Assembly (NCBI GenBank): GCA_040954595.2
Contig: CM082584.2
Location: 4,096,110 to 4,160,109 of the forward strand
Length of the DNA: 64,000 nt
Direction: 5' to 3'
DNA from: Balanoglossus misakiensis
Lineage: Eukaryota > Animalia > Hemichordata
The position numbers and the translations under genes were made by a program. The notes beneath the pieces are model-generated. The model was not told where the DNA came from. It worked only from the letters and a program-made list of their open reading frames with translations, and did not search any database. Positions 1 through 64,000 of this stretch are shown here, piece by piece (positions within the stretch are counted from its first letter, which is position 1; each line of letters starts with the position of its first letter).

Positions 1-569
1 TTGGAGCTGGTTTTTTCAAACTCTTTTTCATCTGCATATTAAAGATTTTGCCAAGTTTCCGCCAACCCATGAGTGTGTCGCATTCTGTTCCTTCCCATTA
101 GCCCACTAGTTTTCAAATATTTATACTGTTCGAGTGTTTCAGGTGTATTTGTATGCAATACGTGTTTTCCTGTACAATTATTATATAAGTAGAGTTCCAC
201 AGAGGCAGCCACTAATTACTGAAAACTGGATCGAGGTTGCTCTGCACCTTTGAGTGATGATGAACTTTCAATGACCTTACAACTGTGCGACGCGACGACA
301 TGCAAGTCCTTTACTCGTATACGCCACGTCCACCCTGCTTCGATTACCACCCCAACGATAGAAACCCCTTTTGCTTTTGCTTTGCATTTCATTTTATAAC
401 GTTGTGCTATTGCTAAACGCGATTTCATTGATGTTGCATTTTTAAATCTATTGCTAACTTTATCCATTTTCAGATTTTTTTTTTGGATTTTTCTTTTTTT
501 TGGGGGGGGGGGGGGGCATTGAGGGCGGTTCCCTGCACAATTCCTTCTTTGCACAGAAACGTTCACACA

Positions 570-794
570 TGCACAGTGCGATGAAGCATTTAGGGACTAT
601 GGACTCTGCCCATATGTAGGACACGTCCTGCACGCGTGTGACCGACAGATCGCATGATCCGCTAAATGAAGACTTTGAACCTTCTTGCTACACAAGATGT
701 GTTACGTATACGCATGCGCTGATTTTCTTAGCGAATGCTTCGGAAGGATCTACCAGATCACCGTGACGCGTTCATTTGCTGACATAAGGTAAGG
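570..794 (+). promoter_or_regulatory. Putative promoter and non-coding first exon of TRIM-DTC copy 1 (donor AAG|GTAAGG at 789)
   Basis: Diverged homologue of the block upstream of copies 2-4 (gaagcatttagggactatggac...cacgtcctgcacgcgtgtgacc...cgcatgcgctga...aag|gtaagg). A matching acceptor tcatcag ends at 6254, just before ATG 6284. Confidence 0.6.
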
Positions 795-1611
795 TTTACG
801 AAGATTTGGATGCGTTGTTTATTTTAGATAATTTCATAAAGATAATCACGATATCTTTGTGGTGTGCGTAGAACACAGAAAATTCCGAGTTGCTCTGAGT
901 GAAAGAGCCCTCCCCCCCCGCCCAATATGTTTCGACCAAAGTGCTGTATCAAAGTTTAAAATAAATAAAAAATTGCTTCCTGGTTCAGTAAACTTCTGTG
1001 GGTAAATTTCTGTTCAATGCCCAATAGCAGCAATGCATATGCTTGGTTTATTTTTCCATCAAATTTTAGCCCTGCTTTCTTGACAATGGATTTCCAAAGC
1101 AATAGCAGGCCAATTTCTTTTTCAGAGACGATTCAAGCCTGAAGTGTCCTCATTATGACCTTTCATGTGACTAAAATTGGTGAATTTAAGATGATGTGAT
1201 TTTTGCCAAATTTTACTTTTTTACATAAATTGGTAGGTCTAATAACGGATCCACATTCTGACAAATGCGTCTTGGCGAAAATGGTGCATAATCACCCAAA
1301 AATAGCACTTTTCTGAATGAGTCCTCAGCTTAAGATATAGGTGTCAACAATGCCGATTTTCTCAGTTTGCATTTTCGCTGCATTTGACAACTTCAGAAGA
1401 ATTTAGCTTTGCTCTGCGTTGGCCGAATTTGCTCACATTTTAACAGGGGATTGTGTATGACCCATCTAACAAAACCAAATAATTTTTAGTCGATAAAGAG
1501 TCCCTGGTGGGAATAAACTCTGATTCAATACAACTCACCGTAAATTTGATCAAATTTTCTAAATAGGAATATGCCTACAGAGAAGTTGTTTGCTCCTATA
1601 TAACTGTGAAT

Positions 1612-4261
1612 TTACTTTATATTCGTTTCTTCAGACTGACTACTCAATCCATACAGCCTCGTTCTGGTACAGCTGTTATAAGCTACCGTTGAGGGCGCTT
1701 TATGGATGAGTTGATCAAAGATGTTAGGTAACTTGTAAGCCCCCTCATCCTTGTTAAGAATGTTTTTTCCCCTCCTTCTGATCCAAATGGCCTCCTTAAT
1801 CCATCTGGTGGTTCTATCTGACTCCCTATCCACGATACTGGCATCCTCCCAGGCAATGTTATGATTAGTGGCTGCAACATGGTCTGTAATGGCCGACTTA
1901 TGGAGATCAGTGGATGAAGCTTTCCGTGTTGAACGAGTGTATGGTTTTGATTCAAATTTGTGGACTTCCTTTTGATGTTCTTCGAGGCGTATACCAAATG
2001 AACGGCCTGTTTCACCAACATATGATTTTGGACAATCTGCACATGGTACTTCATAAACTACCTCTGCTTTCTGGTTGGTAAGAAGTTTGTCCTTCGGGTG
2101 AATGAGGATGTTACGTAAGGTTTTATGTGGTTTCATAGCAGTTGAAAACCCATACTTTTTAAATACTCTGGCAATTTTCTCCGAGAGGCCCTCGACATAC
2201 GGAATTACAACTAGTCCTCTAGATTTTTGCCTTCCTTGGAAGTGCGCTTGGGTTTTGGGTTGGATTTGTCCTTTTTTACCTTGTTTATTGTCCAATTGGG
2301 ATAGCCACAGGTGGACAATGCCTTCCGGATATGTTCTTCTTCGATGTCTCTATCCATTTGCTCTGTGACTATGGATTCCTTCCTATCTAGGACAATGCCT
2401 TCCGGATATGTTCTTCTTCGATGTCTCTATCCATTTGCTCTGTGACTATGGATTCCTTCCTATCTAGAAGGGTCCTGATGACACCCAATTTTTGATGAAG
2501 GGGGTGATGTGAGGTGAACTGGAGATATTGATCAGTGTGGGTTTTCTTTCTGTAGATGCAAAGTTTTACTGTACCATCTGGTTTTCTTATGATCAGGGTA
2601 TCCAAGAATGGAATAGAACTATCTTTCTCTTGTTCGTAGGTGAATTTGATGCTGTTGGTTGGATCAATTTGGTTGAGGTGTTCTGTCAAGTTGTCTACTT
2701 CCCCTCTTTGAATGACTTCTAGAACATCATCAACATATCTTCGCCAAAGGCGAGGGCGACATGTGATTGGCGATGTGGAAATAGCCTTCTGTTCTAGCCA
2801 CTCCATGAATATATTGCAACACAGTGGACTGAGGGAGCTACCCATAGCCATGCCAAAACACTGGCGGTAGATAGAACCGGAGTAGCTGAAATAGGCAACT
2901 GTAGATAAACTGAACTTGGTCAGTTCAATGATGTCATCTGTAGACAAGAGTGTTCTATTTTTGAGGTCACCATCCTGAAGTAAACCTTCACGTAGGATTT
3001 TTAATGTGAGGTCAATGGGTGTGTTGGTGAATAAAGCTACCACATCATGTGAGTTTAGGATCTCATCTTCCTCTATAGTAAGGTCTTTCAGGTCCTTAGC
3101 AAGATGTTTCGAATTTAGGACATGGTGTTCAGTTTTACCAACCAAAGGGGTGAGTATGTCTGCTAGTGATTTGGCAACATTGTAGCCGATGGAACCTGTG
3201 AAGTCTACTATGGGACGTAGGGGAGTCCCAACTTTGTGTATTTTGGGGCTGCCATAAATGCGAGGAACATATTCAGTTGTGGGATACAGAAATTGTTTAT
3301 CTTCCTTCTTGATTTTACCCTCTTTCTCCAGCCTTTGTAAGATCGCAACTAGTTCTTTCTTGTGCTTAGGGGTTGGATCCTTGTGGAGTTTTTCATAGGT
3401 TTTTGTATCACTGAGTAATGCTTGCATTTTGATGTCATAATCCGTCTTATCTATAACCACCGTGGCTCTGCCCTTGTCAGGACCCAGAATCATGATGGAG
3501 TCTTCTTGCCTTTCATCTTTGCTGATGTTCGATGGCGGTGGTTTGGATGATTTGATCGTTCCAACAATCTCCGCACGGAGTTGTTCAGCTTCCGATTTTT
3601 CCAATTTCCAGCAAGCTTTCTCACAGGCTACGATGTGATCGTCGACTATAGATGGTTGGCATATCTTATCAGGGCTTACGGCATAGTTCAAACCACGTGA
3701 CAATAGTTTGGCTTGAGACTTTGAAAGACTGTATTTTGACAGATTTTTTACCCAACGTTTCAGTTGAGTACCACTCAGATCTGGATCTGTAGTTGAATTC
3801 GCCAAATTTTCACACTTAGTGGCAGACCTCTGCGACTTAGCTTGAAGTTGTTGTAACTTCCGGGTTTGACGACTACGGACATGGATGAACTCGTTCTCTT
3901 TGGAACATTCAGCATGGTGAGACATTTTTTGTAGGAGGTCCTTGTTGGTGACGTAGGAGTTTAGATTACCATTGATCCGTGAATTTTTCTTCTCCAAAGT
4001 TTGAATTCTGTTCGTAGCCACCCTAATTCTTTCCCTTAAGAGGGCCTTTTCCGCTTTGTGGACTATGGACCGTGCTGACTTGGTGTTTATTGGACATTTG
4101 AGACGCAGGCTTGATGGTGTAAGGCCGCAGTCCTTGCAACGAAGGGTAAACACACGATGACCCCTGAACCTAGATATTTTACGTCCGGTGTTTTCAAGAG
4201 AACGGAGGTCTCTCACTGCTTTTTGTCCATAATTCTCTCTTAACTCTTTGAATAAGTTCAT
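1612..4261 (-). pseudogene. Penelope RT-GIY-YIG polyprotein, frameshifted by a 77-bp tandem duplication
   Basis: RT motifs DKGRATVV, IYGSPKIHK..PLRPIV, SHDVVALFT, GMAMGSSLSP, RYVDD, IPFLD, YRKKTHTDQYL in ORF 2387-4261. GIY-YIG motif VVYEVPCADCPKSYVGETGR..RLEEH in ORF 1612-2295. The duplication 2313-2389 / 2390-2466 creates the stop that splits them. Confidence 0.92.
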
Positions 4262-4335
4262 CTGGATTGTAAATTAAGTAAGTAAGGTAGTTCTTTTTGT
4301 CAAATCCAATTGAGATAGTGAAAGATATAACTCAC
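4262..4335 (-). other. Retained 74-nt spliceosomal intron in the PLE 5' leader
   Basis: On the - strand: GTGAGT donor, CTTAAT branch-like motif, and CCAG acceptor immediately before the ATG at 4261. Intron retention in the 5' leader is known for Penelope elements. Confidence 0.6.
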
Positions 4336-4832
4336 AAAGTTAGTTACATAAAACCTTACATAACATCCTCATTCACCCGAAGGACAAACTTCTTACCAAC
4401 CAGAAAGCAGAGGTAGTTTATGAAGTACCATGTGCAGATTGTCCAAAATCATATGTTGGTGAAACAGGCCGTTCATTTGGTATACGCCTCGAAGAACATC
4501 AAAAGGAAGTCCACAAATTTGAATCAAAACCATACACTCGTTCAACACGGAAAGCTTCATCCACTGATCTCCATAAGTCGGCCATTACAGACCATGTTGC
4601 AGCCACTAATCATAACATTGCCTGGGAGGATGCCAGTATCGTGGATAGGGAGTCAGATAGAACCACCAGATGGATTAAGGAGGCCATTTGGATCAGAAGG
4701 AGGGGAAAAAACATTCTTAACAAGGATGAGGGGGCTTACAAGTTACATAACATCTTTGATCAACTCATCCATAAAGCGCCCTCAACGGTAGCTTATAACA
4801 GCTGTACCAGAACGAGGCTGTATGGATTGAGT

Positions 4833-4879
4833 AGTCAGTCTGAAGAAGCTGCTAGGTTAGCAGTGAAACGTAACTAACT
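4833..4879 (+). ncRNA. Minimal type I hammerhead ribozyme in the PLE pseudo-LTR
   Basis: Stem I AGTCAGT/ACTAACT (one mismatch), core CTGAAGAA (4840-4847), stem II GCTGCTA-ggt-TAGCAGT, GAAAC, palindromic ACGT stem III, and a GTA cleavage triplet at 4870-4872. Minimal hammerheads are established features of Penelope-like elements. Confidence 0.75.
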
Positions 4880-5568
4880 TTGTGAGTTATATCTTTCACT
4901 ATCTCAATTGGATTTGACAAAAAGAACTACCTTACTTACTTTATATTCGATTGAAGAAAGTAGGTAGACTTGTTGCCTCTCAAGAGGGCGCTGTCAATGA
5001 CCTTTGGCTTTTCAGAGACACTGTCTTGAGAGGCAAGGTAGACTCGCATCGCAAATCTGAAACTCAGTGAATCAATTAATAGGTCATTTATAATTTATAT
5101 CCAATCTAATGTTTACCCTATAGGATTGATACCATTCTAACTTTTAAATGGTATTACTATAAAGTATATTGAAATAATTGTGTACATTTATGTCAGATAA
5201 ACTATTTTGTCGCCAATGACGCTCCTAGAAAATTAACGTCGGGACAGAGTGAAAAAATATAAACCCAAGTCAATGCGTGGTCGGTTATTTACGAATGATT
5301 TGTGTGTTGTTTTGTAAGTCCCTTGCTCGTTACATTTTAAGTAAAAGAAAATACAGATATCGCAATCAACTTAGAGATTGTCCAATACATGTAGCTAACC
5401 CAATTTGAGCTATCCGCTACTTATGGTCAAGAAGATTAAATTGGCATGCAAAATATTTTTCACTTGAAGACACTCCAAATCTTGAAACATCAAATGTAGT
5501 CGGCATTATCAAATTTTGCATAATCAAACTGGTAAGCATATAAGTATCAATGAGAGTTTGACTCGATG

Positions 5569-5672
5569 CAATCTGATTAAAATCAGATGTAGGGAACGGC
5601 GACTTGTTTTTTGTGAGGCGACAGCATAAAAAACCACGTCGCCGTTCCCTACATCTGATTTTAATCAGATTG
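5569..5672. mobile_element. Palindromic MITE with 9-bp TSD GACTCGATG; related ends at ~36212-36247 and ~39041-39213
   Basis: TIR CAATCTGATTAAAATCAGATGTAGGGAACGGCGAC and its reverse complement. TSD at 5560-5568 and 5673-5681. Confidence 0.85.
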
Positions 5673-6283
5673 GACTCGATGGAAATATAGAATAATTGAT
5701 TAATACATTAATAAACATTTTCTAAGATATTGTTTTTGTTTGGGAAAAAGCAAAAATAAAGCCAATAACAAGAAACATGATGATTTTCGACATTATATTG
5801 TCGGATTTACAAAGTTATATGATAATGACCAGGCATATTTTCGAATTACGCGAAACAGGCCCTATATCGTAATATCATGCAATGTGATGTAATGTTATGA
5901 ACTCATAGGCCTAAACAATTTAAACGTATAAATCATAAATGATTTGTTTTTGTTTATCATTTTCAGTCCTGCCATTAGACATGAAAAGTGATGTCACGGT
6001 GACTCATAAATTTTGCGGCAAATCGACATGAGAGATGAGATCAGTTAATGTACATGATGTATGCTACTAAATTACTATAGTTTGGAATGTTTTATTTCAT
6101 AAAATTTACACAGACGGGTCTTAAAAAGCCAGAGTCTCAGAAAAGGCAGATGAGTCACTAATTCTTGACACACTTCAGGACGAAAGCGCTGTCTTTATCT
6201 TTTATCAATGTGTCTATTAACGGTATCCAATATTCATCTTTAATTTGTCATCAGATCAACATACCAAGAGTATATCTAACAAA

Positions 6284-9200
6284 ATGGCCGAAGCAATGCC
6301 TAGTGGGAGTTTCCTCCAACAGCGCATAGATGAGAAAATCCTCTTCTGTCCGATCTGCCAAGAACGGATGGTGAAACCCAAAAGTCTACCCTGCATACAC
6401 ACCTTCTGTGAGAAGTGCCTCCAACAATGGGTGCAACAGAAAGGAGGCAGACTTGAATGTCCGACGTGTCGACGTACGTGTCCACTCCCGCAGGCAGGGG
6501 TCAAAGGTCTCACTAACAATTTTTTCATCAATGACCTGATTGAACTATTTGACGAGTTGCAGGGCAACCCCGGCGAGACCGTATGCGATTTGTGTGCCAG
6601 AAAAGCGAGCTGTTGGTGTCAAGAATGCGCCCAGTTCTTTTGTGATGGATGTCGGCGTACTCATTTGAAAGCAAGGGTGTCAAGAAACCACAGATTCATG
6701 TCTATGGAAGAATACAACGCTGTGGCTGAGTCTGGTCGTGATCACCTGATTCGTCCCCGATTCTGCACAGTTCATCAAGACAGTCAGCTCAAGTTATTCT
6801 GCCAACACTGTCAGGTGAATGCGTGCATTGAATGTGCAGTGACCGTTCACAAGGGCCGGGTGCACAATCTGGTGTCGTTAGAAGATGCATTGGAAGAGTT
6901 CGACCCAGAGTTGCAAGACAAAGAAAATGCAGTGTCAAATAGGGTATTTTCACTCCGAGAAAAACAACAAGAGGCAACCAAAGATATAGAAGATATTGAC
7001 AAAAACGGAAGTCAGGTTGTGCGTCAAATCAGACATAAAATAGCAGAAATGAGAAATCTATTGCAGAAAGAGGAAGACAGGTTGGTGGAAAAGGCGTTGG
7101 CAATGAGTGGACAGATGAAGAAAAACAGGCAATCAGAACTGGACCAGATAGAATTCGATCTAGCCTCTGCAGAAAATTTGTATGTCTACACACGAAATCT
7201 GCGGACACACGGCAATGCAGCTGATATACTTTCCCAGAAGAAAGAACTGATGCAGAGATTGAATGAAATCATAAATGATCGTTCAGCAGACCGATACGTC
7301 CCCCCACAAAACAGCCATCTTGTTTTTCAAGAGAACAGCCAGTGCATGCAACTTTCTCTTGGAGAAGTAATCAACCAATCAGAAGTGACACATGCTGCAC
7401 GTGTCAGCCAATCAGTTGATCGACAGATAGTACAACAGCAACCTGAGGCAACGACCGAGAAATCTGTGATTAAAAGAGAAATGACCGACCAATCCGGGGT
7501 GTCAAGTATGTCACGTGTCAGCCAACCAACTGTCGAGAGGAAACAACAAAGACCTAAGACTCTGGCCCAGAAAACTTCTGCTCCTGGAGTTGTTACTGGT
7601 AATACATGTATGCCAATGGGAACTATGGACGTTAAATTTGTTGGATGGATTTATATTACATATACGTTTGCAGATGGAATACAAGGAGTAAGTAGTACAA
7701 TGAAAACGGTTTGAGCTGCACAGAAGGAATGTACTGACTATCGATTTGTTTATCAACATAGTCAAAAGAAAACACGCTTTTCGCATTCAAGGTTAGACTT
7801 GCTCCAATGCAAGTCTATAGGCTTAAATTTCAGCAAAATTTGTTCCGATTTAATATAGCGTGTGTGGAGTGAACGCATTAAGTTGTGGCATCGCGATAGT
7901 GATGAACAGTAACCGAAACTCAGTAACAAAATTCAACCAAGGCAAACAAATGTATGAAGGGTAATGAGTAAAATTAAGAAACGAGGAACACCTGAATTAG
8001 TCAAGCGAATAGTGGGCTAGTCTAATCCAAGGTGAAGATGAAAAGCCACGACTAGACCACAATGCATGCTTTAGTGATAAGAATGTATCACCCTAAACAA
8101 TCTGTTATGAACTGTAACAATGAAAAAAAATCACTGGTCTGTACATTTATTCTGTGCATCTCAAACACCCTTTTTACCGTTGTTGTATATGTTTGAAGTA
8201 ATGGTTTGGCTAAATGCGTTACATACCTTTGCAGTCCCGGCTTCTCTGTTTAAGTAAATTTTGAACTGTTCCTGTCTTGTCAATATCAATGTCAATATGG
8301 GGTATGATATAGAGGGTTGAAATGTGGTCATGTTTAGTCTTGCTGTTTCATTCACACACACACGAACACTTATCGGCTATTATATCGACTTAGTTAACTT
8401 CTTCGCAAATAACATTATTAATATTCTTTTGTCAAACTTGGTATGCTAACAACAGAGATTCATGTATCAATACAAATTATTCACGCTACATGAATAAGTG
8501 TATCGGAAATGTTTCCTTAATGTCATCATAAACCTGAAAGTTTTGACAGAAAAAGACAGCCAGCCCATCTTGACTTGATGGCCGAAATCGCACAGAAAAC
8601 GCTACAATCCATGTGTAGCTACACTTCATTGTTAGTGATGTTTTCGACTGTCACATTTTGATGATCAAAATGAAAGGAAACAGTCACCTCCCAAAATTGC
8701 ACCTTCATGATTTCACCTTTTGTGGAAGGAATCAGATCATAATTGATATGAATATTTATTCTCCGCACAATCCAATATTTATTCTTAAAAGTTCAGTTAT
8801 ACACGCATCAAACACGAATGATAACGCAACGATTGGTGGGGAACTAACCAAAGCCACACGTCTTTCTCAATTTTCAAAAGTTGAAATGTTGACGAGCGCA
8901 TGTTGTTTGTTTGAGAGAGAAAAATCTGCCGAAGCACCCTCAACGGCTGTACGTAAGTGTGTGTCTGCCAAGAGAGTAACAAACTCCGCGATCTAGGAAA
9001 CATGGGTTTATATCTTTCAAATTATTCCCTCAGTAAATTTTCTGCCAGATTCCAGTGTGGTAAACAATTATTTATATTTATTACACCTGATACGACATAA
9101 ATCAGGACAACGTCATACAATGCTTCACAAGACTTGAATTATTATTTTAAAATTATTATTTTGTTTATTTTATCAACTCAAAAATAACTAAATACATATA

Positions 9201-11969
9201 AATTTGTAAATAGGTTTTTTATAAGTAGCCAAATTTTATTGTTGTATGACTAATAAATCATACGTTATTGTTACTATTTATTTTTCATTTCCAAACCCTA
9301 CATCTAATCAAGTATTTGTGTGGTTTAGAATGATGTTTATTGCTTTGAATCCTTTGTCAGAAATATTTTGATTTCGTCATATAATTTTGGTAAAATCCGA
9401 CACCAAACTTTACAAATTTAAAGAGTAAGTACCAAAACTCCAAAGTCACGTGATTTGATGCTGCTTGTGTTGCAGTCTGAACATCCAAACCCTGGACAGC
9501 CATACAGAGGTGGTCAGTTCAATGGATACTTAGAGGACTGTGATGAGGGTTGTGAAGTGCTGCGGCTGTTGAGGATTGCATTTGATCGCCGACTGACTTT
9601 CACCATCGATGGGGAATCAAACAAAGTAGTCTGGAATGGCATAACACATGAGCAATACAGGTAAGTTTGATTTCCATTATTGCTATTTCATCACACTGAC
9701 ACCCATTTAATTTCAATTAACCAACAATACGTAACTTTTTTGCGATGTGTATCAGAAATTTAAAGGAGTCTTCAATCATGTCAGCTCTTGTTTCCCTGTG
9801 TGGTTTTGATGGTGAACTGGGAGAAAAAACATACATTGTAGGTCATTGGAATAATTATCAAAATTAAAACAACACCGTTCCGGTGCCAGGAAAAGAGACA
9901 TGTAACGTGAAATACATTTCGAGATCTCTATATGGAATGATTTTATGGAAATGCATAGGAATCCAGCCCTGAAGGTCTAGGTCTCTGCTAGTGACAAAAG
10001 TGTACATACATAGGTTATAGCAAAAAAAAACTAAAATCAAAGTATTTTGATCAGTTAGCCAACAAATCAATAGTACCACAAGTCAAAATAGCAACGGCAA
10101 AGAACAGACATGTATTGAAGCTCATTGAACATGTTTGAGCTCACCCGCTGATGGTGATAGTATCTGTGCAGGTAACCATCTTACTTAATTTTCACGTCTT
10201 TTGGTTTCATTGAACTACGCCTCTCGCACCTGAGTGTGTTCCTTGTAATGGGTACTTATGACGTCAATAATCAAGTTATCAATTCTTTCACAATATTTAG
10301 GGAATTGAAAATCAAAATCTATATCTAGACACATTCTTATGTGACTCTCACTCAGACAGAAACGACTTGCGCACGTACCTATAAAATTGTTGTAATATTG
10401 ACGAAGGGGATATCAACATGTTTTATTACAAACACATCCATTCGCAAGTAATTGTGTGACTGTCACAACGTGACACGTCATTGTAACTTGGAGTATAAGT
10501 CAATTGTGCAATATGTCATTTTAGAATACACAACTATAAGCATGTGTAATTCGAATGATCAACCTGCAATCCATTGATTGACACCTAATGGCCATTCTGG
10601 TTCCCCAAAGTGGCTAATACAAATATTGCAGTGGCATAATTTATTCCAGTAAACGTTTATAAATCCAAGTTGCGTCCAACCCATCAATCATTGGATATCT
10701 TCGATTCTGCATCTGTCCATCGCGATAAATTGATGCAGATAGAGAACATTAACGTTTCACATGAGACAATTAAGGCTTAACCAAATACCCATTGCCTCTA
10801 GTAAAACCTAAATGTATAATTTTGAACGAAACCATGCAGCTTTCGTTCATAGCACACTTTCAACTCATATCGAAGCCGTGGAAATCATGGGTACTAGTAT
10901 ATTCTTCTAAAATTGTTATACTTCATACTGGAACACAATTTTGAAATACCTATAGCTGTACTATGATGCAGATAGAAAACATTAGGGCTTCTAACGTGAC
11001 AATGAAACAAATACTAATTGCCAGATGGTAAAACTAACATGTATAGTTTTGATTGAAACCATCTGGCTTACGTTCATGGCACACTTTCAACTCATATCGA
11101 AGTCTTGAGAATCATGGGTATATTCTTCAGAATTGTCATACTTCATTCATACTGGGATGGAATTTTGAAATCACTACATTGTATTATATGGTTGTCGTTT
11201 GCATACTTACCCGAGTTAAATATATTATTCCACGTTCACTGGGATCATACAAAATAAACATAATATGTCTAGTTTTCAGTCCAAACACAAGACAGAATTG
11301 AGGTTTAACAGCTCATTGGACGTTCTTTGCCAGGGGGTGCTCAAGAAATTGTGTTATTACACAAATTATTTGTACTCAATGCCATGAGGCATTTGGCAGC
11401 TTCATTTGCACAAATATATCACTAATACGCTGCACATCATTTTAGAGTTTATAAACAGAGTTGTAAAATTTTCCAAATGCTAAACGTGTTAGTCAAGAAT
11501 CTAAGTACAGTTAATGTCATCACATATGAACAGGTATATTAGTGCCAAGTGTGGAATATTATTTCCTTCTATATCATGGACTAGGCATTGGTGAGATCCA
11601 ATTATTAAGTGAGGTGTTATTTTTATCATGTCACTTTTAGGGTATAACTTCCTTCACAGAAGAGCACAATGCTGTATTATTGTTATAAAACTTTGTTCTG
11701 TACTGTAGTTGTGTATATTTGACATCTCCAATTAATTTAATAATATTTCAATGTTGGCAACCAACAGTGGTTTGGCGTCACGGACCATCAAAATTATTAT
11801 TAGCTGCACAACGCGTACCACACACTTGTGGGAGTGAAATCATTTCGTGAACAGTAATGGGAAAACTAATACATGTAATACTACACATTTATATTTATCC
11901 AGGTTTTGTGACTGGCCATCTTATGTTTCAAAAGTGAAGAAAGAATTGGCTGCAAAAGGAGTGGTGTAA
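6284..11969 (+). CDS. TRIM-DTC copy 1: RING/B-box1/B-box2/coiled-coil + Deltex C-terminal-like domain; exons 6284-7687, 9476-9660, 11903-11969 (551 aa)
   Basis: C3HC4 RING (CPIC..LPCIHTFCEKC..CPTCR), two B-boxes and a heptad region. DTC signatures GTM..ITY.FADGIQG|SEHPNPGQPY..EG.EVLRLLRIAFDRRLTFTI..WNGITH..|..SYVSKVKKELAAKGVV*. GT-AG junctions have compatible phases (0, 2). Confidence 0.88.
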
Positions 11970-13132
11970 ATGTCAAGACGCCCTCACAACATGGTTGTAG
12001 CCACCACATGGAATGCATAATGAGAAAGACCTCAAGTGAATGTCAAGTACTCTGTGACGAATAGTCATTCTCTCTCAAATTATTTGGAGTTTTAGAAATA
12101 TTTCCTTGTATTATACAGAATAAGATTTGGTAAAGGAAGGCTAGTGTAGAATAGGATTTTGTCAAGAAAAATGTAGAAGATAAGAATTACTCTGTGTGTA
12201 GTCACGGTATATTTCAAGTACAGAATTATCGCTGATCTGGTTCTGTTCATTTGGGATAATTGCATAGTAATAAACTCTATAAAACTCTCAGCACAGTACA
12301 TGTAGCCTTATACATACTCAACATTTGGTCAGAAATACCACATTATCCCCAAGTACAACGAATACTTTGTTTGTTACCCATTGATTTGTAATATAAAAGA
12401 AGTTCATTTTTCTTATACTTAGCACTCATATCTAATTCTTGCATATATCCAAGTTATTTTACACAGTGAATGGGGTTTTAACACATTACTACACCGAATA
12501 TAGATTTGAAAGCCATGTCAAGTTTTCGCACAAATAATTCTGAAGATTTTTAAATTCCATCAACACGAATGATATCAATTTATCACATGATAATACGGTT
12601 TCTTGAATATAGTTTAACAAGTAATTTTTTTAATCAATTATGTACATAAAATTTGTAACATGGGAAATAAATTACCAATAAAAACCAATACTCATGGCTT
12701 TGTTACATCTGTAAATCTAATAAAGCTATTGTCTCCAAAGTTTTCATTTCAGCCACACATACTTACAAGAGGAAAAACTCAATTGCTCAGTGATTCGTTG
12801 TATACTTTTGAAGAAATAACAAAAGTTTTAATACATCTCTATTATGCATACACTTTTATTTTTCATCCCCTAATTTCCCATTTGTACTTCTGCATTTAGT
12901 TAACGTCGGATCCTATGTATCTTGCTAATAATCTGTTCTGAACCTCTAGGCTGACGCGTATCTAACTTTATATCAAGCTAGAAACAGAAGTGATATTCTG
13001 TTAAATAAAAACAAATGTATAATAAGGTATGGACGTTGGAGGCAGCAATCTATCCCATCATCCCCTTTTTTTCCCGTACATGTTTCCAAAACTCTATCCC
13101 TATAAAATTTACCATCACCGGCGGTCAATAGC

Positions 13133-13641
13133 CTAGTCTGGTCCTCTGCCCCATTCCCGCCACTGGCTGCGCTACGCTAAAAGACCCAAGGGTCAGGTAT
13201 GGACTATTGTTAATATGGCTCTTATTGGTCAATAAATACGAACATTGTGATTCGACGAAAGTTATTTTAAACATTACAACCTCCAAGTTTGAGTTTGTTT
13301 GCCATTCAAAATATGCTTTCAAATTGGTGAAGTTGAATGAGAAACACTCCTTATCAAACTATGGAATGTGGTTACAAGTCAAAGCATCTTAGTCTGGTCC
13401 CCTGCCCCATTCCCACCGCTGGCTGTGCTACGCTAAAAGGAAAGGGGTCAGGTACGGTCGGGGTCTTGGCCAAAAACCTGGCCAGCATATTATAATGAAA
13501 CAAAGACCACGTGATCATTAACAAGATGGATGTCTCAAATGTCCTTACACCAATGAGAGCCATGTATACAAAAGCCCGTGCCTGACCCTTTCCTTTAGCG
13601 TAGCACAGCCAGCAGTGGGAATGGGGCAGGGGACCAGACTA
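13133..13641. mobile_element. TAG..CTA-terminated MITE family: partial left end at 13133 plus complete copy 13390-13641 in the TRIM repeat unit; other copies at ~21571-21617, 30143, 30372-30609, 56421-56575
   Basis: TIR TAGTCTGGTCC(C/T)CTGCCCCATTCCCACCGCTGGCTGTGCTACGCTAAA and its reverse complement ending GGACCAGACTA. No intact TSD is seen. Confidence 0.75.
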
Positions 13642-13779
13642 CACCACCACCACCACCAATGACAAACATTCTGTTTGCTTTCGTTGTGTCACTGTTTCAT
13701 GACATTGTAATAGACTCGTTCAGTCGCAGGTGCACACATTATCCACACTCAGCAAAGAATATATGCATGGCGAGGGGAG

Positions 13780-14084
13780 GGGGGGGGGGATATTATGGGC
13801 GTGTCCCTGCCCAATTCTCCCTTTATATGGACGTTCCACACATAGTGCCATGAAGCATTTAGGGACTATGGACAGACTGTCCAAAATGTAGAACACGTCC
13901 TGCACGCGTGTGACCAACAGATCGTATTGTCTGTGACCTACTTGACACTATTAAATGTATACTTTGAACCTTGTTGCACAAAACGTGTTACGCATGCGCT
14001 GACTGCATTACCAAGGCTGTAGCGAATGCTTCTCTGGATCTGGTACCCGATCGAACAAGGCATCATTTGGCAACTAAGGTAAGG
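13780..14084 (+). promoter_or_regulatory. Putative promoter and non-coding exon 1 of copy 2 (donor at 14079; acceptor AG 14981-14982). Equivalent donors at 21782 (copy 3) and 57017 (copy 4)
   Basis: CpG-containing block conserved across copies, including the diverged copy 1. It ends in a strong AAG|GTAAGG donor. A pyrimidine-rich acceptor lies 20 nt upstream of the ATG. Confidence 0.6.
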
Positions 14085-15002
14085 TTTCCTAAGTTGTTCA
14101 TACGTCGATTATTTTGGATGATGGTAGGAAACAATGATGATATCTTTGTGGTCCGTACAACCTTGAAAATCCCCTCTTTTAAGCGAAAGATCTCTACAAT
14201 ACATTCCGACTAAAACAAAATTTAACAAAAACACTTCCTGGTTCAGTAAACTTACAACCCTAGAGTAATGGTTGTATTGTTTTTACAAGATGAATCGCAT
14301 TCCACTAATTACGGACTATCACAAAATGACCTCGACAATTTGATCAACGACATTATTGTGCAATCAATTTGAAATAATCATATCAAATCAAGAGTAAATA
14401 CAATTATTTTTTCCGTCCTCATGCGCGTAGATGTTTGAGGTGATATACCGGTACATGAAAACAGTGTACATGGATATAGGTCATCTCCGCCTAGCATTTT
14501 GACAACTTTGACCACAAACATTACATGATTCACCCAAAGCACGATATGTCATGAAATATGAAAGTGAAAGGACAGTATGTTTACTATACAACTTTTATTT
14601 TTTTGACTGGACACTTTTTTTAAAGAGATGTGAATCTTGCATGGATTAAGTGTTGTGCGTGCATTTTTTGTCAACCGTTTATCAACATACCTGTCACAAG
14701 TTCCAGAAAGAATCGACTCCCTTTAGCCTTAATACCAACGCATACATTTGTACACATTTCATAAAACCGACTTTACCGTAAAGAAAACGATTGTGAAATG
14801 GCTAAAATAGTGCTGTTTATGATCGGTAGACTTTTGACCACAAAAAAAAAATAAAAATAATTTGTGTGCCTCGAAGCTAAATTCCTGTCCTGCACTAATT
14901 TTATGCACTTGTTGTTGATTTTTGTGCATTCCTTGATCACCTGAAAAGTCTAAAATTTCACCTCAATGTTTTCGTTCAATAGATCGTAAACCCTAAGACA
15001 AG

Positions 15003-18000
15003 ATGGCCACCGCAAACCCCGGGAAATCGTTTTCACAGCAGTTAATGACCGACATCGATGAGAAGATCTTGATTTGTCCAATCTGTCAAGATCGGATGAC
15101 GAGACCCAAAATTCTACAGTGCGTGCACACCTTCTGTGAGAAATGTCTCCAAAAATGGGTCAGACAGAGAGGAGGTACCCTCGAATGTCCGACGTGCCGC
15201 TTTGTCACTCCGCTTCCCGAAAAGGGGGTCGAAGGTCTCGGTAATAACCTATTCATCAACGATATTATCGACATCTTTGACAAGCTGCAACCAACTGCTC
15301 CAGATTCGGTGACCTGTGACCTCTGTGACAAAAAAGCTGACAACTGGTGTAAAGAATGCGCTCAGTTCTTATGTGATGGATGTCACCTTACTCATCTGAA
15401 AATGAGAACCATACAACATCACAGAATTTATACGATGGAAGAGTATAACAACATGGCCGAGTCTGGTCGGGATCACCTGATTCGTCCAAGATTCTGTGCA
15501 GTTCATCAGGACAATCAGCTCAAGTTATTTTGCGACCACTGTCAGAATACAGTTTGTATTGAGTGCGCAATAATTGGTCATAAAGGCACTGCGCACAACT
15601 TGGAATCGCTAGAAGATGCATCGAAGAAATACACTCCCGAGATGCAAATCCTGGTCGACAAGTTAGCAACCAAAGTGTCTTCACTCCGCGAAACTCAACA
15701 AGAGACAGATAGATTCATCCAAGAATACAACAAAAAGAAGAGCAAGGTGCAACAGCAGATCAGACAGAAAGCATCTGACGTCATCAAACGAGTCCACAAA
15801 GAAGAACAGCGATTGCTGGATGAAGTAACGGCAATTGATGGAAAGATCATGAAGGAAGTGCAGGCAAAGGTCGAAAAACTGGAGTTTGATCTCGGCTGTG
15901 CCGAAAACATGAATGTCTACTCGCGAAGTCTGCTGCAACACGGCAATGCAGCTGATATACTTTCCCAGAAGAAAGAACTGATGCAGAGATTGAATGAAAT
16001 CATCAATGACCGTTCAACAGACCGATACGTCCCCCCACAAAACACCCGCCTTGTTTTTCAAGAGAACAGGCAGTGCATGCAACTTTCTCTTGGAGAAGTA
16101 ATTGACCAATCAGAAGTGACACATGCTGCACGTGTCAGCCAATCAGTTGATCGACAGATACTACAACAGCAACCTGAGGCAACCACCGAGAAATCTGCGA
16201 TTAAAAGAGAAATGACCGACCAATCCGGGGTGTCAAGTATGTCACATGTCAGCCAACCAACTGTCGAGAGGAAACAACAAAGACCTAAGACTCTGGCCCA
16301 GAAGACTTCTGCTCCTGGAGTTGTTACTGGTAATATGCCAAAGGGAACTATGGATGTTGATGATAGTTGGGGGCTAATTATTACATATAGGTTTGCAGAT
16401 GGAATACAAGGAGTAAGTAGTACAATGAAAACGATTTGAGAAGCACAGAGGGAATGTACTGACTATCGATTTGTTTATCAACATAGTCAAAAGAAAACAC
16501 GCTTTTCGCATTCAAGGTTAGACTTGCTCCAAGTCTATAGGCTTAAATTTCAGCAAAATTTGTTCCGATTTAATATAGCGTGTGTGGAGTGAACGCATTA
16601 AGTTGTGGCATCGCGATAGTGATGAACAGTAACCGAAACTCAGTACCGAAATTCAACCAAGGCAAACAAACGAATGAAGGGTAATGAGTAAAATTAAGAA
16701 ATGAGGAACACCTGAATTAGTCAAGCGAATAGTGGGCTAGTCTAATCCAAGGTGAAGATGAAAATCCGCGACTAGACCACAATGCATGCTTTAGTGATAA
16801 GAATGTATCACCCTAAACAAACAATCTGTTATGAACTGTAACAATGAAAAAAATCACTGGTCTGTACATTTCTTCTGTGCATCTCAAACACCCTTTTTAC
16901 CGTTGTCGTTGTATATGTTTGAAGTAATGGTTTGGCTAAATGCGTTGCATACCTTTGCAGTCCCGGCTTCTCTGTTTAAGTAAATTTTGAACTGTTCCTG
17001 TCTTGTCAATATCAATGTCAATATGGGGTATGATATAGAGGGTGAAAAGTGGTCATGTTTAGCACCTAAGTCTTGCTGTTTCATTCACTCACACGAACAC
17101 TTATCGGCTATTATATCGACTTAGTTAACTTCTTCGCAAATAATATTATTTTTTTTTGTCAAACTTGGTATGCTAACAACAGAGATTTGTGTATCAATAC
17201 AAATTATTCACGCTACATGAATAAGTGTATCGGAAATGTTTCCTAAATGTCATCATAAACCTGAAAGTTTTGACAGAAAAAGACAGCCAGCCCATCTTGA
17301 CTTGATGGCCGAAATCGCACAGAAAACGCTACAATCCATGTGTGGCTACACTTCATTGTTAGTGATGTTTTCGACTGTCACATTTTGATGATCAAAATGA
17401 AAGGAAACAGTCACCTCCCAAAATTGAACCTTCATGATTTCACCCTTTGTGGAAGGAATCAGATCATAATTGATATGAATATTTATTCTCCACAGAATCC
17501 TATATTTATTTTTAAAAGTTCAGTTAATACACGCATCAAACATGAATGATAACGCAACGATTGGTGGGGAACTAACCAAAGCCACACGTCATTCTCACTT
17601 TTCAAAATTTGAAATGTTGACGAGCGCGAGTTTTTGTTTGAGAGATAAAAATCGGCCGAAGCGCCCTCAACGGCGGTACGTAAGTGTGTGTCTGCCAAGA
17701 GAGTAACAAACTCCGCGATCAAGGAAACATGGGTTTATATCTTTCAAATTATTCCCTCAGTAAATTTTCCGCCAGATTCCAGTGTGGTAAACAATTATTT
17801 ATATTTATTACACCTGATACGACATAAATCAGGACAACGTCATACAATGCTTCACAAGACTTGAATTATTATTTTAATTTTATTATTTTGTTTAATTTAT
17901 CAACACAAAAATAACTAAATAGATATAAATTTGTAAATAGTTTTTTTATAATTAGCCAAATTTTATTGTAGTTAGTAGTATGACTAATAAATCATACGTT

Positions 18001-20403
18001 ATTGTTATTATTATTACTATTTATTTTTTATTTCCAAACCCTATATCTAATCAAGTATTTGTGTGGTTTAGAATGATGTTTATTGCTTTGAATCCTTTGT
18101 CAGAAATATTTCAATTTTGTCATATAATTTTGGTAAAATCTGACACCATACTCTACAAATTTAAAGAGTAAATACCAAAACTCCCAAGTCACGTGATTTG
18201 ATGCTGCTTGTGTTGCAGCCTGAACATCCAAACCCTGGACAGCCATACAGTGGTGGTGAGTTCAAAGGATTCTTACGGGACGTTGACGAGGGTTGTGAAG
18301 TGCTGGGGCTGTTGAGGATTGCATTTGATCGCCGACTGACTTTCACCATCAATGGGGAATCAAACAAAGTAGACTGGAATGGCATAACACATGAGCAATA
18401 TCTGTAAGTTTGATTTCCATTATTGCTATTTCATCACACTGACACCCATTTAATTTCAATTAACCAACAATACGTTACTTTTTGGCGATGTGTATCAGAA
18501 ATTTAAAGGGGTCTTCAATCATGTCAGCTCTTGTTTCCCTGTGTGGTTTTGATGGCGAACTGGGAGAAAAAAAACATACATTGTAGGTCATTGGAATAGT
18601 TATCAAAATTAAAACAACACCGTTCCGGTGCCAGGAAATGAGACACGTAACGTGAAATACATTTCGAGATCTCTATTTGGAATGATTTAATGGAAATGCA
18701 TAGGAATCCAGCCCCTGAAGGTCTAGGTCTCTGCTAGTGACAAAAGTGTACATACATAGATTATAGCAAAAAAAAACTAAAATCAAAGTATTTTGATCAG
18801 TTAGCCAACAAATCACTAGTACCACAAGTCAAAATAGCAACGGCAAAGAACAGACATGTATTGAAGCTCATTGAACATGTTTGAGCTCACCAGCTGATGG
18901 TGATAGTATCTGTGCAGGTAACCATCTTACTTAATTTTCACGTCTTTTGCTTTCATTGAACTACGCCTCTCGCACCTGAGTGTGTTCCTTGTAATGGGTA
19001 CTAATGACGTCAATAATCAAGTTATCAGTTCTTTCAAAATATTTAGGGAATTGAAAATCAAAATCTACATATAGACACATTCTTATGTGACTCTCACTCA
19101 GACAGAAACGACTTGCGCACGTACCTATAAAATTGTTGTAATGTTGATGAAGGGGATATCGACATGTTTTATTACAAACACATTCATTCGCAAGTAATTG
19201 TGTGACTGTCACAACGTTATACGCCATTGAAACTGGTTGCATAAGTCAATTGTGCAATATGTCATTTTAGAATACTCAACTATATGGGTAAGCATGCATG
19301 TGTAATTTGAATAATCAACCCGCAATCCATTGATTGACACCTAATGGCCATTCTGGTTCCCCAAAGTGGCTAATACAAATATTGCAGTGGCATAATTTAT
19401 TCCAGTAAACGTTTATAAATCCAAGTTGCGTCCAACCCATCCCTCATTGAATATCTTCGATTCTGCATCTGTCCATCGCAATAAATTGATGCAGATAGAG
19501 AACATTAACGTTTCATACATGACAATTAAGGCTTAAACCAAATACCAATTGCCTCTAGTAAAACCTAAATGTATAGTTTTGAACGAAACCATGCAACTTT
19601 CGTTCATAGCACACTTTCAACTCATATGGAAGCCGTTGAAATCATGGGTACTGGTATATTCTTCTAAAATTGTTATACTTCATACTGGAACACAATTTTG
19701 AAATCCCTATAGCTGTACTATTATATTACTGTCATACGCATGTTAACATGTGTTATACTATTCCACGTTCACTGGAATCATACAAAATAAACAGAATATG
19801 CCACTGTTGGACCAAACAAACAACAGAATTCAGATGTAACAGCTCTTGCACCTTATGTCTGGTGATGGTCAGGAAATTGTGATGTTGTGCAAATTATTTG
19901 AACTCATAAGATATTTGGCAGCTTCATTTGCTCAAATCTTACATTTATGACACTCATACTGCACATTATTTGAAAGTTTTCAAACGGCATTGTTCTCTTT
20001 CCAAATTATAAACATGTATAAGTCAAGAGTCTGGGTATAGTTAATGTTGTCGCATTGATGCCATCTGTAGAATGTGATTTCTTTTCTTGTATATCCTGTT
20101 ACTATAGGCAACAGTGAAATCCAATTATTAAGCGGAGTGTTTTTTCTATCACGTCACTTTTTATGTTCAACGTAACACTGAGAAGAGCACCATGCTTTAT
20201 ATTTGTAATAAAAACTTCGTACTGTGCTGTAGTGTATATTTGACATTTCCATTTAATGTCATAATCTTTAATCGTTAAGTCGTAGTTGAGAGTTACCAAC
20301 TACAGATTTGTTTATTTTATCCAGGTTTTCTTCATATGATGCTTTCTGGCCATCTTATTATGCACAAGTGAAGAAAGAATTGGCTGCAAAAGGAGTGGTG
20401 TAA
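15003..20403 (+). CDS. TRIM-DTC copy 2; exons 15003-16412, 18219-18403, 20325-20403 (557 aa)
   Basis: Same domain motifs and GT-AG phases as copy 1. C-terminus ..ITHEQYL|FSSYDAFWPSYYAQVKKELAAKGVV*. Confidence 0.88.
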
Positions 20404-22698
20404 ATGTCAAGACGCCCTCACAACGTGGTTGTAGCCACCACATGGAATGCATAATGAGAAAGACCTCAAGTGAATGTCAAGTACTCCATGACGAATAGTC
20501 ATTTCTCTCTCAAATTATTTGGAGTTTTAGAAATATTTTATTGTATTATACAGAATAAGATTTGGTAAAGGAAAGCTAGTGTAGAATAGGATTTTGTCAA
20601 GAAAAATGTTGAAGATAAGGATTACTCTGTGTGTAGTCACGGTATATTTCAAGTACAGAATTATCTCTGATCTGGTTCAGTTCATTTGGGATAATAATTA
20701 CATAGTAATAAACTCTATAAAAATCTCAGCACAGTACATGTAGCCTTACACACTCGACATTTTGTCAGAAATACCACATTATCCCAAAGTACAATGAATA
20801 CTAATTGTTTTTTACCCATTGATTTGTAAAATAAAAGAAGTTCATTTTTCTTATACTCAGCACTCAAATCTAATTCTTGCATATATCCAAGTTATTTTAC
20901 ACAGTGAATGGGGTTTTAACACATTACTACACCGAATATAGATTTGAAAGCCGTGTCAATTTTTGCACAAATAATTCTAAAGATTTTTAAATTCCATCAA
21001 CGCGAATGATATCAATTTATCATATGATAATATGGTTTCTTGAACATAATCTAACAAGTAACATTTTTTTTTTCAATTATGTACATAAAATTTGTAACAT
21101 GGGAAATAAATTACCAATAAAAACCAATACTCATGGCTTTGTTACATCTGTAAATCTAATAAAGCTATTGTCTCCAAAGTTTTCATTTCAGCCACACATC
21201 CTTACAAGAGGAAAGACTCAATTGCTCAGTGATTCGTTGTATACTTTTGAAGAAATAACAAAAGTTTTAATACATCTCTATTATGGATACACTTTTATTT
21301 TTCATCCCCTAATTTCCCAGTCGTACTTCCGCATTTAGTTAACGTTGGATCCTATGTATCTTGCGAATAATCTGTTCTGAACCTCTAGGCTAACACGTAT
21401 CTAACTTTATATTAAGCTAGAAACAGAAGTGATATTCTGTTAAATAAAAACAAATGTATAATAAGGTATGGACGTTGGAGGCAGCAATCTATCCGATCAT
21501 CCCCTTTTTTCTCGTACATGTTTCCAAAACTCTATCCCTATAAAATTTACCATTACCAGCGGTCAATAGCCTATTCTGGTCCTCTGCCCCATTCCCACCG
21601 CTGGCTGTGCTACGCTACAACAGATCGCATTGTCTGTGACCTACTTTACACTATTAAATGTATACTTTGAACCTTGTTGCACAAAACGTGTTACGCATGC
21701 GCTGACTGCATTACCAAGGCTGTAGTGAAAGCTTCTCCGGATCTGGTACCTGATCGAACAAGGCATCATTTGCCAACTAAGGTAAGGTTTCCTAAGTTGT
21801 TCATACATCGCTTATTTTGGATGATGGTAGGAAACAATGATGATATCTTTGTGGTCCGTACAACCTTGAAAATCCCCTCTTTTAAGCGAAAGATCTCTAC
21901 AATACGTTCCGACCAAAGTTCTGAAACAAAATTTAACAAAAACACTTCCTGGTTCAGTAAACCCAAGAGTAATATGGTTGTATTGTTTTTACAAGGTGAA
22001 TCGCATTCCACTAATTACGGACTATCACAAAACCTAACTCGACAATTTGATCAACGACATTATTGTGCAATCAATTTGAAATAATCATATCGAATCAAGA
22101 GTAAATACAATTATTTTTTTACATCCTCGTGAGCGTAGATTTTGAGGTGTTATACATGAAAACAGTGTACATGGATATAGGCCATCCCCGCCTAGCATTT
22201 TGACCACACAACTTTGACCACAAACATTACACGATTCACCCAAAGCACGATATGTCATGAAAGTGAAAGGGCAGTATGTTTACTATACAACTTTCATTTT
22301 TTGACTGGACACTTTTTTAAAGAGATGTGAATCTTGCATGGATTAAGTGTTGTGCATGCATTTTTTGTCAACCGTTTATCAACATACCTGTCACAAGTTC
22401 TAGAAAGAATCGACTCCCTTTAGCCTTAATACCAACGGATACATTTGTACACATTCCATAAAACCGACTTTACAGTAAAGAAAACGATTGTGAAATGGCT
22501 AAAGTAGTGATGCTTATGATCCGTAGTCTTTTGACCACAAAAAAAAAAAAAAAAAAATTGTGTACCTCGAAGCTAAAATCCTGTCCTGCACTAATTTTAT
22601 GCACTTGTTGTTGATTTTTGTGCATTCCTTGATCACCTGAAAAGTCTAAAATTTCACCTGAATGTTTTCGTTCAATAGATCGTAAACCCTAAGACAAG

Positions 22699-25600
22699 AT
22701 GGCCACCGCAAACCCCGGGAAATCGTTTTCACAGCAGTTAATGACCGACATCGATGAGAAGATCTTGATTTGTCCAATCTGTCAAGATCGGATGACGAGA
22801 CCCAAAATTCTACAGTGCGTGCACACCTTCTGTGAGAAATGTCTCCAAAAATGGGTCAGACAGAGAGGAGGTACCCTCGAATGTCCGACGTGCCGCTTTG
22901 TCACTCCGCTTCCCGAAAAGGGGGTCGAAGGTCTCGGTAATAACCTATTCATCAACGATATTATCGACATCTTTGACAAGCTGCAGCCAACTGCTCCAGA
23001 TTCGGTGACCTGTGACCTCTGTGACAAAAAAGCCGAACACTGGTGTAAAGAATGCGCTCAGTTCTTATGTGATGGATGTCGCCTTATTCATCTGAAAACA
23101 AGAACCATACAACATCACAGAATTTATACGATGGAAGAGTATAACAACATGGCCGAGTCTGGTCGGGATCACCTGATTCGTCCACGATTCTGTGCAGTTC
23201 ATCAGGACAGCCAGCTGGAACTCTTCTGCGACCACTGTCAGAAAACGGTTTGCGTGAAATGCGCAATAATCGGTCATAAAGGCACTGCACACAACTTGGA
23301 ATCGCTAGAAGATGCCTCGAAGAAATACACTCCCGAGATGCAAATCCTGGTCGACAAGTTAGCAACCAAAGTGTCTTCACTCCGCGAAACTCAACAAGAG
23401 ACAGATAGATTCATCGGAGAATACAACAAAAAGAAGAGCAAGGTGCAACAGCAGATCAGACAGAAAGCATCTGACGTCATCAAACAAGTCCACAAAGAAG
23501 AACAGCGATTGCTGGATGAAGTGACGGCAATTGATGGAAAGATCATGAAGGAAGTGCAGGCAAAGGTCGAAAAACTGGAGTTTGATCTCGGCTGTGCCGA
23601 AAACATGAATGTCTACTCGCGAAGTCTGCTGCAACACGGCAATGCAGCTGATATACTTTCCCAGAAGAAAGAACTGATGCAGAGATTGAATGAAATCATA
23701 AATGATCGTTCAACAGACCGATACGTACCTCCACAAAACACCCGCCTTGTTTTTCAAGAGAACAGCCAGTGCATGCAACTTTCTCTTGGAGAAGTAATCG
23801 ACCAATCAGAAGTGACACATGCTGCACGTGTCAGCCAATCAGTTGATCGACAGATACTACAACAGCAACCTGAGGCAACCACCGAGAAATCTGCGATTAA
23901 AAGAGAAATGACCGACCAATCCGGGGTGTCAATTATGTCACGTGTCGGCCAACCAACTGTCAAGAGGAAACAACAAAGACCTAAGACTCTGGCCCAGAAG
24001 ACTTCTGCTCCTGGAGTTGTTACTGGTAATATGCCAACGGGAACTATGGATGTCTGTGATAACTATGACGAGTGGATTATTACATATAAGTTTGCAGATG
24101 GAATACAAGGAGTAAGTAGTACAATGAAAACGGTTTGAGCTGCACAGAAGGAATGTACTGACTATCGATTTGTTTATCAACATAGTCAAAAGAAAACACG
24201 CTTTTCGCATTCAAGGTTAGACTTGCTCCAAGTCTATAGGCTTAAATTTCAGCAAAATTTGTTCCGATTTAATATAGCGTGTGTGGAGTGAACGCATTAA
24301 GTTGTGGCATCGCGATAGTGATGAACAGTAACAGAAACTCAGTACCGAAATTCAACCAAGGCAAACAAATGTATGAAGGGTAATGAGTAAAATTAAGAAA
24401 TGGGGAACATCTGAATTAGTCAAGCGAATAGTGGGCTAGTCTAATTCAAGGTGAAGATGAAAAGCCACGACTCGACCACAATGCATGCTTTAGTGATAAG
24501 AATGTATCACCCTAAACAATCTGTTATGAACTGTAACAATGAAAAAAAATCACTGGTCTGTACATTTCTTCTGTGCATCTCAAACACACTTATTACCGTT
24601 GTCGTTGTATATGTTTGAAGTAATGGTTTGGCTAAATGCGTTGCATACCTTTGCAGTCCCGGCTTCTCTGTTTAAGTAAATTTTGAACTGTTCCTGGCTT
24701 GTTAATATCAATGTCAATATGGGGTATGATATAGAGGGCTGAAAAGTGGTCATGTTTAGTGCCTAAGTCTTGCTGTTTCATTTACACACACGAACACTTA
24801 TCGGCTATTATATCGACTTAGTTAACTTCTTCGCAAATAATTTTTGTTTGTCAAACTTGGTATGCTAACAACAGAGATTCGTGTATCAATACAAATTATT
24901 CACGCTACATGAATAAGTGTATTGGAAATGTTTCCTTAATGTCATCATAAACCTGAAAGTTTTGACAGAAAAAGACAGCCAGCCCATCTTGACTTGATGG
25001 CGGAAATCGCACAGAAAACGCTACAATCCATGTATGGCTACACTTCATTGTTAGTGATGTTTTCGACTGTCACATTTTGATGATCAAAATGAAAGGAAAC
25101 AGTCACCTCCCAAAATTGAACCTTCATGATTTCACCTTTTGTGGAAGGAATCAGATCATAATTGATAGAATATTTATTCTCCGCAGAATCCAATATTTAT
25201 TCTTAAAAGTTCAGTTAATACACGCATCAAACACGAATGATAACTCAAGGATTGGTGGGGAACTAACCAAAGCCACACCTCTTTCTCACTTTTCAAAATT
25301 TGAAATGATGACAAGCGCGAGTTGTTAGTTTGAGAGAGAAAAATCTGCAGAAGCGCCCTCAACGGCTGTATGTAAGTGTGTGTCTGCCAAGAGAGTAACA
25401 AACTCTGCGATCAAGGAAACATGGGTTTATATCTTTCAAATTATTCCCTCAGTAAATTTTCCGCCAGATTCCAGTGTGGTAAACAATTATTTATATTTAT
25501 CACACCTGATACGATATAAATCAGGACAACGTCATACAATGCTTCACAAGACTTGAATTATTATTTTTATTTTATTATTTTGTTTATTTTATCAACTCAA

Positions 25601-28565
25601 AAATAACTAAATACATATAAATTTGTAAATAGTTTTTTTATTAGTAGCCAAATTTTATTGTAGTATGACTAATAAATCATACGTTATTGTTATTATTATT
25701 ACTATTTATTTTTCATTTCCAAACCCTACATCTAATCAAGTATTTGTGTTGTTTATAATGATGTTTATTGCTTTGAATCCTTTGTCAGAAATATTTCGAT
25801 TTCGTCATATAATTTTGGTAAAATCTGACACCATACTCTACGAATTTAAAGAGTAAGTACCAAAACTCCCAAGTCACGTTATTTGATGCTGCTTGTGTTG
25901 CAGCCTGAACATCCAAACCCTGGACAGCCATACAGTGGTGGTCTGTTCTATGGATCCTTAGAGGACAATGGCGAGGGTCGTGAAGTGCTGCGGCTGTTGA
26001 GGATTGCATTTGATCGCCGACTGACTTTCACCATCGATGGGAAATCAAATAAAGTGGACTGGAATGGAATAACACATAAGAGATACTTTGAGTAAGTTTG
26101 ATTTCCATTATTGCTATTTCATCACACTGACACCCATTTAATTTCAATTAACCAACAATATGTTACTTTTTGGCGATGTGTATCAGAAATTTAAAGGGGT
26201 CTTCAATCATGTCATCTCTTGTTTCCCTGTGTGGTTTTGACGGCGAACTGGGAGAAAAAACATACATTGTAGGTCATTGGAATAGTTATCAAAATTAAAA
26301 CAACACCGTTCCGGTGCCAGGAAAAGAGACACGTAACGTGAAAAACATTTCGAGATCTCTATATAGAATGATTTTATGGAAATGCATAGGAATCCAGCTC
26401 TGAAGGTCTAGGTCTCTGCTAGTGACAAAAGTGTACATACATAGGATATAGCAAAAAAAAACTAAAATCAAAGTATTTTGATCAGTTTAATAGCCAACAA
26501 ATCAATAGTACCACAAGTCAAAATAGCAACGGCAAAGAACAGACATGTATTGAAGCTCATTGAACATGTTTGAGCTCACCAGCTGATGATGATAGTATCT
26601 GTGCAGGTAATCATCTTACTTCATTTTCACATCTTTTGGTTTCATTGAACTACGCCTCTCGCACCTGAGTGTGTTCCTTGTAATGGGTACTAATGACGTC
26701 AATAATCAAGTTTTCAATTCTTTCAAAATATTTAGGGAATTGAAAATCAAAATCTTCATATAGACACATTCTTATGTGACTCTCACTCAGACAGAAACAA
26801 CTTGCGCACGTACCTATAAAATTGTTGTAATGTTGATGAAAGGGATATCGACATGTTTTATTACAAACACATCCATTCGCAAGTAATTGTGTGACTGTTA
26901 CAATGTTACACGCCATTGTAACTGGTAGTATAAGTCGAGTGTGCAATATGTCATTTTATAATACACAACTATAAGCATGTATAATTCGAATGATCAACCT
27001 GCAATCCATTGATTGACACCTAATGGCCATTCTGGTTCCCCAAAATGGCTACAAATATTGCAGTGGCATAATTTATTCCAGTAAACGTTTATAAATCCAA
27101 GTTGCATCCAACCCATCCCTCATTGAATATCTTCGATTCTGCATCTGTCCATCGCAATAAATTGATGCAGATAGAGAACATTAACGTTTCACACGTGACA
27201 ATTAAGGCTTAACCAAATACCAATTGCCTCTAGTAAAACTTAAATGTATAGTTTTGAACGAAACCATGCAGCTTTCGTTCATAGCACACTTTCAACTCAT
27301 ATCGAAGCCGTGGAAATCATGGGTACTAGTATATTCTTCTAAAATTGTTATACTTCATACTGGAACACAATTTTGAAATCCCTATAGCTGTACTATGATG
27401 CAGATAGAGAACATTAGGGCTTCTAACGTGACAATGAAACAAATACTAATTGAAATATTCCAGTAAACGTTTATAAAACCAAGTTGCGTCAAACCCATCC
27501 CTCATTGAATATCTTCGATTCTGCATCTGTCCATCGCAAATTGATGCAGATAGAGAACATTAGGGCTTCTAACGTGACAATCAAACAAATACCAATTGCC
27601 AGATGGTAAAACTAACATGTAGAGTTTTGATTGAAACCATCTGGCTTACGTTCATGTCACACTTTCGACTCATATCGAAGTCTTGAGAATCATGGGTATA
27701 TTCTTCAGAATTGTCATATTTCATTCATACTGGGATGGAATTTTGAAATCACTACATTGTATTATATGGTTGTCGTTTGCATACTTACCTGAGTTAAGAA
27801 TACTATTCCACGTTCACTGGGATCATACAAAATAAACATAATATGTCTAGTTTTCAGTCCAAACACAAGACAGAATTGAGGTTTAACAGCTCATTGGACG
27901 TTCTTTGCCAGGGGATGCTCAAGAAATTGTGTTTTTTATTATACAAATTATTTGAACTCAATGCCATGAGACATTTGGCAGCTTTATTTGCGTAAATATA
28001 TCACTAATTTGCTGCACATCATTTTAGAGTTTATAAACAAAGTTGTAAAATTTTCCAAATGCTAAACGTGTTAGTCAAGAATCTAAGTACAGTTAATGTC
28101 ATCACATACAAACAGGTATATTAGTGCCAAGTGTGGAATATTATTTCCTTGTATATCATGGACTAGGCATTGGTGAGATCCGATTATTAAGTGAGGTGTT
28201 ATTTTTATCATGTCACTTTTAGGGTATAACTTCCTTCACGGAAGAGCACAATGCTGTATTTTTTGTTATAAAACTTTGTTCTGTACTGTAGTTGTGTATA
28301 TTTGACATCTCCATTTAATTTAATAATATTTAACTGTTGGCAACCAACAGTGGTTTGGCGTCACGGACCATCAAAATTATTATTAGCTGCACAACGCGTG
28401 CGTACCACACACTTGTGGGAGTGAAATCATTTCGTGCACAGTAATGGGAAAACTAATACATGTAATACTACACATTTATATTTATCCAGGGGTTTGTTGA
28501 GCTATGATTGGTCATCTTATGTTTCAAAAGTGAAGAAAGAATTGGCTGCAAAAGGAGTGGTGTAA
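22699..28565 (+). CDS. TRIM-DTC copy 3; exons 22699-24111, 25904-26091, 28490-28565 (558 aa)
   Basis: Same architecture. C-terminus ..ITHKRYFE|GLLSYDWSSYVSKVKKELAAKGVV*. Confidence 0.88.
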
Positions 28566-29640
28566 ATGCCAAGATGCCCTCACAACGTGGTTGTAGCCAC
28601 CACATGGAATGCATAATGAGAATGACCTCAAGTGAATGTCAAGTACTCTGTGACGAATAGTCATTCTCTCTCAAATTATTTAGAGTTTTAGAAATATTTT
28701 ATTGTATTATACAGAATAAGATTTGGTAAAGGAAAGCTAGTGTAGAATAGGATTTTGTCAAGAAAAATGTAGAAGATAAGAATTACTCTGTGTGTAGTCA
28801 CGGTATATTTCAAGTACAGAATTATCGCTGATCTGGTTCAGTTCATTTGGGATAATTGCATAGTAATAAACTCTATAAAACTCTCAGCACAGTACATGTA
28901 GCCTACACACTCGATATTTGGTCAGAAATACCACATTATCCCCAAGTACAACGAATACTAATTGTTTTTTACCCATTGATTTGTAATATAAAAGAAGTCC
29001 ATTTTTCTTATACTTAGCACTCAAATCTAATTCTTGCATATATCCAAGTTATTTTACACAGTGAATGGGGTTTTAACACATTACTACACAGAATATAGAT
29101 TTGATAGCCTTGTTAATTTTTGCACAAATAATTCTGAAGATTTTTAAACTCCATCAACACGAATGATATCAATTTATCACATGATAATACGGTTTCTTGA
29201 ATATAGTTTAACAAGTAATTTTTTTAATCAATTATGTACATAAAATTTGTAACATGGGAAATAAAAGACCAATAAAAACCAATACTCATAGCTTTGTTAT
29301 ATCTGTAAATCTAATAAAGCTATTGTCACCAAAGTTTTCATCTCAGCCACACATCCTTACAAGAGGAAAAACTCAATTGCTCAGTGATTTGTTGTATACT
29401 TTTGAAGAAATAACAAAAGTTTTAATACATCTCTATTATGCATACACTTTTATTTTTCATCCCCTAATTTCCCAGTCGTACTTCTGCATTTAGTTAACGT
29501 CGGATCCTATGTATCTTGCTAATAATCTGTTCTGAACCTCTAGGCTAACACGTATCTAACTTTATATCAAGCTAGAAACAGAAGTGATATTCTGTTAAAT
29601 AAAACAAATGTATAATAAGGTATGGACGTTGGAGGCAGCA

Positions 29641-30049
29641 TAGCCCGGAGACACAGGCGTTGATCTAGAATCTAGAATACAACGCCCGGGGACAGTGGAG
29701 TAACTTCCTGCTGAGCTGAAAGATAGTAGCCCTGGCAACGATCAGGGTCGCTTAGTAACGAATGGATAACGAGTGATCTATCAAATGTTGACGGGCGCCA
29801 GTGGTTGGATGATATAATTAACAAAGCTTGGTAAACCACTCCCACATCCCATCGGGGGAATTTCACACATGACTCCACCTCTATTTCCTTATTTAGAATG
29901 CGATGATGTCATTTGGTTTCCATTGAGTGACCAATTAGCTTACACACAAGATTTACCACCCGTGTCGTTCTGCGCACAGAATTCGGTGCGTAAATAGAGA
30001 CTGTCCCCGGGCGTTCCTTTTCCCCTACTACGCCCTGGTCTCCGGGCTA
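29641..30049. mobile_element. Non-autonomous DNA transposon with TAG..CTA termini and 9-bp TSD GAGGCAGCA (AcademH-like hallmarks; superfamily tentative)
   Basis: TIR TAGCCCGGAGAC / GTCTCCGGGCTA. TSD at 29632-29640 and 30050-30058. The empty site is visible in the paralogous units (~13039, ~21478). Confidence 0.88.
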
Positions 30050-30784
30050 GAGGCAGCAATCTATCCGATCATCCCCTTTTTTCCCCGTACATGTTTCCAA
30101 AACTCTATCCCTATAAAATTTACCATCACCGGCGGTCAATAGCCTAGTCTGGTCCTCTGCCCCATTCCCGCCACTGGCTGCGCTACGCTAAAAGACCCAA
30201 GGGTCAGGTATGGACTATTGTTAATATGGCTCTTATTGGTCAATAAATACGAACATTGTGATTGGACGAACGCTATTTCCAACATTACAACTTCGAAGTT
30301 TGAGTTTGTTTGCCAATCAAAATATGCTTTGGTGAAGTTGAATGAGAAACACTCCTTATCAAACTATCGAATAGTCTGGTCCTCTGCCCCATTCCCACTG
30401 CTGGCTGCGCTACGCTAAAGGGAAAGGAGTCAGGTACAGGCCGATCTTGGCCAAAAACCTGGCCAGCATATTATAATGAAACAAAGACCACGCGATCATA
30501 AACAAGATGGATGCCTCCAATGTCCATACGCCAATGAGAGCCAATTTGTGACCCTTTCCTTTTAGCGTAGCGCAGCCAGCGGTGGGAATGGGGCAGGGAA
30601 CCAGACTAGTCACATAACAGCTTGTCTGTGAGCGCATTTACAAACTCTCGATCCCCCACTCCCAGTGGCCAGGAGTGTCCCCCACTCCCAGTGGCCAGGA
30701 GTGTGAGAATGTTGTATTATTAGTTCTCTGATATAGAAACCACATCCAAAACAACTTAGGTACTTTTCTGTTCTTATTTTTTAG

Positions 30785-33700
30785 GAATAATGAATCAAAC
30801 AAAATCAGACTTGGGCAAGAAAATGCTAAGGTAAACATGTAGTTACAAATGTGAGAAAAATTATTGAATGGTGAGAAGATTTTTGTATTTATCCAAACTT
30901 GCAAACAAAAATGAACCAGTACATTACAAGTTCCCCTGGATAGTCGCAAATAAAACTGTTTGACCGTACAACTGTATTTCTCCTGGCTAGAGCCCATGGA
31001 TCTGAACATCGAACATTTACCAGGGGAATGAGGGGTGCTCTTGTCCTAGCACCCACCTTTATATGTTAAAAAACTGTTGTACAGTAGATTTGCTAAAATA
31101 GAACATTTTATTTACTGAGAAGTAAAAGGATTGTGTTATACATACCTGATGTACAAGATGACAAGAAAATATTAAATAGGAAAAAAAATGTTGACAAACT
31201 TCAATATTACCTACTTCTATTTTACTCATCAATTGTTTATTTCAACTGTAAACATCAGCTGGGGCTCTAAATAACAGGATATTTTATAGATTAACCCTTT
31301 CACCACTATGGTCCGGTCCAAATCCAATGTTTTCTATGGGAAGGTTGGACCTCTATAGAGGGAACTGGGGGTGAAAGGGTTAATGGAAGTGGGGCCTTTG
31401 CCTTCAGGAGCAAGGCCTCTACCAAGAGAAATACAGTAGATTAAGTTTGTTTGAACCAATATTACAATGGACAAGATAATTGACTGGACAATTTTCAACA
31501 TATCCTACGGGTAAAGATAGAGTTGGATGAATGACAATATTACATACAAACATATGTGGAATCCAAAGACCATTTATATCTTCATCAAGTTTTCAAAACC
31601 AAGAATCCCTTCCCATTTACTATAATGCTGTGTCCCCAATCATGAAAAATTGTTTTGATTTGCTCAGGATGTGGTTTTTGAGACCTGTACAGGATATTGA
31701 TCTCCTGAAGGAAAGACAAGCTGCAATCAGTTTTTTTGTCTCACCAAGAAATATTGAAGTATGCTCATCTCTACAAGACGCTCTACGGAATATCAAGAAT
31801 GTCGCTGTACGTACATTGTGTATCTACTAAGTATATTTAAGTATTTTACAATTTTGAATGACAATTTTTCAACTTCATTATAGTTCATGCCAATTTTGTC
31901 ACAAGTAAACATATACTGTATACTTACTTATAACAAATATAACTCGTGAGTAGAAGTTTTTTTTTCAAAAATACCATATATCCGCTATTAATTTTAGATA
32001 AATTCTCTTTTGATTTGGATTTTCTTTCATAGTTTGCATTGTGTGTGTGCATTGTATGTGTTAGAGTGAAAGGTCCATCGTTTGAGGGCGCTCCCTATGT
32101 TAGCGCTCTTGAACGAATTGGATCTTGTGTGTGGAAGAACCAAATACATTAGTTTTATCAGAAACGTGTAGTACATGTATCTGTAGTATATCGCAAACAT
32201 ATGGATTATGTATTATTGTTCTTTTTGTTTATTTATATTTCTAGAGAGTGTTGGGTCGGATGAAAACAGCTCAAGCCTCAATTGGTGACTGGCAAGCCTT
32301 ATATCAGGTAATACACCAAGCTTATCTACTGGTCAAGTAAACAGTCTTCCAATAACTAATTCCCCTTGCGTAGTAGTTGTGGTCTTGCATCTTCTATTAC
32401 TCTTAAAACATTCTGAACTAATTTCGGAATTCCACTGTTTGAAAATAATACATTCCCTATTTGAAAACATTCAATATTGATGAAGGAATAATAATTAGAG
32501 GTTTATAAAAGTGACATAAAATTTTTGTTTGTAAGCCTATAATTTGTGCCACATCAATTCTCTCCAAGTTTCACAAGACTTAGTAAATAAATCTACAATA
32601 GGTACACACTTTAAAGATAACCGAGATCATTGATATGAAAGAGATATCTTGTCTTAAATTATTTATTACGTGTTACTTGTAGACTGCCTACAATGCAATA
32701 TACATTGGTGATATATGCAGAGCTCAGACTGCTAATGTGGCCATCTTTAAGAAGGTAAGGAAACTTTCATAAGCAATTTACATATACTGTTTTGTATTGG
32801 TTTTAGAAATGTAACAAATGAGTCTGTTAATGTGTAAGAAAGAAGTCGAGACTTTCTAAAATAGTCAGTGTTTGCCAATGTCACCTGTGATTTTTTTCCT
32901 GTACACCTATTTCTGTGTAATTCCCAAATGGGAGCACAGTGTCCTTGATGCTATGTTTTTCTGTCTGATTGCTTTGAAATTTGGGTTACAGGTTCCTGAT
33001 AGATATATGTGCAACTTATCAGAAATTATTTAGTTAGTTTGTAATTTTCTTTATTTTTGGTCAAAAAGCACTAATGATTCAGTGGATGCAAAATGCAAAC
33101 AATAGATATGCAATGCAGAGGGCCATCTGAAAGTCTTCTTTGCACCTGCACTACAATGGTTGAGAGTTGAGACCAGGTCATAGGCCAAGAATGCACTATT
33201 TTGAAGCCCTACAAATTCAATTTTTCCATGTGATTTTTATATGAAAATGGGTGACTTGTGGTTGGTGAAAAGGACTTTTTTGGGGCTAATCAACCTCCCA
33301 GGACACACACACAAAAATCATCCCTGGTGACCTCCCCTATTAAAATATTACACCCTGCAATCTGAATGAATGGTAAGAAGTGACACCTTGGTTACATGTA
33401 ACTCCAGTTTGAGTTTCATTACGACAGGGATGAGGCTGTTTTCTTCATGTGCTCTTTGCGCTAACACATTTATTCCAAACAGAGATGCTCACATAGCTGC
33501 ATGTCCTGACAATGTGATATTTACAGGCCTTGTAATTTTCTCCATTTTGTTATTTTCGACAGATAAGCAGAACATTCACTGAGGATTTACATTATATTGC
33601 CGGCCTGATTATCAAAATTGTAAGACCTGGTTATTTTGTTTTAATGTCCTCCAGACAAACCCAGAATAGAGACATAGATTCAGGCAGGGCAAAGGGGGGG

Positions 33701-36700
33701 TAATTTAACAGCAGGGGATTATGCAATGCAAACACTTGAACTGGCCAGTAACGTTTGAATTCCTCATTTGCATACAGTTTTTCAACTTTTTTCAGAACGA
33801 AAGTTCAGTAACTTGCAACCCATTTCTGACAATTATTTCACCCCAGGCACATTACTGGTACTATGAATGTACTACATGTGATTTTTCATGAAGTTTTATC
33901 GAGAAGAATTTCTTTAATTCCACTTACAAAATTGTGATCACGAAATTCAAAGTGACCTTGAAGTTAAAAAATAAAAAAAAAAATATCTGCCATACCCACA
34001 CAAAAATTAACCCCCTCAGGTTTTAGAAACATTATTAAACTCCTCTATTCGTAATTTTGACATGAATATATCCATGCCGTGGGTCAAGGACCACAATTTA
34101 CAGTGCCATAGGTCAGTCCTGAGAAGTCAGTCAGCGTGAATAGTGTATAGACTCCGTATGTAATATGCTAATGAGAGTTAACGACGCGTTGAAAAGGAAG
34201 CCATTACGTCATGGGTTAACATGCGTTGACCTACTTCAATGCATACACATATGGCAAACACGGCTGTACTCGTCGATGGCGAAGGCAATTTTTACACCGT
34301 CATTACTCCACAACGGAGCGGCTCACACTATTATAAATTCACGGTAACTTAGTTCAATATCTTCCTAACCTACCCAATTTTTTTCAAGACAAGAAATCTT
34401 TTCCGTGAGTCAGGGACCACAATTTAAACCAACATACCGAAACTGTCTTTCTCGGGAACGCGTCGTTAAAACTTCACGAAAAATCATCCTATCATTGACT
34501 GTGGTGTTTCATACACGTCTTAGAAAAATGGATGCACTACGATCACTTGAAGTACCGAAAATCTCCGTTTGAAAATTTTTCCAACCGGCCGTAACTGCCA
34601 CTCAGTGACGTTCACATTCAAATAGATCTCTTTGATGTCACCGCCGTAATTACCCCCCCTTTGCCTTGCCTGGATTATCATAAGGCCAAAATAAAAATAT
34701 GTGCTGTTCCGATTACCCGACCTACCCTAATTTTAACCCGCCGACCCTAAACTTGTTAAAGCTTAATTAACCTGTAAGTAAAAATAATGTCAAATATACA
34801 AAATTTATGAAAATTGCGCGAAATATGATGAAATTGCGCGCATCACGCAAGAACTATGACATCTTTAATTCTTCTACACTAAAGCTGCCAGAGAAAAAAA
34901 AAATGCAAAATAAAAAAAATTCAATACCTACCTACCCTATTTTAAAAAACAACGTAATCGGAACAGCACATGTTATTTTGGGGGGCCTAATATCAATTAT
35001 AATTTCTGTCCATGTACACTTCTGTTTATCTGCAGCCATTGAATAGACATCAGTGAAAAGTACAGGATAAGTACCGGGCAACAGCAATATAGTTTTCAAA
35101 TATGAAACCTGTAATTGAGAATGACTTGATTTAATACATGGATATATTGGTGATGATCTAATGTCTTTACAATGGTAAAATGATCAAAATATCTTTTTGT
35201 TCATTTATTTAGTTATATTATAGTAAGACACAGTATACATATTTTCATGACTATCTATGGATGGGAAATAATGCAATAAATTCATTTTTCAGTGATGAGA
35301 ATTTCTGAAGTGAAGTCAAGATGTTATTTAGCTAAATACTTGAAGAGAACAAATATTCACTTGTTATTTCCAGGTGGATTTTGAAGAATCTGCTGTTCTG
35401 AACAAGTTTGTTGTGAAACCAAACGTAGACAAGGCTCTGGATGAAAGTGAGTTGACAATAGTAGATACATGTTACTACTATTAAAGGGACAAAGTCTCTC
35501 TCTCACTGCCCTTTTTTCCATTAATTATTTTTGATACAAGACAATGTTTATGTTATTCTACATGTGGATATATAGTGAATCAACGTTCGACCACACACAA
35601 CTTCCATCCCACTTGTAGACACGAGATATGAGAGTAAAAATCTCGCCAAAATGAATAAACGGTAGTTGGCAATTTTTTTCACTCTCGTGTCTACAAGTGG
35701 GATGGAAGTTGTGTGTGGTCGAACGTTGATTCGCTTTATATCCACAATGTAGAATAACATAAACAGTGTCTTGTATCAAACAAAATTATGGTAATGGAAA
35801 AAGCTAAGAGAGACTTTGACTCTTTAATAATATTTCACACACTCTCTGTCACATGCATATGTGACCACATGATTATATTGTATGATAGAACGCCATAGGT
35901 TATGCCAGTAGGTGTATAATATTTATTTATAATAATATGTATTTGTAATGACTGTATTCCAGAGAAGGAAACCTACAATGGATTGCCAGATTTTATGACC
36001 AAGATTGCCAGAGAGGAGTTGAAGAAACTTGGTGATGACATCAAGGAATGCAATGTGGTGTATTTACCTCAGCTGGGTTATCTTCTGGCTATTCCAAGAT
36101 CCTCAATTATGTCAGAGAAGCAAGACTTTCAAATGCCATCACTTGAGTTTGTGGTGAGTCAACTTTGATAGTCTCGGTTCTTATAGAAAACCGTACCGCG
36201 TAAGTAAAAGATGTCGCCGTTCCCTACATCTGATTTTAATCAGATTGGGTTCTACCACAGTACAGGACATTGATAACATTATGATTTGATAAATGATTTG
36301 TTGTTTTGGCTGTTTAAGGCATACGGTCACCTACGGAAATTTAGCTACAGTTTCCATGGTAAACTTGAAATCTTGCCAATCATGGATTTTCAGTGGGTGG
36401 CACACGCGAAAAAAAGAGCGCCACCTTATGTTCTTTAGAACCCTCAAATATTCCATTTCAGCCATATATATGGGCATATGTAAATTGGAGGTGACTGTAT
36501 ACCTTTAAGTGTAAGTTTATACCATAACCAAAGATGTTTCGAATATTATCCAAACAGTGATCTTTTCCATGTTCACTTTGTAGTTCTTGTCAAATAATAC
36601 GGTTCATTACAAGAGTGCCAGTACAAGAGGTGAGTAAATGTTTGACTGTTTCACTCAGAGTTCATACATTCCTGGAAAATCTTTGAAAGTTCTTAAAATG

Positions 36701-39700
36701 TGAAACCTGGAATATCTGTTAGAGTTAAAAAAATCGCTCCTGGAGAATTCTATCTATCGTGATGCCATAAACTGGAAAATGTTTTAACCTGAAGCAATGA
36801 CTGGCCTTTTTAATCTGTTGATCTAACAGGGAATATATCAATGACATATGACTTGTTATAACATTACTTACCAGTAGCTTTGTTACAGTTGGGGAGAAAT
36901 AATGAAAAGCTGAGAAATTTATATGGCTTGCCTGAGTGGTCACATGTTTGTAACATGTTTAAGTTCAAGCAACCTTTTGATAGTTCTATAAATTTTTGTT
37001 TGGTTTTTGGCCAATCTTACAGCAATGGAGTTCTGTTCTACCTTATATTATTGCAAATAGCCATAATAAACACCCTACTTTTCTCCATATGTGGGATTTT
37101 TTTTTAAATTATTAATACAATACTTTGAGTCTAGATTACATTATTATATTTTTATGAATCTATTTTATTTTAAATTGTTTATTTTGTATATTATGTCAAA
37201 TTGATTCACTTTATTTTATGAATTATTTTTGCTTGATTTACATTGTGGTTGTTTTATTTATTGTTTTGTTTTGTTTTGTATTTGTTTTGTTTTTGTTTTG
37301 TTTTTGTTCTTAACTGCCACGCAAAGAGTTGCCTGAGGGGGGATGATAAAGAATAATGTTATTGGTGTTTGGTGTACACTTCAATCTTCAGAATTGGATG
37401 CAATACTGGGAGATACTCAATGTGAAATAACAGGTAATATTATTTTACTTGAAAAATTCTCATGCATTTTACTGCTGTTATATCCTTATTAACAATAGTA
37501 TAATGAAAAAAATGGATTCAGATTATGATCAAAGCTTGGTTCTCCATGGTTTTTTTTCAAAAATATCAAATAAATAAACAAACAAACAAACAAACAATTA
37601 TTTGTTTGTTTATTATGCCAATCAATAATAACAAACAAACACAGGAGCGCCCCCTGTGCTGAAACATGAACACAGATAGTATCTTGATAATCAAGATACC
37701 TAGTCTGATTTGTATTTAATTGAATTGAATTGTATTGTATTGTATTGTATTGTATTGTATTGTATTGTATTGTATGGTATTGTATTGTATTGTACATGTA
37801 TTTTGTTGCAGACCATGAGACAACTATCATGCATAGACTTCAAAATACTATCTTAGAGCACAGCAAAGTCTTAAATGCAGTTCTGGAATATGCTGCTGAA
37901 CTGGATTGGTAAGATGATAACAAAAACATATTTTCAAACTTGTACTTGTGAATTCTATGGGATTCGTCACAAAATATGTGCATTGTACAGATGGTAATTT
38001 TGAGCTATAAAGTGGCTATTTGTAGTGTAGTAATAAAAGCCTTCTTGCAATATTTGTAAACTAATCATGAGTAAACTATATTAGTATGTACATGAACATG
38101 TATTGTTTTGTTAACAATTAAGTACACCGGTAGTCAGGAGAAATTGACAGGTATATAGAATACTGTAAAACACTTTATTTTCGCGAGTTGAAATTTTCGC
38201 GATATCGACAGAAGCCACTGTTTCACGAGTATTAATTTTCGCGTTCTCTTATTTCATTCACTGCATCATTATCTTAAAAATAAATTTGCGCGACTTTTTA
38301 TTTTCACGCTTTTTTGGTTGTCGCGTATTTTGCGAAAATTTTTTGCTCGCGAAAATAACATGTTTTACAGTATTAAAGCCAACATGCATTTGTGTTTCTT
38401 TTCAGTCTAATATCACTGGCTGTATGCGCAAAGGAATATAACTACACACAACCAGTATTAACACAAAACAATGTAATACACATCAGAGGTGGCAGACATC
38501 CACTACAAGAACTTTGTGTCAGTCCATTTGTACCAAACGATACTCTATCTGGTGACAAAGGCAGCAAAATTAAATTTCTGACTGGTCCAAATTCAAGTGG
38601 TAAAAGTGTCTACATAAAGCAGGTAATGTACAACTCTCCCTACCTTAAATAGGTTTTAAGCTACCTTAGTGAGTGCTGAAAATCTCATATGGTCGACACA
38701 ATTTCAAGATGGCCGATTTTTGCCATGTTTAAGATGTCACAAGCTTGATGATGGGTCATTCTGAAACTTTTTAACAGAAAAAATAACAAAATGTGAAAAA
38801 AGTTTAATGAGTTTAAAATGCTAACTACAAAGACGGACATGTTTGACCAAAGGAAGTCATGAAATACAGTAAATATATCATTTCTTCTATCTCTTACTAC
38901 AGTGGGTTGTCGACTTTTCGCCCAGAATGCAATGTGATTTGACCCCCTAGCGCAAAGTGAAAACATATTTAAGGCAGCCAGAATTGGGTGTATAATGATA
39001 TCTGTCAGAAAAAAATTGAGAAGCCCTGTGCTCCGCACCTAATCTGATTAAAAATTAGATGTAGAGTTAGATGTTGTGTTTACTTTTGCTGATTCTTGGA
39101 TGTTCTGTTTGGAAGGAGCCAAGACAGAGAACAGAACAGCCAAAGCCGAGAGAACAGAAAAGCCAAAACTATCGTACCAGCGCCTAAATCTGCATCTGAT
39201 TTTAATCAGATTGCTCCTTACCATGACACTGTCTATTAAGGTTTAATCTTTAGGAACAGAAAAATAAATAGAGAAGTAGAGAGGTAACATATTCAACTGA
39301 AATCATGCCTTGCGTTTTGGAAAATGTCCTGAAATAGAGAGGTGTCTGTAATGAAAGGTTTCACTGTATCACAGGTGAAGTATAGGCGTCCATCACGATA
39401 AAAAATAGACGGAGAAACAAACAAAACAAGCAAAAAAAAAAAAACTCATGATAAACAAAAAATAAAGAAACAACAACCACAGTCATGATAAACAACATGG
39501 TGTCTTGAATTGAGCTGCCCACTCGCGCGATCAAGCAGCTGACACAAGCAGTGGCTTGTGTCAAAGGTCCCATCCGTATTCTAGTAAATTGCTATATTTT
39601 AATATGGAAGCAGATCCTTTTTATTTTTTATCAACCCCCCCCCCCCCCCTGTATATGTTGTTAACAGATCTTGGTGTTGGTATTAAACCTGTGTTGTGAG

Positions 39701-42559
39701 GGCTACTATGAAATTTTGCACGTCTGAACTTTTCATGCCATTTAACATAACCTACATTTTGACAGGTTGGTCTGATTGTATTTCTGGCTCATATTGGGAG
39801 TTTTGTACCAGCCGAGTCTGCCCACATTTGTATGCTGGATAGAATCTTTACCAGGATTCATTCCAGGGAATCTGTCACCACTGGCCTCTCCACATTCCTT
39901 CTTGATCTCAATCAGGTGAGAATGTTACAAGATATTAGGTTTTTAAAGGGTGTGACGATCGTCTTTTGCGCATGTGCCAAACCAGAGACTCTATGGTTAC
40001 AAAAATTGTATACAGTCAATACAACAGGCAAGATGGCGGCGACCATAGTCTGCGTCGGAGACCAGGAAAAGACAGAAAAGTGGGTGAAAAGAAGGGACAA
40101 AACTAAAGTCTACTTATATGATATGCATGAAATATAGAAGGAAGCGAATGTAGTCCACTATTTGAATGCTTCGAATGCAAAATTTGCAGAAGATTTGGTT
40201 TGGACATAATGTTTGTACACACGACATTACGCACATGTACATAAAGTTGATCGACAGCCTTAAACAGCTCATGTGTATTTCTACTCATGTATTATATCAT
40301 AATTGGATTCATCAGCCAACAGATGAAAAAGCTCAGTTGTAGAATATACACACCCACCATTCCTGGATAATATACAATAAAGAAGCTTGAGAAAGTAAAT
40401 TATAAAATCTTTGAAACAATGAAATTTTACACCAAAATATAGAAATTCAGTTGAACAATATCTGAAAAAATTGTTTCTGTAGGATGTGCACGATAATAGT
40501 AAAGATTTATAACAAACTTTGTCTATAGTAAAACGGGTTATTTTTGCGTCAGGAAATTTTCGCTCTATCAAAAGAGGTAACTGGTTACATGAGTATTAAT
40601 TTTTGTTCTCACTAACTGCATCGTTGTCTCTGAAAAATATTTTACACTACTTTTTATCTTCACATTTTTTTGGCTCGCATATTTCGCGAAATTTATTATT
40701 CGCGAAAATAACCAGTTTTACAGTATTTGTTTATAAATTTAATTATGTTACATCCATTGCTGCTGTTGCTGGTTTCAAATACATATATAATATTTCTTTA
40801 TAGATTTGTGTGGCATTAAAGTATGCAGGTCAGCGTTCAGTGGTGTTGCTGGATGAATTTGGAAAGGGTACACAGACAATGGATGGAATAGCCTTACTAT
40901 GTGGCTGTTTACAGCATTGGATAAACCAGGCCAAGAATTGTCCTCATGTCTTGGTATCTTCTCATTTCAATACCATTGTACATCAACATCTGCTGTCAAG
41001 GTCATCCATCATTCAATTTCAGGTCAGTCAATCTTTGCATCTCCTGTTTTAGTGTCGCTATATTCAAACTGGGATGTTCACATGAAACAAAATTAGAAGA
41101 CATCAACTTGAAAGGAAGACTGTCATATTTCTGATCATCTTTCCAAAGGCACATCCTACCTTAATTGTTTTATTCCTCTCTGATAGATGATGGAAGTTTT
41201 GGAAGACAAGGATGAATTGGTGTCCCTCTATCAATTAATTGATGGCCATAATAGCAGCAGTTATGCCCACCATGTTGCCAAAGTTGCTGGATTACCGACC
41301 AAGATACTGGTCAGAGCTCAAGAGGTCATTTTCAATTATTCTTTATTTCATGCAGTAATCTTTATCCCTTTCATCCCCAGTATTCACTATAGAGGTCTTA
41401 CTCATACCATAGAAAAGAAGGGTAAAATTGCAGTTTCTGAGTCTGCATAGGCAAACCATGGTATGTTTGTGTGAATAGGAACATCCCTACTTTAAAGCCC
41501 CCATAGCTGTCAAATTTCACATATTTTTTCCACACAAAAAACATCAAATATATTGCGTATCCTCTAAAATCTTCACCATTAAGCCGTATAACTTGCATTT
41601 GCATCAGGTTGTCATCTCTTGGCGACACATACCACGATAGCTGTGTACTGTTTCTATGGAGGCTGAATAAATGGGTGTGGCACCTGTTTAATATATAGGC
41701 ATGTATACCTATCAGTAAGCTTATTTAGACGGACCAATTTTAAGTTGGAAAATACAATCATGAAAATAATGCAAAAAGTGTCAGCTCTAGAGGCTTTAAA
41801 AATATCCTTTGGTGGCACAAGACTACAGATAACATGATTGAAAGGCACTGTCTTGCAGTTGTAAAAATGAGTAGCCGTGCAATCAACTAATCTCAATTTA
41901 ATAAATACTGCTTTGTGCACATTCTAAGATTACACACACAACATGAGTGATTTCAAGGAATGATTTTGTATACGAAAAATTAAGATATTTTTCAAAGGTA
42001 CAGGACTGATGGTGATGCATTTTTTTTTATTTGTCAAGAACAAATGTCATGACAACAAGTTTGTTAGAAGGCACACTGACTGATGCGGTGTGCTCATTTG
42101 AAGAGTTTGGACAGATACAGACTTACTGTAAAATGGGTTATTTTCGCGACAGGAAATTTTCAAAGGAGGCAACTGTTACGCAAGAATTAAATTTTCGCGT
42201 TCTCTTATTTTTACTGGATAGTTATCTCCGAAAAACGTTTTATGTGACCTTTTATTTTCACATTTTTTTGGCTCTCGCGTATTTCGCGTAAATTTTTTTC
42301 TCGCGAAAATAACCCGTTTTACAGTATTCAGCCTCAGCTTGCTACAGTGATTCATTAACATGTATCTATCCTTTGGTGATTACAGGTGTGGTCGTTGCTT
42401 CAACAGAAGAAAGCAATACACATTCCGCATGTATCCAATGATGACAAGAAGAAGAGCTATGAAGCAGTTGTTCGACAATTTCTGAATTTGAATTTTGAGA
42501 AGGATAATCTTCAATCGTTTCTTGGTCAATTGATTACCATTGTTTCTCAGAAAACATGA
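30785..42559 (+). CDS. MSH5: MutS homolog 5, 3' portion (coding exons 8-22): 30785-30830, 31668-31806, 32245-32307, 32683-32754, 33563-33619, 35374-35446, 35963-36153, 36584-36629, 37392-37433, 37812-37908, 38406-38622, 39766-39915, 40804-41022, 41187-41324, 42386-42559
   Basis: Spliced translation is open and collinear with MSH5 as I recall it: [48 protein letters not shown], Walker [37 protein letters not shown], Walker [10 protein letters not shown], HtH AGLP. All junctions are GT-AG with matching phases. Confidence 0.92.
31291..31383. mobile_element. Short piggyBac-like MITE (TTAA TSD, CCCTTTCACC termini)
   Basis: TTAA-CCCTTTCACC...GGTGAAAGGG-TTAA. Confidence 0.6.
33681..34672. mobile_element. 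Non-autonomous DNA transposon with 4-bp TSD GATT
   Basis: TIR CAGGCAGGGCAAAGGGGGGGTAATT / AATTACCCCCCCTTTGCCTTGCCTG, with GATT on both sides. Confidence 0.8.
34684..34987. mobile_element. MITE with GGCC termini and TAA TSD (Zator/Harbinger-like hallmarks)
   Basis: GGCCAAAATAAAAATATGTGCTGTTCCGATTAC ... GTAATCGGAACAGCACATGTTATTTTGGGGGGCC flanked by TAA. Confidence 0.7.
35485..35823. mobile_element. Foldback MITE with TTAA TSD (Kolobok-like termini)
   Basis: TTAA-AGGGACAAAGTCTCTCT ... AGAGAGACTTTGACTCT-TTAA, with long near-perfect internal inverted arms (~35530-35625 vs ~35683-35780). Confidence 0.8.
36318..36504. mobile_element. TTAA-flanked Kolobok-like MITE
   Basis: TTAA-GGCATACGGTCACCT ... 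AGGTGACTGTATACCT-TTAA. Confidence 0.6.
37729..37795 (+). repeat. (TTGTA)n microsatellite
   Basis: Direct reading; it explains the spurious YCIVL / IQYNT ORFs. Confidence 0.95.
38161..38372. mobile_element. TA-flanked Tc1/mariner-type MITE family; further copies at ~40524-40724 and ~42124-42326
   Basis: TA-CTGTAAAA...TTATTTTCGCG / CGCGAAAATAA...TTTTACAG-TA termini in three MSH5 introns. Confidence 0.75.
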
Positions 42560-45500
42560 ATTTTGATATAAAGTTTTGCCCGAGGAAAGATCCTTATCTC
42601 CACATCTGTGCTCATAAACGATGCATTTTACCATCAATATTTTAGTGTGATAAAATCAAAATATATATGTACCTGGAAAATCTAAGTATATATAATGCAT
42701 GAGTTCATCAATGTAAACGAATGCATCCATTGTGAATCATGCAGATGCATTTTGTTCATTGTTTAACAGGAGTTTGGTATTTAAAAATGTTGCTTGTAAA
42801 ATATACCACTCTCTGTGTAGTGTTTTCATGAGTACTGGCATAAAATACATAGAAACTGTCGAAGTACACATTAAAAAAATACTGTTTTAACCACTGTTTG
42901 TGGGTTCTATATGCATGATACAAGGTCCATCACACGAATACCACACTTCAATTCACCAGAATTGTAATACTTGTAAGTGTATTGCACTCCTTTTTATGCA
43001 AAACTCCAATAGACCTTTAAAGCCCCAATATTTCTCGTGTGTATCCATTTTTCATCATCGAAAAATGCCCGTTTTCCTGTACATTCATCATGGAATACTA
43101 CATAATGAAGATAGAAGAAAGGTTTGGGCAACTGTAGCTACGTGCAAGCTGTAAATATTGCCCGTAACACTTGAAATGATGCGCGGGTTTGTTTACAACG
43201 GAAATGGTGTACATGTCGATCAGCAAACGTGCCACTTTGACATTTGATGGTCAGACCATTTTCGGATTTGATCTGGTTCCATCGACTGACTTCTCCCATA
43301 AAGTTATCTTCCCAAAATTTCGCCGAATTAGTGCGCATTTCTTCGCTGAGTCGCTTGATTTGGGGCGACCAAACCTCTTCCGCATAGATTCACATTTGAG
43401 TGCGCATGCGCACTAGTCACGTGTGTCAACAGAGCCTGACTTTCTGTCCGGACAGAAAGTCATTCTTCACTCGTTATATTGTAAATTGTATGAGTTAATG
43501 AGCAGAGCTGGGGATGATGACTGTTCGATTCAGTATCAATTATCATCTACTTTTAGAAATTATAGATGCCGTTTCAAACAAAATTTTGCCCCTACGAGAA
43601 ATACTGAGGCTTTAATGTATTGGTGACGGAAGTCTCCCCAACCTTTGAGAACATGTCATTTACAGACTCCCGAAAGAGACAATGAGAGGCTCCTTTTGAT
43701 TGTTTCTTGATTCCATTTTATTCCCATGTCAGTTTTCAATTATAATATCCTCCGGCCTTCATTGCAAAATGTGTTGAAGGAGAAAGCCAGTCTCAATTTT
43801 TCTGATTATCTGTTGAATTCAGGTTGATATTTAATTTCTATACAAATAGATGACAAAAGTTTGCTATGTGGATAAGCTTTTGCAGTGTTTTTACTAAGGT
43901 TGGGAAACATTGGTTTTATACCCAGGGGAAATTACGGTATAAGTAGACTCGAAAGGTTGGTCACTGCAACTCACAGATGATCACGAGAGAGAGAGAGAGG
44001 GGTGGGGGGGTGGAGAGTGCCCTCAAAACGACATGTCTCTCAGTCAGACCAACCAACCAACCAAGCAAGGATTGTTGCTTCAATCAAGTACCATATGAAA
44101 CAGGTGTGTCGAACTGTCTAAGGAATTTTACTCCAACAAGACTTCTTTCAAGTAGTCTTCACAAATGTCAAACAGGGCTTGGTTGAGATTTGAATCAACC
44201 AACTTTGATTATATCCATCCTTTTTTAATGCTATGTTGTGCATTGATTTGGATAAGTTGTAAGAACTTTGAAAATGTTTAAATGTTCTTTCATATATTGC
44301 TGATTTCAGTGACTGACATTTTGCAGTCATGGAGTTTTATATGTGTTTTTATGTTGAAAAAAACACTCAAAGAGTTTATGACAAAATAAAATGATACAGT
44401 TAATTACAGGTGTTTTGCTCATGTATGTGTGTATGTGATGAGGACAATTCAATGGTCATTAGAATGAAAAAAACAACAACAGAATGACGTTATATGCATG
44501 CATGTAAAAACTTGAATGGTAAGGGATCAGCAATTGTTTTGGGGGGGTCACTTAAATTTTGAAATCCAAAAGGGGGGGGGGCGTCTTTGTTTTTGTTTTT
44601 TTTGAAATGTTTAGGGGGGTCACATACTTTTGCCACCGAACTTTTGCTTGGACACCACCTCCCACACCCACCCCCTTCATTCTTTGCCACATCTAGTGTA
44701 CCAGGACAGAGTTCTTGCCACCCCACCCCACCGATGCTTACTTTGAGTGGAGTGGCAAAAGTAAAATTTGTCCTCCAAGCATTTAGTTAATTTGCTTTTG
44801 AGTTCATTAAAATGCAACTTCGAGCTCCATATTTTACAAAATTTTCTTTCCCATCCCCTTCATTCTTCACATCTACCCAGGGCGGAGTACTTGCCACCCC
44901 CACCCCCACCCATCCATGCAAACTTTGAGTGGCTAAAGTAAAATTAAATTAAAGTTCACCTTATATATATATATCAATAATAGCGAAACCAGAAAGCTTC
45001 TGTTGAAAATTTTATCGTAAAAACGTACAGTCCCTATGAAAATATAGCACCATTTGATTATACTCCCCATTCCTTGAATAGGCTAATCCACATTACGTCA
45101 GCTTAAATTATACTAAATTTAGAAAGAACGAGAACTCCCTCATACGTCATTGTAAATTTGCAGACCAATTGTTCAATTCGGGGTAAATGACCTTTGATTT
45201 CTTTGAACAGCTACGTCAAATCTTCCATTTACAGCAAGGATTTGGTAATCGCGGCCACTGGGTCCAAAGTTTAGGCAGTTAACACCATCTTTGGCATGTA
45301 GTTGTTTGCTTTCACGAAAGGTGAGTTTAGGTAGGCGCGGAACGGGACGTTTTGTATTATACTCCATAGGAAATGCGATAGTGACAGGCATCGGCCATTG
45401 TGACCTCCATGGTTCTTGATCAAAGCAGAAGAATTTTGGATCGCGCGAAGGCTGTTTTGCTAATTGCTAACCATTGATGACTCAAGTCTTCAATGTTCTA

Positions 45501-45811
45501 GAGATTGTAGTCGAGCTAAAAAAAGAAGAAGATCCGCTTGAGCGGACGATGGTCTTGTCCCCAAAACAACAACTCTCCCAGGCTCCCGATTCGTATTCGC
45601 ATGCATTGAGGTTCCTTCTGTAGTCAGTAGCTCTGCGTGGCATGGGATGTGTGTCTTCCGGCGATGCTTCGAAACATCTCCGCGCCGTTTAGACAAACAG
45701 CCCCGCCAAGCAGAACTACTTCTGTGGTACCTCCATGCGTTGGGCTAGCCTCCACCACATGGAAAGCAAGATGGGTCTGTGACCTGGTACTCGATTAACA
45801 GATTAATATTC

Positions 45812-45894
<83 letters not shown>

Positions 45895-45897
45895 TTT
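45812..45897 (+). repeat. (TTTA)n microsatellite
   Basis: Direct reading. Confidence 0.95.
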
Positions 45898-46046
45898 GCT
45901 TGTTATGTATCATCATGTTTTTGCAATTTATTGCAGTTGTTTGATTATTTCAGTTTATTTTATCATTAAATTTTTTTACAATATTTTTCGATCTCGTTCA
46001 GTAGTATTTTTCTTTTTATTTTATCAGTTTATCATTCAAATAATTT

Positions 46047-47849
46047 ACATTATTATACATCTAGTGCCGAGAACAATAGATTTTGGCGTGCAATAAAAAG
46101 CCTTATTATACACCTACTGCTGTAACCTATGGAGTTCCGTAATACAATAATTCGCGGTATCACCGTCCAATAATTATTCAAATGAGGACGCGGAGTCCCA
46201 TAACCCACAGGGTTATTGGACGCATATTTGACCTTTGACCTCACAGCTGTCTGATGTAAACAATGATGATATTGCACCCTACTCTCACAAAAAATTATAT
46301 AAAAAGTACACAGTCGTTATTAAACAAAATTATTGGTGGCCCAAGATGCGAAATAAGTCAAAATCCTCGATGAAATTTCAGTTAAAGGAATGTGTGAACG
46401 AACAGGCGAGCGCGTTCATCCCTGCAGCGTAGAACGTAGCGCGCGAGACATCGGCAGCTCGACACTAGCATCACCTGATGCGCGAGGTGAAGGCGCGTTC
46501 GATATGCAAATTACATCATGGCGGCGTCTGAAAACGAGAAAGTCCGATAGCGGCCTATTTATTCTTTATCGTTCATCAAGGACGTCCGGAAAAGGTGTAT
46601 AATAATAAGGTTATTCACAAAATACCGGGATTTATGTCCTCGTACATCGTACGCTTCGGTATTGTCCTCGACGCTGCGCGTCTCGGACAATACCTGCGCT
46701 GCACGATGTACTCGGACATAAATCCCGGTATTTTGTGAATAACCTTATACTACTATACGGAACGGTACGTACGGAACGCGCGTTAAATAAGTTTTAGGTT
46801 TCAAGGCGCCCCAACTCACCGTGTACAGGTATGCGTTGTTATGCGGACGGTTTCAAGATACCCCACTCCAACGCACGCGCACGTATGTAAACAAAAAAGA
46901 AAGATGGCTGCTCACTGAGCGGTTTTCGATCGATTGTATCGGCATTTTGGGCGTTTTGAAAGCCAAGTAACATGCAAAACAAGAACTATCGGAGATGTAA
47001 GATGTATAATAATAATGTTATTATGAAAATACCGCAAAGTATGCACTCGGACATTAGCGCCGGGCATCGCCCTCCGCTACGCGTCGGGCGATACTTGGCG
47101 CTAATGTCCTCATGCATACTTTGCGGTATTTTCGTAATAACCTCATATGATTTATTTTATTATTTCTATGACTTCATTAAAGTTGACTTTTTACAAATTT
47201 AACTTCTTTTTGCATGAGTATCAGGCAAATTATTCTCTCAATTTGTCATTTCATCCGTTCAGTCATTATTTTTCGTTTCATTTCAGTTTTTCATTCAAAT
47301 AATTTGCATGATTTATGTCATTGTTTCACTAAAGTTGATTTTTTAAGCATCTAATTTCTGTATATCCTTACAATATGAAATTGTGTGTACTCAAATTACT
47401 ATGAGGTTATTACGAAAATACCGCAAAGTATGCATGAGGACATTAGCGCCAAGTATCGCCCGACGCGTAGCGGAGGGCGATGCGCTGCGCTAATGTCCGA
47501 GTGCATACTTTGCGGTATTTTCGTAATAACCTTATTATTATACATCTTACATCTCCGTTAGTTCTTGTGTTGCATGTTACTTGGCTTTCAAAATGCCGAT
47601 ACAATCGATCGAAAACCGCTCAGTTGACTCAGTGAGCAGCCATCTTTCTTTTTTGTTTACTTGTGCGCACGTGCGTTGGAGTGGGGGCGCCTTGAAACCG
47701 TCCGCATAACAACGCATACCTGTACACGGTGAGTTGGGGCGCCTTGAAACCTAAAACTTATTTAACGCGCGTTCCGTACGTACCGTTCCGTACGGCTTTT
47801 TATTGCACGCCAAAATCTATTGTTCTCGGCACTAGATGTATAATAATGT
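46047..47849. repeat. Nested inverted-repeat (foldback) structure
   Basis: Outer arms 46047-46102 / 47794-47849. Inner arms 46756-47147 / 47400-47792. Self-complementary hairpins at ~46606-46748, ~47014-47142 and ~47404-47535. Confidence 0.9.
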
Positions 47850-50800
47850 CAGTTACACCAATTACCATGTCTAAAATTCTTACAAATGGCATTGACTACC
47901 CCCCCACCCCCCCCCCACCCCCCCGGGTATATGCAACACCTAACTATAAACAAAAGAGAACAAAAGCCCCATTTTTTTTTATAATCCAAGTTTAAGCAGT
48001 AAGTCATTTAACCCGGCGGCATCAAAAAAATAAAGCCACACCACACTTCCTACAGTCCTTTTTTCGGCAGTGGAGGTACAAAGTGCACACAAACGACTGT
48101 ACCTTAGAAGTCTAGGATGTTCTTATGCAGGGAGAAACTCTTATGTCCAGTGTCCAGTACAGAACAAATGAATGATCAAACTCGCATCTCTATAGGAGTA
48201 CCTTTGTATATTTATCACACGTGTATACAACATTTTTTTATGGTATGCCTCATATTTGTTTAAAAAAATAGCTCATAAAACTTAACTTTGTGAGGTTTAC
48301 TGGGAAAACTAGTTCAAAGATATCCGTAGTGCTGGCCAAATATTTGTGTTCCTACCAGAAAATTACATTATATGAAATCCAGGTGGCATTGTCAAGTCTT
48401 AGGAAAAAGTGCTTAGGAAGGCCATTGTACTGGGGGCGGTATAGACTCTCTCACAGCCCCTCTCGCTGTTCATGCAGGCTTATAGTCTGCTTGCATGTGT
48501 CGCTACACAACACCATATGGGGCTTCTCCTTTGCTAAACGGTTGAGGGCGCAATCAGTGAAGAGCCTTGTAGTGAAATGTGGGCTGTGAGAGAGTCTTGT
48601 ACTGGTAGTGCTTATAATGTAGGTACATGTATATTGTTAATGGACATTTTCACTCAAAAAGTCAAGAACATGAAAGAAAGATATTTTATTCCAGCAAAAA
48701 CACTGATTGGTGATGATGTCATTGTCAATTATTTTAAAACAGTAAGAAAATCCTCCAGCACCTCCCCCCCCCCCCCCCGCACCTCCCATGTGGCACCCGT
48801 CATATATCAACCATTACTTCAAAATACAAAGCAGTCACACACTGAATGCAACTGTCAATGATGCCAGTATTGATCATTTGTTTACTTGTCCACTAGCTCA
48901 TGATCAACTGCCAAAAAGTGTTTGGATGTAGAAACAAGTCTTTTTAAGCAATAACCATAATAAGTTTGCAAAATCAGTACATGCTCTTGTATAGGGAATT
49001 AGCTGGAAGATGTATTAGGCTGGTGAGAATGGAATATTGATAGTAAAGTTGAAATCATCTTCAACAGTTTTTTTCTGCAACATTTTTGTATCATGTCTGC
49101 CATTTCTCTCATTTGGCTATGGTGACTTATTCACAAATATAATTTCTATCGTTTTTGTTTTTTAATACACTTCCATTTATCTATTTATGTCATTTATTGT
49201 TCTCGCTTGATTTTTCCCCTACATTTATTTCTGTTTTTCATGTTAAAGTACTGTCCTTTTCCATGTTATCTGCTATTCTTTCGAACTTTTTAGGGTTTTT
49301 CCAAAAATTAACAATATTCTACTGTCCTGTAACTTCCTCTATTTGTAAAGTCGTGTTATTTTCAAAACTATACACTGTAATTACCATGCACTAAGCTGTT
49401 TTCTCTTTTAGTGTACAAAAAGTATGGCAAATACCATTATTTTCTTAAAAACTGAAAGTGGTTGTCTGCTCATCTCACCATGTACAGCAAATTAAGATGC
49501 TGATTGGTTAAATTGGAAAATTATATTTTATACCTTGAGATTATATTTCCCAATTCCCCAAATTTCACATCCACATTTTAGTATAAGTTGCTTACTTTTG
49601 ACATCATTTTGATCGTATTAGTTTCTTTTGATAGATGATTTATGTTGTTTGCTGAAAAATGGAAAAATCACTGCTTGTTACCAGTCACGATTGCTACAAA
49701 ATTGTGACTGGGCTGCATGGTTAACTTTATATGTCTTTGGCTGCAACTGAAAAATGAATGTACCAAACATGATGACACTACAGTAAATGATATTGTAATA
49801 GCTCTTGTCTCAGGGTGTGTAAGGGGGGCATTAATAAAATTCTTTGTTTTGCCACCTGTTTGCTGTTCATTTTTTCAGAGAAAATAAAATGCAGATTATG
49901 CTGTAGAATAAAAAAACACGATATTTTCCATACCGTTGACCATCCAATGAGAAACTGGGTTTATGTACTTACCCATACATTTTTATTTCCTTGTTTATTC
50001 AATTGTTGGCTGGGTAAGATTAGGGAAAATTGCTGATGGCTATAAACAAAGGATTTTATTTAATATGTGATCTCTTTTTTTCTGAATACCCATAACATTA
50101 ACACAAAACATTTTCCATATTTAGACAATGAGTGAGCAGTTACCTGGTACGAGCAGAACTGGGTGTTTTCCAAGGACAAGAATCCACCAACCAGGCAACA
50201 ACACTGATGTGACTACTTTATCAGAGACATCAGACAATAATGTTTTACCTGATATGTCTGAAACGGATATTGAAAACAGAAGTCAACGTCAAACTTTTAA
50301 CAATGATGAGGAAGGCTCTCAGGTACTGTATTTATATTTATATTGTCCTTCTTCAAACTCAGTGGTCTGCATTGTTTGTAAGTGTGTAGTTATTCAAGCA
50401 CATGGGTGATGCAAATTAAGTTCATTATCAGGCTGCATCGGAAATAAATTTGTAAACTATTTGGTGTTTAAATTTAGATGGGTTTTAGTCTACGTAGGTA
50501 ATTTAATAACGGATTGAGTAGGTCAGGTTAGTCAAAACTAGTATTGATTTGGTAACGTTTTTCACTCTGAAAATATCTATGTGTCCCTCCAGAAACTGTG
50601 TACTGTTAAGTATAATGACATCAACACCATTTGGTAGTTTGCCCTACTGTAGAAAGTAGGGACTGTGGCTATGGCTGTTTTAGATCATTCAGTCCATTTC
50701 TGTTGAGATTACAGATTCATTATATGCAACTGTTGAGGGCGCTGTTTTCATCTGTATTTCATCTGTGCTCCCTGTTTAGATACTAGTCAAAGTACTTGGG

Positions 50801-51172
50801 GACCGTCTGTAAACGAAATTCCCGATAGTCAAAGTACCTTGATGTACATAGGCTCCTCTCTGAAACCTTAGTTTCAGGGAGGAACCAACATCTAGGTACA
50901 AGACTTGCAACCTCTTGGCCCCTTTGAATGCAGATTAACAAACAAACAAATCTGCCGCATGGACTTTTTCCTAACCTGGTGTGACATTAATGATTTATGA
51001 ATTCTGGGCTTGATCATGAAGGTGACTAAGGGGTCAAAATGAAGCAATTGCCTCATCACCTCGGGCTTATAATTCCTTGGCAAACCCCTCCCCCCCCCCC
51101 CACATTTGTCCTGTATCGCCCGAGATGGGCTCCCTTGGGGATTAGATGACATCAACTGCTGCATCAGGGGTC

Positions 51173-51321
51173 CAGTGTTCTCCCCAGGAATTGAATTTCT
51201 GACAGAGTGGTTGCTAATTTACATAACAATATGGATAATTGTTATGTTAAAGAGTTTCTATTGTTTTCCAAAAATTACAGAGTGTTGGCTGTGCTCTGAA
51301 ATTGCTCTGGGGAGAACACTA
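51173..51321. mobile_element. Small TIR element
   Basis: AGTGTTCTCCCCAG ... CTGGGGAGAACACT inverted termini. Confidence 0.5.
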
Positions 51322-53346
51322 CAAGGGGGTCATATTGCATTGTCTGATTGCTAATGTCACCATACATGTCTGAATTTAATCAAGCAAGAACTATTATCTG
51401 TTAGTCTTGAAAATTTGTTATTCTGCATTTTCATAGATCATTATGAGTGTGATATGGGGTGGAGGTAAAGTTGGACTGGCTTATTATGACACTGAGACAT
51501 GCCATATTCATCTGATGATGGACATTGCAGAATCTGATGATTTTCCAATGACTAGAAGTGGTAAGATTCATTCATTTAGCTTGCGCCATTAGCTGTATCT
51601 TTTCGCTATGTTTTCAGCAGTTTTGTTTTGCGTACCTACTGCAGTTTCTTGTTCAAATTCCGGAAACACGATGAAATACCCAGTATTAAGCTTATCAACA
51701 CAAACATATATATGTATAGTCAGCATTGTTTATGTGCAAAACTTGAATTCAAGTCCGGACAAGAATTCATTTGTCAATAATAACAATGGCCTTTTATTAT
51801 ACACATACAGGCTATATGTTGACAACGGAGTATATTAGCATGCTATTTGGATCAGAACAAGAAATTGCATAACAAACATACTGAAAATACAGCCAAAAAG
51901 TTACAGCTATAAATGTTTCTTAAATATTCTGTGGAAATGTGCTGTTAGGAAGGGAGGGGCCATTCTGGTTTATTTTTGATTTGTTTGTTGTTGTTGTTGT
52001 TGTGTGTTTTTTTTTTGGGGGGGAGAGGAAAACTCTTTATATGTCTCACTGAGAATAAGTGACAGAAAAAAAACCCACTACCCTAAAAATATAATGGGAC
52101 TCCCACCCCCCTGAAAATATATAAATAATAGTGACACCTCCAGGTGGAATTTTCTAGATTGTCAAGTTTAATAAAAATTGTGTTGACAATATTATCAGCA
52201 GAAAAGTTAAAAAAGCTTGTAAAGGGTAAAGTGTTACTGCTATAATACATTGGTTGTTTACATGTCTTTGCCATTTTGGTGGACTGTTATTCACTACTCT
52301 CTCCTCTCCAGCAATTTTTTATTCTGTATTTTTCAAAATAATTTGTTCCGAAATTAGTTGGGAATGCATTCCAACTAATTTACCCCCACCATGATGATAG
52401 CATTTGATTCTGTGGCCAGAGAGCATTCTGGGATACATATCCTAATTGTATTTGAAAAGGAAATATCAGATTATTGTATGACAGAAATTGTTAAAATTTA
52501 AACTTCAAATCTGAAACTGCCATCCACTTTCCTCTGACAGACCAACTATAACAATATGATTGTCACAATATGTTTATGGCATTTGATGTTGTCTTTCTAG
52601 TCTGCCAGCCTTAAAGGAGACATCCTTTGATTCTTAAAGGGGCAATTTTCAATCCCTGGCTCTTGTTGATACTGGTTAAATGTTTATCTGGAGCAAAGCT
52701 GTTGTTTTCCATTGAAATCTTTATCAATCTATTTGCTTAAATTAGCTAAAGCTGACAAAGAAGGTTCCCCTTTAAAATGAGTCTTCGGAAATAACAAGTT
52801 CAGAGATTTCTAACACAGAATTTTTTTTGTCAGTTTCAAAGCAAATCATCCCAACATGTGTTATTACAAGCAGCAAACAAGATGAAAGAATGTTACATTG
52901 TCTGTCTGAAGAAGGTATGAACAAATCTGGATATTAATTGTTTGTGACAACCTTATGCTGAATATGCCCATAGTGGTTGAATTTGCCCTCTAGGACTTCA
53001 TATAGTACATGTACTAGTAAATACATTCTGATTAAAAGGAAAAAAATCACCAAGGTGCTTTTTCACATGATATGGCAGGGACCTCACACCAGGCTGTACA
53101 TATGAACAATTCATAGTCATATATGATGCTTAAATTGTGGTGATCAAAACACTTACTCGTGTTGTTTGTGCTCTCATCTCATGTCTGCCCTTTTATTAAT
53201 AACATTGAATTTCATTTTACAGTGACTGCTCTTCAAGAATCAACTAGTAACTCTGTCGATCTACAAATCTTGCCAAATATTGATTTCTGTGAGTATACCG
53301 TGATTAGAACCCCTAATTTACCTAATACATGTATAAGCAGTGTTAA

Positions 53347-53748
53347 GGATGTACGCACAGAACATAAACCGGAAACTGCGAGCACTCGTCTTTTTCCCAT
53401 AGGATTACATTGATAAACAAACTTCTACTATTGTCATTTTCACGAAATTTTACAAATAGCTCAGTCCAGTAAATATAAATTCATTGGTCAAATAAAATAT
53501 AGGGGTCACTGCACTCTATTTTGAGATAAATTGCGTTAAAAATTTTGCCCATAGACAAACCATTGGTGAAAAATGCTGAGTCAGCAATTTTCTTCTATTA
53601 TCGACTAAATTCATGGCTCTGTATTTCAAAAACAAGCACGGTGACCCCTATATTTTATTACGGATTTTCATTATACATACAAAGGAGAATCCAAAAATCC
53701 ACAATTAAAAAAAATTACAATACTTTCAATTTTACTGAACGTACATCC
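53347..53748. mobile_element. TTAA-flanked Kolobok-like MITE
   Basis: TTAA-GGATGTACG ... CGTACATCC-TTAA, with an internal inverted pair AAAATATAGGGGTCAC / GTGACCCCTATATTTT. Confidence 0.75.
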
Positions 53749-55919
53749 TTAATGTAAACTTTAAGAACTTCATGATGAAATTATATAAGGGCTCCAAAAC
53801 ATGAATCATGGCAACAATGGTCTATCATTTATGTAGTGGAATAGATAATATAATTGTTTTAAAATATTTATGGTGTATAAAGTCATTCAGATATTACCTG
53901 TATGTGTTGTTGCATTACTGCAAACTTTAGAGGCCGAAAATAACTGCAAAGACGCATCTCCATTTGTTATGCGTTTCTGTGAAATATTAATGTCTCATTT
54001 TGTTTTCATCAAAGCCTTGGAAGCTAGCAAGAGGAGAATCATGAATTTAAATCTATCCTGTGTCCCGGATCACTATACTGAAGATCAAAGACTTATTTAT
54101 ATGTCTTCATTAGTGCCATTCGAACAAATCAACATGGTAAGGTGGTTGGTGAAATAGTCATTGATATACCGGTATAAAAGAGCAATGTTTTCATACACAG
54201 TTTTTTATACTGAGCAAAATCCAACTAGGACCTAGTCATAACTAAAATAATCCTTACTGGTGAATATATTTGGTCCATGTCCACCTTTACTTGAAGTCAG
54301 TGCCTTTATAAACGTCATCACCAAAGTCAAAGATAAACTTTGTATGATGACAATGTATTCACTCAAAGTGAAAGTTCAGAGGGACCTATACTGAAATTGC
54401 AAAAGTATGGTAAAACATGCACAAATAGTTGTCCAACACGCAAACAAATTGATTGTGGATGTAACTTTATTTCATTATACACTGATTTCTAGTGTTCAGG
54501 ACAGTAGATGTATAATAATCATGTATACTGGTGGTAGTAAATAAAAGTTAGATGTCTGTAGGATCAGAATTTTCCAGCATTAATGGAAGTCATGTGTTAT
54601 AGACTTTTCACATTGTATTCATGTTTCAGGTGCGTGCAGCCGGTGGTTTGCTGAAATATTTGGATAAGAACAGAATTGGAGTGGAACTTGAAGATCAAAG
54701 TGTCAGAGTTCCAGTAATTGGTCTTCAAGTATTCACTTTGTAAGTAGACTTTAGTGATTTTGCTGCTGTTATTGAAACAAAACATGTAGTGTCTAAAAGG
54801 GGCAAAGTTGCTCTCTTTTGACCTTTTTATGCTCCCATGTCATACTTGGGGAGCAGGGGTTGGGGAGGGGGTATGTACATGTATATGGCAGGGGGATATT
54901 CGTATAGCCTGTCTGTATTATGTATAAAGGGGAGAACCATTTGATTTCGGGGGGGGGGGTGGGGTGGGGTGGGGGGAGATTTTATAGTTTTCATGGTTTA
55001 GTATAATCCATGTATAGCATGGTACAGTACTCTCGTATCTAACACACTAAACTGTAATAATATATATAAAAAAAGGGCATCTAAAATTCTTACGACGGGG
55101 GTATTAAAAAGACCCTGTTTATAATAAATGCTGCAATATTTCTCAATGCTAACATGGTCACAACCACTTCCCTTCGGCTCTAAATGTTGTGAAGTGCAGT
55201 TTTGTTTGATATGAAAAGTTGTCTGTATTGTTTGACTTCTTGAAACATGCTTAAATATTGGTCAACTGTTAAAGAAAACTGTTAAAAACTCGACTCTGCC
55301 AGTAGACAGAATAGATTAAACTTTAATTTCAAACACATGGCCATAACTTGATCATTGATCATGTGTGTTTTTTGGTATTTTTGGGGGGTATTTCTATACT
55401 TCATGTTGTTGTTGTTGTTGTTTTTAATCTAGTGATTGAGATTGTCTTGTTGAATCTTTTAGGAACTAGATGTTAATGGTTGACCACAATACTTACAATG
55501 CCTTGCAGATCTTTCAGAAGGAACTTCATCCATCCATTTATAAATTTGGCAGCAGTGGTTCAAAGGAAGGTTTGAGTTTATATGGTAAGTTATTGTGTAC
55601 ATGTATTATCATGTCATACATGTACTTCAGTCAGTCTCATTATATTGAACACCTATTGCCTGGCCATGAGGGCCATAGCAGCCGTTTATTACCCCCAAGG
55701 GGCTGTGAGTTACCAGAATCACATGCTACATGTATTTCCATATTTTTTTCTGCTATTTCCCTAGGGATTCATTCTATTCATATCATGTGACAGATTCTGG
55801 CAAATCACGTCACAGTATTAGCATGGGGTATACATGTATTATAAAATCCAATATGGTTGTCAAGGGGCAATTTCATGATCAATTTTCTATGTCTGGAGTG
55901 ATTACTAAGATATGCCTTT

Positions 55920-56343
55920 GGGACCGTCTCAGATTGTCACATAAGCTCAACAAACGAAATAACTATGTTTCATGTCAATTCGTTTAGTGAACTTCACTTT
56001 CACACTTGTTTAGATGACCAAAAAATGCCCTTTTTTATTAAAGCAAAAACTAGTGGTGTACCAAAGAATCTACCTATATCCTGCCTCTCACTTTGGATGT
56101 TCTCTGTTAATTATTCAATTTGATCAATTTACTGTGATTTTCTAACTCTGCAAGTGATCATACTCAGAGGCAAATGTTACTCAAAATCTATAGCCATTCT
56201 TCAACATTGTAGTTTATTTTGGGCATCAACACAAGTTAATTTTTCACACTTTTGAACTTTTGTTTAAGGGTAGGGGGTTTGGATCCAAACGAATACATTT
56301 TGTTCGTTGAGTTTAGGTGACTCAGACAATCTGAAACGGTCTC
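55920..56343. mobile_element. Degenerate TIR element
   Basis: GGGACCGTCTCAGATTGTC ... GACAATCTGAAACGGTCTC imperfect inverted termini. Confidence 0.45.
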
Positions 56344-57937
56344 TTAGAGATCATTGGCCTTTAGATAAACATTGTGCAATTTCATACATTTTTGTGTTGT
56401 GTCTATTTTACTATCCAAAATATTATAATGAAACAAAGATCACTTGATCATAAACAAGACGGATGCCTCCAATGTCCATACGCCAATGAGAGCCATGTTT
56501 ACAAAAGCCTGTGCCTGACCCTTTCCCTTTAGCGTAGCACAGCAAACGGTGGGAATGGGGCAGGGGACCAGACTACACCACCACCACCACCAACGACAAA
56601 CATTCTGTTTGCTTTCGTTTTGTCACTGTTTCATGACATTGTAATAGTCTCGTTCAGTCGCAGGTGCGCACTATATCCATCTTCAGCAAAGAATATATGC
56701 ATGGCGAACGGGAGGGGGGGGGGGGGATATTATGGGCGTGTCCCTGCCCAATTCTCCCTTTATATGGACGTTCCACACATAGTGCCATAAAGCGTTTTAG
56801 GGACTATTGACAGACTGTCCAAAATGTAGAACACGTCCTGCACGCGTGTGACCAACAGATCGTATTGTCTGTGACCTACTTTACACTATTAAATGTATAC
56901 TTTGAACCTTGTTGCACAAAACGTGTTACGCATGCGCTGACTGCATTACCAAGGCTGTAGCGAATACTTCTCCGGATCTGGTACCTGATCGAACAAGGCA
57001 TCATTTGGCAACTAAGGTAAGGTTTCCTAAGTTGTTCATACATCGTTTATTTTGGATGATGGTAGGAAACAATGATGATATCTTTGTGGTCCGTACAACC
57101 TTGAAAATCACCTCTTTTAAGCGAAAGATCTCTACAATACGTTCCGACTGAAACAAAATTTAACAAAAACACTTCCTGGTTCAGTAAACTTACAACCCAA
57201 GAGTAATGGTTGTATTGTTTTTACAAGGTGAATCGCATTCCACTAAATACGGACTATCACAAAACTTATCTCGACAATTTGATCAATGACATTATTTTGC
57301 AATCAATTTGAAATAATCATATCAAATCAAGAGTAAATACAATTATTTTTTCCGTCCTCATGCACATAGATTTTTGAGGTGTTATACATGAAAACAGTGT
57401 ACATGGATATAGACCATCCCCGCCTAGCATTTTGACCACACAACTTTGACCACAAACATTTCACGATTCGCCCAAATCACGATATGTCATGAAATATGAA
57501 AGTGAAAGGGCAGTATGTTTACTATACAACTTTTATTTTTTGAATGGACACTTTTTTAAAGAGATGTGAATCTTGCATGGATTAAGTGTTGTGCGTGCAT
57601 TTTTTTGTCAACCGTTTATCAACATACCTGTCACAAGTTCCAGAAAGAATCGACTCCCTTTAGCCTTAATACCAACGGATACATTTGTTCACATTCCATA
57701 AAACTGACTTTACAGTAAAGAAAACAATTGTGAAATTGCTAAAGTAGTGATGCTTATGATCCGTAGACTTTTGACCACAAGAATAATAAAAAGAATTTGT
57801 GTACCTCGAAGTTAAAATCCTGTCCTGCACTAATTTTATGCACTTGTTGTTGATTTTTGTGCATTCCTTGATCACCTGAAAAGTCTAAATTTTCACCTGA
57901 ATATTTTTGTTCAATAGATCGTAAACCCTAAGACAAG

Positions 57938-60900
57938 ATGGCCACCGCAAACCCCGGGAAATCGTTTTCACAGCAGTTAATGACCGACATCGATGAGAAG
58001 ATCTTGATTTGTCCAATCTGTCAAGATCGGATGACGAGACCCAAAATTCTACAGTGCGTGCACACCTTCTGTGAGAAATGTCTCCAAAAATGGGTCAGAC
58101 AGAGAGGAGGTACCCTCGAATGTCCGACGTGCCGCTTTGTCACTCCGCTTCCCGAAAAGGGGGTCGAAGGTCTCGGTAATAACCTATTCATCAACGATAT
58201 TATCGACATCTTTGACAAGCTGCAACCAACTGCTCCAGATTCGGTGACCTGTGACCTCTGTGACAAAAAAGCCGACAACTGGTGTAAAGAATGCGCTCAG
58301 TTCTTATGTGATGGATGTTGTCTGACACACATGAAGTTACGAACCACAAGAAATCACAAAGTCCTAACCCTGGAAGAGTATAACAACATGGCCGAGTCTG
58401 GTCGGGATCACCTGATTCGTCCACGATTCTGTGCAGTTCATCAGGACAGCCAGTTGGAACTCTTCTGCGACCACTGTCAGAAAACGGTTTGCGTGAAGTG
58501 TGCAATAATCGGTCATAAAGGCACTGCGCACAACTTGGAATCGCTAGAAGATGCGTCGAAGAAATACACTCCCGAGATGCAAATCCTGGTCGACAAGTTA
58601 GCAACCAAAGTGTCTTCACTCCGCGAAACTCAACAAGAGACAGATAGATTCATCCGAGAATACAACAAAAAGAAGAGCAAGGTGCAACAGCAGATCAGAC
58701 AGAAAGCATCTGACGTCATCAAACGAGTCCACAAAGAAGAACAGCGATTACTGGATGAAGTGACGGCAATTGATGGAAAGATCATGAAGGAAGTGCAGGC
58801 AAAGGTCGAAAAACTGGAGTTTGATCTCGGCTGTGCTGAAAACATGAATGTCTACTCGCGAAGTCTGCTGCAACACGGCAATGCAGCTGATATACTTTCC
58901 CAGAAGAAAGAACTGATGCAGAGATTGAATGAAATCATAAATGATCGTTCAACAGACCGATACGTCCCCCCACAAAACACCCGCCTTATTTTTCAAGAGA
59001 ACAACAAGTGCATGCAACTTTCTCTTGGAGAAGTAATCGACCAATCAGAAGTGACACATGCTGCACGTGTCAGCCAATCAGTTGATCGACAGATACTACA
59101 ACAGCAACCTGAGGCAACGATTGAGAAATCTGCGATTAAAAGAGAAATGACCGACCAATCCGGGGTGTCAATTATGTCACGTGTCGGCCAACCAACTGTC
59201 GAGAGGAAGCAACAAAGACCTAAGACTCTGGCCCAGAAGACTTCTGCTCCTGGAGTTGTTACTGGTAATATGCCAAAGGGAACTATGGATGTTGAAACTA
59301 AATCATGGGGCGAATTTCTTATTTCATATCAATTTGCAGATGGAATACAAGGAGTAAGTAGTACAATGAAAACGTTTTGAGCTGCACAGAAGGAATGTAC
59401 TGACTATCGATTTGTTTATCAACATAGTCAAAAGAAAACACGCTTTTCGCATTCAAGGTTAGACTTGCTCCAAGTCTATAGGCTTAAATTTCAGCAAAAT
59501 TTGTTCCGATTTAATATAGCGTGTGTGGAGTGAACGCATTAAGTTGTGGCATCGCGATAGTGATGAACAGTAACCGAAACTCAGCACCGAAATTCAACCA
59601 AGGCAAACAAATGTATGAAGGGTAATGAGTAAAATTAAGAAACGGGGAACACCTGAATTAGTCATGCGAATAGTGGGAATAGTCTAATCCGAGGTGAAGA
59701 TGAAAAGCCGTGACTAGACCACAATGCATGCGTTAGTGATAAGAATGTATCACCCTAAACAATCTGTTATGAACTGTAACAATGAAAAAAATCACTGGTC
59801 TGTACATTTCTTCTGTGCATCTCAAACACCCTTTTTACCGTTGTCGTTGTATATGTTTGAAGTAATGGTTTGGCTAAATGCGTTGCATTCCTTTGCAGTC
59901 CCAGCTTCTCTGTTGAAGTAAATTTTGAACTGTTCCTGGCTTGTCAATATCAATGTCAATATGGGGTATGATATAGAGGGTGAAAAGTGGTCATGTTTAG
60001 TGCCTAAGTCTTGCTGTTTCATTTACACACACGAACACTTATCGGCTATTATATCGACTTAGTTAACTTCTTCGCAAATAACATTATTAATATTCTTTTG
60101 TCAAACTTGGTATGCTAACAACAGAGATTCGTGTATCAATACAAATTATTCACGCTACATGAATAAGTGTATCGGAAATGTTTCCTTAATGTCATCATAA
60201 ACCTGAAAGTTTTGACAGAAAAAGACAGCCAGCCCATCTTGACTTGATGGCCGAAATCGCACAGAAAACGCTACAATCCATGTGTGGCTACACTTCATTG
60301 TTAGTGATGTTTTCGACTGTCACATTTTGATGATCAAAATGAAAGGAAACAGTCACCTCCCAAAATTGAACTTTCATGATTTCACCTTTTGTGGAAGGAA
60401 TCAGATCATAATTGATATGAATATTTATTCTCCGCAAAATCCAATATTTATTCTTAAAAGTTCAGTTAATACACGCATCAAACATGAATGATAACGCAAC
60501 GATTGGTGGGGAACTAACCAAAGCCACACGTCTTTCTCACTTTTCAAAATTTGAAATGTTGACGAGCGCGAGTTGTTTGTTTGAGAGATAAAAATCTGCC
60601 GAAGCGCCCTCAACGGCTGTACGTAAGTGTGTGTCTGCCAAGAGAGTAACAAACTCCGCGATCAAGGAAACATGGGTTTATATCTTTCAAATTATTCCCT
60701 CGGTAAATTTTCCGCCAGATTCCAGTGTGGTAAACATTTATTTTTATTTATTACACCTGATACGACATAAATCAGGAAAACGTCATACAATGCTTCGCAA
60801 GACTTTAATTATTATTTTTATTTTATTATTTTGTTTATTTTATCAACTCAAAAATAACGTAATACATATAAATTTGTTGATAGTTTTTTTTTATAATTAG

Positions 60901-63335
60901 CCATATTTTATCGTAGTATGAATAATAATTCATACGTTATTGTTATTATTATTATTATTACTATTTATTTTTTATTTCCAAACCCTACATCTAATCAAGT
61001 ATTTGTGTGGTTTATAATGATGTTTATTGCTTTGAATCCTTTGTCAGAAATATTTCGATTTCGTCATATAATTTTGGTAAAATCTGACACCATACTCTAC
61101 GAATTTAAAGAGTAAGTACCAAAACTCCCAAATCACGTGATTTGATGCTGCTTGTGTTGCAGCCTGAACATCCAAACCCTGGACAGCCATACAGTGGTGG
61201 TGAGTTTGAAGGATACTTACGGGACGATGACGAGGGTCGTGAAGTGCTGCGGCTGTTGAGGATTGCATTTGATCGCCGACTGACTTTCACCATCGATGGG
61301 GAATCAAACAAAGTAGTCTGGAATGGCATAACACATGAGGAATACATTAGGTAAGTTTGATTTCCGTTATTGCTATTTCATCACACTGACACCCATTTAA
61401 TTTCAATTAACCAACAATACGTTACTTTTTGGCGATGTGTATCAGAAATTTAAAGGGGTCTTCAATCATGTCAGCTCTTGTTTCCCTGTGTGGTTTTGAT
61501 GGCGAACTGGGAGAAAAAACATACATTGTAGGTCATTGGAATAGTTATCAAAATTAAAACAACACCATTCCGGTGCCAGGAAATGAGACACGTAACGTGA
61601 AATACATTTTGAGATCTCTATATGGAATGATTTAATGGAAATGCATAGGAATCCAGCCCTGAAGGTCTAGGTCTCTGCTAGTGACAAAAGTGTACATAAA
61701 TAGGTTATAGCAAAAAAACTGAAATCAAAGTATTTTGATCAGTTAGCCAACAAATCAATAGTACCACAAGTCAAAATAGCAACGGCAAAGAACAGACATG
61801 TATTGAAGCTCATTGAACATGTTTGAGCTCACCCGCTGATGGTGATAGTATCTGTGCAGGTAACCATCTTACTTAATTTTCACGTCTTTTGGTTTCATTG
61901 AACTACGCCTCTCGCACCTGAGTGTGTTCCTTGTAATGGGTACTAATGAGGTCAATAATCAAGTTATCAATTCTTTCAAAATATTTACGGAATTGAAAAT
62001 CAAAATCTACATATAGACACATTCTAATGTGACTCTCACTCAGACAGAAACGACTTGCGCACGTACCTATAAAATTGTTGTAATGTTGATGAAAGGGATA
62101 TCGACATGTTTTATTATAAACACATCCATTCGCAAGTAATTGTGTGACTGTCACAACGTGACGCGCCATTGAAACTGGTAGTATAAGTCGAGTGTGCGAT
62201 GTCGTTTTAGAATACACAACTATAAGCATGTGTAATTCGAATGATCAACCTGCAATCCATTGATTGACACCTAATGGCCATTCCGGTTCCCCAAAGTGGC
62301 TACAAATATTGCAGTGGCATAATTTAATCCAGTAAACGTTTATAAATCCAAGTTGCATCCAACCCATCCCTCATTGAATATCTTCGATTCTGCATCTGTC
62401 CATCGCGATAAATTGGTGGAAAATAGCGAACATAAACGTTTCACATGTGACAATTAAAGCTTAACCAAATACCAATTGCCTCTAGTAAAACCTAAATGTA
62501 TAGTTTTGAACGAAACCATGCAGCTTTCGTTCATAGCACACTTTCAACTCATATCGAAGCCATGGATATCATGGGTACTAGTATATTCTTCTAAAATTGT
62601 TATACTTCATACTGGAACACAATTTTGAAATCCCTATAGCTACTATTATATTACTGTCATGCGCATGTTAACATGTGTTATGTATACTATTCCACGTTCA
62701 CCGGGATCATACAAAATAAACAGAATATGCCACTGTTGGACCAAACAATTGACAGAATTCAGATGTAACAGATCTTGTACGTTATATCTGGTGATGGTCT
62801 GGAAATTGCGATGTTGTGCAAATTATTTGAACTCATAAGATATTTGGCAGCTTCATTTGCTCAAATCTTACTTCTATGACACTCATACTGCACATTATTT
62901 TAAAGTTTTCAAACGGCATTGTTCTCTTTCCAAATTATAAACATGTATAAGTCAAGAGTCTGGGTATAGTTAATGTTGTCGCATTGATGCCATCTGTAGA
63001 ATGTGATTTCTTTTCTTCTATATCCTGTTACTATAGGCAACGGTGAGATCCAATTATTAAGCGGAGTGTTTCTTCTATCACGTCACTTTTTACATTCAAC
63101 ATAACACTGAGAAGAGCACCATGCATTATATTTGTAACAAAAACTTCGTACTGTGCTGTAGTGTATATTTGACATTTCCATTTAATGTCATAATCTTTAA
63201 TCGTTAAGTCGTAGTTGAGAGTTACCAACTACAGATTTGTTTATTTTATCCAGGAATATTTGGAATGATCATAATTACTGGCGATCTTATGTGGCACAAG
63301 TGAAGAAAGAATTGGCTGCAAAAGGAGTGATGTAA
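57938..63335 (+). CDS. TRIM-DTC copy 4; exons 57938-59353, 61163-61350, 63254-63335 (561 aa)
   Basis: Same architecture. C-terminus ..ITHEEYIR|NIWNDHNYWRSYVAQVKKELAAKGVM*. Confidence 0.88.
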
Positions 63336-64000
63336 ATGTCAAGACGCCCTCACAACGTGGTTGTAGCCACCACATGGAATGCATAATGAGAAAGACCTCA
63401 AGTGAATGTCAAGTACTCCATGACGAATAGTCATTCTCTCTCAAATTATTTGGAATTTTAGAAATATTTTATTGTATTCTACAGAATAAGATTTGGTAAA
63501 GGAAATCTAGTGTAGAATAGGATTTTGTCAAGAAAAATGTTGAAGATAAGGATTACTGTGTGTGTAGTCACGGTATATTTCAAGTACAGAATTATCGCTG
63601 ATCTGGTTCAGTTCATTTGGGATAATTGCATAGTAATAAACTTTATAAAACTCTCAGCACAGTACATGTAGCCTACACACTCGACATTTGGTCAGAAATA
63701 CCACATTATCCCAAAGTACAACAAATACTAATTGTTTTTACCCATTGATTTGTAATATAAAAGAAGTTCATTTTTCTTATACTTAGCACTCAAATCTAAT
63801 TCTTGCATATATCCAAGTTATTTTACACAGTGAATGGGGTTTTAACACATTACTACACCAAGTATAGATTTGAAAGCCATATGTTAATTTTTGCACAAAT
63901 AATTTTGAAGATTTTTTAATTCCATCAATACGAATGATATCAATTTATCACATGATAATATGGTTTCTTGAATATAGTCTAACAAGTATTTTTTTTAATC

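Follow-up and report, generated by a model that had tools for sequence, protein, structure and literature searches.

Why do TRIM genes that share almost the same introns, side by side in one acorn-worm locus, differ so sharply in three short segments of their C-terminal Deltex (DTC) domain? Here, we analyzed a window of 64,000 nucleotides of Balanoglossus misakiensis, for which a sequence-only reading had proposed that the Deltex fold was co-opted as a variable binding head, probably for pathogen recognition. We favor, with modest confidence, the view that the genes encode TRIM ligases with a pocket-less DTC, in which the three segments (V1, V2 and V3) are under positive selection and likely form one binding surface for intracellular foreign proteins.

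Four TRIM copies and their genomic setting

Four intact three-exon TRIM genes, the copies A, B, C and D, all lie on the + strand. Each codes for a RING, two B-boxes, a coiled coil and a C-terminal DTC. Their introns are GT-AG in phases 0 and 2, and the spliced open frames have 551, 557, 558 and 561 aa. The copies and the neighboring genes are as follows.

6284..7687, + strand: copy A exon 1, with RING, two B-boxes, coiled coil (divergent type), linker and DTC strands 1-2; V1 at 7634-7666
9476..9660, + strand: copy A exon 2, DTC core; V2 at 9506-9553, V3 first half at 9650-9660
11903..11969, + strand: copy A exon 3, V3 second half, last helix and stop
15003..16412, + strand: copy B exon 1; V1 at 16359-16391
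18219..18403, + strand: copy B exon 2; V2 at 18249-18296 and V3 first half
20325..20403, + strand: copy B exon 3
22699..24111, + strand: copy C exon 1; V1 at 24055-24090
25904..26091, + strand: copy C exon 2; V2 at 25934-25981 and V3 first half
28490..28565, + strand: copy C exon 3
31531..42556 (ends approximate), + strand: 3' half of a MutS-family gene, downstream of copy C
50125..55787 (ends approximate), + strand: what looks like the 5' half of another MSH5-like gene, immediately upstream of copy D
57938..59353, + strand: copy D exon 1; V1 at 59294-59332; its B-box 1 has a divergent tract near 58319-58370
61163..61350, + strand: copy D exon 2; V2 at 61193-61240, V3 first half at 61337-61350
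63254..63335, + strand: copy D exon 3

The N-terminal RING matches Pfam zf-C3HC4 (E 2e-10 to 5e-10) and two stretches match zf-B_box in all four copies. The coiled coil was seen via a relative, P0125, aligned to about residues 200-557 of the copies; its helices (2-111 and 114-136) weakly resemble the KAP1 tripartite motif by Foldseek. Pfam PF18102 identifies the DTC on exon 2 (E 8.5e-16 and 8.2e-17 for the two copies tested), and the DTC of the copies was also matched to PDB 6Y22, 3PG6 and 6Y5N. The scanned pieces gave no SPRY match for a B30.2 (PRY-SPRY) head, and the DTC is the head instead.

The copies had been described as near-identical, which holds for intron 1 (96–97% identity in all six copy pairs) and for the scaffold among B, C and D only (95–96%). 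It fails for the N-terminal half of copy A, which is 57% identical to copy B over the first ~310 residues and 94% beyond. It fails also for intron 2, which interrupts V3 and exists as an A/C type and a B/D type, with 96% identity within and 88–89% between types. Copy D has an additional divergent tract in B-box 1 and may be an allele instead of a paralogue. No repeats of at least 25 bases occur within 61100-63400, and the copy D linker as a query found no homologue among 90 candidates.

The MutS-family 3' half has Pfam MutS_III, IV and V matches on 6 of 10 fragments analyzed, and the 5' half gave no Pfam match. From motifs, we take both pieces to be MSH5 or MSH5-like; MSH5 has a meiotic role. 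Because the 5' half lies upstream of copy D, the TRIM array seems to be nested in a MutS-family intron, in the same orientation as the host gene. A retroelement is found directly 5' of copy A. Our literature search found nothing that ties MSH5 and TRIM to a proto-MHC.

Three variable segments and the selection on them

All 12 of the V1–V3 segments quoted beforehand were found in place. Among 251 aligned columns common to the four copies, the 49 of V1–V3 hold 35 of the 58 variable columns and 22 of the 24 columns with at least three residues. The whole-codon indels and the richness in W, Y, F and D that had been reported were confirmed. Every length difference among the copies is in whole codons, and W/Y/F make up 22.7% and D/E 18.2% of the V residues, versus 12.6% and 10.1% in the corresponding stretches of 90 ordinary DTCs. 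For W alone, the shares are 5.0% and 0.3%.

The V segments are 2–3 times older than their flanks, so conversion homogenizes the remaining sequence. Within V2, variable and fixed positions alternate along the strand, and the selected sites fall on alternate positions. This alternation and the DTX3L correspondence described below indirectly support one shared surface. Intron sliding was rejected as the source of the V3 length change, as both the donor and acceptor flanks are fixed. Covariation over 146 DTC rows, a shallow set, recovered the R535–S567 and H582–E608 pairs, and also gave a weak signal between the V1 loop and the post-V3 helix (z 3.8) for which the set is too shallow to weigh it.

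The presumed splicing of the exons found backing in one public run (X3), in which both introns are absent from contigs. Its contigs show an exact GT-AG join across intron 1, and three of them lack intron 2 and carry three further V3 versions in frame, while the run was labelled 'DNA?' by guess and retrocopies may account for the spliced contigs. The V3 versions now total seven, and all stay in frame and retain the H and W that flank them.

Codon models were applied to the four copies only, which are non-independent, mosaic sequences, and M2a exceeded M1a by 2dL 84–92 over 240 gap-free columns. The 12–14 sites per tree with posterior >0.95 are all inside V1–V3. A free-omega model was better than a faster neutral class (2dL 15, p ~1e-4), and remained so minus 17 indel-edge columns (2dL 7.2–8.0, p 0.005–0.007). 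The proposed concentration of positive selection in V1–V3 thus stands, with the rate-only model rejected in both column sets.

Some of these signals are sensitive to the indel edges. Without those columns, the whole-DTC omega is 1.4–1.5 and loses significance, and the V-only omega is 2.2–2.5 (p 0.03–0.08). V1, V2 and V3 taken singly are none of them clearly significant (p 0.04–0.34). The omega of the framework and linker is ~0.45–0.6. Synonymous change among same-residue codon pairs is raised in V (14/112 versus 40/1088 elsewhere), and the conserved codons of V2 show silent change in only 5 of 60, though their neighbors switch residue.

The remodelled Deltex head and its relatives

The ADP-ribose/NAD pocket of Deltex proteins is assigned by residue in the available portions of PMC7442474 and PMC7500938. 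R535, present in 128 of the 138 other DTCs compared, is F in all four copies; S567 (133/138) is lost with a deleted loop; H582 (113/138) is T; and T585 (123/138) is Q, R or E. In the pocket set of R535, S567, S568, W578, H582 and H594, only W578 is kept (4/4), and the rest are changed, deleted or within V3. The Deltex RING beside the DTC is also missing, the sole RING being ~380 residues upstream. This loss of the ordinary pocket, missed in the sequence-only reading, strengthens its claim of Deltex co-option.

The fold itself appears retained, as had been assumed. In the model of a Saccoglossus relative, the DTC has a pLDDT of 74–98 per block and a Foldseek match to 3PG6 (E 3e-11).

From end to end, Ptychodera flava XP_070563511.1 is 47–49% identical to the copies; like them, it has lost the pocket and has no second RING. 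Saccoglossus kowalevskii XP_006820645.1 (partial) has the same remodelled head, and the heads of the copies group with these two proteins (97/100). An intact TRIM-RING-DTC type with two RINGs, which keeps RING-DTC and most pocket residues, occurs in acorn worms and amphioxus (XP_070540305.1, XP_070540329.1, XP_077992667.1 and XP_078684009.1). Judging from these proteins, the TRIM-DTC fusion predates this cluster. The relatives bear only automatic names, TRIM56-like or uncharacterized. The Ptychodera head as a query recovered only itself and one fish DTX3 among 35 candidates, so no expansion is demonstrated in other species.

Proposed function and known systems

Our best reading is a recognition system that resembles TRIM5 and the finTRIMs on a new head fold, and from this analogy we infer an immune function, namely pathogen recognition by variable DTC heads. 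The coiled coil would pair two chains and present two heads, and each copy or allele would bind a different target via V1, V2 and V3. V1 would be the strand 1-2 hairpin with strand 2, V2 the outward face of strand 3, and V3 a loop whose earlier role was to wall the adenine pocket. As a predicted ligase, the N-terminal RING would ubiquitinate the caught target or build a signalling chain, as in TRIM5. New variants of the repertoire would arise by point change and whole-codon indels, and also by exchange between copies via the near-identical introns; among these, intron 2 splits V3 into two halves that could be re-paired.

A bolder version is speculative, and we give it perhaps a minor chance. 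The Deltex domain may have become a head that works like an antibody, its three variable segments all lying on the face by which mammalian DTX3L contacts a macrodomain. V3 would be put together from two exon ends, re-paired between copies via intron 2. The outcome would be an inherited, combinatorial set of sensor-ligases inside the cell, whose targets may be pathogen macrodomains or other ADP-ribose-pathway antagonists.

It is unlikely, but not negligibly so, that the DTC is instead an arms-race target with a fixed host job such as docking a PARP9-like macrodomain partner, V1–V3 changing to evade antagonists or to track the evolving partner. A sensor and a target look alike to selection tests, and the equivalent residues of mammalian DTX3L, placed against PARP9 macrodomain 1 in a model, were taken to co-evolve with it, in the available portion of bioRxiv 10.64898/2026.04.23.720386. 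However, the loops vary in length by as many as 6 residues and new W/Y/F appear, which fits new contacts better than escape. The features of DTX3L activity, the pocket and the adjacent RING, are absent from the copies, and several divergent heads stand side by side in one locus.

Two further explanations appear rather improbable, to a like degree. The heads may be variable binders that act in the germ line against selfish elements of the own genome (transposon proteins or meiotic drivers) or on gamete or self markers. The apparent nesting in a MutS-family intron on the same strand and the retroelement next to copy A speak for this, but the nesting may be chance, and the ancestral Deltex/DTX3L surface is linked to antiviral selection in the accessible part of its source. 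Non-adaptively, the loops may have drifted after the pocket loss, with conversion from old divergent copies making a patchwork and homogenizing the flanks. Conversion from divergent donors does occur, as intron 2 and the copy D B-box 1 tract indicate; the V segments are 1.8–2.5 times deeper at the neutral rate; and the low framework and linker omega fits too. Yet drift sits poorly with the rejected rate-only model, with V2 codons that are nearly silent-static beside residue-changing neighbors and with its alternating fixed and variable positions. Moreover, seven of seven V3 versions are in frame with the flanking H and W kept, and the remodelled head is retained in three acorn-worm lineages.

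If our favored reading is true, a new fold joins the few variable heads described for innate recognition. A small-molecule pocket would have been rebuilt as a protein-binding surface with the intermediates visible, namely the intact TRIM-RING-DTC type, the loop-deleted type with a second RING and that without it. It also suggests that conflict has recurred on one face of the DTC, from acorn worms to mammals. The DTC variants are domains of ~110 residues. To our knowledge, hemichordate immunity is hardly described. Our literature search found no description of the DTC fold as a variable sensor of foreign proteins, and the portion of bioRxiv 10.64898/2026.04.23.720386 available to us makes no mention of TRIM, hemichordates or amphioxus.

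Known systems match the copies in part. TRIM5alpha and the teleost finTRIMs (PMC2657112, in its available portion) share the TRIM scaffold, tandem expansion, recombination and positive selection in a few segments of the C-terminal domain. In contrast to their RBCC-B30.2 architecture, the head here is a DTC and an intron interrupts one of the variable segments, and an antiviral role would come by analogy.

With DTX1-4 and DTX3L (available parts of PMC7442474, PMC7500938 and PMC11460948), the copies share the DTC sequence and fold, and they keep W578 and the E608 equivalent in the last helix. They differ in the TRIM N-terminus and in lacking a DTC-adjacent RING. Losses or replacements affect R535, the S567/S568 loop, H582, T585 and the H594/GYPD loop, and the SLPG hairpin loop is ~10 residues shorter.

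A parallel in evolution is mammalian DTX3L, a gene under positive selection, whose fast-evolving interface residues 620, 622, 659, 712 and 713, as given in the available portion of bioRxiv 10.64898/2026.04.23.720386, align to V1, V1, V2, V3 and V3, respectively. In that account, the catalytic pocket of DTX3L is strictly conserved, whereas it is dismantled in the acorn-worm copies. DTX3L changes between species in one gene, whereas the acorn-worm heads change between copies, with indels.

Gene copies and their locus

The window carries a three-exon gene in four plus-strand copies, A–D, and tblastn of the window with two of the copies as queries found no fifth. Their introns are all GT-AG, in phases 0 and 2, and their open frames have 551–561 residues. 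By Pfam, exon 1 encodes a RING plus two B-box stretches in each of the four copies, and exon 2 encodes the Deltex C-terminal domain (DTC) in the two copies submitted.

The sequence-only reading had taken the introns and the TRIM scaffold as near-identical between copies. This holds for intron 1 (96–97% identity in 6/6 copy pairs) but not for intron 2, which comes in two types, A/C and B/D. The 3′ part of intron 2 has a long run of sites backing that split, whereas the signal is mixed in exon 1 and in intron 1. The scaffold claim fails at copy A, which is 57% identical to B across ~310 N-terminal residues, though 94% across the linker. Copy A is a chimera, with heads swapped between scaffolds. 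At 6284–7220 its TRIM N-terminus, like the region upstream, is of an old, different kind, and it is coupled to the linker-DTC module that the copies share.

In B-box 1 (58319–58370), a 40-codon stretch of copy D has 10 residue differences from B plus 6 silently changed codons, and three public runs contain another version of this tract. It is likely a conversion tract with a divergent TRIM as donor. Around the copies lie the following features.

1612–4877: retroelement resembling a Penelope-like element, with a minus-strand reverse-transcriptase frame (weak Pfam RVT_1) and a 502-base inverted duplicate (1627–2128 and 4346–4847, 99.6%)
31531–42556: exons of the 3′ half of a MutS-family gene, after copy C
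46756–47147 and 47400–47792: inverted repeat of ~400 bases (92% identity) between the MutS-family halves, possibly a DNA transposon
50125–55787: exons of the apparent 5′ half of the MutS-family gene, before copy D

Pfam recognizes MutS-family domains in 6/10 fragments submitted, with its hits in the 3′ half, and sequence motifs point to MSH5. With the 3′ half following C and the apparent 5′ half preceding D, an intron of this gene seems to enclose the TRIM array. The whole locus appears to be present twice in tandem, by duplication or with both haplotypes assembled, so copy D may be an allele; the diversification is unaffected either way. The human MHC region contains MSH5 and a TRIM cluster, and our literature search found no paper on an MSH5-TRIM/MHC link of this kind.

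The Deltex head and its relatives

The available text of the sources lists R535, S567, S568, W578, H582 and H594 as the DTX2 ADP-ribose pocket (PMC7442474), to which DTX1 adds the T585 equivalent (PMC7500938). Conservation was counted in 138 DTCs, taken from 150 representative hits after setting aside 3 close relatives and 9 hits that lack the anchor motif: R535 is present in 128 of them, S567 in 133, W578 in 135, H582 in 113 and T585 in 123. In every window copy, position 535 is F, the S567 loop is missing, 582 is T and 585 is Q, R or E. W578 is the sole pocket residue retained in all four, and the H594/GYPD loop is the variable segment V3 itself. In the window copies, Pfam found no second RING beside the DTC, where Deltex enzymes need one. 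Hence, with most pocket residues lost and this RING absent, they fall outside the Deltex enzymes.

The DTC fold is predicted to be kept in the Saccoglossus kowalevskii relative P0125 (partial), whose AlphaFold model has a DTC pLDDT of 74–98 per block, lowest in V3, and matches 3PG6 (Foldseek E 3e-11).

The best word-index matches are Ptychodera flava TRIM-RING-DTC proteins. A profile search added P0125, the P. flava TRIM-DTC P0128 (47–49% identity, full length) and P. flava P0130/P0270, with the second RING retained and the loop deleted. The short loop occurs in 7/146 database DTC rows, namely these four, one Physella protein and two others. The tree of heads groups those of the window copies with P0128 and P0125 (support 97/100), on long branches with possible long-branch attraction, and the tree of TRIM parts groups theirs with P0128 (99/98), then P0270 (98/96). 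TRIM-RING-DTC proteins with a largely intact pocket exist in P. flava, Glandiceps talaboti and Branchiostoma. The window is probably acorn-worm DNA, and its DTC head was probably remodelled stepwise from such an intact form.

With the P0128 head as query, none of 35 candidates was a P. flava paralogue, so the copy expansion may be lineage-specific. In a snail DTC (P0169, Physella acuta), which sits on its own long branch, the pocket loop is lost in a similar way, and an amphioxus protein (P0252, Branchiostoma) joins TRIM to DTC without the second RING. Repeated remodelling of the DTC is thus possible.

Variation, selection and surface of V1–V3

Three short DTC segments, V1–V3, had been called hypervariable and rich in W/Y/F/D, and both descriptions are borne out. 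In the four-copy alignment, they make up 49/251 common columns and contain 35/58 variable columns and 22/24 of those with at least three residues. Their W/Y/F content is 22.7% vs 12.6%, and D/E 18.2% vs 10.1%, in equivalent segments of 90 ordinary DTCs.

The proposed check for positive selection used our own GY94 implementation (F3x4, three topologies, four sequences). M1a vs M2a gave 2ΔL of 84–92 over 240 gap-free columns, and the 12–14 M2a sites with posterior >0.95 were all in V1–V3, although these segments were not specified beforehand. Since an older segment can mimic the M2a signal, an extra class with its own rate was added. Rate plus omega beat rate alone (2ΔL 15, p ~1e-4); with only four, mosaic sequences behind them, this and the following p-values serve as a rough guide.

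The result holds, more weakly, in a stricter set without 17 indel-adjacent columns, where the alignment disregards the exon junction (2ΔL 7.2–8.0, p 0.005–0.007, omega 4–5, rate 2.4). There, whole-DTC omega is 1.4–1.5 (not significant), V-only omega is 2.2–2.5 (p 0.03–0.08), and five non-V sites also exceed 0.9 in one topology. Silent differences are higher in V, at 14/112 vs 40/1088 same-residue codon pairs.

In the P0125 model, V2 corresponds to strand 3, and V1 to strand 2 together with the hairpin that links it to strand 1. Along strand 3, the selected sites of V2 occupy alternate positions on the side facing away from the former R535, presumably the exposed face. For mammalian DTX3L, the available part of a 2026 preprint (10.64898/2026.04.23.720386; full site list in its supplements) reports selected sites clustering on the DTC surface, with 620, 622, 659, 712 and 713 fast-evolving at a PARP9 macrodomain interface that is a predicted model. 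Aligned to 3PG6, with numbering anchored on H707, Y719 and E733 (available text of PMC11460948), these fall in V1, V1, V2, V3 and V3. Site 659 is the window column Q/E/L/E, scoring 0.96–0.97 in the selection analysis. Because V-equivalent segments take up ~44% of an ordinary DTC, and the five sites fall into three clusters, such a match could arise by chance with a probability of ~0.09. The match is an independent hint that V1–V3 may share one surface.

Spliced contigs and competing readings

The claim had been held to be at risk if exons 2 and 3 were unspliced. Public data comprise three runs of one sample, covering exon 1 of copy D in part, with contigs aligned to D and 15 of 18 joints listed. 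In run X3, whose type 'DNA?' is a guess, one contig fuses 59353 to 61163 exactly at the GT-AG of intron 1, and three fuse exon 2 to exon 3 in frame with 29–33 differing letters between. Read by hand, these three contigs give in-frame V3 versions, 10–11 residues long and bounded by the fixed H and W; the window copies (lengths 7, 11, 11 and 13) have none of them. One has an exon-3 start near that of C (GLISYD vs GLLSYD) and a QY exon-2 end like A and B; another has D's NIW exon-3 start behind a new exon-2 end. Because such versions mix exon-2 ends and exon-3 starts, they suggest that V3 halves are re-paired through intron 2.

In run X2, V1 is 9 bases longer than in D, from listed gaps. One X2 contig fuses 61332 to 63296, intervening letters not given; it may derive from a retrocopy or from a paralogue whose intron differs. 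One X3 contig fuses the V1 start to exon 2 (59289–61162) in frame with 6 letters between, possibly a short splice form without strand 2. A short high-copy sequence starts just past the intron 1 donor (59362–59413; 44–48 contigs in two runs).

V1–V3 are both older than their flanks and carry excess amino-acid change. Conversion that evens out the remaining sequence would account for the age. As an account of the whole, drift with gene conversion is quite improbable. Conflict in the germ line, with its own targets for the head, is equally improbable. A fixed DTC interface that changes to escape antagonists or to track a partner is unlikely too, if a little less so.

We lean towards a sensor-ligase like TRIM5 and the finTRIMs, in which the rebuilt DTC head would capture a foreign protein and the N-terminal RING would ubiquitinate it. 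A search of titles and abstract starts, with subscription journals outside its scope, found no description of TRIM fused to a DTC, nor of a diversified DTC that lacks its pocket. The finTRIMs, in the available text of PMC2657112, have the same pattern as the window copies, but their head is B30.2, not DTC.
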